Shown: piece after piece, positions 1-64,000 of the stretch | Numbering within the stretch: position 1 is the first letter of the stretch | How the letters are laid out: every line of letters begins with the position of its first letter | IMG/VR virus record: IMGVR_UViG_3300036820_000009 | Coordinates: 29,726 to 93,725 of that record | Reading direction: 5' to 3' (one strand) | Source: a virus | Length of the DNA stretch: 64,000 bases | Program-made: the position numbers and the translations under genes | The notes under the pieces: model-generated | The model's input: the letters and a program-made list of their open reading frames with translations, nothing else | Database searches by the model: none | What the model was told of the DNA's origin: nothing

Positions 1-315
1 GCGAAACATCGATTTGCTGATGTTCCAACCGAGACTTTCGCCTTTGTCGCTGACCTTGCCGCCGCTGACGGTGAACGAATGCCACAGTTTTCGCTTGGTA
101 TATTTGCCGAGAATCACGGTCAGTTCGGTGTCGAGATAATAGACATCGGATGACGTCGACGCCTTCATGATCATGCCGTCCGCCGGATCGGGACTGGCGT
201 AGTCGCCCGGCCGGATCGCCATTTTGACCTTGACGAAGGTCTTGTCGGGAATGAGCTCGCCGAAGCCCTCGTAGCCCGGCGTGTCCGCATAATCGAAGAA
301 GCCGCCGACAGACAT
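1..315 (-). CDS. Phage replication-module protein (ssDNA-binding/DUF669-like), truncated at window edge
   Basis: Own translation MSVGGFFDYADTPGYEGFGELIPDKTFVKVKMAIRPG...; SD GGAGGG at 320-325; follows the AAA_24 gene as is typical. Confidence 0.6.
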   Translation of the reverse strand, partial: MSVGGFFDYADTPGYEGFGELIPDKTFVKVKMAIRPGDYASPDPADGMIMKASTSSDVYYLDTELTVILGKYTKRKLWHSFTVSGGKVSDKGESLGWNISKSMFR

Positions 316-324
316 AGTTCCCTC

Positions 325-1188
325 CTATTGTGCCGCGGCCGCGATCGCGGCGGGCGGCGGATTGAGTTTGGCGATGATCTTGGTGAGGTTGGGTTCTTCG
401 ACCAGGTCGAGCCGGCCGTTGCCGCGATTCTTGCCCGGCAATCCCCATGGATTTTCGCCATAGCAACAGAGCGCGCGGATCTTGCCGTTGGGGAAACTGT
501 GAACCCAGCCGCCGGTCGGGCCCGACACGTAATCGAAATAGCTCATGGTGAAGATATTATCGACGATGCCGGCGAGCTCGCGTCCGATCCGCTGGCCCTC
601 CAATTGCATCTGCCATTCCACCTTGCCGAATTCGTCCTTCCATTGTTCCAGGATGCAGGTGAAGAACACGTTCACCATGGGCGCGCGCTGCAAATGCTTC
701 AGGAGGTCGAGCGTCTGCCGCGCCAATTCCCCGTAGGCACCGCGCAGATCCTCGCGACCGGTGCGTTCGCTGATGGCCGCGGGCGTGGTTTTCGCGAATT
801 CCATGCCCATGCGCGTCAGATCGGTCAGCGAATCGACGAACAAATTTCGATAGTTGGGCAGCGATGCGGCGATCTCCGGATATTGCTGCTTGACGAAGCC
901 GTAATGCGCTTCGCTGAAAAAATCCTGCTGTCGACGGCCGAGCACCGGGCCGCCCAGCAGGCAGGCGATATCGGTGACTTCGCGAAAATTTTCCGGCTTG
1001 ATTTCGGCAAACGGCACTTCCTGCACCGCCTTCAATCCCGCTTCGAGATTCACCACCAACGTCGTTTGCGGATCGAGCGTGCGAATGAGCGACGTCTTGC
1101 CGACATTGGTCGGACCGACGATCAGCGCCGTGTTCTTTTGTTGAAGCGTTATCAGCCGCTCTTCGGCGCCGATGATTTTGAGCGCCAC
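325..1188 (-). CDS. AAA_24-family ATP-binding protein (Sak4-like recombination ATPase)
   Basis: Walker A GPTNVGKT, Walker B LFVDSLT; likely GTG start at 1188 (VALKIIG), coupled to the upstream stop. Confidence 0.8.
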   Translation of the reverse strand: MALKIIGAEERLITLQQKNTALIVGPTNVGKTSLIRTLDPQTTLVVNLEAGLKAVQEVPFAEIKPENFREVTDIACLLGGPVLGRRQQDFFSEAHYGFVKQQYPEIAASLPNYRNLFVDSLTDLTRMGMEFAKTTPAAISERTGREDLRGAYGELARQTLDLLKHLQRAPMVNVFFTCILEQWKDEFGKVEWQMQLEGQRIGRELAGIVDNIFTMSYFDYVSGPTGGWVHSFPNGKIRALCCYGENPWGLPGKNRGNGRLDLVEEPNLTKIIAKLNPPPAAIAAAAQ

Positions 1189-1670
1189 TATTTTTCTCCC
1201 GGAAATTCGATGGTGTATTTGGGTTTGCCGGGTTTCACCGTGCGCGCCGGTTCGAAGGTCGCGCGGATATCGGCCGGCCACGCGGTATAGTTCCGTTCCG
1301 GCACGTCATAGGTAATGTTGATGTAGGTCTTGGGATCGCGGCCGGAATTGGCGATCATGCGCGAGATTTCGGCAAGCTTTTCCTGATCCCATTCCACTTT
1401 TTTCGGCAGATCGCAGGAAATCGTCGCGGGTCCATCGAGGATTCGGATCACGCCGAAATCCTTCTGTTCCTCGGTTCGGCGCAGCGCCGCGCGCGTTTTG
1501 AATCGTTCGTCCAGCGCGCCGAACAGACCCTCGCTATAGGTTTTATATTGCAACGCGAGCGCGCCAAGTTCGTCGCCGAGCGCTTGCAGGCTCTCGATCG
1601 ACACTTCGCGTTTTTCTTCGGGCATCATGGCGATGAATTGTTCGAGCGTGATCGTATTGCGCATCGCCAT
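1188..1670 (-). CDS. Conserved phage protein of the alphaproteobacterial phage replication module
   Basis: DLPKKVEWDQEKL...YDVPERNYTAWP...FEPARTVKPGKP motif; SD GAGGGGGG. Confidence 0.7.
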   Translation of the reverse strand: MAMRNTITLEQFIAMMPEEKREVSIESLQALGDELGALALQYKTYSEGLFGALDERFKTRAALRRTEEQKDFGVIRILDGPATISCDLPKKVEWDQEKLAEISRMIANSGRDPKTYINITYDVPERNYTAWPADIRATFEPARTVKPGKPKYTIEFPGEK

Positions 1671-1857
1671 TCCCCCCTCTATCCAAGCGACAACCGGAAC
1701 TTGATCCCAGGAAATTGATTCCGAGTGCCGGCCTTTAGCGCGCACGCCTGGACATAGCCGAGCAGTTCCGGTGTCTTTGACTGGATAATTCTGGTCTCGC
1801 AATCGGCACGGGGATCAATCCGTGTATGGTTAACATTTGCACCGAGCCGGGTTTCGG

Positions 1858-2475
1858 TCAATCGGCTTTTATGATTTTTCGATAGATATTCACAGGAAGT
1901 TCCTTGTAGCCAGCGCGCCAAACGTACCAAGCGTGATTCTCACGCGGCGACGGTTTCGGCTTGCCGTTTTCGTCGTGAGTCGGCAGTCCAAGCCAGCGGA
2001 TGCGAAATCCGATCGGCACCTTGGCGTAGAACGGCGGCGCAAACAAATGGCCGCGGCTCGTCAGCGCAGTATCGAATGCGTGCGGCAACAGGAATGCCGC
2101 CATGCCACCGGTCTGGCGGATGATCGATAACGCACGTTCGATAAAAGCGTCCGCCAAATTGAACGGCGGATTGGTGATGACATGCTGCACACGAGGCGGC
2201 AGCAACATGGATCTGACGAAATCGAGGCCCTCGCTGTTGTGATCGAGATTCTCGCGAATATCGGATGTATAGCAGACATAGCCGTAATCCTTGATCACCT
2301 TGGCCATGTCGCCCGAGCCGGCCGCCGGTTCCCAAATATTGCCCGAGGCGGCCGGTGACGGAAAATTGATGTTCTCGAACAGGATTTTCGTCACCTGCGG
2401 CGGCGTGCGGTAATTGTCGAATTCGATGCGCTCATAGCCGCGCTCGCCGATCGCCGGCGAATTTCGCGCTTTCAT
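1858..2475 (-). CDS. DNA amino (probably N6-adenine) methyltransferase
   Basis: SAM-binding IWEPAAGSG and catalytic ITNPPF. Confidence 0.85.
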   Translation of the reverse strand: MKARNSPAIGERGYERIEFDNYRTPPQVTKILFENINFPSPAASGNIWEPAAGSGDMAKVIKDYGYVCYTSDIRENLDHNSEGLDFVRSMLLPPRVQHVITNPPFNLADAFIERALSIIRQTGGMAAFLLPHAFDTALTSRGHLFAPPFYAKVPIGFRIRWLGLPTHDENGKPKPSPRENHAWYVWRAGYKELPVNIYRKIIKAD

Positions 2476-3347
2476 CTTGGCCGTCTCCCTTGAAACGCCG
2501 CGCCGTGAAGGATAAATCCGATGGTTTTGCGGCGCGCGGCTGGCGCCCAGCACAATCCGCAGGTCGCGCATGCGCGCGTCTTGCCGGTTTCAACCGGGCA
2601 CAGAATCACGTTCTTCGATCGCGGCGCCGCCGCATGGTCCAGCACGATAGCGCGTCGCGGGCCCGGCCGATCCGAGGAAAATCGAATGGCAAACCGTTCG
2701 AACCCGATAGTCTCGATCGCATGGCCAATGGTGCTGTCGCGGAAATGCGCCGTGTATCCGAAGACATGGATGTTGGGATAAAGCTGCAACCATCGTTGCC
2801 ACCGCCTGACATATTCGACCGAATAAAAATCGCCCAGCGTATGCAACCGGATCAGCGTTTTTCGGCGATTGAGAATCCTGAGCTCTTGCCCGATCTTCGC
2901 TTCGAGCGCGGGTCCGGCCTTGAACCGGATCGCGAAATTCATCGAATTGCCGTAGCACGTCAGCCATTGGGGACAGTGCCGCGGGCAAGTCGCGCGTTCT
3001 TCCAATGTGAGCGAATAGATCCGCGCGCCGGCGAGCGCACCCTTTTCGACCACATCGCCGAGTTTCCGATTGTCCTTACCCGGTTTGAAGACATCGAGAT
3101 CGGCGCGCACATCGCGCACGCGCGACTGATAGACCGCGCGGCCATCGCGCGCGGGGCCGCTTTCGGGACGCAAACCGATCACAGCTTCGGATTGCGCCGG
3201 ATAATGGAGATTGAGCCGCATCGACCGGCCCGCGACCTGGCCGATCCTCAATCCCATTTTTTCGGCGCAGACCGCGGAATTGGGCGTTACCGTCCAATGC
3301 CGCCGCAGTTCGTCGTCGCGGGCCGGCCAAGGACTATTACGACGCAC
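2472..3347 (-). CDS. Cys-rich GP88-like protein with an N-terminal GcrA-like HTH
   Basis: N-term WPARDDELRRHW...CAEKMG...QVAGRSMRLNL; TCPRHCPQWLTCYG; RLHTLGDFY; CP...CATCGLC; GTG start inferred. Confidence 0.55.
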   Translation of the reverse strand: MRRNSPWPARDDELRRHWTVTPNSAVCAEKMGLRIGQVAGRSMRLNLHYPAQSEAVIGLRPESGPARDGRAVYQSRVRDVRADLDVFKPGKDNRKLGDVVEKGALAGARIYSLTLEERATCPRHCPQWLTCYGNSMNFAIRFKAGPALEAKIGQELRILNRRKTLIRLHTLGDFYSVEYVRRWQRWLQLYPNIHVFGYTAHFRDSTIGHAIETIGFERFAIRFSSDRPGPRRAIVLDHAAAPRSKNVILCPVETGKTRACATCGLCWAPAARRKTIGFILHGAAFQGRRPR

Positions 3348-4371
3348 CTTCCGGCCAGCCAAGCGTGAGCGGGCACGTGGTCGCGGTGGCAGCGCGCTGG
3401 GCTTCGTTGAGCGTCGCATTGTCCAGCACGCGACGCCATTCGAACAAGGTCAGGTACCATTCGATCGGGCCGCCCGCCTTGCGCCGATATTGCAGGCGTA
3501 CCGGCAGAATGATCTCGGACTCGTTTTGGAAAATCGGAATCCGGATCAGGAACATCTCGGGCACTTTGATTTTGCGGCCCGCCCGATCCTTGGTTTCGTG
3601 CTCTTCCTGGAAATTCACCACGCGTTCGCCGGTATTGTCGTCATAGCCTTCGGTCGATTTGGCGTTGACGGAAATCTCGATGGTGCGCGACATCTGAAGC
3701 AATCGCTGCGCGCTGCCGAACCGGATTTTGCGCAGCTTGTACAGCGCCGATCGCGGAATCAGCCGGTCGGCATCCTCGCCCTCTTCGGTGTCGTCGTCGA
3801 TGGTGCCGATATCGTCGGCCAGGTTGAGGATCCACAGCATGCGCGTGAGCGTATCGCCCTGCACCAGCATCCAGTCGACCGGCGGATTGACCAGGTCGAA
3901 TCGGCGTTCCTGCATGAAGGCGGCAAAATCCATATTGTTCATGCCGCCTTCGGACGCATCGCTCCAAGCCTTGAGCCGGTCCGATGGCTGAAACGTGTAG
4001 ATCGCGCGATGGGCGCCGAACCGCGGCTCGCTGGTGGCTTCGTGGAAATCGAGAACCGTCATCAATCGCGCGTTCCGCCCATGGTCCGATGGCGTCAAAA
4101 ACAGCCGCGTGCCGGCCGATTTGAAATTGTTGGTATAATCGATCAGCGAATCGACGGACAGCATGAGCGCCTTGGTTTCGATGCGGCGCGGCTTGTCGCG
4201 CAATTTGTCGAGATAGGGCTTGGCGTCCTCGATCTTCATGCCTTGCGGCATGACCAGCAGCCCAAGATTGTCTTGGGCAAAATCGGTGCCGGTAACGAGT
4301 TTCGGCTGATAGCTCTCTTTGGCGAATTGCAGCGCATCGCCGACATCCGTATTCGACTTGACCGGATCCAT
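3337..4371 (-). CDS. DUF2303 (YfdQ-like) phage protein
   Basis: VLDFH...FGAHRAIY, DFAAFMQE, VPEMFLIRIPIF...RLQYR motifs. Confidence 0.75.
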   Translation of the reverse strand: MDPVKSNTDVGDALQFAKESYQPKLVTGTDFAQDNLGLLVMPQGMKIEDAKPYLDKLRDKPRRIETKALMLSVDSLIDYTNNFKSAGTRLFLTPSDHGRNARLMTVLDFHEATSEPRFGAHRAIYTFQPSDRLKAWSDASEGGMNNMDFAAFMQERRFDLVNPPVDWMLVQGDTLTRMLWILNLADDIGTIDDDTEEGEDADRLIPRSALYKLRKIRFGSAQRLLQMSRTIEISVNAKSTEGYDDNTGERVVNFQEEHETKDRAGRKIKVPEMFLIRIPIFQNESEIILPVRLQYRRKAGGPIEWYLTLFEWRRVLDNATLNEAQRAATATTCPLTLGWPEGAS

Positions 4372-4400
4372 GGACTTCTCCCCGTTTCCTCGAATTGAAA

Positions 4401-4766
4401 TCAGCCGGTGGCGCGGCCCGACGCGCGGCCGAGATCGGTGCCGGGCATCATCGTGTCGCGCGCCGGATCCTGCATGGTCAGGCGCCCTTCGTCGGTCAGG
4501 AACATGCGCTCGCGAATGACCGGCCGCGGCGGTTCCTTGATCTTGGTGTGCATCGTCACGTCGACGCCGTTTTCGTCGGCCGCCAGATCGATGACGATGG
4601 AGAATTGACCCTTATGCTTGCCGTGATAGCGCGAGACGCGCGTCGCCAGCAGCTCCATGAGATTGTTGAATTCCTGCGTCGCGATCGCGCCGTCGTCGCC
4701 ATGATTGATCGTGGCGATCAGCCGATCCGGCGTACGGATCTCCCATGCCTTATCGTTGTCGCTCAT
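4401..4766 (-). CDS. Conserved phage protein (usual DUF2303 partner)
   Basis: Ends FLTDEGRLTMQDP; SD upstream. Confidence 0.65.
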   Translation of the reverse strand: MSDNDKAWEIRTPDRLIATINHGDDGAIATQEFNNLMELLATRVSRYHGKHKGQFSIVIDLAADENGVDVTMHTKIKEPPRPVIRERMFLTDEGRLTMQDPARDTMMPGTDLGRASGRATG

Positions 4767-4787
4767 TATCGGCTCCCTTGTCGACGA

Positions 4788-5132
4788 TCAGAACAGGTCG
4801 GGCCGCAGCTCGTGCTCCGTTACGCGGTTTCCGCACGCAACCACGATTTTCGGCACCGCGTAGGCCGGCACCACGCCATCTTTGGAATGCAGCCAATGCC
4901 AGAGCGTCGCCTGCGAACATTCGATCGCATCCGCGAGTTTGTGCTGGCTGCCGACGATTTCGATTGCCTTCTTGAACGCGCGCAACACGCCCGGCAATTG
5001 GTTCTGGCGCAACGTATGAGTCGTGCGATCGACCTGGCGCCGCTTGGACGGTTTTGGCGCGATGCGAGCCTTGACGGATCGCTTGCGCGCGACGGGCGTC
5101 GCGCGCGCCTTTGTTTTTTTCAATTCCCCCAC
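4788..5132 (-). CDS. Cro/YdaS-like HTH transcriptional regulator
   Basis: AIEIVGSQHKLADAIECSQATLWHW...VTEHELRPDLF. Confidence 0.85.
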   Translation of the reverse strand: MGELKKTKARATPVARKRSVKARIAPKPSKRRQVDRTTHTLRQNQLPGVLRAFKKAIEIVGSQHKLADAIECSQATLWHWLHSKDGVVPAYAVPKIVVACGNRVTEHELRPDLF

Positions 5133-5153
5133 CCGCGATTTGATTGCGTCGCG

Positions 5154-5182
5154 ATTAGCGCAGATGCGATTCCGCTTGTCAA
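5154..5182 (-). promoter_or_regulatory. sigma70-type promoter of the Cro-like/replication operon
   Basis: TTGACA (5182-5177), 17-nt spacer, GCTAAT (5159-5154). Confidence 0.6.
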
Positions 5183-5190
5183 GAATCCGC

Positions 5191-5216
5191 TGATCGATTT
5201 CAATCGAAATCGATCA
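5191..5216. promoter_or_regulatory. Palindromic operator candidate
   Basis: TGATCGATTTC-aatc-GAAATCGATCA, perfect 11-bp arms between divergent genes. Confidence 0.55.
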
Positions 5217-5243
5217 CGTGAAAAATATGGAGGGAAATTGGGG

Positions 5244-5573
5244 ATGCCAAAAACGCAATCGCCGCAGGAAATGCAAGTTCTGATTCGAATTCGCATGTCC
5301 GAAGACGCCAACCTGCTCGATCGGATTTCGACCGATGGCGCGGTTTCCACCGCCATGAAACAAATTCTGAAAGAGATGATCGCGCAGGCGGCCGAGTTCA
5401 AATTGCCGGTGACGATCGAGCAGCGCATCGCATCGGTGCGCGCGCCACGTAAATCGAGCACCGGCACGCGCAAGAAAAAGAATATAACGGAGGATCAGGC
5501 CGACAGCGGGAAACTAGCGGCGAATGTTTCCGCCGCGCAGCCTGTCAGGAATGCGCCGCCGGTCGAAGGCTAG
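5244..5573 (+). CDS. Hypothetical protein divergent from the Cro-like gene
   Basis: MPKTQSPQEMQVLIRIRM...; GGAGGG upstream; fills the gap between minus-strand blocks. Confidence 0.55.
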   Translation: MPKTQSPQEMQVLIRIRMSEDANLLDRISTDGAVSTAMKQILKEMIAQAAEFKLPVTIEQRIASVRAPRKSSTGTRKKKNITEDQADSGKLAANVSAAQPVRNAPPVEG

Positions 5574-5576
5574 CTT

Positions 5577-5915
5577 CTAGCTGCCGAAAATCGGTTGCCG
5601 GTATTTGGCGATATCGGGCGACGCCTCGATACTGTCGAGCGGGATGCCGCGCGCCACGGCATCCTGCGCGCCATTGATATAGGCCTTCGCTTGCGGCGAT
5701 TCGCTCACCATCGTCGACGCCACTTTTTGAATGGCGCCGGCGAATACCGGATTTGCCAGCACTTCGGCGCCGCCCTCGGTGATCTTCAGCACGTCTTCCA
5801 AAATCAGGAACACGGTGGCGGCGCCGGGAAACAGGCTGGCGACGAGCGTGGCGCCTTCCAACAGGATGGATGCGCCCTTCTCGACGTCGCCGGCGATGGT
5901 GATGACGTCGGTCAT
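5577..5915 (-). CDS. Hypothetical lysis-region protein
   Basis: Coupled ORF, hydrophobic N-terminal half. Confidence 0.6.
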   Translation of the reverse strand: MTDVITIAGDVEKGASILLEGATLVASLFPGAATVFLILEDVLKITEGGAEVLANPVFAGAIQKVASTMVSESPQAKAYINGAQDAVARGIPLDSIEASPDIAKYRQPIFGS

Positions 5916-6169
5916 TGCGTGGCGGGCGCCGCGGCCGCGGGTGCCGCCGCTGGCGTGCTACTGCCGCCGACCGCCGAAATCAGATTGACCAGCGCCGAGC
6001 CGAAGGCCTGCACCGGCGCGATGACCGCCGACAGGAAGCTGGCCGTGGCGCTGGCATCGTTGGTGACCGTCGTGGTGGTGCCAGCGATGGTCGACTGTGT
6101 CGATTCCGATGTGCCGGCGCAGCCGCTCAGCGCAAGCGCCGCCGCAAACAGGATGAATCTTGTTCTCAC
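5912..6169 (-). CDS. Lipoprotein (possible spanin component)
   Basis: Signal peptide with lipobox LSG-C. Confidence 0.6.
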   Translation of the reverse strand: MRTRFILFAAALALSGCAGTSESTQSTIAGTTTTVTNDASATASFLSAVIAPVQAFGSALVNLISAVGGSSTPAAAPAAAAPATQ

Positions 6170-6378
6170 AATCCCTCCGCATCCGTGGCGATCTGCGCGC
6201 CATCGTTGAGAATTTTATTGATCAGCGCGAGATCGTCATCGCTGATCGAAAGCGGCTGACCGGCTCTCGCCGCGTCAACCAGGCCGGTGATCACCGCGGA
6301 TCCCTGCTTAAGATCGCCCGCCAGGCCGATCGCGGCGCTGCCCAGCTCGAACAGCTTGGGAATGTCGGCGAGATTCAT
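6166..6378 (-). CDS. Hypothetical lysis-region protein
   Basis: SD GGGAG, coupled ORF. Confidence 0.6.
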   Translation of the reverse strand: MNLADIPKLFELGSAAIGLAGDLKQGSAVITGLVDAARAGQPLSISDDDLALINKILNDGAQIATDAEGL

Positions 6379-6393
6379 CGATAGTTCTCCCTT

Positions 6394-6639
6394 CTATTTC
6401 GACAGATTGTTGATGGTCTGGTCTTTCACGTGATTCGATGCCGATGAACCGAAGTAATAGTTGACAATACTGCCCAGCGCGCCAACGAGCGCGCCGGCAA
6501 TCACCATGAGCGCATTGGCGTTGCCGATCGGAACGGTGACGAAGCACAGCACCAGCACCAGCGCGATCAGGCCGAGTGCCACCAGCACGGTCAGCGCGAA
6601 CGGCACGCTGATGAATCGGCTCGGTTCATCGGCTGGCAT
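6394..6639 (-). CDS. Two-TM membrane protein, holin-like
   Basis: Two hydrophobic helices ending ...IVNYYFGSS, next to the endolysin. Confidence 0.65.
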   Translation of the reverse strand: MPADEPSRFISVPFALTVLVALGLIALVLVLCFVTVPIGNANALMVIAGALVGALGSIVNYYFGSSASNHVKDQTINNLSK

Positions 6640-6684
6640 GGTTGCCCCCGGCGCAGCTACCACCAATGGAATTGTCCCCGATGT

Positions 6685-6783
6685 AAAAATGGGTCGAGCC
6701 GAGTTCCCCCTACTCGACCCAAGTTTGGGAGGAAACGCCCCTTGCGAAGCGCCGGGCGGTAGCATGTCCGAAAACCGCCCAGC
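6685..6783 (-). ncRNA. Candidate sRNA with CCUCCC anti-SD loop and intrinsic terminator
   Basis: Hairpins GCTGGGCGGT/ACCGCCCGGC and GTTT-CCTCCC-AAAC, then GGGTCGAG/CTCGACCC followed by ATTTTT; GATATAGT motif just upstream. Confidence 0.55.
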
Positions 6784-6810
6784 CGTTTCACTATATCGAA
6801 TTGGCCGCCG

Positions 6811-7287
6811 TTACGCCATCGGTTCATTGCCCGCCGCGTAGGCGATTTGCATGAGCCGCTTGGTCCAGCCGTCATCGTACCGCGCGGCATCGGGCTCGGC
6901 GGCATAGCGCTTGGCGCGCAGCATCATGAAATAGGCGAAGCGTTCGGTCGACGCTTTCAGCAACGCCGCGATCGTCACCGGCCCGATATCGCCATCGGGC
7001 TTGAGGCCAAGCGCTTCCTGCGCATAAGGCACGGCCGCGGGCTCATTGACCGCCGTGTCGAAAATGCCGAGCGCCCATGGCCATGGCAATTCATCGCAAT
7101 TGTGCTTGGCCCAATAGGTCGACCGATAGATGTCGACCGCTTGCGCCAGTGTCGGCGGCCATGGAATCTTGGGATGCGCGCGGCGCGAAATCCCATAGAC
7201 CGTTTCGCCGCCCGGATCGTTCGGATCGTTGGAAGGCGCGCCTTCGATCGCCAGGATGATCGCGACCGCGGCCGCGCATTTATCCAT
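6811..7287 (-). CDS. Endolysin, glycoside hydrolase family 108
   Basis: EGAPSNDPNDPGGETVYGIS, IYRSTYW, FDTAVN, DGDIGPVT, GWTKR. Confidence 0.88.
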   Translation of the reverse strand: MDKCAAAVAIILAIEGAPSNDPNDPGGETVYGISRRAHPKIPWPPTLAQAVDIYRSTYWAKHNCDELPWPWALGIFDTAVNEPAAVPYAQEALGLKPDGDIGPVTIAALLKASTERFAYFMMLRAKRYAAEPDAARYDDGWTKRLMQIAYAAGNEPMA

Positions 7288-7477
7288 AGCGGCGCATCAT
7301 TTCCGCGAAGGACGAGCGTGGCAGCTTCCAGGATCCGAGCCTGGACCCATCCTGCAATTCGCGTTTGACCGATTCGGCGCTGGTCAGCATTTCCTGCGCC
7401 GCGGCACGTCGCTGCGAGAGTTCGGGCGATTTGCTGCGCGGACTGCTGCGCAACATATCTAGCAGTTTGCGAATCAT
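7280..7477 (-). CDS. Small hypothetical protein
   Basis: SD AGGGAG; MIRKLLDMLR... Confidence 0.5.
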   Translation of the reverse strand: MIRKLLDMLRSSPRSKSPELSQRRAAAQEMLTSAESVKRELQDGSRLGSWKLPRSSFAEMMRRYG

Positions 7478-7490
7478 GGTCGCTCCCTGT

Positions 7491-7775
7491 CTACGTACCA
7501 TGGCGCCCCCGAAGCATGGTAGCAATTTCGATCAATAAATCCCGTTGCGACCGCATTTCTTGTGCCAACTCATTGATTGAATTCGGCACTTGAAGAATCG
7601 CTTCGGCATTGGCACGAAGCGCCGCGGCGAGATCGCTGTCCACGTCGTGGAAAGTGTCGCGCTCGGCCTTCTCCCGCAAGCGGCGCTTGACGCCGCCATA
7701 GGTAACAAACGCGGCGGCAGCCGCACCTATCCCGGCTCCGATGTCTCTAATCGTATCAATTGGAGCCGATGACAT
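7491..7775 (-). CDS. Single-TM coiled-coil protein (holin/antiholin candidate)
   Basis: N-terminal TM GAGIGAAAAAFVTYGGV followed by a helical region, upstream of the endolysin. Confidence 0.5.
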   Translation of the reverse strand: MSSAPIDTIRDIGAGIGAAAAAFVTYGGVKRRLREKAERDTFHDVDSDLAAALRANAEAILQVPNSINELAQEMRSQRDLLIEIATMLRGRHGT

Positions 7776-7782
7776 CAGGTGT

Positions 7783-10125
7783 CTAGCCCGCGTTGAGGAC
7801 AACTGTCCAGGTCACCGGGCCTGAATTATCATCGTTGGTCAGGTTGCTCCATGTCACCGAACCGGACACCGAACTATTGGCCGGGATGCCAACTTGCCCG
7901 GCCGCGAAAAAATACGAGACGCCGCCGGTGCTCCAATGATTCGCGACAACCTCCGTGTAACCGGTAAAGGCCGGCGTCGCCGTATTGTCGAGATCGGCCA
8001 AAAACGAAAGCGCGATCGCGAGCGCGGGCCCAACATGGGGAATCGCGATCGGAAACGTCAGTGTATTTGTACTTTCGGCGCCGACTCCCGCGAAATTCGT
8101 GGCGGCGATATCGATCCCGCCGCAGTTCGACACTTCCAACCCAATGACACCCAGCGATAATTGCGCATTGAATGCCCATGACGCGCCATCGCCGGTTTGC
8201 ACGGCGCGCGTCGCAACCGTCAGGTAGACGCCTTCGTACTGGCCGAGAAAGTACGGATTGACGCCCGCCGGAAACCAGGCCGGCTTAAGCGCGCTGCGGC
8301 TGTCGCTATCGGTAAAAATGAAAAACAACAGCGTATTGCCGACAGTGGGCGCGCTGCCGAAGTCAATCGTGGCGGGACTGCCGGTAAGTGCTTCCGCGCT
8401 TGTCGATTGCACGATTGCCGGCTGCACGCCGCCGCTGCCGCCACCGCCGCCGGCGCCGCCGCCGACCGGCCCCGGATCCTCCCATGCGACAATCGCGACC
8501 TGCGTGTTCGAGCCGCGCGAATAAATGGCGAGGATGCCGGGCGTCTCGAAATCGATTTGGCCCTGGCCATTGACGCCGGTGCTGATACCGGAAAACTGAA
8601 GCGTCAGCGCGCCGCGATTGGTCGAAGTCGGCGTCGTGCTGAAATTGATGTTCGGATGCACCATCAGCAAGCCGTCATTGCTGCCGGTTTCTTGCAGATA
8701 GGCGCTGACAACCGCGCGGATCGCGAGCGGCGAACAGTATCCATTGGTCGCGAAATAACCCGGTCCGTAAGGGCCGCCGCTGATCAGGGACGGCGATGCG
8801 ACTTGCGCGCCTTGCGATACCCAATGGCCATAGCGACCATGATATTGATTTTGGGTGAGCGTGCCGTCGTTATTGGTGAAGATCCATGACATCTGCGCGA
8901 AATACACAAACCCGCTCGGCAATGTCGGCGATGTCGGATTGGTCGATGCAAGGCCGGCGACCGTTTGCGTCGTGGGATTGTAGATGAAATATTCGTAATA
9001 GTTGGTGCCGCCGGTAACGCTGCCCTGATCGATACCGTTCGCGCCGGTGGTCGCGTAATTGATGGTGACGTTCGGATTTTGGATGCGAATGACATCGCCG
9101 AATGCGTCCTGCAAAATGACGACACTGGCGGTCAGCGTCCGTTCGCTGGTGGATGCGCTCGGATTGTTGGCGGTGAACCCGGCCGCGGTGCCCCCGATGG
9201 TCGCGACCGATTCGCCGGCGAACGCGGTGACCTGGAACGCCACGCCATCGCTATAGAATTCGCCGGCCTGGCCATTCTGGAACGCGATCGATTGAACGCC
9301 GATGCCTGGCGAGGTCGGACCGCCGAAAATGACGTTGGGCTGACTGGTCAGCGGATCGGTTTGGGTTTGGACGGTGGTGCCGTTCGAAGCGCGCGAATAG
9401 ATCGGAAACGACAGGCCGCTGCATTCCGATGCCGGCGGCAAGGTGAAGGTCACGCCGACGACGTCTTTCTGCGCGACGCCGGTATCGGTCGCCACCAATG
9501 TCGTATTGACCGATACCGCGACGAAATTCTGATCCTTGAGCGCGGTCACCAGGTATGGGTGCGAGATATCGACAAACGTGATGGCGGTTTGGCCCGCGGT
9601 CAGCGTGACGCGGAACAATTCGAAAGTCGTGGTATTGTTGGCCGCCGTCAGCGTCGGCACGATCACCAAGCTGTCGGTCGACAGCGCATAGGCGGTGAAC
9701 GGCACGAAATCCGGATCGTAGTCGGGATGGCCCGGCGGTGGTCCGATCACCTGATAGGGACTTTGCGCGATCTGCGCATAGCTCGCGATCGCATAGGCGG
9801 TGACCGAGCCCGAGCCCGGCACCAGCGACGTGAAATCGAGCGCGTAGGATTGCGAGTCCTGGCCGGTGAGCGTGCCATGCGCCTGCGCGAAGATCGCGCC
9901 CAGCTCGTAATCGCTTTGCGGGAAGAACACGCCGAACGGTGGGCCGGCCGCGATCGTGACCGTCAAGCTGGCGAACGTGAACCCGAGCCGATCGGCGCGA
10001 ATGAGGCCGGCCGCATTGCTGAGCGCGCCGGCGAGCGCGGTGATGTTGTCCGCGATCGCGGCCGCCGCGGCATTCAATGCGCCGTCGTTAAGATATTCCT
10101 TGCTCGCGAAGTTCGGATTTTCCAT
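7783..10125 (-). CDS. Tail fibre / receptor-binding protein
   Basis: Follows baseplate wedge genes; S/T/G-rich beta domains joined by a poly-Gly linker. Confidence 0.75.
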   Translation of the reverse strand: MENPNFASKEYLNDGALNAAAAAIADNITALAGALSNAAGLIRADRLGFTFASLTVTIAAGPPFGVFFPQSDYELGAIFAQAHGTLTGQDSQSYALDFTSLVPGSGSVTAYAIASYAQIAQSPYQVIGPPPGHPDYDPDFVPFTAYALSTDSLVIVPTLTAANNTTTFELFRVTLTAGQTAITFVDISHPYLVTALKDQNFVAVSVNTTLVATDTGVAQKDVVGVTFTLPPASECSGLSFPIYSRASNGTTVQTQTDPLTSQPNVIFGGPTSPGIGVQSIAFQNGQAGEFYSDGVAFQVTAFAGESVATIGGTAAGFTANNPSASTSERTLTASVVILQDAFGDVIRIQNPNVTINYATTGANGIDQGSVTGGTNYYEYFIYNPTTQTVAGLASTNPTSPTLPSGFVYFAQMSWIFTNNDGTLTQNQYHGRYGHWVSQGAQVASPSLISGGPYGPGYFATNGYCSPLAIRAVVSAYLQETGSNDGLLMVHPNINFSTTPTSTNRGALTLQFSGISTGVNGQGQIDFETPGILAIYSRGSNTQVAIVAWEDPGPVGGGAGGGGGSGGVQPAIVQSTSAEALTGSPATIDFGSAPTVGNTLLFFIFTDSDSRSALKPAWFPAGVNPYFLGQYEGVYLTVATRAVQTGDGASWAFNAQLSLGVIGLEVSNCGGIDIAATNFAGVGAESTNTLTFPIAIPHVGPALAIALSFLADLDNTATPAFTGYTEVVANHWSTGGVSYFFAAGQVGIPANSSVSGSVTWSNLTNDDNSGPVTWTVVLNAG

Positions 10126-10176
10126 GCATCTTCCCCGTGTTGCAAAGATAAACCCTGCCGCGCGGAAACGCCTATA

Positions 10177-10875
10177 TCACGGCCCGATCAGCGCCACGCC
10201 GGATGCCGCGAAACTCGGATTGAGCGTCGGGTCGATCAGGAATAGATCCGGCAAAAGCGGCTGCGCGTTATTCGTCGACGGCCCGATGCCGAGATCCTGC
10301 AAGGTGCCGCTGCCGCCCGCCAGGAACGCGCCGGCCGCGCGCGGCGCGTCGAGAAAATTGATGGTGGTCAGATAGGTGCCGGCGCCGCCGCCCGCGCCGC
10401 CGCCGCTTTCGACCAGTACCGTGAAAGGCACGCCGGCGGGCCGGACATACGCAATACTGAGAATCATCGCCACCAATTGCGGTGTCGTGACCACGGGCGG
10501 AAACAACAAGCTGTAGCCGACACCGGGAATATTTTCGGATATTTCCACCGTGATGCCGAAAACCACGCTGAGCCAGCGGATGATCTGCACCGGCGGGCCG
10601 CCGCTGACATTGACGGTATAGGCGATCTGGTTCGAATAATTGGCGTCGCGCTGATTCTGCTGGCGCGCGATGTTGAAGAGCAGGCCCCACGTATCGAGCC
10701 AGCCATATTGCGCCTGGCTGAAATCGGTGCCTTCGGCCGCGACGCCATCGGCCGCGATGCCGCCGCGCGTCAATGCCGACACCAGCGCATCGATGTATTG
10801 CAAAAACGGATTGCCCGGCCGGCGGAAGGTCGCGGGCAAATCGTTGAGAATGGTCTGGATCTGCTGAAAATTCAT
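10177..10875 (-). CDS. Baseplate wedge protein (P2 gpI-like)
   Basis: AQYGWLDTWG...R...RDANY and RPAGV motifs; follows the baseplate J gene. Confidence 0.75.
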   Translation of the reverse strand: MNFQQIQTILNDLPATFRRPGNPFLQYIDALVSALTRGGIAADGVAAEGTDFSQAQYGWLDTWGLLFNIARQQNQRDANYSNQIAYTVNVSGGPPVQIIRWLSVVFGITVEISENIPGVGYSLLFPPVVTTPQLVAMILSIAYVRPAGVPFTVLVESGGGAGGGAGTYLTTINFLDAPRAAGAFLAGGSGTLQDLGIGPSTNNAQPLLPDLFLIDPTLNPSFAASGVALIGP

Positions 10876-10880
10876 GTCGA

Positions 10881-12074
10881 TTATCCGTTGTTGAGGCTAA
10901 TCGACAGGCTATTGAGCAGCACCCGGCTGATAGGCATCGGTTGCAGCAGCACCAAGGGATCGGTGGTGCCAGACGCATAGAGCGACACCGCGAGACTCGA
11001 CAGCAGGCCTTGCGCGGAATTGCCGACCACCGCCGCGATCTGGGCTTGCTCGGCGGGCGTGCCGAACGGCAGCGAAAAATAGCCCGATACCGCCTGCACC
11101 ATCGCGCCCGATACGACAGATTCGGTCGTAACCGAAATCGTGGTGCCGGAAATCGCGACGTCGGCATAGATCGGCGATACCGGGAACACGCCGTAGGGCA
11201 CGCCGGCATCGCGGTATTGTACGATGCCCGAGGCCGCGTCGGTGGATCCCGACACGGTCGGCCCGAGCTTCTGGATCACGGCCGCGATCAAGCCCGAGGT
11301 CGCGGCGCCTTGCCCGTTATCGATGTAGAGCTGCCAGCCCGCGGTGCCGCTGGCTTCGCCCGAGCCCGCCGCGATCCACGGTTCGAATAGCGTCGAGAAC
11401 ATGACGCGCTCGCCGGTATCGGGATCGGTAACGCCGATCGCGGCATTGGCGATCGCGACCGGCGAGGAAGCCGGCAGCGCCGCCACCGTCGATGCGAAGC
11501 GGGACAAGGTTTCCGACAGGGTTTCGGCATCGGCGCCGCCGCTGAGCGCCGCGGTATTGGTGACGAAAAGCGGATAGGGAATGCCGGTGACCAGCGTATT
11601 GACCGCGCCCGGCGGCACGTTGGTCGCGACGCCGGTTTTGACCGCGACGACGGGAATGGTCACGCTGCTCGATCCCGCCGCCAGCAATGCCGCTTGCGTG
11701 GTGACGAATTGAATGCCGCCGCTGGTCTGGACAATCGTATTTTGCGGGATCGTCACGTTTTGCGTCGCCGGCGGCGGCGTCGGCAGCAGGCTGGTCATGA
11801 ACGTGACCAAGCCGCTGGCGCCATTGCCCTGATTCGCGACGATCTGGAACAACGCCATGGCGCCATAGACCATGCCCTGGAACACCAGCGCGCGGGTCCA
11901 GATGCCTTGCGTTTCGGTCGCCGCGCCGACACTTTCCGCCCAGGTGCGGATCTGCGAGCCCGAATTGTAATCGGTGGTCACGCCGCTCAAGGCCGCCATG
12001 CTGGCCAGCAACGTCGCCGCGGTATCCTGCGTGGTCGGCGGCGCCGCGATCGTCGGTTCGTTGGTTATCGACAT
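10881..12074 (-). CDS. Baseplate J-like protein
   Basis: TDYNSGSQIRTWAESV, ASGLVTF, GVATNV, GGADAET motifs. Confidence 0.88.
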   Translation of the reverse strand: MSITNEPTIAAPPTTQDTAATLLASMAALSGVTTDYNSGSQIRTWAESVGAATETQGIWTRALVFQGMVYGAMALFQIVANQGNGASGLVTFMTSLLPTPPPATQNVTIPQNTIVQTSGGIQFVTTQAALLAAGSSSVTIPVVAVKTGVATNVPPGAVNTLVTGIPYPLFVTNTAALSGGADAETLSETLSRFASTVAALPASSPVAIANAAIGVTDPDTGERVMFSTLFEPWIAAGSGEASGTAGWQLYIDNGQGAATSGLIAAVIQKLGPTVSGSTDAASGIVQYRDAGVPYGVFPVSPIYADVAISGTTISVTTESVVSGAMVQAVSGYFSLPFGTPAEQAQIAAVVGNSAQGLLSSLAVSLYASGTTDPLVLLQPMPISRVLLNSLSISLNNG

Positions 12075-12083
12075 GGCATCTCT

Positions 12084-13517
12084 CTATGGCAGCGGACTGA
12101 TCACTTCGTTGATTTCTGTGGGCAGCGCGCCGAAGCCCGCCGGCAACACGGTGCCCTGGAACGCCACCTTGCCATTGGATTGGAGCGCCGCGACCGCGGC
12201 GAGGATTTTCGACACGCGCGGATCCGAAAACAGGGCGCTCTTGCCGAACGCGGCGATGCGCTGCGGCGTCTGCGTTGCCTGCACCGCGCCGACCTGCGGC
12301 GGAATGCGGCTGCCGTAATCGGGATGATAGATCAGCGCGGACAAGGTGGTTTGCAGCCGCCGGCCCAACGCCCAAGCCAGATTGTTGTAGCCCGAAATCA
12401 CCTGGAAATCGCCGCTCCAAACCGGCATCGAGCCATTGATCGGGCCGACATAGACATCGGTGCCGAGAAAATTGATTTCATAGGAGGGCGGCAGCCCGGT
12501 CGCGGATTGTTGCGTGCCCGGCGACGGCAGAATGAGCTGCGTGCCCCAACCCGCGATACCCGACACGCTGAGCGGTCCGGTATAAGGCGGCGTCAGATTG
12601 TTGAGCGTCGCGATTTCGGTCCACAGCTCGAAATTGCCGAGCGCGCGCGCGGCCACGTCCATCAGGCTTTCGCCGTTGCGCAGCGTCGTCAGGTTGACGA
12701 TGGTCGATTGCGGCTTGCGCAGGATCAGCAGGAAATTCTCGACCTGCGCGGCGAGACTGAGCATGGCATAGCGAATGCAGGCCGATTGCTGATTCTGATA
12801 GAGGAACGGCGGCGTGCTGATGATCGATGCCGACATGGTCATCGCCGGCAGCACCGCCAATTCGTTCCACAATCCGCTGACCGACAGCGCCGCGGCTGAA
12901 AACGGGCTCGACGTGATTTGCTGAAGAATATAGGTGGCGGCATTCGCGCATGCCGATTCGCGTGTCGCGAAATCGTAGAGCTGATTGGGCGATGCGCCCT
13001 GGAACGCGATGATGGCGTTCGCGATCGCCGTGAAATTGGTGGCGACGCCCGATGCATAGGCGATGAGGCTGGCGGCCGCGACGCCGCTCGGCGGCGTTTC
13101 ATAATTGAAGTTTTCGTAAAATGCCAACAAGCCCATGTCCGGCACGATCGGCGTGCCGCTGCCGATGGTTTGCGCCGCGCCTTGAAACGGCGGCTGCGGC
13201 AGCAGTGCATTGAGCGCCAGCGCCGCGGAGATGTAGCTGTCGGTGCGGCTGAGCAGCGTATAGAGCGATGCGGGATTGAGCGTCAGCGGCAGCGTTTGGA
13301 TTTCCTGCAATCCGTTCGCGGCCGAATTCCACGAATAGACCATATTGTTCGCATTGATCGCGTCGATGCCATTGAGCAGGCTTTCGAGCATCGCGTTCGA
13401 CATCGCGGTAACGGTCGCCGGATCGGTCGCGGCCGCCAATTGGTCCATGTAATAGGAAAGCGCCTGGTAGATCGTCTGCCAGATGGTGCCGGAATAGGAG
13501 CCGAAGACATTCTGCAT
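12084..13517 (-). CDS. Baseplate protein with LysM-like and gp25-like C-terminal domains
   Basis: GESLMDVAARALG...IATLNNL; SGYNNLAWAL.RRLQT...HPDYGS...DPRV. Confidence 0.7.
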   Translation of the reverse strand: MQNVFGSYSGTIWQTIYQALSYYMDQLAAATDPATVTAMSNAMLESLLNGIDAINANNMVYSWNSAANGLQEIQTLPLTLNPASLYTLLSRTDSYISAALALNALLPQPPFQGAAQTIGSGTPIVPDMGLLAFYENFNYETPPSGVAAASLIAYASGVATNFTAIANAIIAFQGASPNQLYDFATRESACANAATYILQQITSSPFSAAALSVSGLWNELAVLPAMTMSASIISTPPFLYQNQQSACIRYAMLSLAAQVENFLLILRKPQSTIVNLTTLRNGESLMDVAARALGNFELWTEIATLNNLTPPYTGPLSVSGIAGWGTQLILPSPGTQQSATGLPPSYEINFLGTDVYVGPINGSMPVWSGDFQVISGYNNLAWALGRRLQTTLSALIYHPDYGSRIPPQVGAVQATQTPQRIAAFGKSALFSDPRVSKILAAVAALQSNGKVAFQGTVLPAGFGALPTEINEVISPLP

Positions 13518-13522
13518 GGCGC

Positions 13523-14215
13523 TTACACCGCGAGCCCGATGGTCGCGAGGCCGCCAGGCGTGAATCCGGCATAGCTCGACAACGAGACATTGATGCTGGC
13601 CGACAGCGTCGCGGTGGCCTGGCTGGCGCCGATCGAGAAATCGGCCGCGATCGGATCCTGAAGCACGGTGACGGGCGGCGCCGCGAGATTCTGCACGCCA
13701 TAGAGCCGGAAATAATATTCGTAGAGCAGCGGCCGGCGTTCCGATTGGAAGATGCCCTGGCGGCCGATCGGCACTACCTGCCAGAATTCATTGGTGAAAT
13801 AGTCATAGAATTCGAGGGTGTAGAGCGGTTGATTCGATTGCGCCTGCGCGACATTGAGCTGCGCGTATTGCTCCACCAGGTTTTGAATCGCGAGTACCGA
13901 CTGCATGCCGGTCAGCGCGAACGCATCGGCCGAATGATATTGCCAGCCGGTGGTGCCCTCCAACGTATAGACCACCGGTTCGATGCCGTAGAAATCGATT
14001 AAGCGCTGCACGCCGTTTTGCTGCGCCGAGCCGGCGACCGAAAACGCATTGGCCTTCGACACGAATTCCTTGCGCACCGACGATGGCGTCAAGGGAAACG
14101 TATAGCTCGCGATCGGCGTGCCGCCGGAATTCGGCGCGATGATGGCCAGCCCATAAATCGGCTGCGTGAGATTCGGCAGCGGGATGGTGCTGAAGACTTG
14201 GTCGCCCGGCAGCAT
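13523..14215 (-). CDS. Baseplate/tail tube-initiator-type protein
   Basis: YTFPLTPSS, LEGTTGW, LEFYDY, RPLLYEY; position in baseplate block. Confidence 0.6.
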   Translation of the reverse strand: MLPGDQVFSTIPLPNLTQPIYGLAIIAPNSGGTPIASYTFPLTPSSVRKEFVSKANAFSVAGSAQQNGVQRLIDFYGIEPVVYTLEGTTGWQYHSADAFALTGMQSVLAIQNLVEQYAQLNVAQAQSNQPLYTLEFYDYFTNEFWQVVPIGRQGIFQSERRPLLYEYYFRLYGVQNLAAPPVTVLQDPIAADFSIGASQATATLSASINVSLSSYAGFTPGGLATIGLAV

Positions 14216-14218
14216 TTT

Positions 14219-14845
14219 CTAGAACCTTGGCGCCAAGAGAAACATGCCCTTGGTCGGATCCGTGGCCGGGCCGGCCGACCAGGGCGAAAATCCCGCCGGC
14301 GGTGCATTGGTGAACAGCGCGGTAGTGTCCTGCAATCGCGCGGTGAAAGAAGGATTTTGCGCCACCGCGCCAACGGCCATCAAAGTACCGTTTACCGCGA
14401 TCTGATTCGCGATGCTGATGCCACCGGTATTGGTGCTGGGATCGGCGGTGCCGCTGTTGTTCCAGTCGCCGGTATTGGCGCGCACCCATAACATCGCATG
14501 CGTGAAATCGATCGCCCAGCCGAACACTGTCGCGGCCGTGAACGTGTAAGTCTCGACGGTTATGCTGTTGCTGGCGAGTGCGCCATCCGCCTGGATCCCG
14601 ATGGCATTATAACCATTATGCGTAATGTTGCCCGACGTCGATGTGCCGGCGCCAAATCCGATCTCGACCGAATTGTAGCCGCTGAATCCCGAGCCGGTGT
14701 TCAACAGCTCGCAATACCAAAGCCCGCTACTGTGGATCGTGGCGCCCAGCGCAACATTGGTCCCTTCGCCGCTATTGCCGGCGATATTCGGCCCGTCGAT
14801 GCCGGGGTTGCCAAAAAGTGGCGTGGGGTTCCAGCCGCTTGTCAT
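14219..14845 (-). CDS. Virion protein with SPRY/lectin-like domain
   Basis: SGLWYCE, FGWAIDF...LWVR...W, PPAGFSPW motifs. Confidence 0.55.
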   Translation of the reverse strand: MTSGWNPTPLFGNPGIDGPNIAGNSGEGTNVALGATIHSSGLWYCELLNTGSGFSGYNSVEIGFGAGTSTSGNITHNGYNAIGIQADGALASNSITVETYTFTAATVFGWAIDFTHAMLWVRANTGDWNNSGTADPSTNTGGISIANQIAVNGTLMAVGAVAQNPSFTARLQDTTALFTNAPPAGFSPWSAGPATDPTKGMFLLAPRF

Positions 14846-14848
14846 CGA

Positions 14849-16108
14849 TCAATAGCCGCGGCTATACGCCAAGAGACACCATTTGCTCAAATCGGCGCTG
14901 TATTGGACCATGACATAATCGACCAGATTGGCGCCGGTCGACGCGGTGAAACTGGTGACATCGGTGCCGAACGCGACGGAACTGTCAAACGCCACGGTGC
15001 GCGAACCGGTCGCATCCTGGATTAATTCGAGCAGCGCGATTTGACCATTGGTGCCGGCATCGAGCGTGAAGGTGACATTGCTTTCGAGCGTAATGGCGTA
15101 TTTGCCGACATCGGCCGCCATGGCCAGCGTTTCCGTGCTGCCGCTTACGGTAAGGGCGCTGACCACCGGCACCGCGTTCGGTGTCAGCGTCGCGGCGCTC
15201 GAACTGCCGCCAACCGTCATGTTCGTCGCGGTGATCTTGGTGACGCCGGTCAGATTATGCGTGCCATCGGTCAATTCGAGTGGCGCGCCGGCACCGCTCA
15301 CCGACAGAATGCCGCCGCTCACCGTGATCGTGCTGTTATCGGGCTGCACCAGGCCGGCCGCGCCGCTGGTGGCGAGCTGCACCGCTGGCGCCGCATCGGA
15401 AGGCATATAGGTCGCGGCCGTGCCATTGATCGCGACCGGGCCCGCCACGGCGGTCGGCACGCCGCTCGCCGCGCCCGCGCCGTCGCTCGCCGCGGTGATC
15501 TGCCCCTTGGCATTGACGGTGATGTTGGCGCTGACGAAGGTGCCGACATCGCTATTGACGGTATAGAGTGTGACCGCGCCGTCCGGCGCCAAGGTAGCAT
15601 CGCCGGACACGGTCACGCCGAGTGGCGCGCCCGATACTTGGCCAACGAGGATCTGGCCGCTGCCCAGCGCCGCGCCCGCCGGCGACGACGTGCTGTTCGA
15701 AATCACGACATCGTCGGTGGCGGGCCATACCACGCCGCCGCTGCCGCCGGCGACCGCGGAAATGATGCCGCCTTCGGAAATGGTGATGGTCGAGCCATCG
15801 GGCTGCACCAGGCCGGCCTGACCGATCGATGCGATCTGCACCGCCGGCGCCGCGTCGGAAGGCATATAGGTCGCGGCCGTGCCATTGATCGCGACCGGGC
15901 CCGCCACGGCGGTCGGATCGGCGCCGACCGGAATATCGGCCTGCATCGCGATTTGCACGCCGCCCGAGGTCACGCCGTCGAAAATCCACATCTTGCCGGT
16001 ATCGGTGACATAGACCGGCACATAGCTGATGCCGCCGGGCTGCGTCAGCGTCGCGCGCACCGCATCGGTCACGGAATTGATGCCGAGGATGTTGGGCGAG
16101 TCGGTCAT
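14849..16108 (-). CDS. Fibre-like virion protein with internal duplication
   Basis: SGDATLAPDG and ITVNAKGQITAA repeats; C-terminal LIQDATGSRTV domain. Confidence 0.65.
   Translation of the reverse strand: MTDSPNILGINSVTDAVRATLTQPGGISYVPVYVTDTGKMWIFDGVTSGGVQIAMQADIPVGADPTAVAGPVAINGTAATYMPSDAAPAVQIASIGQAGLVQPDGSTITISEGGIISAVAGGSGGVVWPATDDVVISNSTSSPAGAALGSGQILVGQVSGAPLGVTVSGDATLAPDGAVTLYTVNSDVGTFVSANITVNAKGQITAASDGAGAASGVPTAVAGPVAINGTAATYMPSDAAPAVQLATSGAAGLVQPDNSTITVSGGILSVSGAGAPLELTDGTHNLTGVTKITATNMTVGGSSSAATLTPNAVPVVSALTVSGSTETLAMAADVGKYAITLESNVTFTLDAGTNGQIALLELIQDATGSRTVAFDSSVAFGTDVTSFTASTGANLVDYVMVQYSADLSKWCLLAYSRGY
15379..15916. repeat. ~79-bp direct repeat pair (15379-15457 and 15838-15916)
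   Basis: Near-identical copies (2 mismatches seen) encoding PTAVAGPVAINGTAATYMPSDAAPAV, 459 bp apart, in frame. Confidence 0.85.
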
Positions 16109-18084
16109 GACAACACTCCAAGCCGCATGGTTTCGATCGGTGCCGGGCCCAATCCACCGCAGGGGAAAACGCCGCTCGCCGGCAAATCGTCAAGACTGCC
16201 GAGACTTAGATTGCCGCGCGCGAAATACGGAATCATCATGAACGGACTGGTGCTAAACATGAGCTGGAGGCTCGATCCGCTGCCCAGGATCTCGACCAGC
16301 GAATCGTTGAGGCTGGTCACGCCATAGAGCGTGTCGTCGAGCCACAACAGCCGCGACAGGCCGATTGGCGTCCCTTGCGGCTGCCCCGAGAATTGAGGAA
16401 TTTGGCCGGTGCCGCTCGCCAGCACGCCGCTGGCCGGATTGATCGTGTAGAGCGTGTTCATGAACGTGGCGACGCTGATATTGCCGGACGGATCCCATGC
16501 CATCGCTTCCGGCAACTGGCCGGCCGCGAGCGTCTGCGTGGTCCATCCGCTGCCCTGATAGATCGATACCAGGCCGAGCCGCGCCGGTTCCAATTGATAG
16601 GGCGACGTGAACTGGAATTCGAAGGTTTCGCTGGCGCTCGACACCAGCAGATAGGGCAGCGCGAACGCCATCGCGGTCATCGCCGCGGAAATCGATTTGG
16701 CGGTTGCCGGCACGAACCCGACGCCGGTCACGTTCGGCTGATAGACATTGATCGTTTCATCGCCGGCGATGACGAGCTGGCCCTGGATCCAGGCGACGCC
16801 CGACGCGATGCCGCTGAAGCTACCGGTGGCGATCAGCGCCGCGTCGCCCATCATGGCGTAATAGCCGAGCGCGCCGCTGGTGCCGACCGCATAGAGATTT
16901 TCGTTCGGATCGACCGCGAACGCGGCGGGCACGAACGGCAGCGCGATGGTGCCGCCCAGCACCCAGCCGCTCGCGCCGAGATCGATGAACGCGACGCCGC
17001 CGGAATAGCCCGCCACCATCTGCGTCGCGGTCAACGGAAACAGGCTGGCGACGCCGGTCAGCGGAATGATGGCGCCGCTTGTCCACAGCGTCGTGTTGTC
17101 GAATACCGTGATCTGATTCAGCGACGGTTGCGCCACCAGCGCATAGTCCGACGACGGCGCGATCGCGATCGGGCCGGCGCCGGACAGCGGAATGGTCTGC
17201 GCCAGCGCCAGGATCGTGGTGATGTAGCTCGCGACATAGACGTTGCCCGATGCCGGATCCGACACCAGCAGCCCGAGCCCGTTCGGAATCCAGGCCACCT
17301 GGTCGGGACCGCCGAGGCCCGATAGCGATTGGTTGAGCGACCAGCCGCCGCCGGACGCGGGCACCCAAAGCCCGAGCAGCCCGGATGCCGGCGTCACGGT
17401 GCCGAGCAAGGTGGCGCCGGCATTCGGCGCCATCGCCGCGAATCCCGAGCCGATGGTATAGACGCTCCAACCGCCGACCGCGACCGCGCCCGAGGTCGCT
17501 GCGAGACAGAACGGATGGGCCATCGGCGTGGCGATCATGCCGGACGTGCCGCTGGTGGCGCTCGACAGCGCGAACGTGCCGAGCCCCGATACCGCCGGCA
17601 ACAGCGTGAACAGCGTGGTGCCGGACGCGTCGAGCCCAAACGCCGGCGCCGAACCGAATGCCGGCGCCGGCGCGACCGCGGCGATCGCGGCGCCGCTCAC
17701 GGTGTAGAGATCGGCCTTCGAATTGACGATGTAGGGCTCGGCATAGCCGCTGACGAAAGCCAGGCCGTTAAAAGCCGCGCCAGAGCCACCAGGAAGCGCG
17801 TAGGAGAGGAAGCCGCCGCTCGCCGCATACTTGACCAGCGCGTCGACATGCTGGCTGAAATAGACGTTCCCCGACGCGTCCGCGCCCGCCGTCGAAAACC
17901 CGCCCGACACCGCGCCGGACGGATTGAGCGGCAGTCCCGACACACCGGTTTGGATCAGCACGCCATCCTGGAGCAACCAGGCATCGATATCGTACCAGGC
18001 CGGCACGAACGGCGCGCCGCTGAACGCGGTCAGCGCCATCGCCTGAAGATCGATGTTGGGCGTCGGACGAAAGAAAATCGACAT
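16105..18084 (-). CDS. Putative beta-propeller virion/baseplate protein
   Basis: 659 aa, repeated blade-like segments, within tail block. Confidence 0.55.
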   Translation of the reverse strand: MSIFFRPTPNIDLQAMALTAFSGAPFVPAWYDIDAWLLQDGVLIQTGVSGLPLNPSGAVSGGFSTAGADASGNVYFSQHVDALVKYAASGGFLSYALPGGSGAAFNGLAFVSGYAEPYIVNSKADLYTVSGAAIAAVAPAPAFGSAPAFGLDASGTTLFTLLPAVSGLGTFALSSATSGTSGMIATPMAHPFCLAATSGAVAVGGWSVYTIGSGFAAMAPNAGATLLGTVTPASGLLGLWVPASGGGWSLNQSLSGLGGPDQVAWIPNGLGLLVSDPASGNVYVASYITTILALAQTIPLSGAGPIAIAPSSDYALVAQPSLNQITVFDNTTLWTSGAIIPLTGVASLFPLTATQMVAGYSGGVAFIDLGASGWVLGGTIALPFVPAAFAVDPNENLYAVGTSGALGYYAMMGDAALIATGSFSGIASGVAWIQGQLVIAGDETINVYQPNVTGVGFVPATAKSISAAMTAMAFALPYLLVSSASETFEFQFTSPYQLEPARLGLVSIYQGSGWTTQTLAAGQLPEAMAWDPSGNISVATFMNTLYTINPASGVLASGTGQIPQFSGQPQGTPIGLSRLLWLDDTLYGVTSLNDSLVEILGSGSSLQLMFSTSPFMMIPYFARGNLSLGSLDDLPASGVFPCGGLGPAPIETMRLGVLS

Positions 18085-18130
18085 CGCGCGCGATCATATC
18101 GCGGCTATCCGGGATTACCGATCACAGCGC

Positions 18131-18973
18131 CTAATTGCTGATGTCGATGATGGTCGAGCCCACGCCGGCGCCGGTGATCGGCGCGCTCGGCGGACTGCTT
18201 TCGCCGGATGGCGTCGGATGGGTGTGCGCGTTGTAGGCCGCCACCAGTTTCGATGCGAGCACCAGGAAATCGTTCGGCGCGCCGCCGCCTTGGGTGATGT
18301 TGAACTTGTCGGCGCCTGCCAGCGCCAGTGTGGCATTGCCGCTGGAATCGATTTTCAGCGACGATTGGCCGAATACCAGCGAGATGCTGGCCATGGCGCC
18401 GCCGGACACCAGGAAATTGCCGCTGCTGTCGAGCCGCACCGTGAGTCCTGAGCCGGCCTGGACGAAACTGCCCTGGAATGGCGGCGGCGGTGTCGCCACG
18501 CGCTGCGCGAACGTCAGGGCTTGTTGTTGCTGTTGGTTGTTTTCGACGATATGTCTATAAATCGTCGGTAGTATAGCGCCCGATCCGAAGGTCGCATAAC
18601 TTCCGTCAGCGAACTGCTGTGCATAATTTCCTTTTCCATCAAGGAGATGCCAGTTCCCGGAGAAGTGTGCATCATAATCGATGAACGGATCGGTCGCGTC
18701 GCCTGTCGTATGGATGGCGTCTAGCATGCTGGGATAGTAGGAACGTAGCCAGATACCATTGCGGGGATCGCCAGAGGGAAACGCCGCGAGTCCCCATGTG
18801 CCGATGCCTGGTAGCGGTTTTTGGCTAACCCGCAACGCATCCGCCGCATTATTGAAGCCGATGAAGATCGGAATGCCAGGGATATTGGCCTGCGAGATAA
18901 GCTGCACCATCATTTGCTGGCGCTGCGGCAGGTGCGCAATAACCTGGACCTTCGCGAGCAACGGCATATCCAT
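18131..18973 (-). CDS. Baseplate central spike (gpV-like)
   Basis: P..GTWGLAAF..GD OB-fold segment; C-terminal NAHTHP metal-binding apex motif. Confidence 0.75.
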   Translation of the reverse strand: MDMPLLAKVQVIAHLPQRQQMMVQLISQANIPGIPIFIGFNNAADALRVSQKPLPGIGTWGLAAFPSGDPRNGIWLRSYYPSMLDAIHTTGDATDPFIDYDAHFSGNWHLLDGKGNYAQQFADGSYATFGSGAILPTIYRHIVENNQQQQQALTFAQRVATPPPPFQGSFVQAGSGLTVRLDSSGNFLVSGGAMASISLVFGQSSLKIDSSGNATLALAGADKFNITQGGGAPNDFLVLASKLVAAYNAHTHPTPSGESSPPSAPITGAGVGSTIIDISN

Positions 18974-18976
18974 GGG

Positions 18977-19321
18977 CTACGATTCCCGTAATAGCTGTGG
19001 CACGGGCTGACGCCTTAATTCCCGCATCCTATTTAATAGCCGATGCAAAGCACGATGATGCAACGGGCAAACCCAGAAAACTCGCCAATGATCATGATAA
19101 TCTGGATGGTGCATCTCGCTGGGCACACCACAAAAAATACACGGTTCTGGAATTAAAATACCACGAATTTTCAACTGTCGCGATGCGACACGGGCCCGTA
19201 TTTTCTGTTTTTTGACCTCACTCAACGTACTGTAGGGAATCGGGTAATCATGGCGCCAAGACCGCATGTTGGCCGCATGGCAGGCGCCGCAATACGAGTG
19301 CGGATAACCGTTTCGGCGCAT
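18977..19321 (-). CDS. HNH-like zinc-binding protein
   Basis: CIFCG...HHPDY...VFWVCPLHHRALH; lower GC. Confidence 0.65.
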   Translation of the reverse strand: MRRNGYPHSYCGACHAANMRSWRHDYPIPYSTLSEVKKQKIRARVASRQLKIRGILIPEPCIFCGVPSEMHHPDYHDHWRVFWVCPLHHRALHRLLNRMRELRRQPVPQLLRES

Positions 19322-19436
19322 GCGTGAGTGTTCTGCGCCGCAACTATAACATGTAGTCGAAATCGATGCCTCGAAACAGAAATCTCTAACCTATTGTTTT
19401 TGGCCTGTTCCTTGTGAAACAATCCCGCAATAGGTG

Positions 19437-20063
19437 TTAAGCATCGTCATAGGCGGGACTGACATCGAACCGTGCGGCATTCCGGTCTTTTGCCGACATG
19501 GTGAGGTTGGCACCATGTCCAATCGGCCAGCGGATGTCCAGCGTCGGATCATCCCACCGAATGGCGCGATCGTAGGCCGGATTGTGATAGCTGGTGGTCA
19601 TGTAGACCACGCTGGCGCCGAGCTCGAACGTCATGAATCCGTGTGCGAAGCCAGGCGGCACATAGAGGGCGCATGGCGTCATTTCGTCGAGAATCGCGGT
19701 ACAATGCTTGCCGAAGGTCGGCGAATGGCGACGCAGGTCGATCGCGACATCGAAAATTTTGCCCTGGATGATCTGCACCAGTTTGCCTTGCGGCCGGGGG
19801 TGCTGATAGTGCAAACCGCGCAGCACATAGGGCCGCGACCGTGAGAAGTTGCTTTGGACAAACCGGACCGGGTCCGCTGACGGGATGGCATCCATCAGCT
19901 CGGTCGCGCGAAAAAATTCGGTGAATACGCCGCGACTATCCCAGGTCACGCGGTTGGGGATGATCAAAAATACTTCCGGAATTTCGAGCGGCTTGATGCG
20001 AAATTTAGTCTCGACCGTGACCTGCGCGACAATCCCTTGTGTCGCGCCCGCGCTCTCTGTCAT
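19437..20063 (-). CDS. rmlC: dTDP-4-dehydrorhamnose 3,5-epimerase
   Basis: DSRGVFTE, VLRGLHYQ, QGKLV, DVAIDLR..SPTFG, PPGFAHGF, IRWDDP. Confidence 0.92.
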   Translation of the reverse strand: MTESAGATQGIVAQVTVETKFRIKPLEIPEVFLIIPNRVTWDSRGVFTEFFRATELMDAIPSADPVRFVQSNFSRSRPYVLRGLHYQHPRPQGKLVQIIQGKIFDVAIDLRRHSPTFGKHCTAILDEMTPCALYVPPGFAHGFMTFELGASVVYMTTSYHNPAYDRAIRWDDPTLDIRWPIGHGANLTMSAKDRNAARFDVSPAYDDA

Positions 20064-20092
20064 GATTCCCCTCCGGTGTGCAGGGGGAAAGC

Positions 20093-21166
20093 ATGACACT
20101 AGGAACTCCATCGGACAAGTCGGCCGGTATCGAGGGTGTCGCGCCCAAGAAAATTTTGTGCATCGGTGGTGGCGGCTATATCGGCAGCCGATTGGTGCCG
20201 ATCCTGCTGGCGGCCGGTCACCATGCCGAAGTGCTGGACACGTTTTGGTTCGGCGATCGCGGCGATGCGGCATGGAAAACAGCGGACGATGCGTGGAATC
20301 TCGATCTTAATACGCTGAGTGCGTTCGATTGCGTGATCTGGTTGGCCGGCATGTCCAATGATCCGATGGCCGATTTTTCGCCGGCGATGAACTTCATCGA
20401 GAATGCCGCGGCACCCTGCTACATCGCGCACCTGGCGAAGCGCGCCGGCGTGCGTCGGTTCATCAATGCGAGCTCGTGCTCGGTCTATGGCTTCGCGCCG
20501 GACCATCAAAGCATCGAGCGGTCGCAACCCCAAACCATGTTTCCCTACGGCATCGGCAAGCTGATGGCGGAACGCGGCTGCCATCAATTGGTCGACGAGA
20601 ATTTTTCGGTGATTTCGCTGCGCAAGGGCACGGTGTCGGGCTATAGCCCGCGCATGCGGTTCGATCTTATCGTCAACACCATGTTCCGCGATGCGGTGCG
20701 AGCGCATGCCATCCACGTCGCGCCGGGTGAAATCTGGCGGCCGATCGTCGCGATGACCGACGCGGTGCGCGCCTATCTGCTGGCGGTGGAAGTCGGCGCG
20801 GCGCTGAGCGGCGTGTTCAACATCGTGACCGAGAACGCGACCGTGTTCGATGTTGCACAGCGCGTGCAACAGCGTGTCAAGACGCAGCTTGGCATCAATG
20901 CGGTGCTGATCGAACGACCAGTGATCGAGAACAAGCGCAGCTATCGCGCATCCGGCCTGCGCGCGAAAGACGCGCTCGATTTCGTGCCAACCGGATCGGT
21001 CGAATCGATCGTCGACGAATTGTGCGCGCGGCTTGACGAATGGCCGGATTTCGCCGACCCGATGTATTACAACATCGAGATCTTCAAGGGATTGCGCCTG
21101 ACGCGCCAGTCATTTGGGGTGTCGCATATATCTGCGCCGAGAGAGCCAGCCACGACGCAAAATTAG
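20093..21166 (+). CDS. NAD-dependent NDP-sugar epimerase/dehydratase (extended SDR)
   Basis: GGGGYIG, ASSCSVYG, YGIGK (YxxxK), MRFDLIVN. Confidence 0.88.
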   Translation: MTLGTPSDKSAGIEGVAPKKILCIGGGGYIGSRLVPILLAAGHHAEVLDTFWFGDRGDAAWKTADDAWNLDLNTLSAFDCVIWLAGMSNDPMADFSPAMNFIENAAAPCYIAHLAKRAGVRRFINASSCSVYGFAPDHQSIERSQPQTMFPYGIGKLMAERGCHQLVDENFSVISLRKGTVSGYSPRMRFDLIVNTMFRDAVRAHAIHVAPGEIWRPIVAMTDAVRAYLLAVEVGAALSGVFNIVTENATVFDVAQRVQQRVKTQLGINAVLIERPVIENKRSYRASGLRAKDALDFVPTGSVESIVDELCARLDEWPDFADPMYYNIEIFKGLRLTRQSFGVSHISAPREPATTQN

Positions 21167-22775
21167 AATAGCTGATGCCCTGAAGCGTGGTGCCGCTGGT
21201 CGGATTGCCGACGACGTACTTCCCTTCCTGCCGCATCATATTTCCTTTCAGCGCATTCATCAGCATGCCGCCGATCGAAGTATCGGCATAAACCGTTGTC
21301 GGAAGGCCGCGCGATAGGCTGATCTCGGTACTCGACGGACCGCCGAAAACCCAATGGTTTTTTACTTCGTCGATATAGAAATCATAGGTCGGTTCATTCT
21401 TGAAGGGTTGGCAGCGAAACCGACAGCCAGGAAAAATATCTGGACGCAGCGGCAACATCTGTACGCCGCGCGCCATGATCGCGACCGGTTCATAATAGGC
21501 CGAGAATTGACCGAGCAGATCGGCGACAATCTGACCGAGCGGCTGTTGCTGGGTACCGCTCGGATCGTTGAACCAAGACACGGTGCCGTTCGCCGGCCGA
21601 TAGCCATAACGATGAATCGACGCGATGTCGCCAGCCATGCCGTTGCTGATCAAGAGCGGCGCGATACCGCCATTGCCGCCGCCCTGAGCATTGCCGCCAT
21701 AGAGCGCGGTCGCTGGCGTCGCGTTCACCGTGAAGACATTGACAACTTGCTCTTCGGTGAAATTGATGCCGCTTTCGAGGAACGGAAACAGACTCGCCGG
21801 CGCGGGGCTATCGACATAGAACAGCGGCAATGCGTTCCATAATGATGCGTCGATGCCATCGAGCGGCGCGCCGTTGCCGCCACCGTCCGAACTGTTGGTA
21901 AGTCGCGGCTGCGGGTTGACGCGACAGATCAGCATCGGGCCCGCGCTCGCCGCGCTGCCTAATTCTGCCGATGAAAATTGATAGCCCGCGGTGGCGCCGG
22001 GATAAAGGCTAGCGGGCGCGCTAATAATGAAAACCTCGTACCAGGGGAATGGCAGAATATCGTGGAATTTTTTAATCCATGGTCCTTCGCTGCCGATGAA
22101 TACATCGGCGTCGGGAATTTGGTAAACGGACGATGGGTAGGGTTGAAAATAGGTGCCCATCGCGGTGCCGAACGGCACGCGACTATCCTGATACGGGACA
22201 TAGGTTTGCGACAGGATACCGGACGTGCCGGCCATCACATTGTTATACCAAGCACTTGCAATCTGATCGGGCGGCCCAGCCAAATAGGCCAGCGACGATT
22301 GATAGGGCCATGTGCCGGCGCCGCTGGCTGGCGGCAGCGTCGCGGCGCCACCGAAGATCGATAGATACCAGAGCGCATAGAACGAAAACGATTCGAAGAA
22401 ACTGCCGAAATCCTTTCCGGTCACCGTGATCGATCGAGTGACCGGTCCTTCGCTTTCCCATGCTTGGCTTTCGTAAATCTTGGTGACAATGCCGACCATG
22501 GAAACGGCGATCTCGCCCATGCGCGCCATCGCGATGATGGCGAGCGAACGCGGCGTGATTATTTCGGTCCATGATGGCACGCTATCGACGCCGGCAGGGC
22601 CGCCGGGAACCAGCTCGATCGAAAATTCACCGCAAGTTTCGCCGATGTTTTTGCGCGTTATGCATTCGAGAATCTGTGCCCCTTGCAATGTGTAGGTGCC
22701 GCCTTCGAACGGATAGATATCGACCGTGCAAAGCGGCATCGCGACGGGTGAAAACATGCCTTCCGCGACGCTCAT
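21084..22775 (-). CDS. Baseplate hub protein
   Basis: Lies between tape measure and spike genes; ITVTGKDFG, IHRYGYRP, FYIDEVKNHW...SRG motifs. Confidence 0.65.
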   Translation of the reverse strand: MSVAEGMFSPVAMPLCTVDIYPFEGGTYTLQGAQILECITRKNIGETCGEFSIELVPGGPAGVDSVPSWTEIITPRSLAIIAMARMGEIAVSMVGIVTKIYESQAWESEGPVTRSITVTGKDFGSFFESFSFYALWYLSIFGGAATLPPASGAGTWPYQSSLAYLAGPPDQIASAWYNNVMAGTSGILSQTYVPYQDSRVPFGTAMGTYFQPYPSSVYQIPDADVFIGSEGPWIKKFHDILPFPWYEVFIISAPASLYPGATAGYQFSSAELGSAASAGPMLICRVNPQPRLTNSSDGGGNGAPLDGIDASLWNALPLFYVDSPAPASLFPFLESGINFTEEQVVNVFTVNATPATALYGGNAQGGGNGGIAPLLISNGMAGDIASIHRYGYRPANGTVSWFNDPSGTQQQPLGQIVADLLGQFSAYYEPVAIMARGVQMLPLRPDIFPGCRFRCQPFKNEPTYDFYIDEVKNHWVFGGPSSTEISLSRGLPTTVYADTSIGGMLMNALKGNMMRQEGKYVVGNPTSGTTLQGISYSNFASWLALSAQIYATPQMTGASGAIP

Positions 22776-24994
22776 TGCGGCGGCGCGCCGGTGACACGGG
22801 TCGATTGCTGCGGATGCCTGACCCAGGGGGACATGCGCGGACCGCTGCGAGCGGATGCCTGTTCAATCGCCCTTATCATGCCGTCGAATCCCTGTTTCAT
22901 CGCGCGCGCGCCGTCGATCATTTGGGTAATGGTATCGCTGGCATATTTTACGGCCGGCAAAAAAACATTCGCGGCACGTTCCGATCCAGCCATTTCCATT
23001 TGCGACGCGCTCGACAACGCCGGATTGAACCAAGGCTGATCGCCGCCGCCCAAGGGAACATTGCCCGTATGCTCAAGCGCGGCGGCGCCGGCATGCTGCC
23101 TGATCGTCGCGACGTAATTATGGGTTTCGCCGATCGGAATGGCGGCCGCGAAAGCGGCATCGCTGAGTTGGCCGGTGCGCGGATCGCCAATCGTCTTCAG
23201 CCAGCCCCGATGATAAATGCCGCTTTTGTCGCGATAGCCTTCGAGCCGCCCCATGCCGGCATTATAGGCAGTTAGAGCAAGCGTCGTGTCGCCGTTATAT
23301 CGTTTCAGCAGCATATTCATATAGAATTGGCCGAGCTTTCGATTATAGGCGGCATCGGTCCGCGCAAGCTGGCGATCGACCGGCGCACCCGTCGCGCGTT
23401 CGATATCCTTGATCGCGCCCTCGGTAATTTGCATGACGCCGAAGGCTCCCTTCGACGACGTCAATGTGTGGCCTTTGGTGTCGAATTGATTGCCGCCGCT
23501 TTCCGTTCGCTCCATGGCGTGAAAAAGATCGCTGCTGGATGCTCCACCCGCGGCGCCGGCGAGCGGACCGCCGGTATGCATGAGCGCGAGCGCTTGATCC
23601 ATCGACGAAGTGCTGGTATCGCCGAATCCCATCTGCGCCAGAACGCGCGCGCGAATACCCGGCGACAATCCCGGCAGAATCGATCCCGCGATATTTTGCA
23701 CGGTCTGCAACAACTGCGGCGAACCGCGGCCTAGCTTGAACAGCAAATCGATCGCGTTACCGGTATGACCCAGCCGGAATTCCGTCTGAATCATGCCGAT
23801 CTGTTCGTTCCAATAACTTTGCTCGACCTTGTCTGGCTTGCCACCAATCAATGCCTCGATATCACCCTTCGATCGAAAACCGTTGAATTGCCGCATCAGC
23901 GGGCCGGCCATGAGCAGTGCCGTGGGATTGCTCATGATATTGCCGAAATTCGCGGCCGCCGATGTTGCGATGTTGGCGCCCAATTCACCGGTCATCGCTT
24001 GCGGTGTGCCGATGCGGCCGGTTTGCAGGAGGAAATTCATCATCCAACTGCTGCCGCCTTGCGGACCGCCCATGCGCGCGACGGTTTCCATCGCATCGAG
24101 CATGGAATTCAGTACCTTTGATTTATCGAGCCCTTCCGCTTGCGCTTGTACCAATGCGGCATTGATTCGCGTCAAATATTGTTCAATGCCGGCGCCGGTC
24201 GGTTGAATGAAGCCGCGACCGAGGGCTTCGCGCGTGACATTGCCGGCAGTCCCGTCCGGCAGATTGGCGAAGCCTTCCGATCGCATTGCGAGCGATACCG
24301 CGCGAGCGGCGCGGTCGGGGCTCGCATATCGATTGATGCCGCGCGCGCGCGCTTCCGGAAGCACGCCGACACTCCCAAGATTTCGGATCGCCTCTTCCGG
24401 TGAAACATTATATTTGAGCATCCAACCGGGGATATCCATGCCGCCATGCGGATTTCCGAGCGTATAGAATTGCCGCATGAATGAATCGGCGCCATAGCCA
24501 CCAGCACGCGCCACTTCATAGGCGCTGCCGGCGAAGCCGGTGAATCGCTGCGCTGGGCCTGTCGCCATTTTCCAAAATTGCGACATGATCGTTTGCGGCA
24601 TGAAGGTCGCGGTGCCGAGGCCTAGGATCGCGAGCAATTCCGGCGCCATCATGCCCATGGCGCCGCTTATCATCCCGCCAGCACTCCCGGCGCCAGCAAG
24701 GAACGATAGCGCGCGGCCACGCATGCCACCGCCACCACCGCCGCCACCGCCGCCGCCCGGTCCAGGTCCACCGGGGCCACCGGGGCCACCGGGAACGTTG
24801 CCGGATCCGGTGGCATTCAGCGTGACATTGGCTTGCGCGACATGGATGACGGCCTGATTGATGAACAGTACCGCGCGACCGATATTTCCGGTGAATTGGG
24901 CTTGTTGTCCGTTCTGATAAGCATTACGCCACGGATCGCCGCCGCTAGTCGTCGCGGGTACGTTGCCGCGTCCCCACATATTGATAACCGGCAT
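22772..24994 (-). CDS. Tape measure protein with lytic transglycosylase (SLT) domain
   Basis: ESGGNQ, SSKGAFGVMQI, LALTAYNAG; follows tail chaperones. Confidence 0.8.
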   Translation of the reverse strand: MPVINMWGRGNVPATTSGGDPWRNAYQNGQQAQFTGNIGRAVLFINQAVIHVAQANVTLNATGSGNVPGGPGGPGGPGPGGGGGGGGGGGMRGRALSFLAGAGSAGGMISGAMGMMAPELLAILGLGTATFMPQTIMSQFWKMATGPAQRFTGFAGSAYEVARAGGYGADSFMRQFYTLGNPHGGMDIPGWMLKYNVSPEEAIRNLGSVGVLPEARARGINRYASPDRAARAVSLAMRSEGFANLPDGTAGNVTREALGRGFIQPTGAGIEQYLTRINAALVQAQAEGLDKSKVLNSMLDAMETVARMGGPQGGSSWMMNFLLQTGRIGTPQAMTGELGANIATSAAANFGNIMSNPTALLMAGPLMRQFNGFRSKGDIEALIGGKPDKVEQSYWNEQIGMIQTEFRLGHTGNAIDLLFKLGRGSPQLLQTVQNIAGSILPGLSPGIRARVLAQMGFGDTSTSSMDQALALMHTGGPLAGAAGGASSSDLFHAMERTESGGNQFDTKGHTLTSSKGAFGVMQITEGAIKDIERATGAPVDRQLARTDAAYNRKLGQFYMNMLLKRYNGDTTLALTAYNAGMGRLEGYRDKSGIYHRGWLKTIGDPRTGQLSDAAFAAAIPIGETHNYVATIRQHAGAAALEHTGNVPLGGGDQPWFNPALSSASQMEMAGSERAANVFLPAVKYASDTITQMIDGARAMKQGFDGMIRAIEQASARSGPRMSPWVRHPQQSTRVTGAPPQ

Positions 24995-25000
24995 GGCGCA

Positions 25001-25363
25001 TCATCCTTTCGGCGTTCTAGCCTTGCGTTTGAGCTGGGCAAAATCCGTCTTCATCTGCGCCAATCGCGCGCGCGTCTTTTCGCTGATTTTGAATGGCGCC
25101 ATGAAATTCTCATGCGCTTTGCCGATCAGCCGATGTTCCAGCGCTGCCCGTTGTTCCATCGCGTTTTTTGGTTTATCGCCGCCGCGGGAGAAGGTGCCGC
25201 GCTTCGGATCGTCCTTCACCCACATCTCAAGAATGAAATCGAGATGCGTTTCGCTGAGATCGAGCAGCTCAGCCTTGAACGGGTTCCTGTGTCCCTGAAT
25301 CTCCGCTACCTGCCACAGCTTGATCAGTAGGCGGTTTTGGATAGGGAAACCGGTTCCTCCGAA
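25001..25363 (-). CDS. Tail assembly chaperone C-terminal extension (reached by +1 frameshift)
   Basis: Overlapping +1 frame (...LIKLWQVAE...LDFILEMW...) with no clear start of its own; ACC TTT CGG slip site at 25367-25359. Confidence 0.6.
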   Translation of the reverse strand, partial: FGGTGFPIQNRLLIKLWQVAEIQGHRNPFKAELLDLSETHLDFILEMWVKDDPKRGTFSRGGDKPKNAMEQRAALEHRLIGKAHENFMAPFKISEKTRARLAQMKTDFAQLKRKARTPKG

Positions 25364-25724
25364 AGGTGGCAAGTTGGGTCTGGAAGTCGTAATAGACCTC
25401 CATGACCTCTTCCGTCCTATCCGTTGAAAATTTTGTCGAATCGATCGTCGGACCGGTCGCGCCCGGTTGATATACCCAGCTTGCCGACGTTTTTTCGAGC
25501 AGGATCTCGAACGCCGCGCACGCGCGGAGCATTTCCGACGTGCCAAAATCGATGCCGACTTCCGAGATGGAAACGGTCGGATCAATGCGAATGCGGATAT
25601 CGCGCATCCGCAGGCCGAGCTTGATGTCATCGGCGATCGATGGAATTCGAAAGATGAATTCGTCGTCTTTATAGCGCGCCAGTTTGACCGAAAGATGCGT
25701 CTTGAGAACGTCGGTTTCAGCCAA
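25269..25724 (-). CDS. Tail assembly chaperone
   Basis: Between tube and tape measure genes; contains ...ATFR motif. Confidence 0.7.
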   Translation of the reverse strand: MAETDVLKTHLSVKLARYKDDEFIFRIPSIADDIKLGLRMRDIRIRIDPTVSISEVGIDFGTSEMLRACAAFEILLEKTSASWVYQPGATGPTIDSTKFSTDRTEEVMEVYYDFQTQLATFRRNRFPYPKPPTDQAVAGSGDSGTQEPVQG

Positions 25725-25746
25725 GAACCATTCCCCCTACCAGGCG

Positions 25747-26283
25747 CTATAGCGACGCCGAAGCCGCGATATTGAGGCCGAGGCCGTTTCCGGCGACCGC
25801 CGTGGTCGACGGCAATTGGAAGGCGCCTGGGATATTCAAGAGGGAATTTCCGTCCTGGTCAAGCACGTCCATGGCCAAGAATGTCAGCGCATCCGACACC
25901 GGCTGGTTGGCGGGAATGTTTTCGTCGAAACTCGACGATACGCAGCCGATATAGGAAAATAAAACTTCCTGCGCCAATCCATCGATCACCGCGATATCGA
26001 ACGAATTGTTCGACAGCAATGCGGCGAGACTGGCGCCGCCGGTAATCAGGGCCTCGCCGGCCTGCGTTAGCGCGAATTCGTTGAGCGTGATGGTCGGACC
26101 GACGCGGAGCTGCTGGATTTCCTGCGGCTTCGCGGAACCGACGCCATAGATGCCCGTCGTGGTGTAGCCGAAGCTGTGATTGACGGTTTGCGCGAACGCG
26201 ACGGCAATATCGCCAATATACATCGCGACGGAATTCGCATTCCGCGCGTTGTATTGGAGTTGCTTGGCGTTGAAACCTGGCAT
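25747..26283 (-). CDS. Tail tube protein
   Basis: Directly after sheath; ANSV...FGYTTTGIYGVGSAKPQE resembles K/SPO1-type tube proteins. Confidence 0.8.
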   Translation of the reverse strand: MPGFNAKQLQYNARNANSVAMYIGDIAVAFAQTVNHSFGYTTTGIYGVGSAKPQEIQQLRVGPTITLNEFALTQAGEALITGGASLAALLSNNSFDIAVIDGLAQEVLFSYIGCVSSSFDENIPANQPVSDALTFLAMDVLDQDGNSLLNIPGAFQLPSTTAVAGNGLGLNIAASASL

Positions 26284-26298
26284 CGCTCAAAACTCCTG

Positions 26299-28134
26299 TT
26301 AGGCCGCGATCGCCGTGCCGGTATTGGTGAGCGTGGTCGTAAAATTGAGCGGCTGGATCGGCACGAAGATGGTGATGAAGCGGTTCTGACCGACCAGCGT
26401 GATATTGACCGATAGCGCCGCCGTCTGATTGATGCCGGTATAGACGATTTGCAGCGTGCTCGAATCCCAGGACGCCAGCACGCCGAGGCCGGTGCCGGTA
26501 TAGACCAGCGCATTGAGCGCTTTCTGCGCGGCGCGCAGGATGTTGACTTCGCCGTTCGGCGCCGCGATGCCGCCGGCGTAGGGCTGAATCGCATTGACCA
26601 GCGTATAGGCGGTGAAATCGCGGCACGCGATCTGCTGGTTGAACACGTTGGCCGGATTGGCGTCGTTCTGCCAGGTGGTGAAGTCCGATGCGATCGTCGG
26701 AATGCCGGGCGTGTTGCTCGGAATATAGATCGGCATCACGCCGGCTTGCTGAAGCTCGTTGATTTGGTCGACGCCAAGCGACAGCTCGACGCCGGTGCCG
26801 GTGACCTGCTTGTTGGTCAGCGGCATGTTCGCCGGATTGCCGGTGGCCATGCCGGCCGCCATCGCCGCGACATAGAGGCCTTCGAACAGCGTGTTGACGC
26901 CGGTGGTCGGATCGTTGGCATAGATGCCGGGATAGGCAAACGTGGTACGCGACGAGGCCTGTGCCTGCGCGGTGGTGACGGCGGTCGAAATCGAGGCGCC
27001 TTGGCTCGATCCGGTGAAGAACCGGCGCCATTTGGCATTGACGGTTTCGCTCGCGGTCAAGGCGTGCTGGGTGCCCAGCGCGATCACGCCCGAGCTGTTG
27101 CTGTCCGCGAACACCGACCAGGCCGGCAGCGTCAGCGCCAGATTGAATGCGTTGGCGTAATCGTCGAGTACCGGCGGCACGCTGACCGCGCCCGAAAACG
27201 AAGTGAACGGAATGACATTGGGCAGCAGCGCCGCGATCGGCACGACGCCGCTGGTGGCGGTGGCGATCGCCATCGGATTGCCGTTCTGGCCCAACGCGAA
27301 ATTGTTGATCCAGTAAACCGGATCGAGCATCGACGCGGTAACGTCGACATATTGCGGTTGGCCCATGACCGGCACGGGCAACGCGATGCCGCTGGTCACG
27401 TTGTCCAGCATCGCGGCCGGCAATTGGCCGTTGGTCGAACTGAGCGGAATCGCCGAATACAAACCGGTGCCGTTCAAATATTCGACGACGGCCTGCACGG
27501 TGCCGTACTCGGCCGAGCTGAGCGGAATGGTGACCGATTCGCCGGACGTCGAACTCGACACATTGAAGCTGGTGGCAACACCGCCCGAATAGGCGACGGT
27601 GTAAGCGACGGCACTTGCCGCACCGAGATACGCGAGCAGGAACGGCACGCCGAGATCGTCGCCCTGCTGCGCGATGTTGGAATAGGCATCGTACAGCGTG
27701 ATGAACACGCCGGCGGTCGAGCCCGCCTGCACCTGGATCTGAAGCAGGTTGGACGGCAATCCATAATCGGCCGAAATCAGGCTCGCGACGCCCGACGTGG
27801 CGCCGGTCGCGCCGGCGTAGAGCTCCAGCGCCGATTGCGTGTTCTCGCCGACATTGATGAACGTGATCTGCTGCGCGCCGTTGAGGTTCGGCGATGGATT
27901 GGTCAGGAACGGCACGAAGCCCGAACATGGGCCGCCGCGAATTGCCGCCAGCAAATCGTTCGGATCGATATAGGTGTTCGCGGTTTGCGGCTTGGTGCCA
28001 TAGCCATAACCGATGAAAATCAGCGGCGGACTGGTCGGCGGCTGCGCTTGCAGCACCGCGCTGACGTTGTCCGCGTAATAGGCGCCCGGAATGACAAGGG
28101 TCTGGCCCTCGAACTGGACGTTCATGTTGGGCAT
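26299..28134 (-). CDS. Contractile tail sheath protein
   Basis: FEGQTLVIPGAY N-terminus; MPLTNK, QINELQQAGV, DFTTW motifs. Confidence 0.88.
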   Translation of the reverse strand: MPNMNVQFEGQTLVIPGAYYADNVSAVLQAQPPTSPPLIFIGYGYGTKPQTANTYIDPNDLLAAIRGGPCSGFVPFLTNPSPNLNGAQQITFINVGENTQSALELYAGATGATSGVASLISADYGLPSNLLQIQVQAGSTAGVFITLYDAYSNIAQQGDDLGVPFLLAYLGAASAVAYTVAYSGGVATSFNVSSSTSGESVTIPLSSAEYGTVQAVVEYLNGTGLYSAIPLSSTNGQLPAAMLDNVTSGIALPVPVMGQPQYVDVTASMLDPVYWINNFALGQNGNPMAIATATSGVVPIAALLPNVIPFTSFSGAVSVPPVLDDYANAFNLALTLPAWSVFADSNSSGVIALGTQHALTASETVNAKWRRFFTGSSQGASISTAVTTAQAQASSRTTFAYPGIYANDPTTGVNTLFEGLYVAAMAAGMATGNPANMPLTNKQVTGTGVELSLGVDQINELQQAGVMPIYIPSNTPGIPTIASDFTTWQNDANPANVFNQQIACRDFTAYTLVNAIQPYAGGIAAPNGEVNILRAAQKALNALVYTGTGLGVLASWDSSTLQIVYTGINQTAALSVNITLVGQNRFITIFVPIQPLNFTTTLTNTGTAIAA

Positions 28135-28137
28135 GGA

Positions 28138-28410
28138 TTAACCCCTGCTATAGGCCGGCTGCCGGCGATAGCCGTCGATCAGCGCCATCCATTGCGAGAA
28201 GGTGCGGCCGCCAACATGATTCTGGCGCAACAGGCTGAGATAGACCTCGTCTTTGGTGGCGCGCAAATGCGTGGCGAAGGTCGAGAGGGTCATGATCAGT
28301 TCCGGCCCGCGCGGCGCCTGCGGCGATTTGAGCGGGCCGCGGATCGCGGCCCGCACGCTCGCTTTGACAGGCGGCCGTTTCGGCACGACTCGTGGGAATG
28401 GATTCGGCAT
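28138..28410 (-). CDS. Small protein preceding the sheath gene
   Basis: SD GAGGG; RTFSQWMALIDGY. Confidence 0.6.
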   Translation of the reverse strand: MPNPFPRVVPKRPPVKASVRAAIRGPLKSPQAPRGPELIMTLSTFATHLRATKDEVYLSLLRQNHVGGRTFSQWMALIDGYRRQPAYSRG

Positions 28411-28479
28411 GATATTCCCTCTTCGGCGTCGGCGCGCATCCTAAGCCCAAGCGGGAAATCCACCTATATCGCCGCACAG

Positions 28480-29367
28480 TCAGCCGGCGATCGGCACCTC
28501 GACCTGAATCTCGGCCGCGGGCACGCCGCTCGGCGCGCCGCACACGGTGGCCGCCATGGTGATGGTGCTGATCACGCCATAGCTGCCGGTGATGATCAGG
28601 TTCATCGTGCCGGTCAGCTCGATCATGATTTCGGCAAACCAGAAGCCCGGAAGGTTTTGCGCCGGCTCGTTGGAAACCTGGCCGGTCGATGCCTGGTAGC
28701 GATGGGTAACGTCAAGCCCGATTTGCGCGAATGTCGACGGCAGCACAGCATTGAAAATGCCGATAACCGCGTTTTTGTAGAAATCGCGCTCGACAACACT
28801 ATCGGCCAGCACGGAAACGCGCCAGATTCTTTTGGCGAATCCCGTCATCACCCATTCGTTCTTGGCGTTGTAATTGGCAACATCCTGCCCGATCGGAATC
28901 TGATCCTGTTGTTCGAGGTCCAGATTGACGGTGACGAACGGCATCGGCGGCAAGCCGCCCAGCGGCATCGACGACAGCACCTTGGCGCGGCGCACGCCGG
29001 CGGGATTCGGCACCATGGAATTGATGCCGGCCTGCAACAGCCGGATCAGGATTTCGGTCAGCGGCGACGGCAGCAGCGTCAGCGCCGCCACGGGTTGAAT
29101 CGCCGGCGTCTGCACGGTGCCGTCGACGTCGGTGAGCTGGTAGACGTAAAGCTGCGTCGGATCGAGCGGTTCGGGCAGGCCGTCGCCGGTGTCGAGATAG
29201 AGGCGTAACGGATCCGTTACGTCCGCGCTGTACAATATGGTGAACGCGCCGAGCCCGCTGCTGCCGGACACCGCGCGTTCCAGCGTCACGGTGCCGCTCG
29301 GCGCGGTATCAATCGATAGCGTGATGGCACCGCCGGTCGGTACCACGGTGCCGGAAATTCTAGGCAT
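28480..29367 (-). CDS. Tail terminator/neck protein
   Basis: Position; PFVTVNLD...PIGQD, ERDFYK. Confidence 0.55.
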   Translation of the reverse strand: MPRISGTVVPTGGAITLSIDTAPSGTVTLERAVSGSSGLGAFTILYSADVTDPLRLYLDTGDGLPEPLDPTQLYVYQLTDVDGTVQTPAIQPVAALTLLPSPLTEILIRLLQAGINSMVPNPAGVRRAKVLSSMPLGGLPPMPFVTVNLDLEQQDQIPIGQDVANYNAKNEWVMTGFAKRIWRVSVLADSVVERDFYKNAVIGIFNAVLPSTFAQIGLDVTHRYQASTGQVSNEPAQNLPGFWFAEIMIELTGTMNLIITGSYGVISTITMAATVCGAPSGVPAAEIQVEVPIAG

Positions 29368-29907
29368 TCAAATGCCCCATGTTTTGCGCATCAGGTTGGA
29401 AAAATACTCGGCTGGCGCATAGGCCGCCATCGGCGGAATGATCCAGCCCGACATCGGCCGCGCCTCGCCGGCTTTGGGTGTCGCCGCAAATCCGCTGAAA
29501 CCGGTGCCGCGAATTTGCGCCCAGATGTTATTGCGCAGCGCGCGCGTCGACCGGTCGAACCGCGGCGCGCCACCACCCCCGCCGAACGGACCGGCGCCCC
29601 CGCGGTGCATGGGATAGACGCGGCCCGGTTCGAGATAGCGCTTCATATCGATCGCGCCATGGCCCGATTCGATTATCGCGGCTTCCGGCGCGCGCCATTC
29701 GTCGACGATGACCGCGACATGGCCCGGTCCTTTCGAGTCGATCCGGATCGCCGATGCATAGCGGCCGGTCGGATGCGCGATGCGCTTGCCATTGATTTCC
29801 AAGCCGCCCATCGCGAAATCGACCCACATGCGGAAGATTTCAAGCCCGACGCGGGTCAGCGAATCATGCGATAGGTCGGTATAGACGTTGAGCTCTGGTA
29901 GTGGCAT
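29368..29907 (-). CDS. Neck/tail completion protein
   Basis: TGRYASAI, AAIIESG...IDMK, SGWIIP motifs. Confidence 0.6.
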   Translation of the reverse strand: MPLPELNVYTDLSHDSLTRVGLEIFRMWVDFAMGGLEINGKRIAHPTGRYASAIRIDSKGPGHVAVIVDEWRAPEAAIIESGHGAIDMKRYLEPGRVYPMHRGGAGPFGGGGGAPRFDRSTRALRNNIWAQIRGTGFSGFAATPKAGEARPMSGWIIPPMAAYAPAEYFSNLMRKTWGI

Positions 29908-30020
29908 TCAGCAGCTATTTTTGTCGTCTAATATTTGATTTATCATAACCATGATTTGATCCGTGAAAAAATGGCGACGAACCGAATCTGAAATTGCCGA
30001 AATCGCTGTTCGACATTTTG

Positions 30021-31868
30021 TCAGAATGCCCGCGCATTGAAGGTCACGAGGTCGGCGGATGCCATGGTGCCGGTGAAGGTGCAGGAAGTGGTCGAGTAGG
30101 CCGATTGCTTCATCGCATCTGCCATGGTCGTCAGATCGTTCGCTTCGCAATACCAACCATGGGGAGCGGTCGCGGAGAAAGTGAGTATGACTGTCCCCGC
30201 CGCACACGCTCCATTAGCTTGGAAAGAGCCGGTAGTATTGCCGCCAACTTGGGTGTTGATGGGACAAGTGCCGGTCGGCGTCGGGGGCGAACCGCCAGCC
30301 GCCATGTTGTTCATCGTGCCCATTGTGGCGGGATTGATCGTCACGGTGCCGGTGCCGGTCGGCGAAATCAGAACATTAAAATTGGATGGATCAAGGTTGA
30401 CAGTGCCTCCGGTAATGATCGCACCACCTTGAAGCAAGGTGGTGCCGCTAGAAACCTTCAACGCGCGTGCGGTCCCGATGGTTACATTCATGCCTGCCAC
30501 CGGCGGCCCGGTGATCACCACGGTATCCGCATCATTGTAAGTGGTGGGGCTGCTGGCGACGAGCGTCGGCGCCGTCATCACATAGTCAAAATTCGTGGCG
30601 ACCGTTCCGCTCGAACTCGTGTCCGTCAGGGTCGCGGCGGCGCCTTGAAACTGTAGTCCCGCCGAACCCCACGCGGCGGACGAAATATTGCCCTGCAACA
30701 GCAATTCGCGCGTCAGGACTTCTTGATTGAAGAAGCCCTCGCCAGCCATCGTGACAAAAAATTCCTCGGCGGAATTTTCGGCGTTGGAAACCCGGAAGGC
30801 CCGATTGGTCGTATAGTCGGTATCGTCTGCGGGATAGGCATAGAATCCGGCGCCGCCCGCCGTTCCGGTGACATTTGCGATGTAGGCCACGCCGTCGTTG
30901 ACGGAGACGACCACTGCGTTTTTGGTGCCGTCGACTGTTGCCTCAATCGCGTGACCGTTTGCACAGTAGGGCACATACCCCGCAGGCGTGCTGCCGCACA
31001 AATTGAAGACCGAGAGAGCGTTCCCGCCGCCCTCCTGATTGATCCAAATGCCGCTTGTATCCCCACCATTGTCGGGCGGCGTGTAGAGCGAGATGGCGAT
31101 GCCACCAGTGTTGATCAGGCCGATGGCGCTTTGCGTGCCGGTTTGTGATCCCGTCGTGTTGACGGCCGAGCCGCTCGGGGTCGTAGAGATCTCAAAGGTA
31201 TTTGTCGTGATCGACGATCCGACCACATAATAATTCGTTCCGGTCGCCAAGCCGGTCGGGAGGGCGCCAGTGGTGTAGAACTGCACCTCGGCATTCGCGG
31301 CAAGCCCGTGGTTGGCCCACGTCACAACACCGGGAGATGCTATCGAGATCGTCACGACGGTTGGGACCGTCCTGACGTTCATCGTGATGCCTCTCTTGAC
31401 GTAATTCGAGAGGTTGGTCAGGTCGAAATCCAACGGCGCATTCAGCCACGTATTGGTATTGAGCCCCCCCGCCTCGCTGTAGCGCATATAGGCTTGAGTA
31501 TCGGAGATCCCGACACCCGGCATGTCTTGTGCGGTAATTTCCCCGTTTACGGTAATCGTATTAAAGGTTTGCAAACCGCTCCAAGTGTTTGGGTTGGTAA
31601 GATTGATATCCAATTCGGTATTGATTGTTGTGCCGCTAACTGTAAGCGTACTATTCGGTGACGTGATAGTGTCACCACTGCCTTCACCGGTAATATTTAA
31701 TTTCAAATTGCCATTGGCGTCACATTGTAGTGGCGCAGTTTGACCAGGTAGCAGAAGGATTGGGTTTTCGTTATATTGACAAAGAATGGCCGCTTTTGCT
31801 TGTTGTGAGATACTTATCAGTGAATGTATCCCTAAGCAAATAATGGCTATTGCTGTAAACTTTTTCAT
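30021..31868 (-). CDS. Signal-peptide-bearing T/G-rich fibre-like protein
   Basis: MKKFTAIAIICLG...AKA signal; VTISIASPGVVTWANHGL...YYV...TFEIS domain; low-GC 5' part. Confidence 0.65.
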   Translation of the reverse strand: MKKFTAIAIICLGIHSLISISQQAKAAILCQYNENPILLLPGQTAPLQCDANGNLKLNITGEGSGDTITSPNSTLTVSGTTINTELDINLTNPNTWSGLQTFNTITVNGEITAQDMPGVGISDTQAYMRYSEAGGLNTNTWLNAPLDFDLTNLSNYVKRGITMNVRTVPTVVTISIASPGVVTWANHGLAANAEVQFYTTGALPTGLATGTNYYVVGSSITTNTFEISTTPSGSAVNTTGSQTGTQSAIGLINTGGIAISLYTPPDNGGDTSGIWINQEGGGNALSVFNLCGSTPAGYVPYCANGHAIEATVDGTKNAVVVSVNDGVAYIANVTGTAGGAGFYAYPADDTDYTTNRAFRVSNAENSAEEFFVTMAGEGFFNQEVLTRELLLQGNISSAAWGSAGLQFQGAAATLTDTSSSGTVATNFDYVMTAPTLVASSPTTYNDADTVVITGPPVAGMNVTIGTARALKVSSGTTLLQGGAIITGGTVNLDPSNFNVLISPTGTGTVTINPATMGTMNNMAAGGSPPTPTGTCPINTQVGGNTTGSFQANGACAAGTVILTFSATAPHGWYCEANDLTTMADAMKQSAYSTTSCTFTGTMASADLVTFNARAF

Positions 31869-32050
31869 TCGCTAACCCCCAATAGATTTCCATTCTTGTC
31901 GCATTGAAGCGGTGCTGATTTTCCAGGCAAAATAATAATCGAACTGGAATTATATTGACAAGTTGCAGCTTCCTGCGCGATCGACTCGCGATCCGCATAA
32001 AAATTCAAAATCAATGCAATAAGAAGGAAAAATAAAATCACCTGTTTCAT
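31865..32050 (-). CDS. Small secreted protein sharing an N-terminal motif with the downstream gene
   Basis: MKQVILFFLLIALIL...; CQYN....ILPG..APLQCD.NGNL. Confidence 0.55.
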   Translation of the reverse strand: MKQVILFFLLIALILNFYADRESIAQEAATCQYNSSSIIILPGKSAPLQCDKNGNLLGVSE

Positions 32051-32074
32051 CGATATATCTCCCAATCAAGGCAG

Positions 32075-32854
32075 TTATAAGCCGGTCGGCGGATCGCCTG
32101 GGAATCGCGCGCGCGTCCACAGATCGAGCGTTTGCAGCATGAATCGGCGCGGCTCGTCGAGATTGCCGAAGGGCCGCATGTGCGTCATGCCGCCGACGCG
32201 CCGAAACGCGACATAGGTCGGCGCCGCGGTGAAATCGACGATTAGCGATGTGCCGCTGACGATGCCGCCGGATACCGTGATCGACACGCCGGACACGGTA
32301 TAGCCCAGCACCGGCACCACGATCTTGTTCACCGGATCGTACATGGTCACGGCGCCGCTCGGCGCGATCGTCACGCTTTGCTGGTAGGGCACCGACATGC
32401 GATAGGGATATTCGAGCTGCGCGTTGAACCGTTCGAGCGCGTTCACTTCGGTAAAAGCGTCGTACAGATTCGCCTCGCCATAGACATCGCCGGCAATCGA
32501 TGGAATCGTCAGCGTCGGCGTGGCATGCTGGATCAGGCCGCGATGCGTATCCATCAGCGCGCCAGGTTCATCCGGCGCCGGCGCGAAATGCGCCCATGTG
32601 ATCAGCCCGATAAACGGCGCGGCCGGCAGATCCCAATAGAAGCCGCGGCCGAAACATGTCTCGCATGCCGGATCCGGCGAACCTTCCACCGGACCGCCGA
32701 ACAGGCAGGGGCAGGTGTGCGATTTGCTCCAAAGCAGCGTGATGCCATAGGCGGTGATCAATTGATCGAACGGCGCCGTTGGCAGCACATAGGGATCGAT
32801 CGGCGGAAGATACGGAACGAAATCGCTTGGGGTTGGCGGGCCGCTCATGGTCAC
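32075..32854 (-). CDS. Head completion protein
   Basis: WSKSHTCPC...PDPACETCFGRGFYW motif as in K/SPO1-type neck proteins. Confidence 0.65.
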   Translation of the reverse strand: MTMSGPPTPSDFVPYLPPIDPYVLPTAPFDQLITAYGITLLWSKSHTCPCLFGGPVEGSPDPACETCFGRGFYWDLPAAPFIGLITWAHFAPAPDEPGALMDTHRGLIQHATPTLTIPSIAGDVYGEANLYDAFTEVNALERFNAQLEYPYRMSVPYQQSVTIAPSGAVTMYDPVNKIVVPVLGYTVSGVSITVSGGIVSGTSLIVDFTAAPTYVAFRRVGGMTHMRPFGNLDEPRRFMLQTLDLWTRARFPGDPPTGL

Positions 32855-33858
32855 ACCATATTGATCACAGGACCGGCCACCATGTTCTTCGCGCGGTCCA
32901 TCAAGCGATCGCGCATTTTTTGGAAATTATTGATCAGGCCGGCATAGGCGCCAAGTTTATCGAATTCGCGGCGCTGCAACAGGCCGTCGACCTGCGTCGT
33001 CATCGCCGCGGTGCCGAGATTGATCGTGCCCTGGATCGACGACAGCGCGATCGTCGCCGCTTCCGCAAGCACAAGCTGCTTCATGAACGAAAATCGATTG
33101 TTGTAATCGAACGGCGTCAGGCCCGCCGTGTATTGCAGCCATATCGCGCCCGGCACGTTCTCGGCGAAGCCCATGAACGCGAGCTGCATCGCGAACAGCG
33201 GCAACATCTGGACATTGGCGGCGGGCACATAGCGCACCAATCCGAAATCGCGATCCTCCACGTTCCAGGTCCGCGGCATCCGGAAGTAAGTATTGAGCAG
33301 CGGATAGATGAAGGCCGTGTTCTTGATCGCGGTATAGTTCAAGGGATCGTAGCTGAAACTCTGCACCGGCCGATAGCGCAGCGTCAGGTACATCCAGCCT
33401 TCGTCTTGCGCGCGCGAAAACATGAAATCGTAGGCGGCATCGGGCAGGTCGTAATCGATACCCTGATTCTGATAGCCGCCCGAACCGCTCGATACCAGCA
33501 GCCCGACCGCATTGGTGCTCTCGGGCGTCGGCGTCGGCGGCGACGCGACCCAGGTCTGGCACAGCAGGATGCTGGTGTCTTGCTCGACGGTGTCTTCGGC
33601 GTCGCGGATCCAGCCGAGAATGGTGCTCGGGTCGACCGGCACCGGCGGATTGCCGTAATAATAGAGCGGCACGCCGACGAAATTCTGAAGATCGGTCGCC
33701 TGCAAGCCGGTCTTGGTGTTGGTGTAGACGCCATTGCCCTGCGGATAGCCCGATACGCTCGGAATCGGCGCGCCGGACGTCGGCGTGGTCCACAGCCACA
33801 AGGCTTGCGTCGGAATGAACGGGGTATTGCCCTGTCCAAAGGCAGTGTCGTTCGGCAT
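32851..33858 (-). CDS. Head-tail adaptor protein
   Basis: EDTVEQDT, LRYRPV, PGAIWLQYTAGL motifs; position after MCP. Confidence 0.65.
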   Translation of the reverse strand: MPNDTAFGQGNTPFIPTQALWLWTTPTSGAPIPSVSGYPQGNGVYTNTKTGLQATDLQNFVGVPLYYYGNPPVPVDPSTILGWIRDAEDTVEQDTSILLCQTWVASPPTPTPESTNAVGLLVSSGSGGYQNQGIDYDLPDAAYDFMFSRAQDEGWMYLTLRYRPVQSFSYDPLNYTAIKNTAFIYPLLNTYFRMPRTWNVEDRDFGLVRYVPAANVQMLPLFAMQLAFMGFAENVPGAIWLQYTAGLTPFDYNNRFSFMKQLVLAEAATIALSSIQGTINLGTAAMTTQVDGLLQRREFDKLGAYAGLINNFQKMRDRLMDRAKNMVAGPVINMV

Positions 33859-34272
33859 TTACCGCTCGGTATGTGCCTCGGCTTCATGCTGGGCCGCATC
33901 TTCATGCTGGGCGACGTCGCCGGCGCGTGCCGGCGCCGCGCTGGCCATCGGCGGCGGCGGCGATGGCGGGCTCACGGATTTCGGTGGCGGCGGCGGTGGC
34001 GGTGGCGGGCTGGTGGATTCCAGCGATGCCGATTTGGAATCCAATTTGGTCGCGGCGATCGCGGCCGGCGCCGGCGCGGTGCCCATGGTTTCAATGGTCA
34101 CCTGCGGATGCGATCCGACCGCGGCGAGTTGATGCGGTTCGAGATCGGCGGCGACGAAAACCTTGCCGCGGCGCCGGAACAGCACGCCGCCGATGGCGCC
34201 GGCCTGCCGGCCCTGTCGGCGCCACATGCGGTCGATTTCGGATCCGGCCCTGAGAATGGCGTGCATGATCAT
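33859..34272 (-). CDS. Pro-rich hypothetical head-associated protein
   Basis: SD GAAGGGAG; poly-Pro linker. Confidence 0.55.
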   Translation of the reverse strand: MIMHAILRAGSEIDRMWRRQGRQAGAIGGVLFRRRGKVFVAADLEPHQLAAVGSHPQVTIETMGTAPAPAAIAATKLDSKSASLESTSPPPPPPPPPKSVSPPSPPPPMASAAPARAGDVAQHEDAAQHEAEAHTER

Positions 34273-34338
34273 CGGCGCAGCTCCCTTCAATCCGGCGCCA
34301 TCTTACCGCGCGGCGCCGCGATACCCTATATGCGACCC

Positions 34339-34371
34339 AAAAAAACATGGCCGTCCCGAGGGACGGCCATG
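34339..34371 (-). terminator. Rho-independent terminator after the major capsid gene
   Basis: CATGGCCGTCCC/GGGACGGCCATG stem plus 7 T on the minus strand. Confidence 0.88.
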
Positions 34372-34394
34372 AAGTTTGCGCGCCTGTTTTCCGG

Positions 34395-36173
34395 TCAGGA
34401 CGCGTTTGGATTCGGCTGCAACGGATTGAAGTCCGGATTGTCCGGGATGAAGTTGAGAATGGCGCCATGGAATTTCGGAATCTTGACGCGCACCGATCCG
34501 ATCATCGCGACCGCCCACGGCATGAAGAGGTTCTGCGCGAACAGGTCGATCTTGGTCAGCGGCAATAGATAGCGGAAATCGAGCGCCGCGTCATTCTCGT
34601 CGAGATCGAGCAGGAACAGCGTCTCGCCGCCCGGTTTCACCGTGTTGAGATCGGTGAAAGTGACGTTCGAGCCGGCATTCGCGGCCACGGTGCCGATGTA
34701 GCGGTACGATGCCGGGTTGGCCGCGCCGCTCGATGTCGGCACATAGCCGAGGCCCGACCGATAGATGCGGAACGAATTGTCGGTGGCTTCGGCGGGCTCG
34801 ACGGTGACGATATAGGCGCCGCCAACGGCCACGCCCGAAATCGACAGGCCGGTCATGTAGGTCAGGTACGATTCGTTCATCGACGCATCGCACGCGGCCG
34901 CGGCGTAGGAATAGATGCCGCTGCCGGCGGTATAGGTCGCATCCCATTCGCTGCCGGCGGCGACGCCGGTGGCCGCCACGGTCACGGCGGTCGGCCGCGT
35001 CGGGTTCGCGAGGAACGCCGCGTTGCTGCCATCCTCATAGATAATGGCCTGGGCGGGCTTCAGCCGCGCATCGATGTAGAGGTCGATCGGGAACTGGATC
35101 TCGCCGAACCGGGTGCGCATGCCCTGGAGATCGCCGTCGACGACAATGCCGGTCAGCCGCTCTTGGGACGGCGTGATGATGCTGACGATATTGTTCAGGA
35201 CGGTGGTGACCAGGCTTTGCAGCGAACCGGCGGTGATCGGCGACATGAACGCGTGCGTGATCCGGCCGAACTGGCGGTAGCTGGTGATCTGCGCGGCCGC
35301 CTCGTAGATCAGGTTGAAGAGCGTCTGCGACGCCGACCAGCCATGCGATGCCGTCGCCTGCTGGAATTCGTAAAAATCGAAGATATTGGCGGTCGGCAAT
35401 ACGCCGAGAATGCCTTGCGTCTGATTGGCGTACAGCGCCGGGTTGCCGTAATAGGTCGCCCAATTGACCGATTCGAGCACGGTCAGCGCGGCATTGATGT
35501 TTTCCTGCGCCGTGATGTCGACGAAGGAGTTTTGCGCCGCCAACGCGGTGGTGATCGCGCGGCCGTTCACCGCCAGCTTCAGCGTGATGTTGTACAGGCT
35601 GTACTTGCCCGCGCTGGTGTTGAGCTGGCCGGTCGACACGTTGCCGAACGCCTGGAACGCCGTGCCGGGCAGTCCGCCGCCGGTATCCCACGCATACGGC
35701 CAATAATCGACCACCTGGAACGCGCCGCTTTTCGGCAAGCACTGATAGAGCGTGAACGAATTCGGCCGCACGGTGCCGCGCGCCATCTGCGTGTCGAGCG
35801 ACACGTAGCCGAGCGATTGGCCGCCGGTGATCTGCGCGAAGTTGGTCAGCGTGCCGACGTCGAGCACCGCTTTCGAGATCTCGCCGGCCTTGGCGAGTTC
35901 CTGAAGCGACTTGAATTGCCGGGCGCGCACATTGGCGCGGAACGCGCGCGACACCGCGTTGAGCGGCTTGACGATGTCGTCGAGCCGCTTCAGGACGTTC
36001 TGGATGTCCGCCTTGCGCATCTCCGGCGGCTGGCACATGCCGAGAAAGAGATCGCGGAACCCGGTCGGCAAATCCTGCGGAATCGCGCTCAGGATCCCCG
36101 TCATTGCCTTCTGAAGGGCAAAGTCTTGCTCGTTCCGGGATCCACCGCTGAGCATGTAGGCGCCGCCGTCCAT
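34395..36173 (-). CDS. Major capsid protein
   Basis: After protease/scaffold and before a strong terminator; GGQSLGYVSLD...FTLYQCLPK and PLTKIDL resemble K/SPO1-type MCP. Confidence 0.8.
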   Translation of the reverse strand: MDGGAYMLSGGSRNEQDFALQKAMTGILSAIPQDLPTGFRDLFLGMCQPPEMRKADIQNVLKRLDDIVKPLNAVSRAFRANVRARQFKSLQELAKAGEISKAVLDVGTLTNFAQITGGQSLGYVSLDTQMARGTVRPNSFTLYQCLPKSGAFQVVDYWPYAWDTGGGLPGTAFQAFGNVSTGQLNTSAGKYSLYNITLKLAVNGRAITTALAAQNSFVDITAQENINAALTVLESVNWATYYGNPALYANQTQGILGVLPTANIFDFYEFQQATASHGWSASQTLFNLIYEAAAQITSYRQFGRITHAFMSPITAGSLQSLVTTVLNNIVSIITPSQERLTGIVVDGDLQGMRTRFGEIQFPIDLYIDARLKPAQAIIYEDGSNAAFLANPTRPTAVTVAATGVAAGSEWDATYTAGSGIYSYAAAACDASMNESYLTYMTGLSISGVAVGGAYIVTVEPAEATDNSFRIYRSGLGYVPTSSGAANPASYRYIGTVAANAGSNVTFTDLNTVKPGGETLFLLDLDENDAALDFRYLLPLTKIDLFAQNLFMPWAVAMIGSVRVKIPKFHGAILNFIPDNPDFNPLQPNPNAS

Positions 36174-36198
36174 ATGATATCTCCCGTGTCCGAGCCGG

Positions 36199-37545
36199 TT
36201 ACGCCGCCAACTTCATGGCGTGCGGTTCGAAGAGGTTGCGAATGATCGTCGGTGCCTTCTGGATCCGATCGCGCACGATCGTCGAATCGATCTGGCCTTT
36301 GTTCGCGGCTTCCAGTTGGTTGAGAATGTCCTTGGCCGCGAATTCATTGACCTGGTCGAGCTGGCCGTTGCCGACCATTTCCTCGATCTGCTGATGCAGC
36401 GACAGCGCCGCCGCCTCCTGGTCGGCTTTCGCCAGCGCCGGCATCGCGGCGGTACCGGCGGACCGGTTGCGCATGACGTCGAACATCTGGCCGATGGTCA
36501 TCTGAAGCATGCCGAGTCCATCGGTCGCTTTCTTGACCTGCTCTTGCAGCGTGGTGAGCTGCTGCGCCTTGGCCGCATCGTCCTGATTGCCGGTGGCGGG
36601 ATCCTTGCGATCGGCCTGGTTGCCGGTGGTGTCGGTCACCGCCTTTTCGGCGGTGCCGGCCGCCGCGGCGACCGCCGGCGTTGCGGCCGCGGCGGCAACC
36701 GCGGGGACCGCGGCGGCGATGGTGGCGGCGGTCGCGGTCGCGGCCTTCGCCTTTTCCTCGTCGTCTTCCTCGTCTTCCTCGTCTTCCTGCACGACGTTGA
36801 CGTCCGCCTTCAACATGGCGTCGGCGCCGCCGATGAGGTCGGTGATCGATTTGCGCAGCGGCGCGCCGGCCTTGCCCGCCGCGCTGGCATGGAGCCGCGC
36901 CTTGACGAGCAGCTTGGCGGCCGATTTACGCAGCGCCTTGATTTGCGCCTTGGCCTTTTTCTTCTCTTCCTTGTCCTCTTCGTCCTCCATCTCGGCCTTG
37001 ATGGCCTCGATCGACGCGAGCTGCGCGCGCGCCTTGGCGAACAGCTTCTTGGCCTTCGAGGCGTTGATTTCGACGACTTCGGAATCCTCTTCCTCTTCCT
37101 CTTCGTCGTCTTCGGCGGCCTTGATGATCGCGGCGATGAAAGTGCCATGGCCCTTCATCTGCTCGATCAATGCCGACAGCGCGCGGCCCTGCGCCTTCAC
37201 GGAACTGGCGACCGGCGCCAGCATCCGCTGAAAATCCTCGGCTTCGAGCTGGATGCCGTGCTGCCCGGCCGGTCGCGAATAATCGCGCACCATCTTCTCG
37301 GCGCCGCCGCCGGACGATGCTTCGGATGGGCCGGTCTTGAGTTCCTCGCGGGTCGGGTTCTTGTGAACTTCGCCGGCGCGCCAACGATCGGTGACGATTT
37401 CGCCGGCTTCGAGATCCTGCGAGCGCAGCGCCTCGACCGCTTTTTCGAGCGCGCTATCATCGACGAGCGACGCAATCACGCCGGGATCCGCTCCCTTGAG
37501 CACCTTGAGCGCATTGGCGATCACGGGCACGCTTGCGAGCTTCAT
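36199..37545 (-). CDS. Scaffold-like acidic/Ala-Lys-rich head protein (in frame with an upstream ChaB-like segment starting at 37824)
   Basis: AGGAG SD before ATG 37545; poly-E/D tracts, KA motifs. Confidence 0.65.
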   Translation of the reverse strand: MKLASVPVIANALKVLKGADPGVIASLVDDSALEKAVEALRSQDLEAGEIVTDRWRAGEVHKNPTREELKTGPSEASSGGGAEKMVRDYSRPAGQHGIQLEAEDFQRMLAPVASSVKAQGRALSALIEQMKGHGTFIAAIIKAAEDDEEEEEEDSEVVEINASKAKKLFAKARAQLASIEAIKAEMEDEEDKEEKKKAKAQIKALRKSAAKLLVKARLHASAAGKAGAPLRKSITDLIGGADAMLKADVNVVQEDEEDEEDDEEKAKAATATAATIAAAVPAVAAAAATPAVAAAAGTAEKAVTDTTGNQADRKDPATGNQDDAAKAQQLTTLQEQVKKATDGLGMLQMTIGQMFDVMRNRSAGTAAMPALAKADQEAAALSLHQQIEEMVGNGQLDQVNEFAAKDILNQLEAANKGQIDSTIVRDRIQKAPTIIRNLFEPHAMKLAA

Positions 37546-37825
37546 CGATTTCTCCTGAGCAGCGCAGTCTTCACAACAAGCCATGTTTCCGCCTTTTATC
37601 GCGGAATCAAAAAATCGCCTATATCGGGTCACAGTCGCCGCGACATGGCTCTTGCCGCCGGGATGCACGGTTTTGCCGGCCGCGTGAATGCATGCGCGGA
37701 TCGCATCCTGATCGGATCCGCCGCCGCGCAGCACCGCGTTGGCCGCGCGCGTGCATTTCTTCTTGGCTTCCTTATCCCAATTCTTTGCCGGCCTGGGCAC
37801 GTTGCCGGGATAGCGCCATGGCATG

Positions 37826-38716
37826 TCACGCCTCCATTGCGCGCTTTTTTTCGAGCAGCAGGTGATACATCAGCGCATGCGCGAACAACGCGGCCTGATC
37901 CGCCGGCGCGCCACAGCACAGCGAAAAATGATCGTGGAATCCCTTGACCGAATTGACGCCCTTGGTGAATGGGCAATCGCCCTTCATGTGCCGGTGATAT
38001 TGGCCGACCGCGCCATCGAGGTTGAACGGCATGGCCAGCGACATCGCCGGCGCCATGCCCGCCATTCCTTCGTTGAGACCGAGTGTTCCGGGCATTAGCG
38101 GCGATGCTCCCTTCAAGAATTCGATAAAGGCTTTCGCGGTGACGATTTTGGCATAGCCCTTGAGATCGGTGTTCACGGGGTTGCGCGTGAAGGCCAGGCT
38201 GCGCCAATCGATGCCCTTGACCAGGTAGCGCGTCGCGCCGCCGCCGCAGCTTTCCTGCGAGCAGTCGACCGTCATGCCCGCCTTGGGAAACCCATAGATC
38301 GATGCGCGCCATTTCACCGGCGGCTCGCTTTGCATCGATTGCCAGAATTCATCGTATTTGTATCGATCGGGACTGAAGGATCCGTCCTGCGATCGCATGA
38401 TTTCGCCGGTAACGCCGGTGCGGCCGTTGCCAAGATCCACCACTTCGGTCGGCCGGCCGACGATATAGGAGCTCGGATTCACGATGCCGATGCGCGCGCC
38501 GATTTCGGAAAAATGCTCCAGGTCGAGATGCCCGTTCTTGATGAAGTCGGGCGCCGAATCCATCAGTGCCTTTTGCAGGATGACATCGCCTTCGGCGTCC
38601 ACCGCCTCGCTCGACGCTTCCACCTTGACCAGCCGGCGCTCGCCTTCCGTGCTGGCCTTGATCAGCGCCGGAAACTGGATGATCACCGGGTTCTTCGTGA
38701 TGTCCGAGCTATACAT
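37826..38716 (-). CDS. Prohead protease
   Basis: EASSEAVDAEGDVI, GHLDLEH, ASIYG, LAFTRNPVN. Confidence 0.8.
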   Translation of the reverse strand: MYSSDITKNPVIIQFPALIKASTEGERRLVKVEASSEAVDAEGDVILQKALMDSAPDFIKNGHLDLEHFSEIGARIGIVNPSSYIVGRPTEVVDLGNGRTGVTGEIMRSQDGSFSPDRYKYDEFWQSMQSEPPVKWRASIYGFPKAGMTVDCSQESCGGGATRYLVKGIDWRSLAFTRNPVNTDLKGYAKIVTAKAFIEFLKGASPLMPGTLGLNEGMAGMAPAMSLAMPFNLDGAVGQYHRHMKGDCPFTKGVNSVKGFHDHFSLCCGAPADQAALFAHALMYHLLLEKKRAMEA

Positions 38717-39410
38717 GATAGGGCCCGATCGCAAAAAAGCCTTTGCCGTCGACGCCTTGCTCGACGACGCCGGCCGTCCAATCCTCTTCGATTTCGGCGA
38801 ACCGCTCCGGTCCGAAAACGATGTCGCCGCGGTAGGGTTCGACCTTGGCCAGGTCGACCGATCCCTGGTCATAGGTGATCGTCACGTGCGGCTTATAATC
38901 CGGCCAGGATGAGGTTGCGCCCTTGTCCAGGATTTCCTGTTGGCGCCGGCTGAGATCGTCGCACCGGAACCGCAGCACGATCGCGCCTTCCGGCCCGAGC
39001 TGCTGGACTTTGCGCGCCTTGGGTAGGCCGCTGGCGCGCACTTCGTCGAACGAATCGCCGAGGCCATCCCAATCCACGGCGGTTTTGCTATACACGATCG
39101 TCACGTGCATGTCGGCCGGCGGCAGGGTTTTCTCGAAGCCCTGCCGCTTGGCCCAGCCGATCAATTTATCGGCATTGGCCACCGGCCGCGACAGATAGAG
39201 ATTCCGTTTTGCCGCCTTGGCCAGCAAATGCACGTCGACCGATGTCGGCCGCGGCATGGCCAGCCGCTCGACCGACATGCCTTTGCTCAAATCGACGATA
39301 CGATAGGCGATACGGCGATCTGGCATGGTCGCTTTCACCGCGGCGAACGCCGGCGCGTCGAGCACCGCGATGATGGTAAGTCGTCCCTTTGCCCACGATG
39401 TTCGGATCAC
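38709..39410 (-). CDS. 2H phosphoesterase, Acb1/T4 gp57B-like (anti-CBASS candidate)
   Basis: Two HxT motifs (MHVTIVYS, PHVTITY), YRGDIVFGPE. Confidence 0.78.
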   Translation of the reverse strand: MIRTSWAKGRLTIIAVLDAPAFAAVKATMPDRRIAYRIVDLSKGMSVERLAMPRPTSVDVHLLAKAAKRNLYLSRPVANADKLIGWAKRQGFEKTLPPADMHVTIVYSKTAVDWDGLGDSFDEVRASGLPKARKVQQLGPEGAIVLRFRCDDLSRRQQEILDKGATSSWPDYKPHVTITYDQGSVDLAKVEPYRGDIVFGPERFAEIEEDWTAGVVEQGVDGKGFFAIGPYHV

Positions 39411-39462
39411 AGCCGCTCCCCTGCGCGGCAAGCATACCGCCAAACGGCGGCAACCCCCTATA

Positions 39463-40158
39463 TCACGCGGTCGCGAATCCGCTTACGGCAAGTGTTGCGG
39501 TTTGCCGCGACTTGGAAAACCAGCTTCCGACTGTATTGAAATGACACCCAAAATAATCGGCGATCTGTTTTTGCGTCCAGTGTTGATTGTTATACAGATC
39601 CAGTGCCTCTTTTTTCTCTTCGCTGGAATAGATGATCGGGTGTTCTTTTTTCTTCCGGCCCAGCATGAGATCGCCAAGTTTCCGGGATCCTTGAAGCTCG
39701 GCGCCTTTCGCGAAAATTTCCTCGTAGAGATTGATCCAGTGGTCGACGCTGATTTGCGGCGAAATCGAATTCCACCAATTGTCGCTATAGTCTTGCGACA
39801 GGATCACGCGGTCCAGTAGCCATGCCATGCGCTGAATCCCATCATGGCATTCCGCGGCATGGAATGAAAATTCGCAATAGAGTTCGCGCTTACTGTCGGC
39901 CGCGCGATATTTTCCCTGCGCGATGCGCATCGTCTTGCAGTCGGCGCAATAACAATTGCGCGCATGCCCGGAAACGCGTCGCTTCGCCTGCTTGATTACT
40001 TCGAACTTGGCGCGCCAATCGACGCACACCAGGCATGAGCAATCCGGATCGACAGCCGAATAGTCGCTGTGCGCCAGGGCGCTACGCTGTACCACTTGGT
40101 TCCGATCTCCCCACCGGCAGCGCGATGCCATTGCCGCGATATACCGCATCGATGGCAT
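39463..40158 (-). CDS. Cys-rich protein with C-terminal HTH (start uncertain)
   Basis: CSCLVC, CYCADC; WTQKQIADYFGCHFNTVGSW. Confidence 0.55.
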   Translation of the reverse strand: MPSMRYIAAMASRCRWGDRNQVVQRSALAHSDYSAVDPDCSCLVCVDWRAKFEVIKQAKRRVSGHARNCYCADCKTMRIAQGKYRAADSKRELYCEFSFHAAECHDGIQRMAWLLDRVILSQDYSDNWWNSISPQISVDHWINLYEEIFAKGAELQGSRKLGDLMLGRKKKEHPIIYSSEEKKEALDLYNNQHWTQKQIADYFGCHFNTVGSWFSKSRQTATLAVSGFATA

Positions 40159-43100
40159 CGATATAATCCGAACTTTCGATTCCGTTCAAGTCAACCGAGA
40201 CAATGTCTTCGTTGAAGAAGCGCATCCATTCCGCGAGCCAGCTCATGACCGCGATATGGCCATGGCTGCTGCCGAACGTGTCGAGACACATCTGGCAGGC
40301 GCCCTTGCGATAGCCCTGATCGCAGGATCGGCCGTTTTGCATGAGGTCGCGGCGCGCGCATACCGATTCGGCATTGATCGGCCGGTATTCCACCGGCACG
40401 CCGAGCCGCACCAGGAACCCGAGCATCGCCGGCGGCGCTTCGCCGAGCTCGGTCACGACGATCTTATCGATGCCCATCAGCGCGATCGACGGCACCGCCG
40501 CTTTCGGATTGCGGATATCGAACGGCAGCGTGTTTTCGAGCGGCGGCTTGGCGAACCGCGCCTTGAATCCGGTGACCTCCAACTCATAGATCGCGTCGCC
40601 ATCGCGCCATTCGTCGAACATGGAGCGGTCCGGTCCGAGCATCAGAATCCGCTGGAACGGCCAATCCTGGTCGCGCCAGGGCCAAGGCAACGGCGGCCAG
40701 ACAAAATGATCCATGTTGAGGCCCGCCACCACCATGCCGCCCTGAAGCAGGTAGATCACCAGGTTCGAATTCCAGTAGCGATCGATATCGGGATAGCGTT
40801 CGCCGATGATGGTGCCTTCGTCGCGCAAGAGCCGCATGCCCTCTTCGCTGTTGGACTTGGTACGCGTCACGCCTTCGAAGTGCTGAAGCTGCGCGCGACA
40901 GGCGACGATATTGAAATAGTTTCGCCGGCGCAGTTCGAGGCAGAACGCGACGTCGTTGTAATTGTGTGACAGATATTCCGGGAATCCGCCGACTTCATCG
41001 AAAAGCTGCCGCCGCACCACCATGCAGGCGCCGGTGACGCACGAATTTTCGTGCGACAGCATCGCCAGCCCGTGATAGCCCGGCAAATGCGCCGGCAGGC
41101 CTTTGTGCAGGTGGCCATTGTTGCCGCGGTGCGAAATCACGCCGATGTGCTGGATGGCGCCATGCGGATAGAGCAGTTTGGCGCCAATCGCGCCGGCGCC
41201 TGGCGCGTAGGTTGCCGCCACCATCTCGCTGAGCCAGATCGGCGCCAGGATCCGCGTGTCGTCATTGAGGAAACACAGAATTTCGCTGTCGGTCTGGCTC
41301 ACCGCGAAATTGTTGAGTTTCGACCAATTATAGGGCTCGGCCCATACCAGGATCTCGATCCGCTTGTCGGTCAACGAATCCAGGTAGCTGAGCATTTCCG
41401 GATTGTCGCTGCCGTTGTCGACGATCAGCACGTCGAAATTCTTGTATGTCGTCATGCTCAGCAGCGTGTTGAGGCACGGCATCAGCATTTCGACGCGATT
41501 CTTGGTCGGAATGATAATCGTGACTTTCGGCTCTTCGCGATAGCCACCGACATATTGGACTTCGTGGCAGTCGTGAATCACCGGATGCTGGCAGACATTG
41601 ACCGGCATGCCATATCGCTTGGCATGCGCATCGGCGAGCGCGGCTTTCTTAGGCGCGTTCGCGCGCAACACGGCGGGATCGACCGGCGCCAGATGCGCGC
41701 AAATCCGCTGCACGTGACCGATACTGTCGCGGCCACAGGTTTCGATCGTGCGCAGCGCCAATTCGTAAAACAGCACATCGCTGTCGGTATCGGCGGCGCA
41801 CGCCGGCAGCAACCGCGATGCCAGCAGGCCTTCGATCGCCATCAGCGGCGTCACGTAATCCAGGCCGAGGAAATAATGGTGATCGAAGTCGGGCTTGAAA
41901 TGATGATCGCCACGCAGGCCCTTTTCGTTGAGGATATCGTGATCGCTATAGATCAGCTTGACGGCGAGATTCTTTTCCAGCTCCGTGACATAGATGCTGA
42001 AGAAGTCGTCGATTTCGGTGGTGGCGGCCGCGCACACGATCCAATCGATATTGGCATCGATCGCGGCCTGGAGCTCGGCGCGATCGTGCGCGATCGTCAT
42101 GGTCGGCATGCCGGCCAGCGCTTTCCATTTTTCGATGGCCGCGAGATCGCGCGGGCCCGGCGTATCGAAGATCGCGGCCCATAGCGGATATTCGGTCCGA
42201 TGCCGCTGTTCCGGCAATCCGCGGTACCGCAATCGGTGAAACGCGAGTTCGAGTTCCTGGCGCGCCTGCGTAATGGCGGGCTGATCGGCCTTGCCCGGTG
42301 GCCACCGCAAGCCCATGCGCAGCGCGATTTCATTGGCCAGCGTCGCCGGCGTGCCGCGCGGTTCCTTCGAATAGAGATAGAAATCGAACCGAATCACATT
42401 TTCGAATCCGCGCGCCGCCGCCATGCCGCTCCATTCGATGATCGCCATTTCCGTGTTGCCGATGCGGAAATCGGGAAATCCGATCGTTTCCAGCGCGGCG
42501 CGCCGGATCAGCATGCAGGGTCCGGTCGCGATGCCGGTGCTGGCAACCTGATCCTCGAAAATATCCTTGGCGGTTTCGTGGATGCCGTCAGCGGTGGCCG
42601 CATCGATCGCGGTAAACGAATTCATCTTGGGAAACCCGGTATAGGCGCCATCGTTCGAGAAGAACGAAATTGTTGCCAGTTTCGGATTTCCGGTGCGCCG
42701 CAACCGCTCGATCATGTCGGGCGGCAGCACGATCGAATCGCGGACGTAGAGAATATCGGCCGTGGTGTCTTCGCAGATCGATTGCAGATCGGACACCGTC
42801 GTCGTGATGCCATTGACCGTGGCTTGCTTGCCGACGACGACAATGACGCCGTTCTTGCCGCCGGCGCGCGCCGCGGCGCTATCGAGCGCGGGCTCGAAGG
42901 CGCGGATTCCCTTGGGCAACCAGCCTTCCATGCGCTCGGCCGCCTTGGTGTCGAGACAATAATGGCGCTTGGCCCAGGTATGAAGCCGCTGCGCATGATC
43001 GCCACGCTGCGAATCGGACAGCGTCATGAACATGGCGATGGCGGCGATCCATTCGTCGGCGGTGGCGCAATGCGCATAAACCGGCGGCGCGTTCTCGACA

Positions 43101-43954
43101 TAGGGCGCGACCCGCGACGCGATCACCGGATAGACGCAGGCGCCGGCTTCGATCAATCGCAGGTTCGATTTGCAGCGATTGAAATGATTGTCGTCGAGCG
43201 GCGCGATCATCAAATCGACATCGAGATTCGCCAGCGCCACCAGATATTGGTTCGGCGGTACCGCGCCGGCGAAAAACTTCGATACGCCCAGCGGCGTGTC
43301 CGGATCCATGCCGAGAAAGCACCAATCCACCGTGTCGCCGAAATGTTCGAAGACGGGCTTCATCATGCCGAAATCGGCGGTGTGCCCGATGCCGCCGCCC
43401 CAGCCGATGCGAAACTTATTGTGCTTTTTCGGCGGCCGTTGGCGCGGGTTCCGCGCGGCGAACCGCGCCTGATGCGCATTCTCGAAATCGTCGATGCCGA
43501 GCATGTTGGGAATGACGCGGACATCGATATCGCCACAGATATCGCGCATATGGGTCGCGAGATTGCGCGTGGTGACCGATACCGCATCGCACAGCGCGAC
43601 GCTATTCTTGATGCCGCGATTGATGTTGGGCGGCAGGAACGGTTTGTGCCAGCTCGTATCCGGCACGTCGGCGATCGCGTCGTCGATCTCGTAAACGAAA
43701 AACGCATCGGGCAGCGCGGTCCGATAGCGCTGCATCATTTCGAGCTGGCCATCGCCCTGCCGCTGCCATACCACGACGTCCGGTGCCAGCACCTTGAGAT
43801 ACTGCTCGGGCATGAAATTGAATTCGGCGCGGCCGGTGGCGACGCCGGCGCGCATCATGATTTCGAGCGGCCGCAGAATGCGATGATAGCCACAGCCCTG
43901 ATTGTCGCCGGGATGGGCCAGGATATAGGGCGGACGATTCAATCTGCTGGACAC
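40082..43954 (-). CDS. Multidomain glycosyltransferase (~1290 aa; N-terminal GT4-like, C-terminal GT2 domains)
   Basis: YEIDD, RIGWGGGIGH, APLDDNHFNRCKSNLRLIE; IIIPTKN, FLNDDT, VTGACM, NDVAFCL; GTG start after GGAG. Confidence 0.88.
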   Translation of the reverse strand: MSSRLNRPPYILAHPGDNQGCGYHRILRPLEIMMRAGVATGRAEFNFMPEQYLKVLAPDVVVWQRQGDGQLEMMQRYRTALPDAFFVYEIDDAIADVPDTSWHKPFLPPNINRGIKNSVALCDAVSVTTRNLATHMRDICGDIDVRVIPNMLGIDDFENAHQARFAARNPRQRPPKKHNKFRIGWGGGIGHTADFGMMKPVFEHFGDTVDWCFLGMDPDTPLGVSKFFAGAVPPNQYLVALANLDVDLMIAPLDDNHFNRCKSNLRLIEAGACVYPVIASRVAPYVENAPPVYAHCATADEWIAAIAMFMTLSDSQRGDHAQRLHTWAKRHYCLDTKAAERMEGWLPKGIRAFEPALDSAAARAGGKNGVIVVVGKQATVNGITTTVSDLQSICEDTTADILYVRDSIVLPPDMIERLRRTGNPKLATISFFSNDGAYTGFPKMNSFTAIDAATADGIHETAKDIFEDQVASTGIATGPCMLIRRAALETIGFPDFRIGNTEMAIIEWSGMAAARGFENVIRFDFYLYSKEPRGTPATLANEIALRMGLRWPPGKADQPAITQARQELELAFHRLRYRGLPEQRHRTEYPLWAAIFDTPGPRDLAAIEKWKALAGMPTMTIAHDRAELQAAIDANIDWIVCAAATTEIDDFFSIYVTELEKNLAVKLIYSDHDILNEKGLRGDHHFKPDFDHHYFLGLDYVTPLMAIEGLLASRLLPACAADTDSDVLFYELALRTIETCGRDSIGHVQRICAHLAPVDPAVLRANAPKKAALADAHAKRYGMPVNVCQHPVIHDCHEVQYVGGYREEPKVTIIIPTKNRVEMLMPCLNTLLSMTTYKNFDVLIVDNGSDNPEMLSYLDSLTDKRIEILVWAEPYNWSKLNNFAVSQTDSEILCFLNDDTRILAPIWLSEMVAATYAPGAGAIGAKLLYPHGAIQHIGVISHRGNNGHLHKGLPAHLPGYHGLAMLSHENSCVTGACMVVRRQLFDEVGGFPEYLSHNYNDVAFCLELRRRNYFNIVACRAQLQHFEGVTRTKSNSEEGMRLLRDEGTIIGERYPDIDRYWNSNLVIYLLQGGMVVAGLNMDHFVWPPLPWPWRDQDWPFQRILMLGPDRSMFDEWRDGDAIYELEVTGFKARFAKPPLENTLPFDIRNPKAAVPSIALMGIDKIVVTELGEAPPAMLGFLVRLGVPVEYRPINAESVCARRDLMQNGRSCDQGYRKGACQMCLDTFGSSHGHIAVMSWLAEWMRFFNEDIVSVDLNGIESSDYIDAIDAVYRGNGIALPVGRSEPSGTA

Positions 43955-44352
43955 GTGAGCTCCGTTTTTGGATCGGAAAGAAAGGAATGGCTGAGGTTGC
44001 GGGTGAAATAATTGGTGCTGACGGGATCGTCCGACGCGCCTTCGGCGCCGCCGTAATGGACGCATAGATCGTCGGTCCCGGCTTCGTAGGTCCGGCAGGC
44101 GTGTGGCCGATTGGCGTAATCGCCGCAGCGACCGTTCGGCAACAGATTAAAGCACCACCAGACCCAATTGCCGTCACGGCGCCGATAGAGCGGCATGAAC
44201 GATAAAGGATGTTCCTCGAATCCGCTTTGCGCCGCCATCTGCACGATCGCTTCGAGTGCGGTCTCGACCGTGGCGACCCGCGGATCACCCGATAGGATTA
44301 CCGCGCGACAGCAATTGCCCGGCACGAAACACGAATCGCAAACCGACATCAA
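43939..44352 (-). CDS. YkgJ-like zinc/iron-chelating cysteine-cluster protein
   Basis: CDSC...CC, C..L...GRCGDYANRPHACRTY. Confidence 0.7.
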   Translation of the reverse strand: MMSVCDSCFVPGNCCRAVILSGDPRVATVETALEAIVQMAAQSGFEEHPLSFMPLYRRRDGNWVWWCFNLLPNGRCGDYANRPHACRTYEAGTDDLCVHYGGAEGASDDPVSTNYFTRNLSHSFLSDPKTELTCPAD

Positions 44353-46058
44353 GCCGCCCGTTTTGTTTCGGTCGCACTATTCCGTCTGACGCCGCTGATC
44401 TTGCCGTGCGCCTCGGACCGCGCCGGATCCTTCGATGGCTTGAACGGCGCACCCGCGGACTCGCCATCCTTGCCATCGGTATCGAGGCCCAACATGGCTT
44501 CGAGCATGGTGGCGGCCATGGTCTGGAACGCATTGGTTTTGCCCGGATCCGCGGGGCAGAGCCCGAGAATGATCGCCAGCGGTTCCAGTTCCTTGTGATC
44601 CTTCACCATTTCGACCAGCTTCGGCCTGCCCGCCATGACGCGCTGTTCGTCGAAGGTGCAGGCATTCATTTTCGCTTCGTATTGCCGCGCATCCTCTTTT
44701 GGATTTTTGCCGGTAAACACAAACTGCAAATGCGGCCAGCGCGACCACAGCAGATATTCGTTGATGAAGGCTTCGATGTGCCCGAGCAGCGGCGCCAGGC
44801 CGGGATCGTCTTCATCGACCGCGTTGCCCGATGAATCCGGCAACGGTTCGGTATCGCGGCCCTTGCCGCTGATCCGATAGCCGAGCCGGCGCGCCGGGAA
44901 TCGATAGATGCAGCAGAACAGGCCGGCCAGCATGTTCATCCATTCCTCGTAATATCCCTCCATCCCTTTGACCGATGAGAGATCGACGAGTTCGAATTTC
45001 GCTTCGCCCGACAGGCCGACCACCGGCATCGCCCATGCCTTGGTGATACCGCGCTTCATGTTGGTCCACAGCCGATTGAAAATGTCGAGCTGGCGCTGCG
45101 TGACCGAGCCGCCGGTGATGGTCAGGATCGCGTTCGGAATGCCATTGCGATTGAACACGTCGACATTGAGATCGATCGCGTTCTGGAACCCTTGAATCAG
45201 CCGGATCGCGATTTCGATTTCGCTATAGCCGTAGCCCGACGCAAAGAGATCGCCGGATACCGCGACGTCCGTCCGCGTGTTGCGGACATAGAAAGTGAGC
45301 TGTTCGCGCGTAAATTCCTGGACAACCTTGCCGCCCTGGTCGACGCCGACCGCGAAGATCTTCGGATCGCCTTTGTAGCCGCGCTTCGCGGTCAGCCGGA
45401 TATTGCCGGCGGGCAGCAGCGAATAGCCCTTGACCTTGTCGTCGCCGGTCATGTCGGTCCACAGCGCCAGCCCGTCATAGGTCAGCATGTCGCGCACCGC
45501 GGCCGCCAGGAAATTCTTGAACCCAAGACACCGCGCTTCGTCGCGCTTGCGGGCTTGCGCATATGTCGTTTCGGCATTGGAATTGAGAATGAAGCGCTGC
45601 GCTTCCAGGATTTCCTTCGCCAGCGTATCGGACTGCTCTTCCTTTTTCTCGCGCGCCTCGATGCGCCAGCCCGGTTTCCAGATCTCCGTCGACAGATCCG
45701 AATAACGCTGCACGTCATCGCAGCGCATGCCGATCACGACTTGCGGCGCCACGTTCTCGCGCGCGATTTTTTGCAGCGCTTCCGGCGCGATGCCGGGCCA
45801 TGGCAGTACGCCGGTCGCATTGGGATCCGGCATGTATTCGATGCGGCCATAGGCGAAATCGCCCGGCGGCAGATTGAGCGATTTCAGCGCGGCGGGAAGC
45901 CCGCTCCCGCCCATGTCCTTGAACAGGCCCTCGAAAAAGCTGACATAGCCTTCGTGATCGAGCGCGGTAACATTGCCGATCGATCCGGCACTCGGCAGCC
46001 TAACCGCCGAGTCCCCCTGATTCGCGTCAAATGGTTCGCGTGTCGGACCTTCTGACAT
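44349..46058 (-). CDS. Portal protein
   Basis: Follows terL; VRDMLTYD, GYGYSEIE, NGIPNAIL, PGLAPLLGHIEAFIN. Confidence 0.82.
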   Translation of the reverse strand: MSEGPTREPFDANQGDSAVRLPSAGSIGNVTALDHEGYVSFFEGLFKDMGGSGLPAALKSLNLPPGDFAYGRIEYMPDPNATGVLPWPGIAPEALQKIARENVAPQVVIGMRCDDVQRYSDLSTEIWKPGWRIEAREKKEEQSDTLAKEILEAQRFILNSNAETTYAQARKRDEARCLGFKNFLAAAVRDMLTYDGLALWTDMTGDDKVKGYSLLPAGNIRLTAKRGYKGDPKIFAVGVDQGGKVVQEFTREQLTFYVRNTRTDVAVSGDLFASGYGYSEIEIAIRLIQGFQNAIDLNVDVFNRNGIPNAILTITGGSVTQRQLDIFNRLWTNMKRGITKAWAMPVVGLSGEAKFELVDLSSVKGMEGYYEEWMNMLAGLFCCIYRFPARRLGYRISGKGRDTEPLPDSSGNAVDEDDPGLAPLLGHIEAFINEYLLWSRWPHLQFVFTGKNPKEDARQYEAKMNACTFDEQRVMAGRPKLVEMVKDHKELEPLAIILGLCPADPGKTNAFQTMAATMLEAMLGLDTDGKDGESAGAPFKPSKDPARSEAHGKISGVRRNSATETKRAA

Positions 46059-47163
46059 AGCCCCCGCCATCCGAAACTGGCCGGTCCACCAGCTCGACAT
46101 GTTCGCAACAATCCATCGGAATCATAGGACGGCGCCAGAGTCCGCACCAGCCTTTTTCATAATGCGTACAGTTCGAACAGCTCGTCGCGTAGGGATCGAC
46201 CACCATCGACGGCAGCTCGTCGATGAACATGAGGGCTTCGAGCCGCGGATCGGCGATGCCGTGATTGACCGCCTTGCTCGCCTCGATCAGGTCCGGCGGC
46301 GCGGTGTCGGGCGACCAATCGCTGGGCAGCAGCATGGTCTTGGCGCCCAACTGGATCGCATAGGTGACGAGATGCACGAACGCGTCGACCTGATCGCTGA
46401 CCGCGTCATCGATGCCCGAGAAATCCTTGAGCTCGGTTTCGAACGTCTTGAGCCAGCGCGCGGTTTGCGGGAATAGCACCCGATGCTGCCGGCACCAGCC
46501 CTGAACCGAGCCGGCTTCGGTGCCGCTGATCGCGCGCGCGCGCTTGCCTTCCTTGGCTTCGACGCCCTGGATGTTGATGTTGGCGCCGGGCATCGATTGC
46601 AGAATCGAGATACCGGATGCGCGGTTCTCGACCAGCACCAGCTCCGGCCGCCACTTCATGTGCTGTTGCCGCACCGCGAGCGGCAGGCTGCCCCAATCCA
46701 TCTTCTTGCGGAACACGTCAAGAATCAGCACGTCGAAATGGGCATCGCATGGCCCATTGATCTTCTCGTCTTCGCCGCAGTGATACTTGCTGCACGGTAG
46801 CAGCAATCCGGTCACGCAGACCGACCAGGCCGAGCCCGCGGTTTCGGAAAACGCCGTATCCCATGCCTGGAAAATGCCGTGCCCATGTTCGCAGAATTTA
46901 GCGACCGATGGCGCATTGATGCCGTACCACAGCGCTTCCGGCGGCACGTAATAGAGAAAATCCTTTTTGAGGAAGATCGAGCCTTCGCGCGCGCCCGGCC
47001 GCTGCTGATAGATGGCTTCGAAATCGGCGGGACTGTTGCGGCGAACCGCGGTGACTTCGCGTCGTTTCTGATCGGAGGTCGGCCAAAAAAACGCTTCGTT
47101 CCGATCCGCCCACGCTTCATCATAGCCGTAGGTGACTTTGAGTTTGATCAGGCCGTCGCTCAT
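46027..47163 (-). CDS. terL: Terminase large subunit, C-terminal part (lid remainder plus nuclease)
   Basis: FEAIYQQRP, WDTAF, LVENRASGISILQ, DQVDAF. Confidence 0.85.
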   Translation of the reverse strand: MSDGLIKLKVTYGYDEAWADRNEAFFWPTSDQKRREVTAVRRNSPADFEAIYQQRPGAREGSIFLKKDFLYYVPPEALWYGINAPSVAKFCEHGHGIFQAWDTAFSETAGSAWSVCVTGLLLPCSKYHCGEDEKINGPCDAHFDVLILDVFRKKMDWGSLPLAVRQQHMKWRPELVLVENRASGISILQSMPGANINIQGVEAKEGKRARAISGTEAGSVQGWCRQHRVLFPQTARWLKTFETELKDFSGIDDAVSDQVDAFVHLVTYAIQLGAKTMLLPSDWSPDTAPPDLIEASKAVNHGIADPRLEALMFIDELPSMVVDPYATSCSNCTHYEKGWCGLWRRPMIPMDCCEHVELVDRPVSDGGGYVRRSDTRTI

Positions 47164-47177
47164 TGTTGGGGCATACC

Positions 47178-48023
47178 ATGCGACAGAAAATTATTCTACG
47201 GCGGGCTGGCGCGCTCGGCGACGTGCTGTGCGCCACGCCGATCGCGCGGCGCCTGCGGCAGCTCAACCCCGCTGCCGAAATCGTCGGCCAGACCAATGTG
47301 CCGGAAGCGCTCGCGGAAAATATCTGGATTGACCGCGTCATCCCGATGAATCAGCGGGAACCGGATGCCGAGCTGATCGATCTCGATCTCGCCTATGAGC
47401 GGCGCCCCACCATGCATATCGTCGATGCCTACATGGAAGCCGCCGGCATCGACGGCGATAAGACGCCCTGCTTCGGCCGGTTCCATCCAACAGGCACAAC
47501 CCACAAGATCGAGTTCATCGCCATCCATGCCGCGCGCGCGTGGCCGAGCCGGACATTCAGCCCGGCGTTTTGGGATACGGTGATCACCGTGCTGCTCCAC
47601 AAATTTTCCTATCCGATTGTCTTGGTCGGCCACGGCGGCGATTATCGTGTCGCGCATGACCGGGTGATCAATATGGTGGGCCGGCTGACGCTGGCCGAAA
47701 CCCGGCTCATGATCGAAACAGCCGGCCTGCTCGTGTGCAACGATTCGGGCATGCTGCACCTGGCCGGCACCACGCGCGCCGCCATTGTCGGCTTGTTCAC
47801 GTCGGTCAAGGCGGCCTATCGATTGCCGTATCGCGATGGCGTGCTCGGCTGGAATTGCGCGGCGATCGAGGCACCGATCGGCTGCTACGGGTGTCTCGCC
47901 GAGGCGCCGGTGCCGAGCACCAATCTGGTTTGCCGCCGCGGCGACAATGCCTGCGTGACATCGATCGAGCCGGCGGCGGTGGTGGATCAGGTCGCAACTT
48001 TCGTCGCCGGCAACGCAATGTGA
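47178..48023 (+). CDS. Glycosyltransferase family 9 (heptosyltransferase-like)
   Basis: RAGALGDVLCATP, VCNDSGMLHLAG, VGLF, CYGC motifs. Confidence 0.88.
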   Translation: MRQKIILRRAGALGDVLCATPIARRLRQLNPAAEIVGQTNVPEALAENIWIDRVIPMNQREPDAELIDLDLAYERRPTMHIVDAYMEAAGIDGDKTPCFGRFHPTGTTHKIEFIAIHAARAWPSRTFSPAFWDTVITVLLHKFSYPIVLVGHGGDYRVAHDRVINMVGRLTLAETRLMIETAGLLVCNDSGMLHLAGTTRAAIVGLFTSVKAAYRLPYRDGVLGWNCAAIEAPIGCYGCLAEAPVPSTNLVCRRGDNACVTSIEPAAVVDQVATFVAGNAM

Positions 48024-48808
48024 TCGGTGAAGCAGCATTTGAGATCGGCCGGCAGCGTCACATCCCAAAACAGCTCGTTGGTGCCCTCGCGAATCGCCTG
48101 CAATTCCATGGTGACAAATTCGCCGCCATCGCGCCAATGCCCGTAGACGTCGTCTTCGTGCCAGCGCCGGCCAGCGCCGATGAAGCGCGCGCCGTTGGGA
48201 TCGGCGCGGCCGATCAGCGTGTCGTAATAGATATCGCGCACGATTTCGCATTGCTTGGCGTTGGCGGAATTTTCGCGGTTGTGGATGTCATCCATCAGGA
48301 TGACGCTGCCGTGCTTGCCGGTGATGACGCTCGATGTCACGCCGGCCACGAAATACGATGAATCGGGGTTGCCGAGATTGCGGCCGGTGACATAGATCCC
48401 GCGCTCGGTCGACCAGCCCGCCACCTTGTCGGGCATGACGGTCGGAAAGAACATGCGCCATTCCGGCGACCATTCGATCCAATCCATCACCGTTTTGAGG
48501 AAGCCTTGCATCAGCGTTTCGCCGGCGCTGGTGCCGAGCACGGTGCTGTCGGGCCGTTGGCCGATTTCGAATGCCGGGAACGCGCATGACAGCAGCAGCG
48601 ATTTGCCGGATCCCGGCGCTTGCAGAATCAGCAATTTTAGAATTCGCGGATCCATGAGCGCGTGCGCGACCGGATAGAGATGCGGCGGCAGCCCGAATCC
48701 GCGCGACTTGAACATGGCATTGTAGAAAGTGATTAATCCTTCGGCGCTATACGGCAGTATCGGCTGGACTTGTTTCTGCCGGCGCGACTGTGTCGCTTCC
48801 TTCGCCAT
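47987..48808 (-). CDS. terL: Terminase large subunit, N-terminal ATPase part
   Basis: PPHL, Walker A APGSGKS, ITGKHG, Walker B ILMDD, RRWHEDD. Confidence 0.85.
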   Translation of the reverse strand: MAKEATQSRRQKQVQPILPYSAEGLITFYNAMFKSRGFGLPPHLYPVAHALMDPRILKLLILQAPGSGKSLLLSCAFPAFEIGQRPDSTVLGTSAGETLMQGFLKTVMDWIEWSPEWRMFFPTVMPDKVAGWSTERGIYVTGRNLGNPDSSYFVAGVTSSVITGKHGSVILMDDIHNRENSANAKQCEIVRDIYYDTLIGRADPNGARFIGAGRRWHEDDVYGHWRDGGEFVTMELQAIREGTNELFWDVTLPADLKCCFTDHIALPATKVAT

Positions 48809-49349
48809 AGAATTCCCCATCGTCGACGGAGTGACCTTCCCCATCGATCGTTGGCGCGTCGACAATCGACACGCGCATGAAATCGCGCGATTTGGCCAGC
48901 GAGTCCTCGAACATCGTCTTGAGCTCGGACCGCAACATTTCGCGAACTTTTTCCTCGCCGTGATCGATTTGGATGACCTGTTTTTCGTTCCATCCGAATT
49001 GAGTCTTGGCGAGGAATTCCAGCAACCGCGGATTCGGCGCGCGTTCCGCCTGCACCATGTTGTTGCTGGCATCGAATTCCGCCGGCGCGCCGATCGCGGT
49101 GGTGAACACGGCTTTCGACAGATTGGCCTTCATCAGCACGGCGCCGGTCTGGACTTCGCGATCGAAAATCCGGTGCATGGTCGCCTTGGAGATCGGCCGG
49201 CCGGTCGCCGGATTGATGATCAGCAGGCAGATTTCGTCATGGCCGAGCGTGCTATAGCCAATGAGCCGCTCGACGAGATCGCGCTGGAATTTCGTCGGAT
49301 AGAAGGTCGCGTCGGGATCGGCGACAGGCAATGACGGGACAGCAGTCAT
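48747..49349 (-). CDS. Terminase small subunit
   Basis: Immediately upstream of and overlapping terL; HTH-like N-terminus, EFLAKTQFGWNEK. Confidence 0.65.
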   Translation of the reverse strand: MTAVPSLPVADPDATFYPTKFQRDLVERLIGYSTLGHDEICLLIINPATGRPISKATMHRIFDREVQTGAVLMKANLSKAVFTTAIGAPAEFDASNNMVQAERAPNPRLLEFLAKTQFGWNEKQVIQIDHGEEKVREMLRSELKTMFEDSLAKSRDFMRVSIVDAPTIDGEGHSVDDGEFYGEGSDTVAPAETSPADTAV

Positions 49350-49610
49350 GCTTCATCATTTGCGCCAAATCGCGTGCCCGTCAACCGCGAGAGCGCTTGC
49401 GGATGCGGCACCGGCCGCCACGGCTCGATGCGATCGGGACAGAATACCAGCCGCAAATAGGTTTCATCCAGCACGCACGGCGGTTGCCGGATGCCGAAAT
49501 GCAGCCACCGCCGCCAGCCGGTGCGCGCATGCCGCGGATGGTAGCAGCGCCAGGATCCGCCGTGATAGGGCCGTTCCAGGAATACGCAGGTCGTTGGCCT
49601 GGTTTGCATG

Positions 49611-50240
49611 TCAGGTACCCGTGCCCCAATGCGATAGGCCGAGCCGCGTCTTTTCCCATTCCTGATCGGAATCGTCCGCCACCTGTGGATTCATGATTTG
49701 CCATTCGCCGGCCATGCTCGGCGGCACCACGAAAATCGCCATGGCGCCCAAGCGGATCAGCGAAGCGAGCCCGCGCTTGCCGGCTTCGTTCATTTGCGCC
49801 ATCACCGCCGGCGCGCGCCACGCCGCGGGATAGCCGCTGTCGACCCAAACCTGGATTACCCGAATGGTTTTCTTGTTGCCGTATTCATCGGTCGCGATTA
49901 CGTCATCCTCCATAATGTCGAATACCACATGCGATCGATTGGGCTTCAGCCCGTCCGGCATATCCGATTTGACCAGCCACATGCAGGACCATAAATGGCA
50001 ATCGATCGGCCGCGTGTCATAAATCGCGCAGCAGGTGCCGGCCTTTCCGATCCGCGCATGATCACACCATTTGTTGCGTACCTTCGCGATCGATTTGACC
50101 GGCAGCAATTTGCAGCACAGCGCGCAGTCGCCACAGGCGCGCTTCGGCACCGGAAAATTCGGAATGACGTCTTGCGGGCGCACCTCGCCGGCTTTTATGC
50201 GTCGCATGTTTTTATCGTGTTCTTCCTGGGTATAGTTCAT
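49611..50240 (-). CDS. YkgJ-like cysteine-cluster protein
   Basis: CGDCALCCK, WCDH, CAIYDTRPIDC..WSCMWL. Confidence 0.7.
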   Translation of the reverse strand: MNYTQEEHDKNMRRIKAGEVRPQDVIPNFPVPKRACGDCALCCKLLPVKSIAKVRNKWCDHARIGKAGTCCAIYDTRPIDCHLWSCMWLVKSDMPDGLKPNRSHVVFDIMEDDVIATDEYGNKKTIRVIQVWVDSGYPAAWRAPAVMAQMNEAGKRGLASLIRLGAMAIFVVPPSMAGEWQIMNPQVADDSDQEWEKTRLGLSHWGTGT

Positions 50241-50909
50241 CGCAACAGCCCGATGATGTTCTTGATGGTCGACGCCAGCTCCGTGTCGGACAGGCCGGCC
50301 AGCACCTTTGGAATAGCCCCTCTATCGATCGATTCCAGCGTTAATTGGTTAGCGCCGGTCCGGTAATTGGCCACGCGTTTGTAAATCGCGGCTTCCTCGG
50401 TCGCCAATGCGCGCCTGGCGCCCATATGCAGAATAATGTCGGCCGCGATGGTCAATCGTGTATCGGTCAGTTTGACGCGTATTTCCGATTCCGGATCGAC
50501 AAGATTCGCCACCGGGAATTCGACATGGCCTTTGAGCGCGGTCACGATCAGCCGCACCGCTTCCTCGACTTCGGCCGGTTCGAAAACGATATCAGGCATG
50601 CCGCCGCTTCTTTTTCTTGGCTTGGCGGCGCATTGCCGAAAACCGGTCGAGATCGTCGCGCGATAGCATGATGGTCTTGATCGCCGGCCGGCGATGCGCC
50701 GGCACGCCGAGGAACACATAAAGCCGCCGCACTTGCGCGGCCGACAGCATGCCGCGATTGCGGCGCAGTGCCGCCCATTCCGGTTGGCGCATTTTCAGAA
50801 AGAAATCGGGCGGAATCGCGAGTTGCCGCACAGCCAGGTCGCCGGCGCAGGCATGCGGCGTATCCGCCAGCACCATCGCGCCACAACCGGGACATTGCTG
50901 TAAATCCAT

Positions 50910-51209
50910 TTACGCGCGCTTCGGCAGCGGCTTGATCGATGCGATTTCGCGATCTTCCATGTCCAGCGTGCGCGCCAATGACCAATCGCGATGAAAATCC
51001 ATCCACAGTTTCGGCGACGTCGACGTCAAGCGCGCGAGCCGCAACGCGATCGATGGCGTGAGGCCGCGCCGGCCGCCCACCAGTTCGTTGATGGTCAGAC
51101 GGCTGACGTGGATGGCGTCGGCCAGCTCGCCTTGGGTCAAGCCATATTCCTCCAACAGGCGCGCGACAAAGGTGCCGACATGAGGTGCGTCCGCGACAGC
51201 GATCGTCAT
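50910..51209 (-). CDS. HigA-family XRE HTH antitoxin-like protein
   Basis: HVG...GLTQGELADAIHVSRLTINELVGGRRGLTPSIALRLARLTSTSPKLWM. Confidence 0.8.
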   Translation of the reverse strand: MTIAVADAPHVGTFVARLLEEYGLTQGELADAIHVSRLTINELVGGRRGLTPSIALRLARLTSTSPKLWMDFHRDWSLARTLDMEDREIASIKPLPKRA

Positions 51210-51774
51210 TGCGGTGGCTTCTCGCCAAACTCCTTGATCAAATATTCCATGCTGATCAGCGGTACGCGCTGCGCGAACGCGGCAACCAATTTTTTATGTT
51301 CGTCGGTCGAAAAATAATCCATGCCCGATGGCGTGACCATGAACACGCATAGTCTTGGATGATAGAAAATATGCTGGTGCCTGATTGCTTCGCACATCGC
51401 CATGCCGACGATATCGCGGCTGCGGCGGCCTTGCGCCCTGACAAATGCGGCGGCCTGTTCTTCGGGTTTCAATCCATCGAACAGCCGATTCGCGATTACC
51501 ATGTTATTGACTGCGTTATAGGCGCGCCGGATTTCCGCGTGCGTCATCAAAACGCGATAGGTCACTTCATCCGGCACGATCAGCTTTAGATCCCGATCGA
51601 ACAGGCAAAGCGTGCCGCAATTGAGGCAACAGGAAACATCGCCAGGTTCCGGCGACTTTATCGGATCGGTCACGCCGGTCGCGGCATCCATCATGCTATG
51701 GCAATTCGGACAGGCTTGCGGCACGACACCCGTTCGCGGATCGCGCGGCTTGAATTTTGTCCACGGGCTATCGG

Positions 51775-52206
51775 TCATGGCGTTGTCATTATAAGCTCGT
51801 TTGACACGTTAAAGGGCCCCTGATAGCCACGGAACGGGATCGGCTGCTTGAACACGCGATAATTTCCACGCTTGAACGCAAAGCGATCGGGTCCGAAATT
51901 GCCGCACGCAAGATCGATATCGTTCGCCGCGCACGGCATGTCATGCTCATCGAGCGTCGGAATCGCCGCCACGATATCGACGGTGCCGATCAGCGCGCCG
52001 AAAGGCAGCGCCAAATCCCAGCCCGCGCCGAGAAAATCGGTACAGATCCGCGCCAGCTCGCTATCGTCGTACAGATGCGCGCGGGTCTTGGCGGCATGCA
52101 CGGCGATCGTCCCGCGCGTTGTCAGCCGCCAGGCGCGCGTTTCATGGATCTTGGCCGGCGAGCACCAGAGCGAGGCCCATGGCTGGTGAAGCGACAGTGC
52201 GATCAT
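51775..52206 (-). CDS. ASCH-domain protein
   Basis: ALSLHQPWASL...KIHETR.W...RGTIAVHAAK...PIPFRGYQG. Confidence 0.85.
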   Translation of the reverse strand: MIALSLHQPWASLWCSPAKIHETRAWRLTTRGTIAVHAAKTRAHLYDDSELARICTDFLGAGWDLALPFGALIGTVDIVAAIPTLDEHDMPCAANDIDLACGNFGPDRFAFKRGNYRVFKQPIPFRGYQGPFNVSNELIMTTP

Positions 52207-52417
52207 GATTCGTGCTGATTCTCTTAAAGCTTTTCGATGATCGTTTTGGTGAACTCGATTTTCGATCCGATGTAAACCTGCCGATCGTCGACCACGTATT
52301 TGAAATCCCGGCGCGCCAGTTCCTCGATCGTATCGCGCAGATCGTAAAACAATTTCCGCGCTTTTTTGGCCAGCTCTTCGTCCTTCATGCCGCGCAATAC
52401 GTATCGCTCGTCTTCGT

Positions 52418-52960
52418 TCATGCCGGCACCCATGGCGTGATCGATACCGTATCCGGCAGCCGCATTTTACCGCGTGCCAGCGGATGAATCGGCGCGCGCT
52501 GTCCGGTCAAGCCGAACACATGAAGCGGAATCTCGGAGTTCGCCAACATCCGCCAGAACAGGCGCACCCAAGGATCTTCCCAATAGCAATTGCCGGATGC
52601 CGCCACGACGATGCCGCCGGCGCCGATGGTTTCCCGGCAGATGCCCAAGGCGGTTTGAAAGCATTGACGCTTATAGGCATCGCGTTCCGCCAGCGTGGTC
52701 GCCATGTCATACCAGCGATAGAGCTCGACCGGTTGCGACGCGCGCCGCGTATGCGCATTGAATCCGATGAATCGGCCATAGCCGAGATGCCGCGAGAAAT
52801 TGTGCAGCCGCGCGATGGTCGGATCGTTCTTGCCATCGATATCGGCTTCCGCCGTCGACGGATTCTGCATGCCGACCGCCATGACGCCAGGCAGCGCGGC
52901 ATCGACAATGCGATCGAGCCGCTGCCGAAAATTCGGTTCGCCGAAAACGAATTCCGTCAT
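52418..52960 (-). CDS. DUF1643-family protein
   Basis: NPSTA....NDPTI, VVAASG, PIHPL. Confidence 0.75.
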   Translation of the reverse strand: MTEFVFGEPNFRQRLDRIVDAALPGVMAVGMQNPSTAEADIDGKNDPTIARLHNFSRHLGYGRFIGFNAHTRRASQPVELYRWYDMATTLAERDAYKRQCFQTALGICRETIGAGGIVVAASGNCYWEDPWVRLFWRMLANSEIPLHVFGLTGQRAPIHPLARGKMRLPDTVSITPWVPA

Positions 52961-53728
52961 TGAATGCTATGCGCCGGCAAGTCCGGCATGCCTTTCTTCC
53001 GTCGCTCGATCATGCCTTCCAACACCGTGATCACCTCGGCGCGCGCGGCGGTGCTGATGTAGCTGCATCGCGGTTCGGTCCAGACGAACAAGCTGAAATG
53101 CACTCGCTCGCCGGCGACGTCGACAATCATTTCGTCGATCGTGCGCGCGATATCCTGCATGCCGCGCGATACCCGATCCATCGCATTGTCGCCGGTCACG
53201 ATATGCGCCTTATTTTCGGTTCCAGCCATTCCGGCGGATCGGCGCCGCCGTCTTGCACGATTTCGAACACGGTGCCATTGCCTTTTTTTTCGATGATCAT
53301 TTTGGCGCCGCGCTTACATTCGCGACAAGTCCCGCCGTCCGCCATATCCTGCTCCGCGGCCACAAGGCGAATGGTCATAAATCCCGCCGCCCCACAAAAC
53401 GGACATGGCAATATCGAGCGGGTATCGGCCGAGTAGCCGGCGAATTGCGTATTGTTTTGGCAGCGGCGCGTCAGTTCTTCCATATTGGTCGGCGGTTTAT
53501 CGATCGGCATGGCCATCGCTTTCTCTTAGCGCGCGCGCTAGCGCGCGCGCGTTGCGTTCCACCAGCATCGCGTCAGCCATGTCATAGGCATTGCGCGCGA
53601 CTATTTCGGCCCAATTGGTTTCGTCATAGTTTTTATCGCGAGCGGCGACGATATTTGCGCCGAGCGGCGTGAATATCGAGGCCATCGCCATCGCCGCGAA
53701 CAAATCGCGCAATTCGAACCCAGGGCTT

Positions 53729-54391
53729 TTATCGGCCATAATTTCCTCGTTTGGATTTCGTGCCGGCCAGGATCAGCCGCGGTTCGACTTGCGGCGGCAG
53801 CGGCGCGGCCAGGGCATCGGCGACGATCGCAAGCCCGGCCTGATCCGGCAGGCGCGCGCCATCGCGCCAGAATTCCACGTGCAGCAACGGCTTGATCGGC
53901 CGGATCCTTATGTCGACGGTACGGTCCGACGCGATGAGCGTTTGCCCATGCGCCATGCCGAGCACAAACAGTTTCGGCCGCGTCGGCATGACGGATTCAT
54001 CGATAAATAAATAATGCTCGGTTTTCTCGACATCGACCTGTTTGGCATCGATGCGGTGGCTATAGACCGGCGCCGCAAGATAGGGACATACCTGAAGCGC
54101 GTAGACCGCGCATTCGCGATGCACCGCCGAATCGATATAGAGCCCGTCCGGATGGAATGCGCTCAGCGGCCCGCCGACGAACCACCGGCCACGGAACAGC
54201 TTGCCGCCGCAAATCGAGCATTCGTCGCGGACGATCAGGCCTTGCCGGATATCGGAATCGTTGATGGTAAAATGCGGCATGCCGTCGCGATCGCGCAGCA
54301 CCACCGCCGGAATGGGATAGCCGCGGCGATCGCGCGGCAGGTGCTTCATCCGCGACGGTACCGGCACATCGAACCAGGTGCGGTCGGTCAT
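53729..54391 (-). CDS. Conserved phage protein
   Basis: LPRDRRGYPIP, CSICG, FVGGPLS, HRECAVYALQVCPYL. Confidence 0.7.
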   Translation of the reverse strand: MTDRTWFDVPVPSRMKHLPRDRRGYPIPAVVLRDRDGMPHFTINDSDIRQGLIVRDECSICGGKLFRGRWFVGGPLSAFHPDGLYIDSAVHRECAVYALQVCPYLAAPVYSHRIDAKQVDVEKTEHYLFIDESVMPTRPKLFVLGMAHGQTLIASDRTVDIRIRPIKPLLHVEFWRDGARLPDQAGLAIVADALAAPLPPQVEPRLILAGTKSKRGNYGR

Positions 54392-54702
54392 GGCTTCCTG
54401 GTTTGAAGGAAGCGCTGAAGCTGTTCGACCTTCAACAGTCGGCCCTCCATGATATCGGTCATGTTGAGCATGCCGTGCGCCACCAGCATCGTGACCATGA
54501 GATCGAGATTGCCGATTTCCATGGCCAGGCGGCGCGCATTGTCGTCAGGCTGGCCCGGTTGGGTTTCCTTGGCGCCGAACCGCAACAGCTTGGTGCCGAG
54601 CTGCGCCACTTCCGCCGCTTCCTCGATCAGAATGGTCACCAACTCGCGCTCGTAAGGCGTCGGCAATTCCGCTGGCGTGACATAGCGCTCGATATCGGTC
54701 AT
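54388..54702 (-). CDS. MazG-like nucleotide pyrophosphohydrolase-fold protein
   Basis: LIEEAAEVAQ..TKLLRFG...LAMEIGNL. Confidence 0.6.
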   Translation of the reverse strand: MTDIERYVTPAELPTPYERELVTILIEEAAEVAQLGTKLLRFGAKETQPGQPDDNARRLAMEIGNLDLMVTMLVAHGMLNMTDIMEGRLLKVEQLQRFLQTRKP

Positions 54703-57700
54703 TTTTCTCCCCGCAATGCCTTATTGATCGTGTTGACGTGAAGCCCCAATCGTTCGGCGATGAATCGCGGTTCCACGCCTTGCGCATTCAGCCGTTTGAT
54801 TTTCTGGATCGTGGCGTCATCGAGCATGATATCGCTGCGTTTTTTCGCGGTTGCCGTTTTAGCGTTTTGTCTTGCCGCCATTGCCGGTCCCCGACTTGAG
54901 ATAGAGCTGATCAAGCTGCTCCAGCGCCTTAATCACGGTTCGGCAGGCTCTCATCGGCACGCCGCTGGCGTCCTGTATCAACAAAATCAGCGCGCGATCG
55001 TTGAGGCCGCCCCTGCGAATGCGCCGCACGCCTTCGGCGATGTCGCGAATGCTGGTCGCGAGAATTTCGGTCGCTACTTCGTCTTCCGGCTTTTGCTTGA
55101 TGCTCACTGTCATTGGATTGTCCTGTTAAGCGATTCGACGCGTTCATCGATCTCGGCGCGCAGCCAGGTTTCGACTTGGTCCTGGATGGTTTGCGCCAGA
55201 TCCGCGACCAGCTTCGGCGTCATCTTGGTGCCCAGGAAATACCGCGCCAGATCCTCGCACTTCGGATCGTATGCCATGCTATCCGCGGCCCAACGTATCC
55301 GCGATGCGTTCGAGCGACCTGGCGATCGACGCAATTTCATCGCGCGCGCTCATCAACTCGTCGAACAGCAAACCGGTCGCTTCCTGATCTCTATCTTTTT
55401 CCGCTCCGACAATGCGCGAGCGGAGGATGAGGCGTTGTTCCGGTGTCAGCATTATTTAGCTCCCCGTCGCGATTTGACCGTTGAATTGTAAACCGTTTTT
55501 CCGCTGGCCTTCCCGGCGAATGCGGCCACCGCGTTCATCACGGTTTCCACGTCGTCGACGTTGTGCGTCCAGCCGGTACAGTTCTTGCCATTTTGGCACT
55601 CGCTTGTGCATTCGCCGCCGTTTTTGACGCAGAGCGCGCGCGCCGCGAATTCGATGACGGCGCCGTTCGGGCCGTCGACATAGGTGATGATTCTTGCCAT
55701 TACGCGGTTCCCGCCTTTCCGTTTTTCCGCATGAGCTCCGTGCCGATCGCGATCAATTGGCTGCCCAGCTTCAGCGCGGTATCCGCCGAAAAATGCGCAT
55801 GCGCGAATGCCTTGTTCTCGTCGTCGAAAAAATCGATGCAGGCCGATTCATCGGCGAGCTCGCCGCACATGCCCGCCGCGACATGCGACGCATTGAGCAT
55901 GCCGGTCGAGCCGATCCGGAATTTTCCGGTGAGCGTCACTTTGCTTCTGCGCTTCGCCGGCATCAGGTTCGCCGCTCGACGATCTGTTTGACGGTCAGGT
56001 CCGGCGATATTTTCAGCATCTCCACGATCTCTTGCATGCTCAGGTGCGGCGCATCGGCCATGATCTGGAAATGGCAGCCGGGATGCGCGACGTCGAAATC
56101 CCGCATGTGCTGGAGCCACGCGCGCGCCAGCGCCGGCGGCACCTGCGCGATCGCCCAAATCGTGAGCGGCTTAGTATTTGGTTCCGAATCCATCGTCCGC
56201 TCGTTTCGCCATGGAAGGCCGCCGCGCCGGCAGCGCGGCCTTGCGCGCGGCCGCGAGCGTGTCGTCGGCATAGCTGCCGATGTCCGCCAATTCCTGGATC
56301 AGGTCATCCACGCTGACGGCCGCCGTGCCGATCGGCCGCACCGAGGCCGTCATGGCCGCGTCGTGCGCGCGATCGGCGATATGTCTCAATCCGAATCTCA
56401 TGATCTCCAGCGGCGTGGGTGCCTGCCTCATTCTCGCGATAAATCGTTAATGGCCTGATCCTGCGCGGCATGCACCGCGAGGTCATGCTGGAATCGGGTC
56501 GCCGGCAGTTCGGTGAACCGCATCCGGCCATCGGTTTCGGGATAGCCGCGGCAGACTTCATGCAACTCCCCGCCGTGGACGTAGCCATCGATGCAACCGA
56601 GGCACAATACCGCGCAGGCGCCATCCGGCGGCAGGCCGCATTCCAGACAGCCCCAGCCGTGCCCTGGCACGGCCGCCACGCGGTCGAGCAGCACGATCAG
56701 CGTCGCGGGTGCCTTGAGGCAGATGCAGCACGGGCCCAGCGCCGGCGGCGCGCCCGGTGCGTCGTCGGTCATGGGCTCAGCACCTTCCGGATTTCCTGGA
56801 GCATGGCGCCAAACGCGTCGCCGGTGCCGTAGTAATTGGCATTGGCGAGCGCGGGCTGCGCCAAGGCCAGCAACCGTTGCGCGAGCCGGCGCTCGCCTTC
56901 CCGGCGATACTGCTCATGGCGGTCCGCCGCGCGCAGCGAGCGCGTGCCCAGGAACAGGATATTGCCGGCCTTCAGTCGATCGTCCGCCATGTCTCGTCGC
57001 CATTATCGGTACGGAATTCTCCCTCGAAACTTTCGCGGCCGGCGATGCACACGCCCACTATTTCGCTCGGAATGCACGCATAGCACATTAGGGCTTCGAT
57101 GAAGCCGACGCGCGCGGCCGCGCCGTGCAGGCCGATGGCCGCGATCGCGCAGCTATCGCCGCGGTCAAGCAGTTGACGCGCTTTTGCCTGACTGATCGGC
57201 ATCGGGCGGCTCCGGAAGCGTTTCGATCAATTCGCCGGGCAGGAATCGAACCAGGAAGCAGGCCTGCCCGGTCATTTTCCAGTGTGCCAGCGCCAGTGCG
57301 CGCAACGCGGTGCGCGCGATTTTTTCGTTGCGGCTGATCAGCGGCGTATGGCTCGTGCCGACCATGGCGCCGATATTGCCAATGGTGCCGTCGGGATAAA
57401 GCGACAGCCATGCCCACAGCGTGAAATCCCGCAGTTTTTCAGGTTCCGGCATTGGCGCGGTTCCTGCGTTCCTTGAGATCGTGGATTTTCGCGAACGCAT
57501 GCTTGCCGTAATCGTCGCCATGCTCGAACCATAGTCCGATCAGCCAATGCAGCACGAATGCCTGCTCCACTTCGGCGTTGGATTTGATTTTGGCGCCGGC
57601 ATCCCGGAACAATTGCGCGATCGCGCCGCTTTCCCAAATCATTGGGCTCAACAGGTCTATCAGCGCCGGCGTGAGCGTGGCGGGCCATCGCGAGGTATGC

Positions 57701-58734
57701 CGCGCGCCGATATCGGCGCCGGTTTCCAAGGCCTCTTTCAGCAACGCATAGATCTTCCGCATATCGAGCATGCCGGCTTCGGAGGCTTCGTGCGCGCGTT
57801 CGGAAAACCCCTCGTGCATCGCATGGATTTCGGCGTCGATCGCTTCCTTGGTCGCGTTGGCGGCCGGTACCCTGGCGGCGGCATCGATCCGGCACGCGGC
57901 AAAATGCGGCGCCAGCGATACGACGCGCGCGGCTTCCGCTTCTTCGTCGGTGTCGTATTCTTCGGGATCCCGCGCCGTTTCGGCCAGCCACCGCTTGGCG
58001 CGCGCGATATCGAGCTCGGTCACCGGAATCGCGGGCGCCGGATTTTCGGCGACCGGCGCGGGTATATCCGCCGCATCGATCGCGGCGGCGGCTCGCAGGA
58101 ACAGGGCGGCGATCGCTTGGGCGGGGGCGGCATCGACCACAAGATAGATGGCCTGCGATGCCTTGCGCAGTTCGGCGACGAGCGCGGCGGTATCGGACAT
58201 GGTCACATTCCCTTCGATGGCCGGCGGGCCTGGATATCGATTTTGCCGCGCCGGATTTCGTCTTTCGCATTGACGCCAGCCGCGTCCGGCGGCGGCCGGC
58301 CGCGATCGATGCCGGCATCGGCCGGCTCGCGCGGCCGCACCACGTCGGCGATATGCATGCCGGCCAGCGTGACGCGGATGCCGTCGATTTCGCGTCGGTC
58401 GAGCTGCAACAGCCGGAATTCGATATCGGCCGCCAATTGGCCCGCGGCCAGGGTCGGCATGCGATTGCGCCGGATCGGCTGATCTTCGCGCGCCATGCTA
58501 GCGATCCTTCGGAATACGGTCGACGCCGTCATATGCCAGCGCGGCCACGCCGCAAAAATCCTCTTTCTCGTAGCCGCGACAGAGATGCGCCATTTTCATT
58601 TCGAACCGTTGCCGCGCGGTTTCGCCGGCCGCGAATCCGGTATCGTAGTCGGATGCATTCAGCGTATAGCCCGCGACAAAGCCCATGGCCGGCAACGCCA
58701 CCACCGCGATCATGACCAGCGTCACGCGCATCGA

Positions 58735-59490
58735 TCAGGTTTCCTCGCGATAGCCGGGCCACAGCGCCGGCGCAATTTCCTTCAGGTCGGGTTCTTCCTC
58801 GTCGGCCAGCTCGATGCCGTCGATCGCGATCAGCGGATCGACCTGCCGCAGCAGGCCGGCCAGCACTTTCGCCTTGCCGGTTTCGTCCTGCACCAGGCCA
58901 TGATCCCAACGCACGCGTTCGGCCATGCGCGCGATCACCTTGCCGAGCGAGGCCGGCGCGATGGTGTAGCCGCGATGCCCGAATTTCAGCACGCGCAGCA
59001 TGGAGCCGCCGGCGTCCTCGTTGCGCGCCGGCGCCATGTAGCGCAGCCGTTTGGCCGCGAGATCGGTGTAGAACAAATCGTCGCAGGCGCCCATCCATTG
59101 AAAGTCGCCCGCGGGCGGCGGCGCCGGTACCGCCCAAATCGCGGCGCGCGCGATGGTAAAATCGAAACTGGCGATGCAATTGGCGGCGTCGTCGAACAGC
59201 CAACGCGTGATGAATTGCACCGGCATCCGGCCCACCGCATGCACGGTGATGGCGTTTTTGGAGCGATGCGGCTTTTCGATCTTGTAGAGCAGCGCCAATT
59301 CGGTCGCGGCATGTTTCAGCTTCTCGATCGTGTCGCCGAACAAATCGATGTCGGTGATCGATTCCTGCGCGACGATGGACCGGATGAACCCGCCGGCCAG
59401 GATCAGCCGGTCGCGCGCGACGATCTTGCGCAGCGCGTCCGGCACAAACGATACGACGCGGTGAACGTCTTCCGGCAGAAGATTGGCCAT
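58735..59490 (-). CDS. Nucleotidyltransferase (poly(A) polymerase/CCA-like head domain)
   Basis: LAGGFIRS...DIDLF, PVQFI, SFDFTI, RVLKF..RGY. Confidence 0.75.
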   Translation of the reverse strand: MANLLPEDVHRVVSFVPDALRKIVARDRLILAGGFIRSIVAQESITDIDLFGDTIEKLKHAATELALLYKIEKPHRSKNAITVHAVGRMPVQFITRWLFDDAANCIASFDFTIARAAIWAVPAPPPAGDFQWMGACDDLFYTDLAAKRLRYMAPARNEDAGGSMLRVLKFGHRGYTIAPASLGKVIARMAERVRWDHGLVQDETGKAKVLAGLLRQVDPLIAIDGIELADEEEPDLKEIAPALWPGYREET

Positions 59491-62400
59491 CTTAGATTTT
59501 CCCCTCGTTTTTTTCATCCAACAGCGATCGGTGCCATCGGGCGATCGCCGCGGCGGTTTCGACCGAGTGATGGAGCGCGGCATCGATTTCATCCAATACG
59601 ACGCTTCGATAGGCGAGCAGCGCGCGGACCGCGATTCGATGAAGCCACGCATCGCCGGTCATGATTCGGTCGGCGGCCAGATCGGCTTTCGCGGCCGCGC
59701 GTTTGGCGCCATCCCAAAACGCTTCCAATTCGGGCTGGTCGATCAGCGCGCGCAGCCGCGCGATTTCCGCGCTCATGCGCTCGATCGTCTCGGCCTGTTC
59801 CTGCAACGCCTTGCTGCCGAGCTCGCCGACGATCGCGGTGCCGTCCGGCCGCAGGTCGACGGTGCGGCCTTCGTCCATGGCGCGCTCGATGTCGGCCACG
59901 GATACGCGTTTCGGCGGGTCGGACATTGGCGTTCCTTTCGGTTGCGGCGAGCAGTTCATGGTGCAAAACCATGTCCCGGCCATGCTGACGCAATCCCCGC
60001 AGGGATAACCGCCCTCGGCGAGGGTTCGATAGAAATCCATCACCGGAACACCTTGCCGCATTCGCAGGCCACCAGCGTCGTGCGGCTATGGGCGGTAAAG
60101 GTGATTTCCCGGTGCAAGCAGGCGATCGGCCGGAACGGATGCGCGTAAATCAGCAGCGCTTGGCCCAGCGCGCGCGCCGGCAGCGCGCCGGTCATGATTC
60201 CACCAGCGTCAAATCGAAGGGCGCGACGCGGCTGATATGCACCGCGACGCCGCAGGCCGGACACGCATCCGTGGTCAGTCGGCAGCGGCCGATCGTGGTT
60301 TCGACGACGGTGCAGACCGTGCCGGCCGGAATGGTCATCAGTCCGCTCCATAGCCGCCGCTTGAGCTTGACGCGCAAGCCGACCCAATCGCGTTGCAGCC
60401 GCGGCCAGCCTGGCGGTGCCTTGCTCATGAGCGCGGTGGCCAAGTCCAGTAATTTTTCTGGATGACCTCATGCTCGCGGTCGATCAGCTTCGACACTCCC
60501 CTGACATGCCATATTTGTCCCGGTCCGCATATCGTCAGATCGGCCAGATCGGCGATGCCGGCGTCCACGCGCGTCACGATCGCGGGATAGGGATCGAGCT
60601 GGAATTCGATGGTGTGATCGTAATAGTGAACGATGCGGCCGACGCCGAGCGCCGGCGCCAGGGTTTCCTTGAGGCGATACACCGATTCGATTTCTTCGAG
60701 CATGACCGATGGGCCGCCCGGCATCGCGATCGGCGGCGTCGGCGCAAATCCCGCGTTGCGCAATGCCGTCTCAAGATCGGCCGAAAATTCCGGATCGAGC
60801 GGCCGCCGGCGCTGCGCGTATAGCCACAGCAGGTCTTGCGCGGATTTGTCCGCCACGCTCAGCGGCACCTTGCCGCGCGGCGTGGTCGGATATTTGTCGC
60901 TTTGGAATTCCCCGTCGATCAGATGCGCGCCCATGACAGCCTTTCAATCCAGCGGCAATATTTGCATTCGTTAGGTTGCGTCATTCCGTCGCCTTGGCGA
61001 GGGCGCGTATGCGCGTCGCCAAGAACTCAATCGTCGCGGTTTTGCCGTCACGCTCGATTTCTTGCGCCGCCTGTTCCAGCCAGTATGCGCGACAGGCGAG
61101 GAAGCCGGCAGCAAATCTGCAATTATTACCGGCCTCGCCGCCGCATTGCGGAAATGCGCATCCCGGCGGCCATGGGGTATCGTCGTCGCACGCCGTCCGC
61201 ACCGCTTCGGCGAGCCGAGGATCGGGCGCGGCGGTCATGGCCGTTTCGCCTCATCGTCCGGAACGGTTAATTCAGGGTGATTTAATCCGTGCATCGCAAC
61301 CGCTCGCCGTAGAACATCGTGCAAAAACCGCATTTCGTCATCGGTCGCGCGGCGATTGAAATAAAAGCAAAGCGCCGCCGCGTTATCTTTGTCGCGCCCA
61401 ACGCCGGGCACCCGAAGCTCAATCACTTCGCGGCTTCGTCGTCGGCGAGAATAGCCACCGGCCGATCGTGGGCCCAGCGCAGCGTTTCGATCGCGCCCAA
61501 GAGATCGTCCTCGGACATCACCAGATCCTTCTTGAAATCCGGCGCGCCCGGCATGCGAACCACCAGCGTCAGCTTGACGTCGGCCGCGAATAGGCCGCCG
61601 ATCGCGTCGAGATGCCGCGCGATGCGGCAGCGTAGCCGCGCCAGTCGCGCCAGGCTTTCCGGCGAATGCGTCGGCGCGTCCGTCGCTTGCGTCTCGGTCA
61701 TGCGTTGCCCGGCCATGCCGGATCCGGCGCCTTCGAGGTCGCGGCGAGCCAGCCGCCATCCGGCGAGATTTCGAATTCGCAGCGCCGGCCATCGGTCAGC
61801 CACACGCATTTGCCGCCGCCGTCGAGACTGCCCTCGAACCGCAAATCCATCTTGGCCAAATCCAGCACCAGGCATTGCACCGCGCCGAGACTGCCGCGCA
61901 GCATCGCCGGCACCCCCGGCGACAACGGCGCGATCGTCACCAGCCGCTTCATGCGCGAGCCCCTTCAACCGGCATTCTTGAACCCCGGCAGATACCGAAC
62001 GCCCACCGTCGCCATCACCGCCGGTCGCCACACATGCCCGCACCCTTGGCACGCATGCGTGTGATGCGGCCGTACCGCGAATTGGCCCTCGTCGACATGC
62101 AGCATGTCGCACAGCGGACAATGCAAGCGCATCGGCGCGCCCACGTTAAGGCCCAGCGTGCCCGCGTCGCGCAGCCGATCCTCCAACTCCGACGAGGCCG
62201 CCGCCAGCAATTCCGCTACCCGCGCGCTCGGCAGGCCGAGATTCAGCGCGGCGCACGCGTCGGCAAATTTTCCCATGCCACCCCCGATGCCGCCGGCAAA
62301 GCATTCAGCGTCCCATGTCCCATCGCCTCGACCGGCTGAAACGCCAGCTCCGGATACCGCGCGTGCAACCATTCGTCCAGCGCCGCCAAATACGCGCGGT

Positions 62401-62578
62401 CGTAATCGTCACGGCTGAAATACAAACTGCACTCGCACTGCACGCGGCACAACAACACATCGATCAACCGCTTCCCCACCAGCCATATCGCCGCCTCCCG
62501 CCGCGCGCGCGCCACCGCCCGCGCGCCGAAATTCGCCGGAAACAATCGATCGATCAATGCATCGAACATCCGCCGCAT

Positions 62579-62607
62579 CTGTAATGCCGTAACATGCGGC
62601 ATGTCAA
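62579..62607 (-). promoter_or_regulatory. Leftward promoter candidate with a palindrome in the spacer
   Basis: TTGACA at 62607-62602; ATGCCG-taacatg-CGGCAT at 62584-62602; weak -10. Confidence 0.4.
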
Positions 62608-62867
62608 CGATGGATTTTGGGAAATATCCGCGGAAGGGGGTGAGCCGATATACCCCGGTATTTTACGGCGCCGCCCCACCTGGCACCCCCATCGCCCCGT
62701 CGCAGTCACATTTGATTAACCCCGGCGCCCCATGAACGAATGATTAATATTGCCTTCAATTGTTGTGCTTTATTAATCACGGCATGCAATGGCCGTACCA
62801 ATCGATTTAGCTCAAATGCCATCTAATCAAATGCAATGCGATATCTGTCAATCGCCTGCGGAATGTT

Positions 62868-62896
62868 TTGCTTTTTGGAAACTGTTGCCTTATAAC
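62868..62896 (+). promoter_or_regulatory. sigma70-type early promoter
   Basis: TTGCTT, 17 nt, TATAAC in an AT-rich divergent region. Confidence 0.65.
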
Positions 62897-62940
62897 TTGG
62901 TGCTGCCGGGCAATCCCGCCCGACCATCGGAGTCTAGGAC

Positions 62941-63081
62941 ATGCTCATTCAAACCTATAAGGGCCGCCGCTATTACGCCACGCCGGAGGCCGCCACGCCG
63001 CGTCGTTCCATGGCGGCAGGCCTGTACCTCGCCGGCCTATCGTCCGGCCTGCTCGCCTTTGCCGCGATGGTGCTGGCATGA
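62941..63081 (+). CDS. Small membrane protein (46 aa)
   Basis: Own translation MLIQTYKGRRYY...GLLAFAAMVLA; GGAG upstream. Confidence 0.45.
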   Translation: MLIQTYKGRRYYATPEAATPRRSMAAGLYLAGLSSGLLAFAAMVLA

Positions 63082-63218
63082 CCGATCATGCTGTCGGCCT
63101 CATGGCGCCGGTGCATTTCTGGAACGTGTCTTTCCGCAAGGTCGGCGGCCTGCACTTCCTCAAGATCGGTCGGTTTTGTGTCTCGTTTTGCGTTACCGCC
63201 GAATATCGGTCGCTGTAG
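63078..63218 (+). CDS. Small hypothetical protein (46 aa)
   Basis: ATGA-coupled; MTDHAVG...RKVGGLHFLKIGRFCVSFCVTAEYRSL. Confidence 0.5.
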   Translation: MTDHAVGLMAPVHFWNVSFRKVGGLHFLKIGRFCVSFCVTAEYRSL

Positions 63219-63276
63219 GACGAAACGCGGGACGCCATGTCCCGCGTCGCGGCGTTATGCGTCGCCTGACGAGTCC
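63218..63276 (+). ncRNA. Type II hammerhead ribozyme
   Basis: Stem II GGAC/GUCC, GAAA, stem III CGCGGGAC/GUCCCGCG, GUC cleavage triplet (C63248), stem I GCGGCG/CGUCGC, core CUGACGA. Confidence 0.9.
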
Positions 63277-63296
63277 AACCCCTAGGAGTCTATCGT

Positions 63297-64000
63297 ATGA
63301 AACCCTCACAGCTTGCCACGGCGCTACAGGTGATGATGTCGGCCGACGTGCCGACGCATCTATGGGGCGCGCCCGGCATCGGTAAGTCGTCAATCGTCCA
63401 CCAGGTCGCCAAGAAATTGAATCTCGAATTGCGCGATATTCGCGCGGTGCTGACCGATCCGGTCGATTGGCGCGGATTGCCTGTCGTCAAGAATGGCCGC
63501 GCGTCATGGGCAATGCCCGATTTCCTGCCGCACGATCCGGACAGCAAGGGCATTCTCTTTCTCGACGAATTGAACGCGGCGCCGCCCATCGTGCAAGCGG
63601 CGTGCTACCAGCTTGTGCTTGATCGCCGGCTTGGCGATTATCGGTTGCCTGCCGGTTGGCGCATTGTTGCCGCCGGAAACAATGAGAAAGATGGCGCCGT
63701 CGTGCATCGCATGTCGAGTGCGTTGCGGTCGCGGTTCCAGCATCTCCAATGCGAGATTGACGTTTCCGATTGGCTCGCATGGGCGCTGGGCGCCAATGTC
63801 CGGACCGAGATTCTGGCATTCATCAAATTCCGGCCGGAACTGTTGCACAAATTCGCACGCGACGCGCAAAGCTTCCCATGCCCGCGCACGTGGGAATTCG
63901 CGTCGCGGATTCTCGACAGCAAGGCGCCCGCCGATATCGAATTGCCGCTGTATACGGGCACGATTGGCGAGGGCGCGGCGGCCGAGCTAATGGCATTCCT
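63297..64000 (+). CDS. MoxR-like AAA+ ATPase (truncated; absent from the ORF track)
   Basis: Own translation MKPSQLATAL...WGAPGIGKS...ILFLDELN...IVAAGN...ALRSRF...PCPRTWE; SD AGGAG at 63284-63288. Confidence 0.88.
   Translation, partial: MKPSQLATALQVMMSADVPTHLWGAPGIGKSSIVHQVAKKLNLELRDIRAVLTDPVDWRGLPVVKNGRASWAMPDFLPHDPDSKGILFLDELNAAPPIVQAACYQLVLDRRLGDYRLPAGWRIVAAGNNEKDGAVVHRMSSALRSRFQHLQCEIDVSDWLAWALGANVRTEILAFIKFRPELLHKFARDAQSFPCPRTWEFASRILDSKAPADIELPLYTGTIGEGAAAELMAF

Follow-up and report, generated by a model that had tools for sequence, protein, structure and literature searches.

Virion glycosylation of mycobacteriophages, among them Che8 and Corndog, was reportedly described by Freeman et al. 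in 2023. A064R of the chlorovirus PBCV-1 is both a rhamnosyltransferase and a methyltransferase, and it assembles the glycans of capsid proteins without relying on the host secretory machinery. Both this enzyme and A111/114R are multi-domain capsid-glycan transferases (PMC9614988, PMC7826918). According to one report, the mycobacteriophage glycans are carried by capsid and tail-tube subunits at their C-termini (PMC12619734). In Pseudomonas, the flagellin glycosylation genes fgt1 and fgt2 are found upstream of fliC; Fgt1 places rhamnose on flagellin serines, and deletion of fgt1 leaves flagellin unglycosylated (PMC3927599, PMC12915359).

The DNA analyzed here, a window of 64,000 nucleotides, belongs to the complete genome (~93.7-94 kb) of an uncultured soil phage, whose clade of relatives consists of uncultured myoviruses of ~60% GC. 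A preliminary description had located four carbohydrate enzymes inside the virion operon and proposed that they decorate virion proteins. Profile searches recovered all four at the described sites (Table 1), although two of them, the SDR epimerase and the GT9-like gene, lie on the plus strand and are thus antisense to the operon. Decoration of virion proteins is still the best reading, backed by Fgt-type homology, a putative TibC-type cysteine finger and the solubility of the enzymes. Because this phage, like every relative found, keeps a giant Fgt-related enzyme between portal and protease, and has helper and rhamnose genes besides, it most likely sugar-coats its own particle. We favor, with moderate confidence, cytoplasmic O-glycosylation of proteins, most likely those of the virion, with a rhamnose-containing glycan.

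Table 1. Positions of the glycan-related and neighboring genes in the window, with the matches that identify them.
Feature	Position	Strand	Basis
Small HNH-like ORF adjoining RmlC	18977..19321	-	GC 0.50, Cys/His pattern
RmlC, dTDP-4-dehydrorhamnose 3,5-epimerase	19437..20063	-	TIGR01221, PF00908
Extended-SDR NDP-sugar epimerase/reductase or dehydratase, specificity unassigned	20078..21166	+	PF01370, 90 bits
Presumed tail tube, 178-aa ORF, candidate acceptor	25747-26283	-	Position only
Tail sheath, candidate acceptor	26299-28134	-	phrog_279
Major capsid protein, candidate acceptor	34395..36173	-	phrog_752
Prohead protease	37826..38872	-	phrog_1028 (weak), conserved synteny
Giant soluble glycosyltransferase P0001, 1286 aa	40082..43942	-	PF00535, phrog_7162
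Portal protein	44349..46100	-	phrog_15361, phrog_12; tblastn matches to PHB04 and Mecenats66 portals
Large terminase, C-terminal (nuclease) half	46027..47163	-	phrog_38 positions 489-714
GT9-like GT-B glycosyltransferase, 281 aa, putative C-terminal Cys4 finger	47178..48023	+ (antisense to terL)	PF01075
Large terminase, N-terminal (ATPase) half	47987..49072	-	phrog_38 positions 251-490

A giant transferase in the head module

The gene between portal and protease occupies a 1327-aa ORF (40082-44065, minus strand), which the protein database entry P0001 starts at 43942. It had been described as a ~1290-aa GT4+GT2 enzyme; its size, its place and its GT2 module (PF00535, aa 849-1025) were borne out, whereas the GT4 label is supported by no Pfam GT1 or GT4 model. 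The N-terminal GT-B module (~1-370; phrog_7162 match at aa 54-374) is followed by a GT-A-like remnant (~371-600), a region combining an 'ADHD...FKPxFD' segment with the GT2 module (~631-1065) and a C-terminal alpha/beta domain (~1066-1286). An hhalign comparison ties aa 468-550 to the GT2 module, and a hydropathy scan found no transmembrane segment in the protein. Invariant motifs are kept in every module across 40 full-length homologs. In ~15 divergent relatives, whose portals are 41-51% identical, the gene always lies between the portal gene and those for protease, scaffold and capsid; every member of the clade has it, and it holds this head-module position in all relatives found.

By sequence, the GT-B and GT2 modules are homologous to Fgt1/Fgt2-type ORFs of the flgL-fliC island of P. 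amygdali. For example, aa 5-307 match a 1191-aa ORF of this island (34% identity over 307 aa, E 2e-48), aa 631-1085 match the same ORF (23% over 466 aa, E 1e-29) and aa 682-1021 match the neighboring 1001-aa ORF (E 5e-28), one or the other of these two ORFs presumably being fgt1. The GT2 module resembles bacterial enzymes of the O-antigen and rhamnan types, which use lipid-linked acceptors, just as closely, and this weighs against a protein acceptor: aa 648-1062 are ~30-36% identical to bacterial proteins annotated as 'O-antigen biosynthesis protein' or as 'rhamnan synthesis F family'.

This resemblance would also suit remodeling of the host envelope, in which the giant enzyme would polymerize a rhamnan- or O-antigen-like chain on an undecaprenyl-linked primer, host transporters would export it, and the changed LPS or capsule would block superinfection or the re-adsorption of progeny to debris. 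Multi-module soluble transferases are typical of ABC-transporter-dependent O-antigen pathways, the phage enzyme shares this architecture, and a phage methyltransferase (see below) could act as a chain-terminating cap. We nevertheless consider such remodeling unlikely. Hydropathy scanning of the whole 93.7-kb genome found no multi-pass membrane ORF (at least four transmembrane segments, coding-like composition) except a holin-like one, and nothing in the genome encodes an initiating transferase, a flippase, an ABC transporter, a ligase or a membrane protein of Gtr type; the earlier remark that no flippase or GtrA/B-type partner is visible thus extends genome-wide. Since no integrase (PF00589) was found in the genome and its ends carry direct terminal repeats, the phage looks lytic. 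The glycan enzymes are all soluble, with export partner and integrase both absent. Moreover, the homolog of the GT-B module that is best characterized glycosylates proteins, and a gene fixed in the head module of all relatives would be odd for an exclusion function.

The Fgt-type homology is likewise compatible with flagellin as the substrate, and the target could be a host protein (flagellin, pilin, or a translation or defense factor), or the giant enzyme could be carried in the virion and injected to act as an effector of take-over or counter-defense. Other contents of the portal-protease slot fit counter-defense or capsid cargo: here it also holds Acb1 (PF23474, 129 bits), and in PHB04 and Mecenats66 it contains DarB-like methyltransferase/helicase giants and a Ulx-like anti-restriction gene. 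The position may mark a place for cargo or counter-defense genes instead of a tie to capsid assembly. However, synteny in relatives is seen for the giant enzyme but not for Acb1. The alignment begins at the GT-B fold, leaving no N-terminal extension for a capsid-targeting propeptide, and modification of flagellin late in a lytic cycle would be without obvious benefit. A search of the literature found no virion proteomics of cultured relatives. We regard a target other than the virion as quite improbable.

A GT9-like gene inside terL

As had been described, the second transferase gene lies inside terL, where it fills the gap between the two phrog_38-matching halves. The C-terminal half has its own ATG, 14 nt head-to-head from that of the GT9-like gene; terL is contiguous in distant relatives, and in one relative (L012) the gap is occupied by a Mom gene rather than a GT9-like gene. 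The protein scores 37.3 bits against PF01075 (cut-off 22), contains GALGD and NDSGxxH motifs, and is encoded with a GC3 of 0.78 as compared to 0.60 for the antisense shadow ORF. It belongs to a family of 69 proteins known only from metagenomic contigs.

An AF2 model (pLDDT 95.9) gave Z scores of 23.8 to 3tov, 22.4 to WaaF, 22.3 to TibC and 21.6 to WaaC, with the next unrelated folds at 11 or below, and the protein is thus predicted to have the CAZy GT9/PF01075 heptosyltransferase fold. TibC aligned over the most residues (265/281), although the tied Z scores to TibC, WaaF and WaaC would weigh against a TibC-specific kinship. Within the family, C236, C239 and C252 are invariant and C259 is nearly so. 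The CxGC...C formed by the first three aligns with Cys339/342/358 of the TibC iron finger, and alignments to LPS heptosyltransferases end before this motif.

The surroundings of the gene differ among relatives. In G003-G005 it follows no virion gene, which weighs against virion glycosylation, and instead comes immediately after genes for a ThyX-like protein and DNA polymerase A. Similarly, in phapecoctaviruses the nearest cultured homolog of the giant enzyme's GT-B module belongs to a block of four transferases beside replication genes. Both arrangements would be compatible with transferases that glycosylate modified bases of phage DNA to evade restriction. The complete genome, however, has no match to ThyA-like (PF00303) or ThyX-like (PF02511) genes and no DNA polymerase A, yet keeps both transferases; the absence of PF00303 agrees with the earlier remark that no DNA base-hydroxymethylase is visible in the window. 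To our knowledge no DNA glycosyltransferase has such a multi-module architecture, and we judge DNA hypermodification very improbable indeed.

Sugar supply, distribution and candidate acceptors

The RmlC ORF is open to 20273, with the domain at ORF aa 93-269 and the true start probably at Met71 (20063). It exceeds the TIGR01221 equivalog cut-off (182.7 versus 155.75 bits, profile positions 2-172 of 176) and scores 181.8 bits against PF00908. An RmlD gene lies ~15 kb upstream of the window (TIGR01214, 273.9 bits versus a cut-off of 224). The SDR carries the GalE-like motifs SSCSVYG and YGIGK; its score is far under every NCBIfam equivalog cut-off, and the Atlas returned generic SDR clusters only. 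RmlC and this epimerase do lie where they had been placed, between ORFs of 563 and 280 aa, and the names baseplate hub and spike given to these neighbors are unverified because neither matches any family. RmlA is missing (no PF00483 match in the whole genome) and no RmlB-type dehydratase was recognized in the genome, the only SDR besides RmlD having GalE-like Ser-Tyr-Lys motifs and falling below RmlB-type cut-offs. By these matches the dTDP-L-rhamnose pathway is incomplete, comprising the last two steps only. Therefore the phage must draw on host dTDP-4-keto-6-deoxyglucose, and the proposal that it makes its own NDP-deoxysugar stands for RmlC and RmlD and fails for the earlier steps. A SAM-methyltransferase, which like RmlD lies ~14-16 kb upstream of the window, shares 45-55% identity with the methyltransferases adjoining the GT9-like gene in three relatives.

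The four genes are not one co-inherited block; they form a conserved core with exchangeable accessories. A patchy, independent distribution across relatives, which the preliminary description had named as evidence against its proposal, is found in part: the giant enzyme is universal, the GT9-like gene occurs in about half of the relatives (6/14 related records, or 3/4 of those at least 90% complete), at varying loci, and RmlC, RmlD and the SDR occur in one subclade only, at a tail-module insertion hot spot. RmlC occupies the same site in G001, G002 and G007, with SDR orthologs there in the latter two. Distant relatives encode neither RmlC nor RmlD and still keep the giant enzyme; rhamnose is therefore not a requirement. 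Most relatives with the GT9-like gene also encode a SAM-dependent methyltransferase.

This pattern raises the alternative that there is no single system: each of the four genes would be an independent moron sitting at an insertion hot spot, their roles would be unrelated or redundant, and only the giant enzyme would have a conserved function. Indeed, the tail-module hot spots of close relatives hold sugar islands that differ in every relative; that of G007, for example, comprises a nucleotidyltransferase, a split transketolase and two SDRs. The restriction of RmlC and the SDR to one subclade points the same way, as do the Mom gene in the terL gap of L012 and the presence of rhamnose genes in G002, which has neither the GT9-like gene nor the methyltransferase. 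A true HNH gene flanks the methyltransferase and an HNH-like ORF adjoins RmlC, the latter label having been given by eye because the ORF has no Pfam match. Several features nonetheless make independent morons improbable. Six metagenomic contig sizes are common to the match lists of the two transferase families, several contigs with the GT9-like family also carrying the giant enzyme. The GT9-like gene is retained across three different genomic contexts, and all cargo types except Mom are glycan-related. In addition, RmlC and RmlD, both above their equivalog cut-offs, suit a core enzyme of rhamnosyltransferase type, and the variability of the islands resembles the kind seen in exposed glycans.

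Virion glycosylation would involve a core of the giant transferase, the GT9-like enzyme and, in most relatives carrying the latter, the methyltransferase, fed by exchangeable sugar-supply genes (here RmlC, RmlD and the SDR). RmlC and RmlD would convert the host intermediate into dTDP-L-rhamnose, the presumed donor of the giant enzyme. The enzymes may then assemble a short glycan that contains rhamnose and is possibly methylated, O-linked to Ser/Thr of proteins that fold in the cytoplasm. The most likely targets would be the phage's own capsid and tail proteins, modified during assembly, when the genes would presumably be expressed, and the completed glycan would cover the surface of the particle. 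Candidate acceptor sites are suggested by protein termini. The capsid protein ends in ...NPNAS, and when C-terminal tails were compared across relatives, an Ala-Ser/Thr capsid C-terminus was confined to the subclade that carries rhamnose genes; Ser/Thr/Ala/Gly-rich C-terminal tails are also found on the sheath and the presumed tube. These tails are short and could be coincidental. The fiber proteins, described earlier as very Ser/Thr-rich, proved only mildly enriched (tail and fiber proteins 17-22% Ser+Thr versus a module mean of 15%).

Comparison with known glycan systems

Glycan-altering enzymes are also encoded by seroconverting phages (GtrA/GtrB/Gtr-type proteins, O-acetylases). Such enzymes are membrane proteins, come from temperate phages and modify O-antigen in the periplasm, whereas this phage has no membrane partners and no integrase. 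Base glycosylation of the T4 alpha/beta-GT type needs a hydroxymethyl-pyrimidine pathway, and the phage genome contains no PF00303 or PF02511 match. The Che8 and Corndog systems resemble this one in that phage-encoded transferases are associated with structural genes; they differ in that each cassette is a small group of single-domain enzymes from an actinobacteriophage of siphovirus type, as compared to one giant fused enzyme and a GT9-like enzyme in an uncultured myovirus clade. The PBCV-1 enzymes A064R and A111/114R are virus-encoded, soluble and multi-domain like the phage enzyme, although they belong to a eukaryotic giant virus with N-linked glycans and the proposed phage glycan is O-linked.

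TibC/BAHT enzymes act on proteins in the cytoplasm and share with the GT9-like protein a GT9-type GT-B fold (Z 22, 260-265 residues aligned); the putative Cys finger of the phage protein lies at the same place in the C-lobe. In contrast, the N-terminal beta-barrel that TibC needs for activity is missing from the phage protein (281 versus 406 aa), which begins at the first Rossmann strand and whose model aligns only to TibC residues 95-392, and no autotransporter substrate lies near the gene.

With respect to Fgt1/Fgt2, the phage enzyme is encoded in the head module between portal and protease, not in a flagellar island beside fliC. Its module order is permuted, with GT-B first rather than last as in the 1191-aa bacterial ORF, and it adds a GT-A-like remnant and a different C-terminal domain. 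Because of this permuted order and the identities of only 23-34%, its donor and acceptor could differ from those of Fgt1. Nevertheless, Fgt1 and Fgt2 of Pseudomonas syringae/amygdali are large, soluble, multi-module enzymes, as is the phage enzyme. The Fgt1 substrate is a self-assembling polymer protein O-glycosylated on Ser, and Pseudomonas flagellin glycans carry a methylated deoxyhexose in some pathovars, a feature paralleled by the methyltransferase on the phage side.

Giant transferase of the head module

The IMG/VR record is complete, at 93,725 bp with direct terminal repeats, and has a G+C content of about 60%; the window covers its bases 29726-93725. Between window positions of about 49 kb and about 7.8 kb nearly all genes are on the minus strand, and together they make up a myovirus morphogenesis module in the order terL, portal, giant transferase, Cys/HTH protein, Acb1, prohead protease, scaffold-like protein, major capsid protein, sheath, SLT-domain tail protein and baseplate proteins. 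The closest cultured phages (Bordetella PHB04, Morganella Mecenats66, Yersinia fHe-Yen8-01 and some Thermus phages) are very distant, with portal and capsid identities of about 25-29%, and neither megablast of the region against cultured phages nor an IMG/VR scan with the portal protein as single query returned a match. Promoter and terminator scans gave counts not above shuffled expectation. The G+C content and homologs of the clade hint at proteobacterial hosts.

All four carbohydrate enzymes named in the preliminary description are real. The largest, the 1286-aa database protein P0001, had been read as a GT4+GT2 enzyme; its GT2 module is upheld by Pfam, while its N-terminal part is a GT-B module by PHROG match alone, for which GT4 is a putative label. 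Residues 468-550 are the remnant of a further GT-A module (hhalign probability 90%), and no transmembrane segment was found in the protein. A model of the C-terminal domain (pLDDT 70) reached at best Z 7.5, to the N-terminal halves of GT-B enzymes, which is noise level, and a PDB-sequence profile search yielded generic GT2 matches only. Full-length homologs number about 40 (28-55% identity, 1216-1319 aa) and share invariant motifs in each module; all are metagenomic, many on 55-100-kb contigs, and no cultured phage was found to carry one. We examined their genomic context through about 15 IMG/VR loci, in which the gene always directly follows portal and precedes the same Cys/HTH, protease, scaffold and capsid genes, with portal identity among these loci just 41-51%. 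The giant enzyme is a core head-module gene of this clade rather than a moron. The Cys/HTH protein likewise follows it in every relative, at 26-35% identity.

Both modules of P0001 have counterparts in the flgL-fliC interval of Pseudomonas amygdali, which is occupied by two large ORFs, one of 1191 aa and one of 1001 aa. P0001 residues 5-307 align with residues 865-1154 of the 1191-aa ORF (34% identity, E 2e-48) and residues 631-1085 with its residues 405-859 (23%, E 1e-29), so that this Fgt-type protein has the same two modules in permuted order; residues 682-1021 also match the 1001-aa ORF (25%, E 5e-28). According to published work, fgt1 and fgt2 lie upstream of fliC, Fgt1 puts rhamnose on flagellin serines, and deletion of fgt1 leaves flagellin unglycosylated (PMC3927599, PMC12915359). 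A P0070-type Pseudomonas homolog (methyltransferase plus GT2) was also considered as a flagellar-island member and was discarded, as it lies outside that island.

Split terminase gene and exchangeable sugar genes

The placement of a GT9 gene inside terL was accurate: the gene fills the gap between the N and C halves, which are split exactly at their junction (positions 251-490 and 489-714 of one PHROG profile). Its GC3, compared with 0.60 for the antisense shadow ORF, settles the coding strand, and its ATG stands head-to-head with that of terL-C, 14 nt away. There is no obvious Shine-Dalgarno sequence for terL-C, no Rfam intron or other RNA family in the gap, and no convincing flanking repeat around either plus-strand gene (GT9-like or SDR). 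The split is derived, because distant relatives have terL as one contiguous ORF of 822-1039 aa; separate ATPase and nuclease ORFs occur only in the closest subclade. The comparison took in L004, L006, L010, L012, L013 and L014, loci of relatives. In the closest subclade the gap spans 0.8-5.8 kb and holds variable cargo, namely the GT9-like gene, a methyltransferase, a GT34-like gene, DUF4214, GP88-like or CxxCxxCC proteins, or Mom.

Positions of the features discussed (window coordinates unless marked otherwise)
Feature	Position	Strand	Remarks
RmlD gene	genome 13990-14868		TIGR01214, 273.9 bits (cut-off 224)
SAM methyltransferase gene	genome 15561-16136		
RmlD, methyltransferase and HNH island	G000:C1:13990-16582 (whole genome)		early region, just upstream of the tRNA array, ~13-16 kb before window start
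HNH-like ORF	18977-19321	minus	114 aa; GC 0.50; HNH-like Cys/His pattern; no Pfam match
RmlC gene	start likely 20063 (Met71)		182.7 bits (NCBIfam equivalog cut-off 155.75)
SDR gene	20078-21166	plus	GalE-like Ser/Tyr/Lys motifs; generic scores
Thr/Gly/Asn-rich protein	30021-31868	minus	615 aa; 22% Ser+Thr; low GC3; N-terminal signal-peptide-like sequence ending AKA; no family match
Capsid protein end	34395-34420		
Acb1 anti-CBASS 2H-phosphoesterase	38709-39443	minus	PF23474, 129 bits
Cys-rich protein with C-terminal HTH	39463-40158	minus	Terminase_5 / HTH_23-like
Split terL	46027-49072		
GT9-like gene	47178-48023	plus	GC3 0.78
Second sugar island of relative G007	L096:11562-16219		

The GT9-like family comprises 69 short proteins (260-300 aa), solely from metagenomic contigs, and six contig sizes are common to its match list and that of the giant enzyme. 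Of the 14 related records searched, 6 carry the gene, among them three of the four that are at least 90% complete. In the closest subclade it sits in the terL gap, in either orientation; in G003-G005 (loci L092, L093 and L094) it is preceded immediately by a ThyX-like gene and a DNA polymerase of family A. FkbM-type and type-11 methyltransferases lie near it in these three genomes, and neither DNA polymerase A nor ThyX was found in the genome studied here. A model of the GT9-like protein (pLDDT 95.9) matched GT9 structures at Z 21-24, and TibC, a protein heptosyltransferase, gave the largest number of aligned residues. In a profile alignment the family-invariant CxGC...C falls on cysteines 339, 342 and 358 of the TibC iron finger, a motif implicated in dimerisation and protein-substrate recognition (PMC4358343), whereas alignments with LPS heptosyltransferases stop before this motif. 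Unlike TibC, the GT9-like protein has no N-terminal beta-barrel.

The RmlC assignment exceeds its equivalog cut-off, and the first 70 codons of the ORF look non-coding; a look-up of the SDR in the Atlas returned generic SDR clusters only. A bona fide RmlD gene lies outside the window, beside an HNH endonuclease and a SAM methyltransferase that is 45-55% identical to those next to the GT9-like gene in three relatives. None of the RmlD homologs exceeds 47% identity and their taxonomy is mixed, so that they offer no host clue. Neither RmlA nor an RmlB-type dehydratase was found in the genome, the SDR of the window having GalE-like motifs, so the phage makes only the last two dTDP-L-rhamnose steps. 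The proposal that it makes its own NDP-deoxysugar thus stands for RmlC and RmlD and fails for RmlA and RmlB.

RmlC is confined to the closest subclade, where its site is in every case bounded by homologs of the 563-aa and 280-aa tail ORFs. The genes beside it differ: the SDR and HNH-like ORF accompany it here, it stands alone in the relative G001, and G002 and G007 have it together with an SDR and a gene like RmlD. A TGA in the G001 gene, considered as an internal stop, is its ordinary stop codon. The HNH-like ORF adjoins RmlC and may be a homing endonuclease that mobilises the RmlC island. In G007 a further island lies between the presumed tube gene and the tail-module ORF that follows; it encodes an SDR dehydratase, a split TPP-dependent transketolase, a nucleotidyltransferase and a second SDR, a gene set that hints at the production of an NDP-sugar with a branched or otherwise unusual structure. 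Across the relatives the giant enzyme is constant and the four genes do not form a fixed set, RmlC, the SDR and the GT9-like gene being patchy and the last of these also changing place. This patchiness is what would be expected of unrelated morons, a reading that we consider unlikely; the distribution is that of a conserved core, made up of the giant enzyme and in most cases the GT9-like and methyltransferase genes, together with genes for sugar supply and decoration that are exchanged at a small number of hot spots.

Candidate acceptors and alternative targets

The lack of a flippase, membrane partner or base-hydroxymethylase, first noted for the window, extends to the whole genome, in which we found no multi-pass membrane ORF except a holin-like one, no ThyA and no integrase. 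Since the giant enzyme also has no transmembrane segment, all encoded glycan functions are soluble. Modification of host envelope polysaccharide, to which the likeness of the GT2 module to O-antigen and rhamnan enzymes might point, would have to proceed here without membrane or initiating partners, and we judge it improbable. Glycosylation of the phage DNA, for which the genome supplies no hydroxymethylase, seems very improbable indeed.

The most economical account is cytoplasmic O-glycosylation of proteins, in which the Fgt-type giant enzyme would start and extend a deoxyhexose-containing glycan, the GT9-like enzyme and the methyltransferase would decorate it, and RmlC and RmlD would top up dTDP-L-rhamnose from a host intermediate. 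Proteins of the phage particle are the most likely acceptors: the core gene holds a constant place in the head module, there is no route for export, the phage appears to be lytic, and the accessory sugar genes differ from one close relative to the next, a pattern also seen with exposed glycans. Overall, we give virion glycosylation about an even chance. A non-virion protein target or an injected effector is a rather unlikely alternative, to which the contents of the portal-to-protease slot lend some weight: Acb1 lies there in this genome and DarB-like giants in PHB04 and Mecenats66. In the latter two phages the slot holds giant DarB-like methyltransferase/helicase proteins together with a Ulx-like anti-restriction gene, and in the relative at L012 the Acb1 homolog is found elsewhere, upstream of terL. 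The portal-to-protease slot may serve more generally to accommodate accessory or capsid-cargo genes of large size.

With particle proteins as the preferred acceptors, weak hints of acceptor sites come from C-terminal tails. Across the window and loci L004-L016, an Ala-Ser/Thr end of the capsid protein (NAS, SAT, LAT, NAT) is restricted to the subclade that has rhamnose genes, and the protein ends two to four residues earlier in the distant subclade (ANN, ANA, ANS, PNQ); the sheath and the presumed tube have Ser/Thr-rich C-terminal tails. In mycobacteriophages, as summarised in PMC12619734, glycans are carried on the C-termini of capsid and tube subunits. The 615-aa Thr/Gly/Asn-rich protein, whose gene is an insertion separating two conserved ORFs upstream of the sheath gene, was rejected as a conserved acceptor, being absent from all eight relatives searched.

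Comparison with known virion glycosylation

In its fullest form, our proposal is that an uncultured clade of myoviruses of about 80-105 kb has taken over a flagellin O-rhamnosyltransferase with shuffled domains as a core head gene and, with a minimal TibC-like enzyme, places a lineage-variable, methylated deoxyhexose glycan on capsid and tail subunits; we hold this tentatively, at somewhat under even chances. If true, virion glycosylation would reach far beyond the actinobacteriophages, and sugar-supply islands that can be swapped would diversify the coat much as O-antigen loci do. The split terminase gene and one tail-module junction serve as landing pads for glycan genes. A large soil-myovirus clade that fixes a flagellin-type enzyme and swaps sugar islands would also mean that phage sugar coats are more widespread and more evolvable than thought, with a bearing on phage-host recognition, environmental stability, adhesion and the immune clearance of therapeutic phages. 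The 1286-aa enzyme, the 281-aa TibC-like enzyme, which would be the smallest relative of the autotransporter heptosyltransferases, and the defined candidate acceptor tails are testable candidates.

To our knowledge, phage-encoded virion glycosylation is established experimentally only in a few actinobacteriophages. The glycans there are reported, in the account of PMC12619734, to shield the particle. Virion glycosylation as such is therefore known, and, as far as can be read from the genes, the enzymes, architecture and phage lineage differ here. The present analysis contributes the rhamnose end-pathway, with an RmlD gene that lies beyond the window, the TibC-type finger of the GT9-like partner, the methyltransferase ortholog, the division into core and accessory genes among relatives, and the insertion hot spots.

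What the first reader, a model, noticed from the sequence alone, without database searches (positions are those of the whole stretch)
46027..48808. Large terminase split in two by an antisense GT9 glycosyltransferase gene
Seen: TerL-N (48808-47987; Walker A/B, RRWHEDD) stops. An intact 281-aa GT9 gene on the + strand fills essentially the whole ~830-bp gap. TerL-C then restarts at its own ATG (47163), only 14 bp head-to-head with the GT9 ATG (47178). The last ~12 codons of TerL-N are antisense GT9 sequence. I see no room for a group I/II intron fold, no intein motifs and no in-frame flanking direct repeat. Established: terL interruptions are usually introns or inteins carrying homing endonucleases, not sugar enzymes. 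Inference: the break falls before the conserved YQQRP segment, likely inside the ATPase lid, so the phage may build its packaging motor from two co-folding polypeptides. TerL-C has no SD, and its expression could be coupled to antisense GT9 transcription.
Basis: partly seen in the sequence, partly recalled or inferred. Interest (0 to 1): 0.85.

Follow-up and report, generated by a model that had tools for sequence, protein, structure and literature searches.

The report
Two-gene phage terminase with cargo slot
This 94-kb uncultured phage, like many of its relatives, encodes its DNA-packaging enzyme as two separate genes, and the space between them is a swap site for accessory genes, here a sugar-transferase gene that fills a split it did not cause.

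Summary
TerL-N (47987-48808, -) carries the Walker A, Walker B and GRRWHEDD motifs. An intact 281-aa GT9-like gene (47178-48023, +) fills the gap. TerL-C (46027-47163, -) starts 14 bp from the GT9 ATG.

The title's causal reading is not supported. The two halves add up to one complete T7-type large terminase with nothing lost or duplicated. They are the only terminase pieces found in this complete genome.

The same cut recurs in 9 other related viral contigs examined, and about 24 stand-alone TerL-C and 48 stand-alone TerL-N protein clusters exist. Two relatives have the halves adjacent with no insert. Others hold 1 to 7 different genes in the gap, including Mom, ribonucleotide reductase plus Dam, methyltransferases, and GT9 in either orientation.

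Predicted folds place the cut between the RecA-like ATPase core and the helical lid segment, so lid and nuclease sit on TerL-C. I found no intron, and the tails are too short for an intein. The motor is most likely built from two non-covalently joined chains, which is inferred and not shown.

I found no paper describing this arrangement. This scan has already reported the same phenomenon on at least six other genomes.

The parts
47987..48808 (-). terL-N: the RecA-like ATPase core of the large terminase (273 aa). Walker A is at 48599-48619, Walker B at 48287-48301, GRRWHEDD at residues 213-220. The conserved end is ...CCFTD(H) at residues ~258-263, followed by a 10-aa non-conserved tail.
   Evidence: phrog_38 positions 270-490, E 2.5e-36. 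AF2 model pLDDT 89.8. Model residues 14-251 align to PhiV-1 TerL 8dgc_E residues 9-244 (Z 22.6, rmsd 2.7, 223 aligned) and to T4 gp17 residues 99-315 (Z 17.5). NCBIfam termin_lrg_T7 matches weakly, below its cut-off.
47178..48023 (+). Cargo gene: a compact GT9-superfamily glycosyltransferase (281 aa), antisense to terL. It has the RRxGALGDV and DSxxLHLAG motifs and four conserved Cys (C236, C239, C252, C259). Its acceptor is unknown.
   Evidence: Pfam PF01075 at 37.3 bits, cut-off 22. A family profile hits PDB GT9 3tov (E 1.6e-11), WaaF 1psw (E 2.3e-10) and TibC. It scores far below all NCBIfam heptosyltransferase cut-offs, 33 against 134-185 bits. About 65 metagenomic clusters of 260-330 aa are related. 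Conservation is shown.
47987..48023 (.). A 37-nt overlap: the non-conserved terL-N tail (12 codons plus stop) is read antisense through the 3' end of GT9.
   Evidence: Sequence reading. L003 TerL-N ends at the conserved CCFTDY with no such tail.
47164..47177 (.). A 14-bp spacer between the divergent ATGs of terL-C and GT9. It has no room for promoters, so each 5' UTR must lie inside the other gene.
   Evidence: The promoter scan finds no sigma-70-like site here.
46993..47163 (-). terL-C residues 1-57: a three-helix lid/linker segment of the ATPase domain, carrying the conserved YG.D...F[FY]WP...KR.E...YQQRPG motifs.
   Evidence: AF2 helices at 16-21, 31-43 and 45-52. Whole-model alignments to full-length D6E TerL begin at model residues 1-20 and chain residues 160-194, upstream of the nuclease. 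This segment corresponds to PhiV-1 TerL ~245-294 and T4 gp17 ~316-360.
46336..46992 (-). terL-C residues 58-276: the RNase-H-like terminase nuclease domain (D102, E179, D257/D260).
   Evidence: G20c nuclease 5m1o (Z 16.1, rmsd 3.0, 168 aligned), PhiV-1 TerL 295-535 (Z 15.9), T4 gp17 361-561 (Z 15.2). phrog_38 positions 489-714.
46105..46179 (-). terL-C C-terminal four-Cys motif (C329, C332, C340, C353), invariant in split and fused relatives. It is probably a small zinc-binding module.
   Evidence: Invariant columns in 35 sequences. pLDDT is about 94 over residues 330-350.
44349..46100 (-). Portal gene directly downstream of terL-C, overlapping it by 74 nt as listed.
   Evidence: phrog_15361 and phrog_12 portal, E 5e-17 and 4e-14. 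The same terL-C to portal order is seen in L003, L004, L005, L024, L025 and L026.
48747..49349 (-). A 200-aa ORF directly upstream of terL-N with no family match. It is a small-terminase candidate by position only.
   Evidence: No Pfam or PHROG hit. The assignment rests on position and is an inference.

Best explanation
The phage's only large terminase is encoded as two separately translated genes. TerL-N is the RecA-like ATPase core. TerL-C is the ATPase lid/linker helices, the RNase-H-like nuclease and a Cys4 tail. The two chains most likely reassemble non-covalently through the interface that is intramolecular in single-chain relatives, and then form the packaging ring on the portal. The split was inherited from the phage's lineage; in this phage's own subclade every member examined is split, though across the wider family the split/fused state has changed several times. 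The junction between the two genes has become a slot where accessory genes are gained, lost, inverted and exchanged. In this phage the slot holds exactly one gene, a divergent GT9 glycosyltransferase on the opposite strand. That gene probably belongs to the phage's dispersed sugar-modification toolkit and plays no part in packaging. terL-C is probably translated from a late transcript that reads through the antisense GT9 region. Shown here: the anatomy, the complementarity of the halves, their conservation, and the variable cargo. Inferred: separate translation, chain assembly and the transcription pattern.
For: (1) The halves are exactly complementary. phrog_38 matches positions 270-490 and 489-714. 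In fused relatives the two window proteins abut, for example P0034 (TerL-N residues 10-262 on target 2-254, TerL-C residues 3-370 on target 255-622), and also P0026, P0012 and L021. (2) These are the only TerL pieces in the complete, DTR-bounded 93.7-kb genome. phrog_38 hits only these two places, and PF03237 and PF03354 hit nothing. (3) Catalytic motifs are invariant in both halves across sequences that share only 35-56% identity. (4) The same cut is seen in independent contigs with different gap contents. L028 has an ATGA overlap and L004 a 44-nt overlap, both without an insert. L005 has one unknown gene. L027 has a Mom-family gene. The window has GT9. L003 has 5 genes, L024 has 5, L026 has RNR large and small subunits plus Dam, and L025 has about 7 genes in 5.9 kb. 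(5) Among 1.8 billion representative proteins, about 24 clusters are stand-alone TerL-C of 340-390 aa, starting with their own Met at the same place, against about 25 fused proteins of 606-674 aa. 48 clusters are stand-alone TerL-N. (6) Both halves fold confidently on their own (pLDDT 89.8 and 82.9) as the ATPase core and as lid plus nuclease. (7) No Rfam intron was found. The non-conserved tails are about 10 aa and at most 6 aa, too short for a split intein.
Against: There is no direct evidence of two proteins, of their association or of packaging activity; no transcript or proteome data are available. No multimer prediction could be run. terL-C has no Shine-Dalgarno motif and its 5' UTR is antisense to GT9, so its expression route is unknown. 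From memory and unchecked here: separately expressed T4 gp17 domains were reported not to support packaging when mixed, so trans-assembly is not trivially expected. An unknown RNA-level joining mechanism cannot be formally excluded by sequence alone.
Confidence: 0.8

Rival explanations
1. One reading: a recent insertion of the GT9 gene cut a formerly single terL gene in this phage, and the two-chain state is a fresh accident that happens to be tolerated.
For: GT9 fills the gap almost to the base and overlaps the TerL-N tail. Fused relatives exist in the same family.
Against: All ten members of the window's own clade are split. The split exists without any insert (L004, L028) and with unrelated cargo (L005, L026, L027). 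GT9 homologues of only 41-45% identity occupy the same slot in L003, L024 and L025, so both the cargo and the split are old. There are no target-site duplications or terminal repeats.
Confidence: 0.07
2. A single TerL chain is restored after transcription or translation, by an unrecognised intron, trans-splicing, ribosomal bypass or a split intein.
For: terL genes are often interrupted by group I introns and inteins, for example in Jug phages (PMC12880540). Relatives of this very family carry inteins in Walker A. In L004 the homology is contiguous at the DNA level with a +1 frame change.
Against: The Rfam E<=10 scan of 45500-49500 finds no ribozyme. The whole gap is an antisense coding gene under selection. 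Gaps in relatives are 0 to 5.9 kb with unrelated content, so no common RNA element can lie there. The halves are in different frames. The tails are far too short for intein halves, and each TerL-C has its own conserved Met start.
Confidence: 0.06
3. The locus is a decaying terminase in a defective element, or an assembly chimera.
For: The record is a metagenome assembly and read support cannot be checked here.
Against: The genome is DTR-bounded and CheckV rates it 100% complete. Catalytic residues are intact. The same architecture is found in independent samples (L003, L025). This is the only TerL in the genome.
Confidence: 0.03

Closest known systems
Single-chain T7-type large terminase (PhiV-1 TerL, PDB 8dgc_E; also T4 gp17 3cpe/2o0j, P74-26/G20c, D6E, Sf6 gp2, HK97 TerL)
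   Same: The same two catalytic modules and motifs. TerL-N residues 14-251 align to PhiV-1 TerL 9-244 (Z 22.6) and TerL-C residues 57-278 to 295-535 (Z 15.9). The gene sits next to the portal gene.
   Different: The known enzymes are one polypeptide. Here the chain is cut between the ATPase core and the lid/linker helices, with a gene in between, and there is an extra C-terminal Cys4 module.
Genes-in-pieces of T4-like phages: Aeromonas phage Aeh1 NrdA-a/NrdA-b, split by the mobE endonuclease gene (Crona et al. 2011, PMC3045599)
   Same: An essential enzyme is encoded as two separately translated genes with another gene between them. Function is restored by protein-protein assembly, without RNA or protein splicing.
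   Different: In Aeh1 the intervening gene is a mobile homing endonuclease that caused the split, and insertion-derived tails are essential. Here no endonuclease was recognised in the gaps scanned, the cargo is variable accessory genes, the tails are about 10 aa and at most 6 aa, and the split is clade-wide.
Intron- or intein-interrupted terL genes (Jug phages, PMC12880540; Mic1 TerL inteins, PMC7156551; Twort-like phages)
   Same: terL is interrupted by foreign DNA. Relatives in this family do carry inteins in Walker A (L027, P0024, P0035, P0038, P0048).
   Different: Those elements splice and restore one chain. Here no ribozyme or intein blocks are present at the cut.
Herpesvirus terminase gene UL15/UL89: two exons with 2 to 5 genes inside the intron (PMC6466031)
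   Same: In a related virus realm, the terminase ATPase-nuclease gene is in two parts with unrelated genes nested between them.
   Different: Herpesviruses splice the mRNA into one protein. The exon junction lies elsewhere, between Walker A and Walker B (from memory, not tested).
GT9 heptosyltransferases (WaaC, WaaF, TibC)
   Same: The cargo protein matches Pfam PF01075, and its family profile hits PDB GT9 members.
   Different: It is shorter (281 aa against 320-400), scores far below every NCBIfam heptosyltransferase cut-off, has an added four-Cys cluster, and is known only from phage-size metagenomic contigs. Its donor and acceptor are unknown.

Membership tests
Large terminase (TerL) | N-terminal P-loop ATPase with Walker A, Walker B and a RecA-like fold | tested here: met
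   APGSGKS and ILMDD are invariant. The model matches PhiV-1 TerL at Z 22.6 and T4 gp17 ATPase at Z 17.5. phrog_38 E 2.5e-36.
Large terminase (TerL) | C-terminal RNase-H-like nuclease with conserved acidic residues | tested here: met
   The model matches G20c, RB49, T4 and Sf6 nucleases at Z 14-16. D102, E179 and D257/D260 are invariant.
Large terminase (TerL) | Both activities on one polypeptide (canonical architecture) | tested here: not met
   There are two ORFs in different frames, 823 bp apart (47164-47986), with an antisense gene between them. The same holds in 9 related contigs.
Group I/II intron-interrupted gene | A ribozyme core between the exons | tested here: not met
   The Rfam 15 scan of 45500-49500 at E<=10 gave no intron family. 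The gap is filled by a conserved antisense ORF. A novel ribozyme class cannot be excluded.
Intein / split intein | Intein N- and C-blocks (about 100 aa plus about 35 aa) flanking the cut | tested here: not met
   Against fused relatives, TerL-N has only about 10 extra residues and TerL-C at most 6. Real inteins in relatives sit at Walker A, not at this site.
Genes-in-pieces split by a free-standing homing endonuclease (Aeh1 nrdA type) | A homing-endonuclease gene occupies the gap | tested here: not met
   Gap genes scanned with Pfam gave GT9, methyltransferases, RNR, Dam, Mom, GT34, SLOG, CxxCxxCC, or no match. None was an HNH, GIY-YIG or LAGLIDADG protein.
Genes-in-pieces (Aeh1 nrdA type) | The two chains assemble into an active enzyme | not testable with these tools
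   This needs co-expression or proteomics. No multimer prediction was available.
Glycosyltransferase family 9 | Pfam PF01075 above the gathering score, with the GT-B nucleotide-sugar motifs | tested here: met
   37.3 bits against 22. RRxGALGDV and DSxxLHLAG are invariant. PDB 3tov and 1psw are hit by the profile.
LPS heptosyltransferase I/II/III (equivalogs) | Score above the NCBIfam equivalog cut-off | tested here: not met
   Best score is 33.1 bits against a cut-off of 134.6 (TIGR02195). The others are lower.

The most novel reading that the evidence does not exclude
The split is adaptive and not merely tolerated. Separating the ATPase core from the lid-nuclease could let the phage set the dose or timing of the two chains independently. 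It could also blunt bacterial sensors that recognise the folded single-chain terminase (Avs-type NLRs; the best structural match of TerL-N is the Avs3-bound PhiV-1 terminase). The junction would then serve as a dedicated, highly expressed landing pad for exchangeable accessory genes. In this phage, antisense GT9 transcription could gate TerL-C synthesis.
Probability: 0.12. Interest if true: 0.85.

Novelty: new variant of a known kind. Interest (0 to 1): 0.6.

Why it matters
Current models of viral DNA packaging treat TerL as one chain, in which ATP-driven movement of the lid/linker relative to the ATPase core moves the nuclease-DNA grip. A large natural clade has that covalent link cut exactly at the core/lid boundary. 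This would show that the link is dispensable. It would also offer a ready-made two-piece motor for biochemistry, because the two halves could be labelled, mutated and titrated separately. The variable gap shows that the middle of an essential late gene can act as a gene-exchange hotspot. In practice, neither half matched any Pfam family here and the stand-alone TerL-N clusters are named 'hypothetical protein' where named at all, so terminase-based phage detection, completeness scoring and phylogeny could miss or mis-score such phages.

Tried and rejected
- Pfam finds no terminase family in either half.
- A direct sequence search of the PDB with either half finds nothing relevant. Only the predicted folds gave matches.
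- The isolate-phage collection holds only distant fused relatives at 22-33% identity, for example Roseobacter phage CRP-810, which has a single 540-aa TerL.
- The scan of 185,579 species genomes found only distant relatives (at most 31% identity), so it gave no host and no prophage for the split clade.
Viral-contig loci were used instead.
- The promoter and terminator scan of 45800-49600 is at chance level and gives no expression model.
- Repeats flanking GT9 are only short chance matches, so there is no sign of a transposon or an invertible segment.
- Split intein: rejected on tail lengths.
- Readthrough by the phage's own amber suppressor tRNA (noted by an earlier finding): rejected, because TerL-N ends in TGA and TerL-C is in another frame 823 bp away.
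- Single origin of the split: the tree needs at least 3 changes on well-supported branches. The AU test rejects split forms as one group (p 0.015), with a long-branch caveat. The state has therefore flipped several times, by fission or by re-fusion.
- Six literature searches found no description of a natural intron-less, intein-less two-gene TerL. The library is incomplete, so this is absence of evidence only.
Full report
**Observation**

The window is the last 64 kb of a 93,725-bp IMG/VR virus record with direct terminal repeats, rated 100% complete by CheckV.

- TerL-N is 47987-48808 (-), 273 aa, ending in TGA.
- The GT9-like gene is 47178-48023 (+), 281 aa.
- TerL-C is 46027-47163 (-), 378 aa.
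- 14 bp separate the two divergent ATGs.
- 37 nt of the TerL-N tail overlap the GT9 3' end.

Pfam sees no terminase in either half. PHROG phrog_38 (terminase large subunit) matches TerL-N at profile positions 270-490 (E 2.5e-36) and TerL-C at 489-714 (E 1.7e-21). The two ORFs are therefore exactly complementary pieces of one TerL. GT9 passes the Pfam PF01075 threshold (37.3 bits against 22).

**Only terminase in the genome**

A search of the whole record finds phrog_38 only at these two places, and finds no Terminase_6N or TerL_ATPase match anywhere. The locus is not a relic beside a working copy.

**Relatives**

Scans of IMG/VR with the halves, and with an alignment of stand-alone TerL-C proteins, recovered related contigs. 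tblastn and ORF maps give the series below.

| Locus | Gap between the halves | Gap content |
|---|---|---|
| L028 | ATGA overlap | none |
| L004 | 44-nt overlap, different frame | none |
| L005 / L031 | 0.6 kb | one same-strand 204-aa gene of unknown function |
| L027 | about 0.7-0.9 kb | one Mom-family gene (its TerL-N also carries a mini-intein in Walker A) |
| window | 0.8 kb | GT9, antisense |
| L003 | 2.9 kb | five genes: two unknown, then antisense GT9, a TylF-type methyltransferase and a SAM methyltransferase |
| L024 | 3.1 kb | five genes: methyltransferase, unknown, GT9 on the same strand, then antisense SLOG and GT34 genes |
| L026 | 3.7 kb | ribonucleotide reductase large and small subunits plus a Dam methylase |
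| L025 | 5.9 kb | about seven genes, including a DUF4214 protein, a CxxCxxCC protein, GT9 and a methyltransferase |

More distant relatives (L006-L022, L029, L032, L033) have one fused ORF.

In fused proteins the two window proteins abut without gap or overlap. In P0034, TerL-N residues 10-262 align to target 2-254 and TerL-C residues 3-370 align to target 255-622. In L021, TerL-N residue 257 is followed directly by TerL-C residue 9.

**Breadth**

A HMMER search of TerL-C against 1.84 billion representative proteins gave 55 hits below 1e-30. About 24 are 340-390-aa proteins that begin with their own Met at the same place (consensus M..K..YG.DP..GF[FY]WP). About 25 are fused proteins of 606-674 aa. 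Several proteins of 780-990 aa carry inteins at Walker A.

A search with TerL-N found 48 further clusters of stand-alone TerL-N. Most are about 250-300 aa and share 49-66% identity with the window's protein. They have no precomputed Pfam domain and, where a source names them at all, are called 'hypothetical protein'.

On a TerL-C tree the split forms cluster strongly, and all ten members of the window's clade are split. They are not one group, however. At least three state changes are forced by well-supported branches, and an AU test rejects a single split clade (p 0.015) (long branches are a caveat). The split/fused state has therefore changed several times at this one site. That is easy to picture, because adjacent overlapping halves (L004, L028) are one small indel away from a fusion.

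**Where the cut lies**

AlphaFold2 models were built with family alignments: TerL-N at pLDDT 89.8 and TerL-C at 82.9.

- TerL-N residues 14-251 superpose on PhiV-1 (T7-type) TerL residues 9-244 (Z 22.6, rmsd 2.7 Å, 223 residues) and on T4 gp17 residues 99-315 (Z 17.5).
- TerL-C residues 58-276 superpose on terminase nucleases: G20c at Z 16.1, PhiV-1 295-535 at Z 15.9, and T4 gp17 361-561 at Z 15.2.
- The first ~57 residues of TerL-C form three helices that carry the YQQRPG motif. Alignments to full-length D6E TerL extend upstream of its nuclease domain, starting at chain residues 160-194. By elimination this segment corresponds to PhiV-1 ~245-294 and to T4 gp17 ~316-360, the second part of N-subdomain II plus the hinge. 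That domain naming is from memory.

Both edges of the cut are conserved motifs (...L.C[CV]FT and YG.DP), and they are joined in fused forms by a short variable linker.

**Splicing and other rescue routes**

An Rfam scan with permissive filters over 45500-49500 gives one irrelevant weak hit and no intron family. The gap is a conserved coding gene on the other strand. In relatives the gap content is unrelated and ranges from 0 to 5.9 kb, so no shared RNA element can be there.

The non-conserved tails (about 10 aa on TerL-N and at most 6 aa on TerL-C) exclude a split intein. The three minus-strand frames differ, and TerL-N ends in TGA. Readthrough by the phage's amber suppressor tRNA, noted elsewhere in this genome, is therefore irrelevant. 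No direct or inverted repeats beyond chance flank GT9.

**Expression**

TerL-C has no Shine-Dalgarno motif (upstream sequence ...ATGCCCCAACA|ATG). About half of 21 gene starts inspected in this phage also lack one, so this is not special. In relatives TerL-C starts by stop-start coupling (L005, L028) or has a G-rich motif (L003). The consensus promoter and terminator scan is at chance level. The likeliest route is a late transcript running from terL-N through the antisense GT9 region into terL-C and the portal gene. This is an inference.

**The cargo**

GT9 homologues from the window, L003, L024, L025 and metagenomic proteins share 35-49% identity. They keep the GT9 motifs RRxGALGDV and DSxxLHLAG plus four invariant cysteines. 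The family profile hits PDB GT9 proteins: 3tov at E 1.6e-11, WaaF at E 2.3e-10, and TibC. The protein scores far below every NCBIfam heptosyltransferase cut-off.

It is an intact, divergent, phage-borne GT9-superfamily enzyme of unknown substrate. A 1327-aa multi-domain glycosyltransferase lies between the portal and protease genes, and CxxCxxCC proteins are nearby. GT9 is probably part of a dispersed sugar-modification toolkit.

**Comparison with what is known**

Interrupted terL genes are known, but through introns and inteins (PMC12880540, PMC7156551). The herpesvirus terminase gene has genes nested between two exons but is spliced (PMC6466031). The closest mechanistic precedent is the Aeh1 NrdA enzyme, which is assembled from two chains after a homing-endonuclease insertion (PMC3045599). 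Here no endonuclease is involved and the state is clade-wide.

Six full-text searches found no description of a natural two-gene TerL. The library is incomplete, so this is only absence of evidence. This scan's own notes report the same phenomenon on at least six other genomes, one of them also with a glycosyltransferase in the gap. I reached the same reading independently before looking.

**Verdict**

The 'two co-folding polypeptides' idea is supported by strong comparative evidence, though it is not demonstrated. The idea that GT9 split the gene is not supported. This is a new variant of a known enzyme, of moderate to high interest to the packaging-motor field and of practical relevance for phage annotation.

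Noticed in passing
window 46105-46179 (-): The TerL-C C-terminus carries four invariant cysteines (CxxC...C...C) in both split and fused relatives, modelled with high confidence. It is probably a zinc module. I do not recall such a module in the solved TerLs.
   Followed up: partly
window 40082-44065 (-): A 1327-aa multi-domain glycosyltransferase (an N-terminal phrog_7162 glycosyltransferase region plus a GT2 domain) sits between the portal and head-protease genes. It is a second sugar-enzyme cargo inside the virion operon.
   Followed up: partly
window 43939-44352 (-); L025:2759-3277 (-): Small CxxCxxCC (PF03692) proteins accompany the packaging genes. One follows the portal gene in the window, and another lies inside the terL gap of L025. 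The 209-aa ORF at window 49611-50240 also shows a CxxCxxCC-like motif by eye, but it had no Pfam match and hits only phrog_9155 (unknown function).
   Followed up: no
L027:4034-4494; proteins P0011, P0024, P0032, P0033, P0035, P0038, P0048: Relatives of this TerL carry inteins inserted in the Walker A P-loop (equivalent to TerL-N residues 67-69). Some show LAGLIDADG-like motifs. L027 has both an intein and the split.
   Followed up: partly
L004:1605-1648: The TerL halves overlap by 44 nt, and the homology is contiguous at the DNA level with a +1 frame change. This could be a very recent fission, a sequencing frameshift or programmed frameshifting.
   Followed up: no
L026:2523-5965: Ribonucleotide reductase large and small subunits and a Dam methylase lie between the two terminase halves of a related phage, all on the terL strand.
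   Followed up: partly
L002:774-2055: A distant TerL (about 25% identity) also has its ATPase and nuclease matches in different frames (frame 3, then frame 1). It may be an independent split or a frameshift.
   Followed up: no
protein P0226: A stand-alone TerL-N at 62% identity, on an 80.7-kb contig, is deposited as a 'Patescibacteria group bacterium' MAG protein. The contig is probably a phage contig binned into a bacterial genome.
   Followed up: no
window 48716-48808: The source's gene call for TerL-N (P0220, 242 aa) starts about 31 codons later than the ATG at 48808. Alignment with relatives favours a start at or near 48808.
   Followed up: partly

Follow-up and report, generated by a model that had tools for sequence, protein, structure and literature searches.

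A compact type II hammerhead ribozyme motif between a small gene and a MoxR-like ATPase gene in an uncultivated phage genome

Type II hammerhead ribozymes of bacteria and phages were described by Perreault et al. in 2011 (PMC3088659) and are represented in Rfam by family RF02276. These ribozymes occur in clusters that flank prophage genes, expression in E. coli has shown in vivo cleavage for some of them, and it has been proposed that phage hammerheads cut long transcripts into gene- or operon-length mRNAs (PMC3088659). In the type II ribozymes that were tested, a pseudoknot between loop I and the 3' tail was needed for fast cleavage (PMC3088659). Three type II hammerheads located by phage-like genes of Desulfovibrio vulgaris were validated by cyPhyRNA-seq; they cleave both in vivo and during in vitro transcription, leaving 2',3'-cyclic phosphate and 5'-OH ends (PMC8782182). 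The role of prokaryotic and phage hammerheads has been listed as an open question (PMC6155905). Hammerheads located between phage genes were already known in 2011, and the reading given below to the copy found in one phage genome is the standard one.

Cleavage by the hammerhead core takes place 3' of position 17 and leaves a 2',3'-cyclic phosphate on one product and a 5'-OH on the other. The usual end-dependent RNases should act poorly on hairpin product ends that carry a cyclic phosphate or a 5'-OH. RiboJ is an engineered element in which a type III sTRSV hammerhead with loop-loop contacts, together with a hairpin, is placed before a ribosome binding site; the upstream RNA is removed, leaving a 5'-OH hairpin-capped leader, and expression becomes independent of the upstream context. 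The locus described here is similar to RiboJ in that a hammerhead lies just upstream of a ribosome binding site and would yield a 5'-OH hairpin-capped leader. It differs in that it is a natural type II ribozyme, and in that the upstream product would also receive a hairpin.

The sequence analyzed here, referred to as the window, is a stretch of 64,000 nucleotides corresponding to positions 29,726-93,725 of a complete phage genome of 93,725 bp (IMG/VR record IMGVR_UViG_3300036820_000009). An exact 127-bp repeat is present at the two ends of the record (window 63873-64000 and L123:1-127, L123 being the sequence into which the last gene of the window continues). This repeat is spanned by the ATPase gene, and therefore the contig is a closed circle cut in a gene. 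In other words, the record is a circularly closed assembly rather than one that stops at a physical genome end. The initial annotation had pointed to the genome beyond position 64,000 as a place to look for more copies of the ribozyme. There is no such sequence: the window ends with the record, and the gene continues at the record start. Over the 29.7 kb of the genome outside the window, a covariance model (R1, described below) found no second hammerhead copy.

Analysis of GC3 showed that minus-strand genes extend from approximately 50,000 to 62,602, and a 338-nt AT-richer gap (62603-62940) separates this block from a + strand unit (Table 1). Divergent promoters are presumably located in the gap; a consensus scan of 62300-64000 found no sigma-70-like promoter. 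The order of the + strand unit is ORF 62941-63081, ORF 63078-63218, the ribozyme, the MoxR-like ATPase gene, a DUF3150 gene, and a gene encoding DUF2201_N and DUF2201 domains (VWA-like metallopeptidase). The first small ORF had no Pfam or PHROG match. An ORF at 62789-63385, which reads through the ribozyme motif, was rejected as non-coding on the basis of GC3. The ATPase was homologous to a LUZ7 ATPase annotated as N4 gp24-like, and the cultured phages with a homolog were mostly N4-like. The genes on both sides of the ribozyme had been called early genes in the initial annotation, a label that homology to N4 gp24-like ATPases does not establish, and the early status of the + strand genes is plausible but unproven.

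Table 1. Features of the ribozyme locus, in window coordinates
Feature	Position	Strand	Remarks
First small ORF, 46 aa	62941..63081	+	GGAG 8 nt before ATG; GC3 0.77
Second small ORF, 46 aa	63078..63218	+	ATG overlaps preceding stop (ATGA); GC3 0.74
A directly 5' of stem II	63217	+	near-invariant position in compact class
Stem II 5' strand GGAC; C63221 = C11.1	63218..63221	+	pairs with 63273-63276
Core G12 A13 A14 (GAA)	63222..63224	+	
Stem III hairpin, closed by A15.1 (63225)-U16.1 (63247), loop GCCAU	63225..63247	+	
C17, predicted scissile bond 63248/63249	63248	+	by place in hammerhead consensus
Stem I hairpin, 6 bp + U63255-G63259, loop signature U-U-A-U-G	63249..63265	+	
Core C3 U4 G5 A6 C7 G8 A9 (CUGACGA)	63266..63272	+	
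Stem II 3' strand GUCC; G63273 = G10.1	63273..63276	+	
Shine-Dalgarno AGGAG of ATPase gene	63284..63288	+	7 nt after ribozyme motif, 8 nt before ATG
MoxR-like AAA_5 ATPase gene, 5' part (326 aa whole)	63297..64000, on into L123:3-404	+	

A textbook hammerhead motif lies between the tiny gene and the ATPase gene. It is a complete type II hammerhead of 59 nt on the + strand at 63218-63276, with stems I, II and III of 7, 4 and 9-10 bp; stem III has 9 bp, or 10 bp if G63234-U63238 is counted. It contains the CUGANGA strand, the GAA strand, the A15.1-U16.1 pair, a C at H17, and the three helices in order, as is characteristic of the hammerhead class. The pairs adjacent to the core are all standard, namely G10.1-C11.1 (G63273-C63221), 1.1-2.1 (G63249-C63265), and A15.1-U16.1. 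The hammerhead structure was both the minimum free energy and the centroid fold of the 59 nt (-30.2 kcal/mol, z -2.56). The TAG stop codon of the second small ORF (63216-63218) has G63218 in common with the first base of the ribozyme, an offset of -1, and 20 nt separate the end of the ribozyme from the ATG of the ATPase gene. An RNA beginning at 63249 would have a leader of 48 nt. The initial annotation had described a type II hammerhead that starts at the stop codon of a 46-aa ORF, ends 7 nt before the AGGAG, and cleaves after C63248 to give a 48-nt leader. Its structure was confirmed base for base, its borders were recovered at the same bases, and its cleavage site coincides with C17 as placed by the consensus. 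Stem III was also considered as a transcription terminator, which was rejected because there is no U tract downstream of it.

To describe how often such a motif arises by chance, a descriptor was used that covers all three hammerhead topologies and calls for a perfect core and for stems that run without interruption over at least 4, 3 and 4 bp. The motif at 63218-63276 was the sole match on both strands of the whole 93,725-bp genome. Across 150 dinucleotide-preserving shuffled genomes there were 0.14 loose matches per genome, and these reached a maximum of 16 stem pairs, compared with 21 in the real site. A looser descriptor, in which stem II could be as short as 2 bp, had no match in 436 kb of bacterial loci.

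The motif shares with the type II ribozymes of PMC3088659 and RF02276 the same permutation (an open stem II, with stems I and III as hairpins), the same core, the phage intergenic habitat, and the proposed role. The copies described in PMC3088659 are clustered, whereas the window copy is single. The consensus of RF02276 has a 2-bp stem II and a loop I of approximately 10 nt that pairs with the 3' tail; in the window copy, stem II has 4 bp, loop I is 5 nt long, and the pseudoknot is absent. Pairing of loop I with either flank amounted to at most 3-4 bp, which is the chance level, and to 3 bp with the 3' tail. With no pseudoknot of at least 4 bp to either flank, tertiary stabilization of the ribozyme rests on a putative contact of another kind, which is taken up below. 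The D. vulgaris hammerheads, which are compared here by their description, are likewise type II and found beside phage-like genes; they differ in that they were predicted by standard models and in their host and gene context (PMC8782182).

Rfam at gathering scores had no match in the whole window, and an Rfam scan of 301 nt with E values up to 10 had no hammerhead match. When 83 nt were scanned, the best Rfam family was RF02276 (Hammerhead_II) at 17.0 bits (E 0.15), short of its cut-off of 37 bits. The alignment covered the full 66 positions of the model and placed the core correctly, and the tail positions of the model were without matches. The score was only 17 bits because that model describes the pseudoknot subclass. 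Other compact phage copies scored 23-34 bits with RF02276, likewise under the 37-bit cut-off. A genome-wide search of the phage's own genome with this family missed the real site and gave two weak matches elsewhere (18.6 and 14.8 bits), both of which were taken as chance; the 18.6-bit match, at window 36851-36918, was inspected. The genome-wide search was not relied on, and it also missed hammerheads in another genome (G006) that cmsearch finds. A search with RF00163 was uninformative, as it matched nothing anywhere, controls included.

To compare the motif with similar ribozymes, the pattern GACGAAAC..GTC..CTGANGAGTC, taken from the window motif, was searched against a viral collection and was found in at least 119 contigs. 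Among the matches listed, 112 loci had a type II hammerhead validated by the descriptor, with 169 good copies in total and 1-7 per locus. Most of the copies among these listed matches were compact, with a 4-bp stem II of GGAC and GUCC, a 6-bp stem I closed by U..G, and short loops; in a minority, stem II was 3 bp and loop I was long, with clear pseudoknot pairing to the 3' tail. An alignment of 66 distinct compact viral copies (A1), from which the window sequence was excluded, was used to build the covariance model R1. With filters off, the window site scored 57.5 bits with R1 (E 3.4e-18), covering positions 1-52 of 52, a score that is partly built in, as the seeds were fished with a window-derived pattern and chosen for pairing; the next-best match was 10.8 bits. 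Because the sequences were selected for pairing, a covariation count on A1 is not independent evidence either. A search with hammerhead covariance models had been suggested as a check on the initial annotation, and its outcome depended on the model: 17.0 bits with RF02276, below the cut-off, and 57.5 bits with R1.

Other features of the class were not part of the search pattern. An A directly 5' of stem II was present in 98% of 132 compact copies among the matches listed, and in the window copy this is A63217. A U opens loop I in all 66 of the A1 copies and a mid-loop A is frequent, giving compact class loops the signature U-N-A-N-G, to which U63255, A63257 and G63259 of the window correspond. 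The stem lengths of the class are fixed, 4 bp and 6+1 bp, and are the same in the window copy. All of these peripheral features (the A at -1, the loop I U and A, and the stem lengths) were found in the window copy. The window ribozyme belongs to a compact, pseudoknot-free class that is common between genes of uncultivated phages. In comparison with the compact GGAC/GUCC class (loci L002-L120), it has the same architecture, peripheral signature, and placement from stop codon to Shine-Dalgarno (SD) sequence. It differs in two respects: many compact-class phages carry 2-7 copies per locus, whereas the window genome has one, and its stem III is longer, at 9-10 bp compared with a mode of 6-7.

The placement of the family relative to genes was surveyed at 166 viral type II sites among the matches listed, with random same-strand positions as controls. 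At 79% of the sites (16.5% of the controls), the next 60 nt downstream contained an SD-like motif and the beginning of an ORF of 50 codons or more, at a median distance of 23 nt. A stop codon that ends a frame of 50 or more codons lay within 15 nt at 80% of these 166 sites (8.7% of the controls), and both the upstream stop and the downstream SD and start were present at 63% (1.8% of the controls). The most common stop offset was -1, in which the last base of the stop codon is the first base of stem II. With -1 and 20 nt, the window copy falls right on the mode and median of the family.

We consider it probable that the motif is a genuine self-cleaving, compact, pseudoknot-free type II hammerhead that cuts the + strand operon RNA after C63248. 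Judging from the sequence, the ribozyme most likely cuts the shared transcript. The initial annotation had proposed that cleavage processes a polycistronic transcript, a proposal that fits both the published phage hypothesis (PMC3088659) and the position of the ribozyme between stop codon and SD; cleavage and transcription are the parts that we infer. Transcription of the + strand is suggested by gene orientation and GC3, which place the site inside the + strand unit that follows the gap at 62603-62940. The two 46-aa ORFs, the ribozyme, and the ATPase, DUF3150 and DUF2201 genes would be transcribed as a single RNA, the ribozyme would fold locally, and cleavage would follow 3' of C63248. The two halves would then be joined by the 4-bp stem II alone and would probably separate rapidly, because stems I and III are hairpins and only stem II holds the halves together. 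The upstream product would retain its stop codon and another 30 nt, closing with the stem III hairpin and carrying a 2',3'-cyclic phosphate at its 3' end. The mRNA of the ATPase operon would begin with a 5'-OH on the stem I hairpin, at the head of the 48-nt leader, in which the SD would be free. As with ribozyme insulators in synthetic operons, this would probably uncouple the stability or translation of the ATPase operon message from the leader ORFs. The analysis shows the motif, its statistical significance, its class membership and its typical placement; transcription, cleavage in vivo, and any consequence for stability or translation are predictions of the model.

Hammerheads of three architectures were also observed shortly before homologous ATPase genes in a few unrelated, uncultivated phages. 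A type I hammerhead (L145:2400-2464) ends approximately 25 nt before the start of a homologous ATPase gene. A pseudoknot type II hammerhead (L165:2404-2465) ends 35 nt before an ATPase start, and a second copy in the same locus (4487-4554) precedes the DUF2201 gene. Compact type II hammerheads end approximately 20 nt before the ATPase start in two loci (L053:5432-5485, minus strand, and L072:1583-1635). In several other lineages, a hammerhead in the same orientation was found 0.3-1.4 kb upstream of the ATPase gene. Type I hammerheads whose stem II has a 2-bp base and a long insert were present in a group of AT-rich viral contigs (L176:1374-1449, L199:2066-2127, L201:1886-1946, and relatives); in the two for which ORFs were listed, L176 and L199, the hammerhead starts directly at a stop codon and lies upstream of the ATPase gene with one to three small ORFs in between. 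One contig (G013:C1, the contig of L114) had two hammerhead-like matches, at 424-482 on the minus strand and 1322-1385 on the + strand, which face away from each other approximately 0.8 kb apart. Each points into its own gene block, and the + strand match is approximately 0.6 kb upstream of an ATPase homolog. The layout resembles a divergent control region in which each arm has its own ribozyme.

In the majority of loci with the ATPase gene there was no such ribozyme. A hammerhead directly upstream of the ATPase gene was absent from 78 of 80 viral loci, and a hammerhead upstream of this gene was found in none of 80 bacterial-genome loci and none of 6 cultured phages. Five distant viral loci had no hammerhead, a blastn search with a 2-kb query had no match among GenBank phages, and the nearest available relatives (33-56% protein identity) had no orthologous copy. 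Most relatives with the same ATPase operon lack the ribozyme, and it is therefore dispensable for the operon as such. A descriptor scan of whole records found no hammerhead outside the ATPase operon in the window genome, G006, or G007, and a scan of G011 with a looser pattern found no other hammerhead-like match.

One alternative is that the ribozyme is real but is tied to the MoxR-like ATPase/DUF3150/DUF2201 operon in particular, either because the operon needs a ribozyme-made 5' end or because the ribozyme marks the 5' border of a mobile cassette. The presence in three other lineages of hammerheads of three architectures 20-35 nt before the homologous start, the same-orientation copies further upstream in other lineages, and the restriction of hammerheads to the operon in the four genomes scanned (three with the descriptor, G011 with the looser pattern) argue for such a link. 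Against it are the viral, bacterial and cultured phage loci with no directly upstream hammerhead, and the genes flanked by phage hammerheads are not constant (PMC3088659). In addition, L145 and L165 came from a search confined to the surroundings of ATPase genes, and the enrichment over phage genes in general is only a rough estimate. A specific link between hammerhead and operon is possible but unproven, and as an explanation of the window copy it is unlikely. A related proposal, which we regard as doubtful, is that hammerheads have been recruited repeatedly and independently 5' of the MoxR-like ATPase/DUF3150/VWA-metallopeptidase operon and, separately, that the compact class docks stems I and II through its A at -1 and the U of loop I. 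The recruitment part would read the type I, pseudoknot type II and compact type II ribozymes as having come to the same spot in unrelated phages, where each is usually the sole hammerhead of its genome. If repeated recruitment were true, it would mean that this operon in particular gains from a ribozyme-made 5'-OH end.

Folding of the motif with its neighboring sequence bears on a second alternative. In a nearest-neighbor model, the pairing probability of stem II was 0.96 for the isolated motif and fell to approximately 0 with 70 nt of upstream or 25 nt of downstream sequence. When positions 63150-63330 of the window were folded, the GGAC strand and the core GA/GUCC segment paired with neighboring sequence, including part of the SD. 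Given a stem II probability near 0 with flanks, activity would have to depend on co-transcriptional folding and a tertiary contact. We speculate that this contact, which would replace the pseudoknot, may be supplied by the conserved A at -1 and the U of loop I; the analogy is to a reverse-Hoogsteen pair that type I and type III hammerheads conserve (PMC6155905). The same drop in probability could instead indicate a conditional switch, in which pairing with the flanks, or ribosomes at the TAG or SD, decide whether stem II forms, so that cleavage is tuned by neighboring translation. The stop codon overlaps stem II, and a terminating ribosome must therefore cover the 5' half of the ribozyme, as a switch of this kind would have it. 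However, the probability of stem II with flanks was low across most of the class (median 0.03), and the energy model ignores tertiary contacts and co-transcriptional folding. No conserved alternative helix was found for the window copy, and its tight abutment to the stop codon and SD may just reflect the compactness of phage genomes. We regard a conditional switch as very unlikely.

That the motif is a chance look-alike or a dead relic, with no cleavage at physiological Mg2+ and no role, is highly improbable: it is a single copy, has no orthologous copy in the nearest available relatives, lacks the pseudoknot, and scores under the Rfam threshold, but none of the 150 shuffled genomes had a comparable match, R1 gave an E value of 3e-18, all core positions are intact and the class-specific peripheral nucleotides are kept, the placement is at the family mode, and the descriptor was without a match in the 436 kb of bacterial loci.

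Two results are of practical use beyond this locus. Since the scores of compact copies with RF02276 fall below the 37-bit cut-off, the Rfam type II model misses the compact class at that cut-off and routine annotation under-counts compact hammerheads. The stop-codon-to-SD placement of the compact class is now quantified. The window copy adds little alone, but it offers an uncluttered case, being the single copy of a complete phage genome. With one ribozyme, one defined upstream cistron, and one defined downstream operon, the effect of cleavage on the stability and translation of the mRNA would be easier to test here than in multi-copy arrays.
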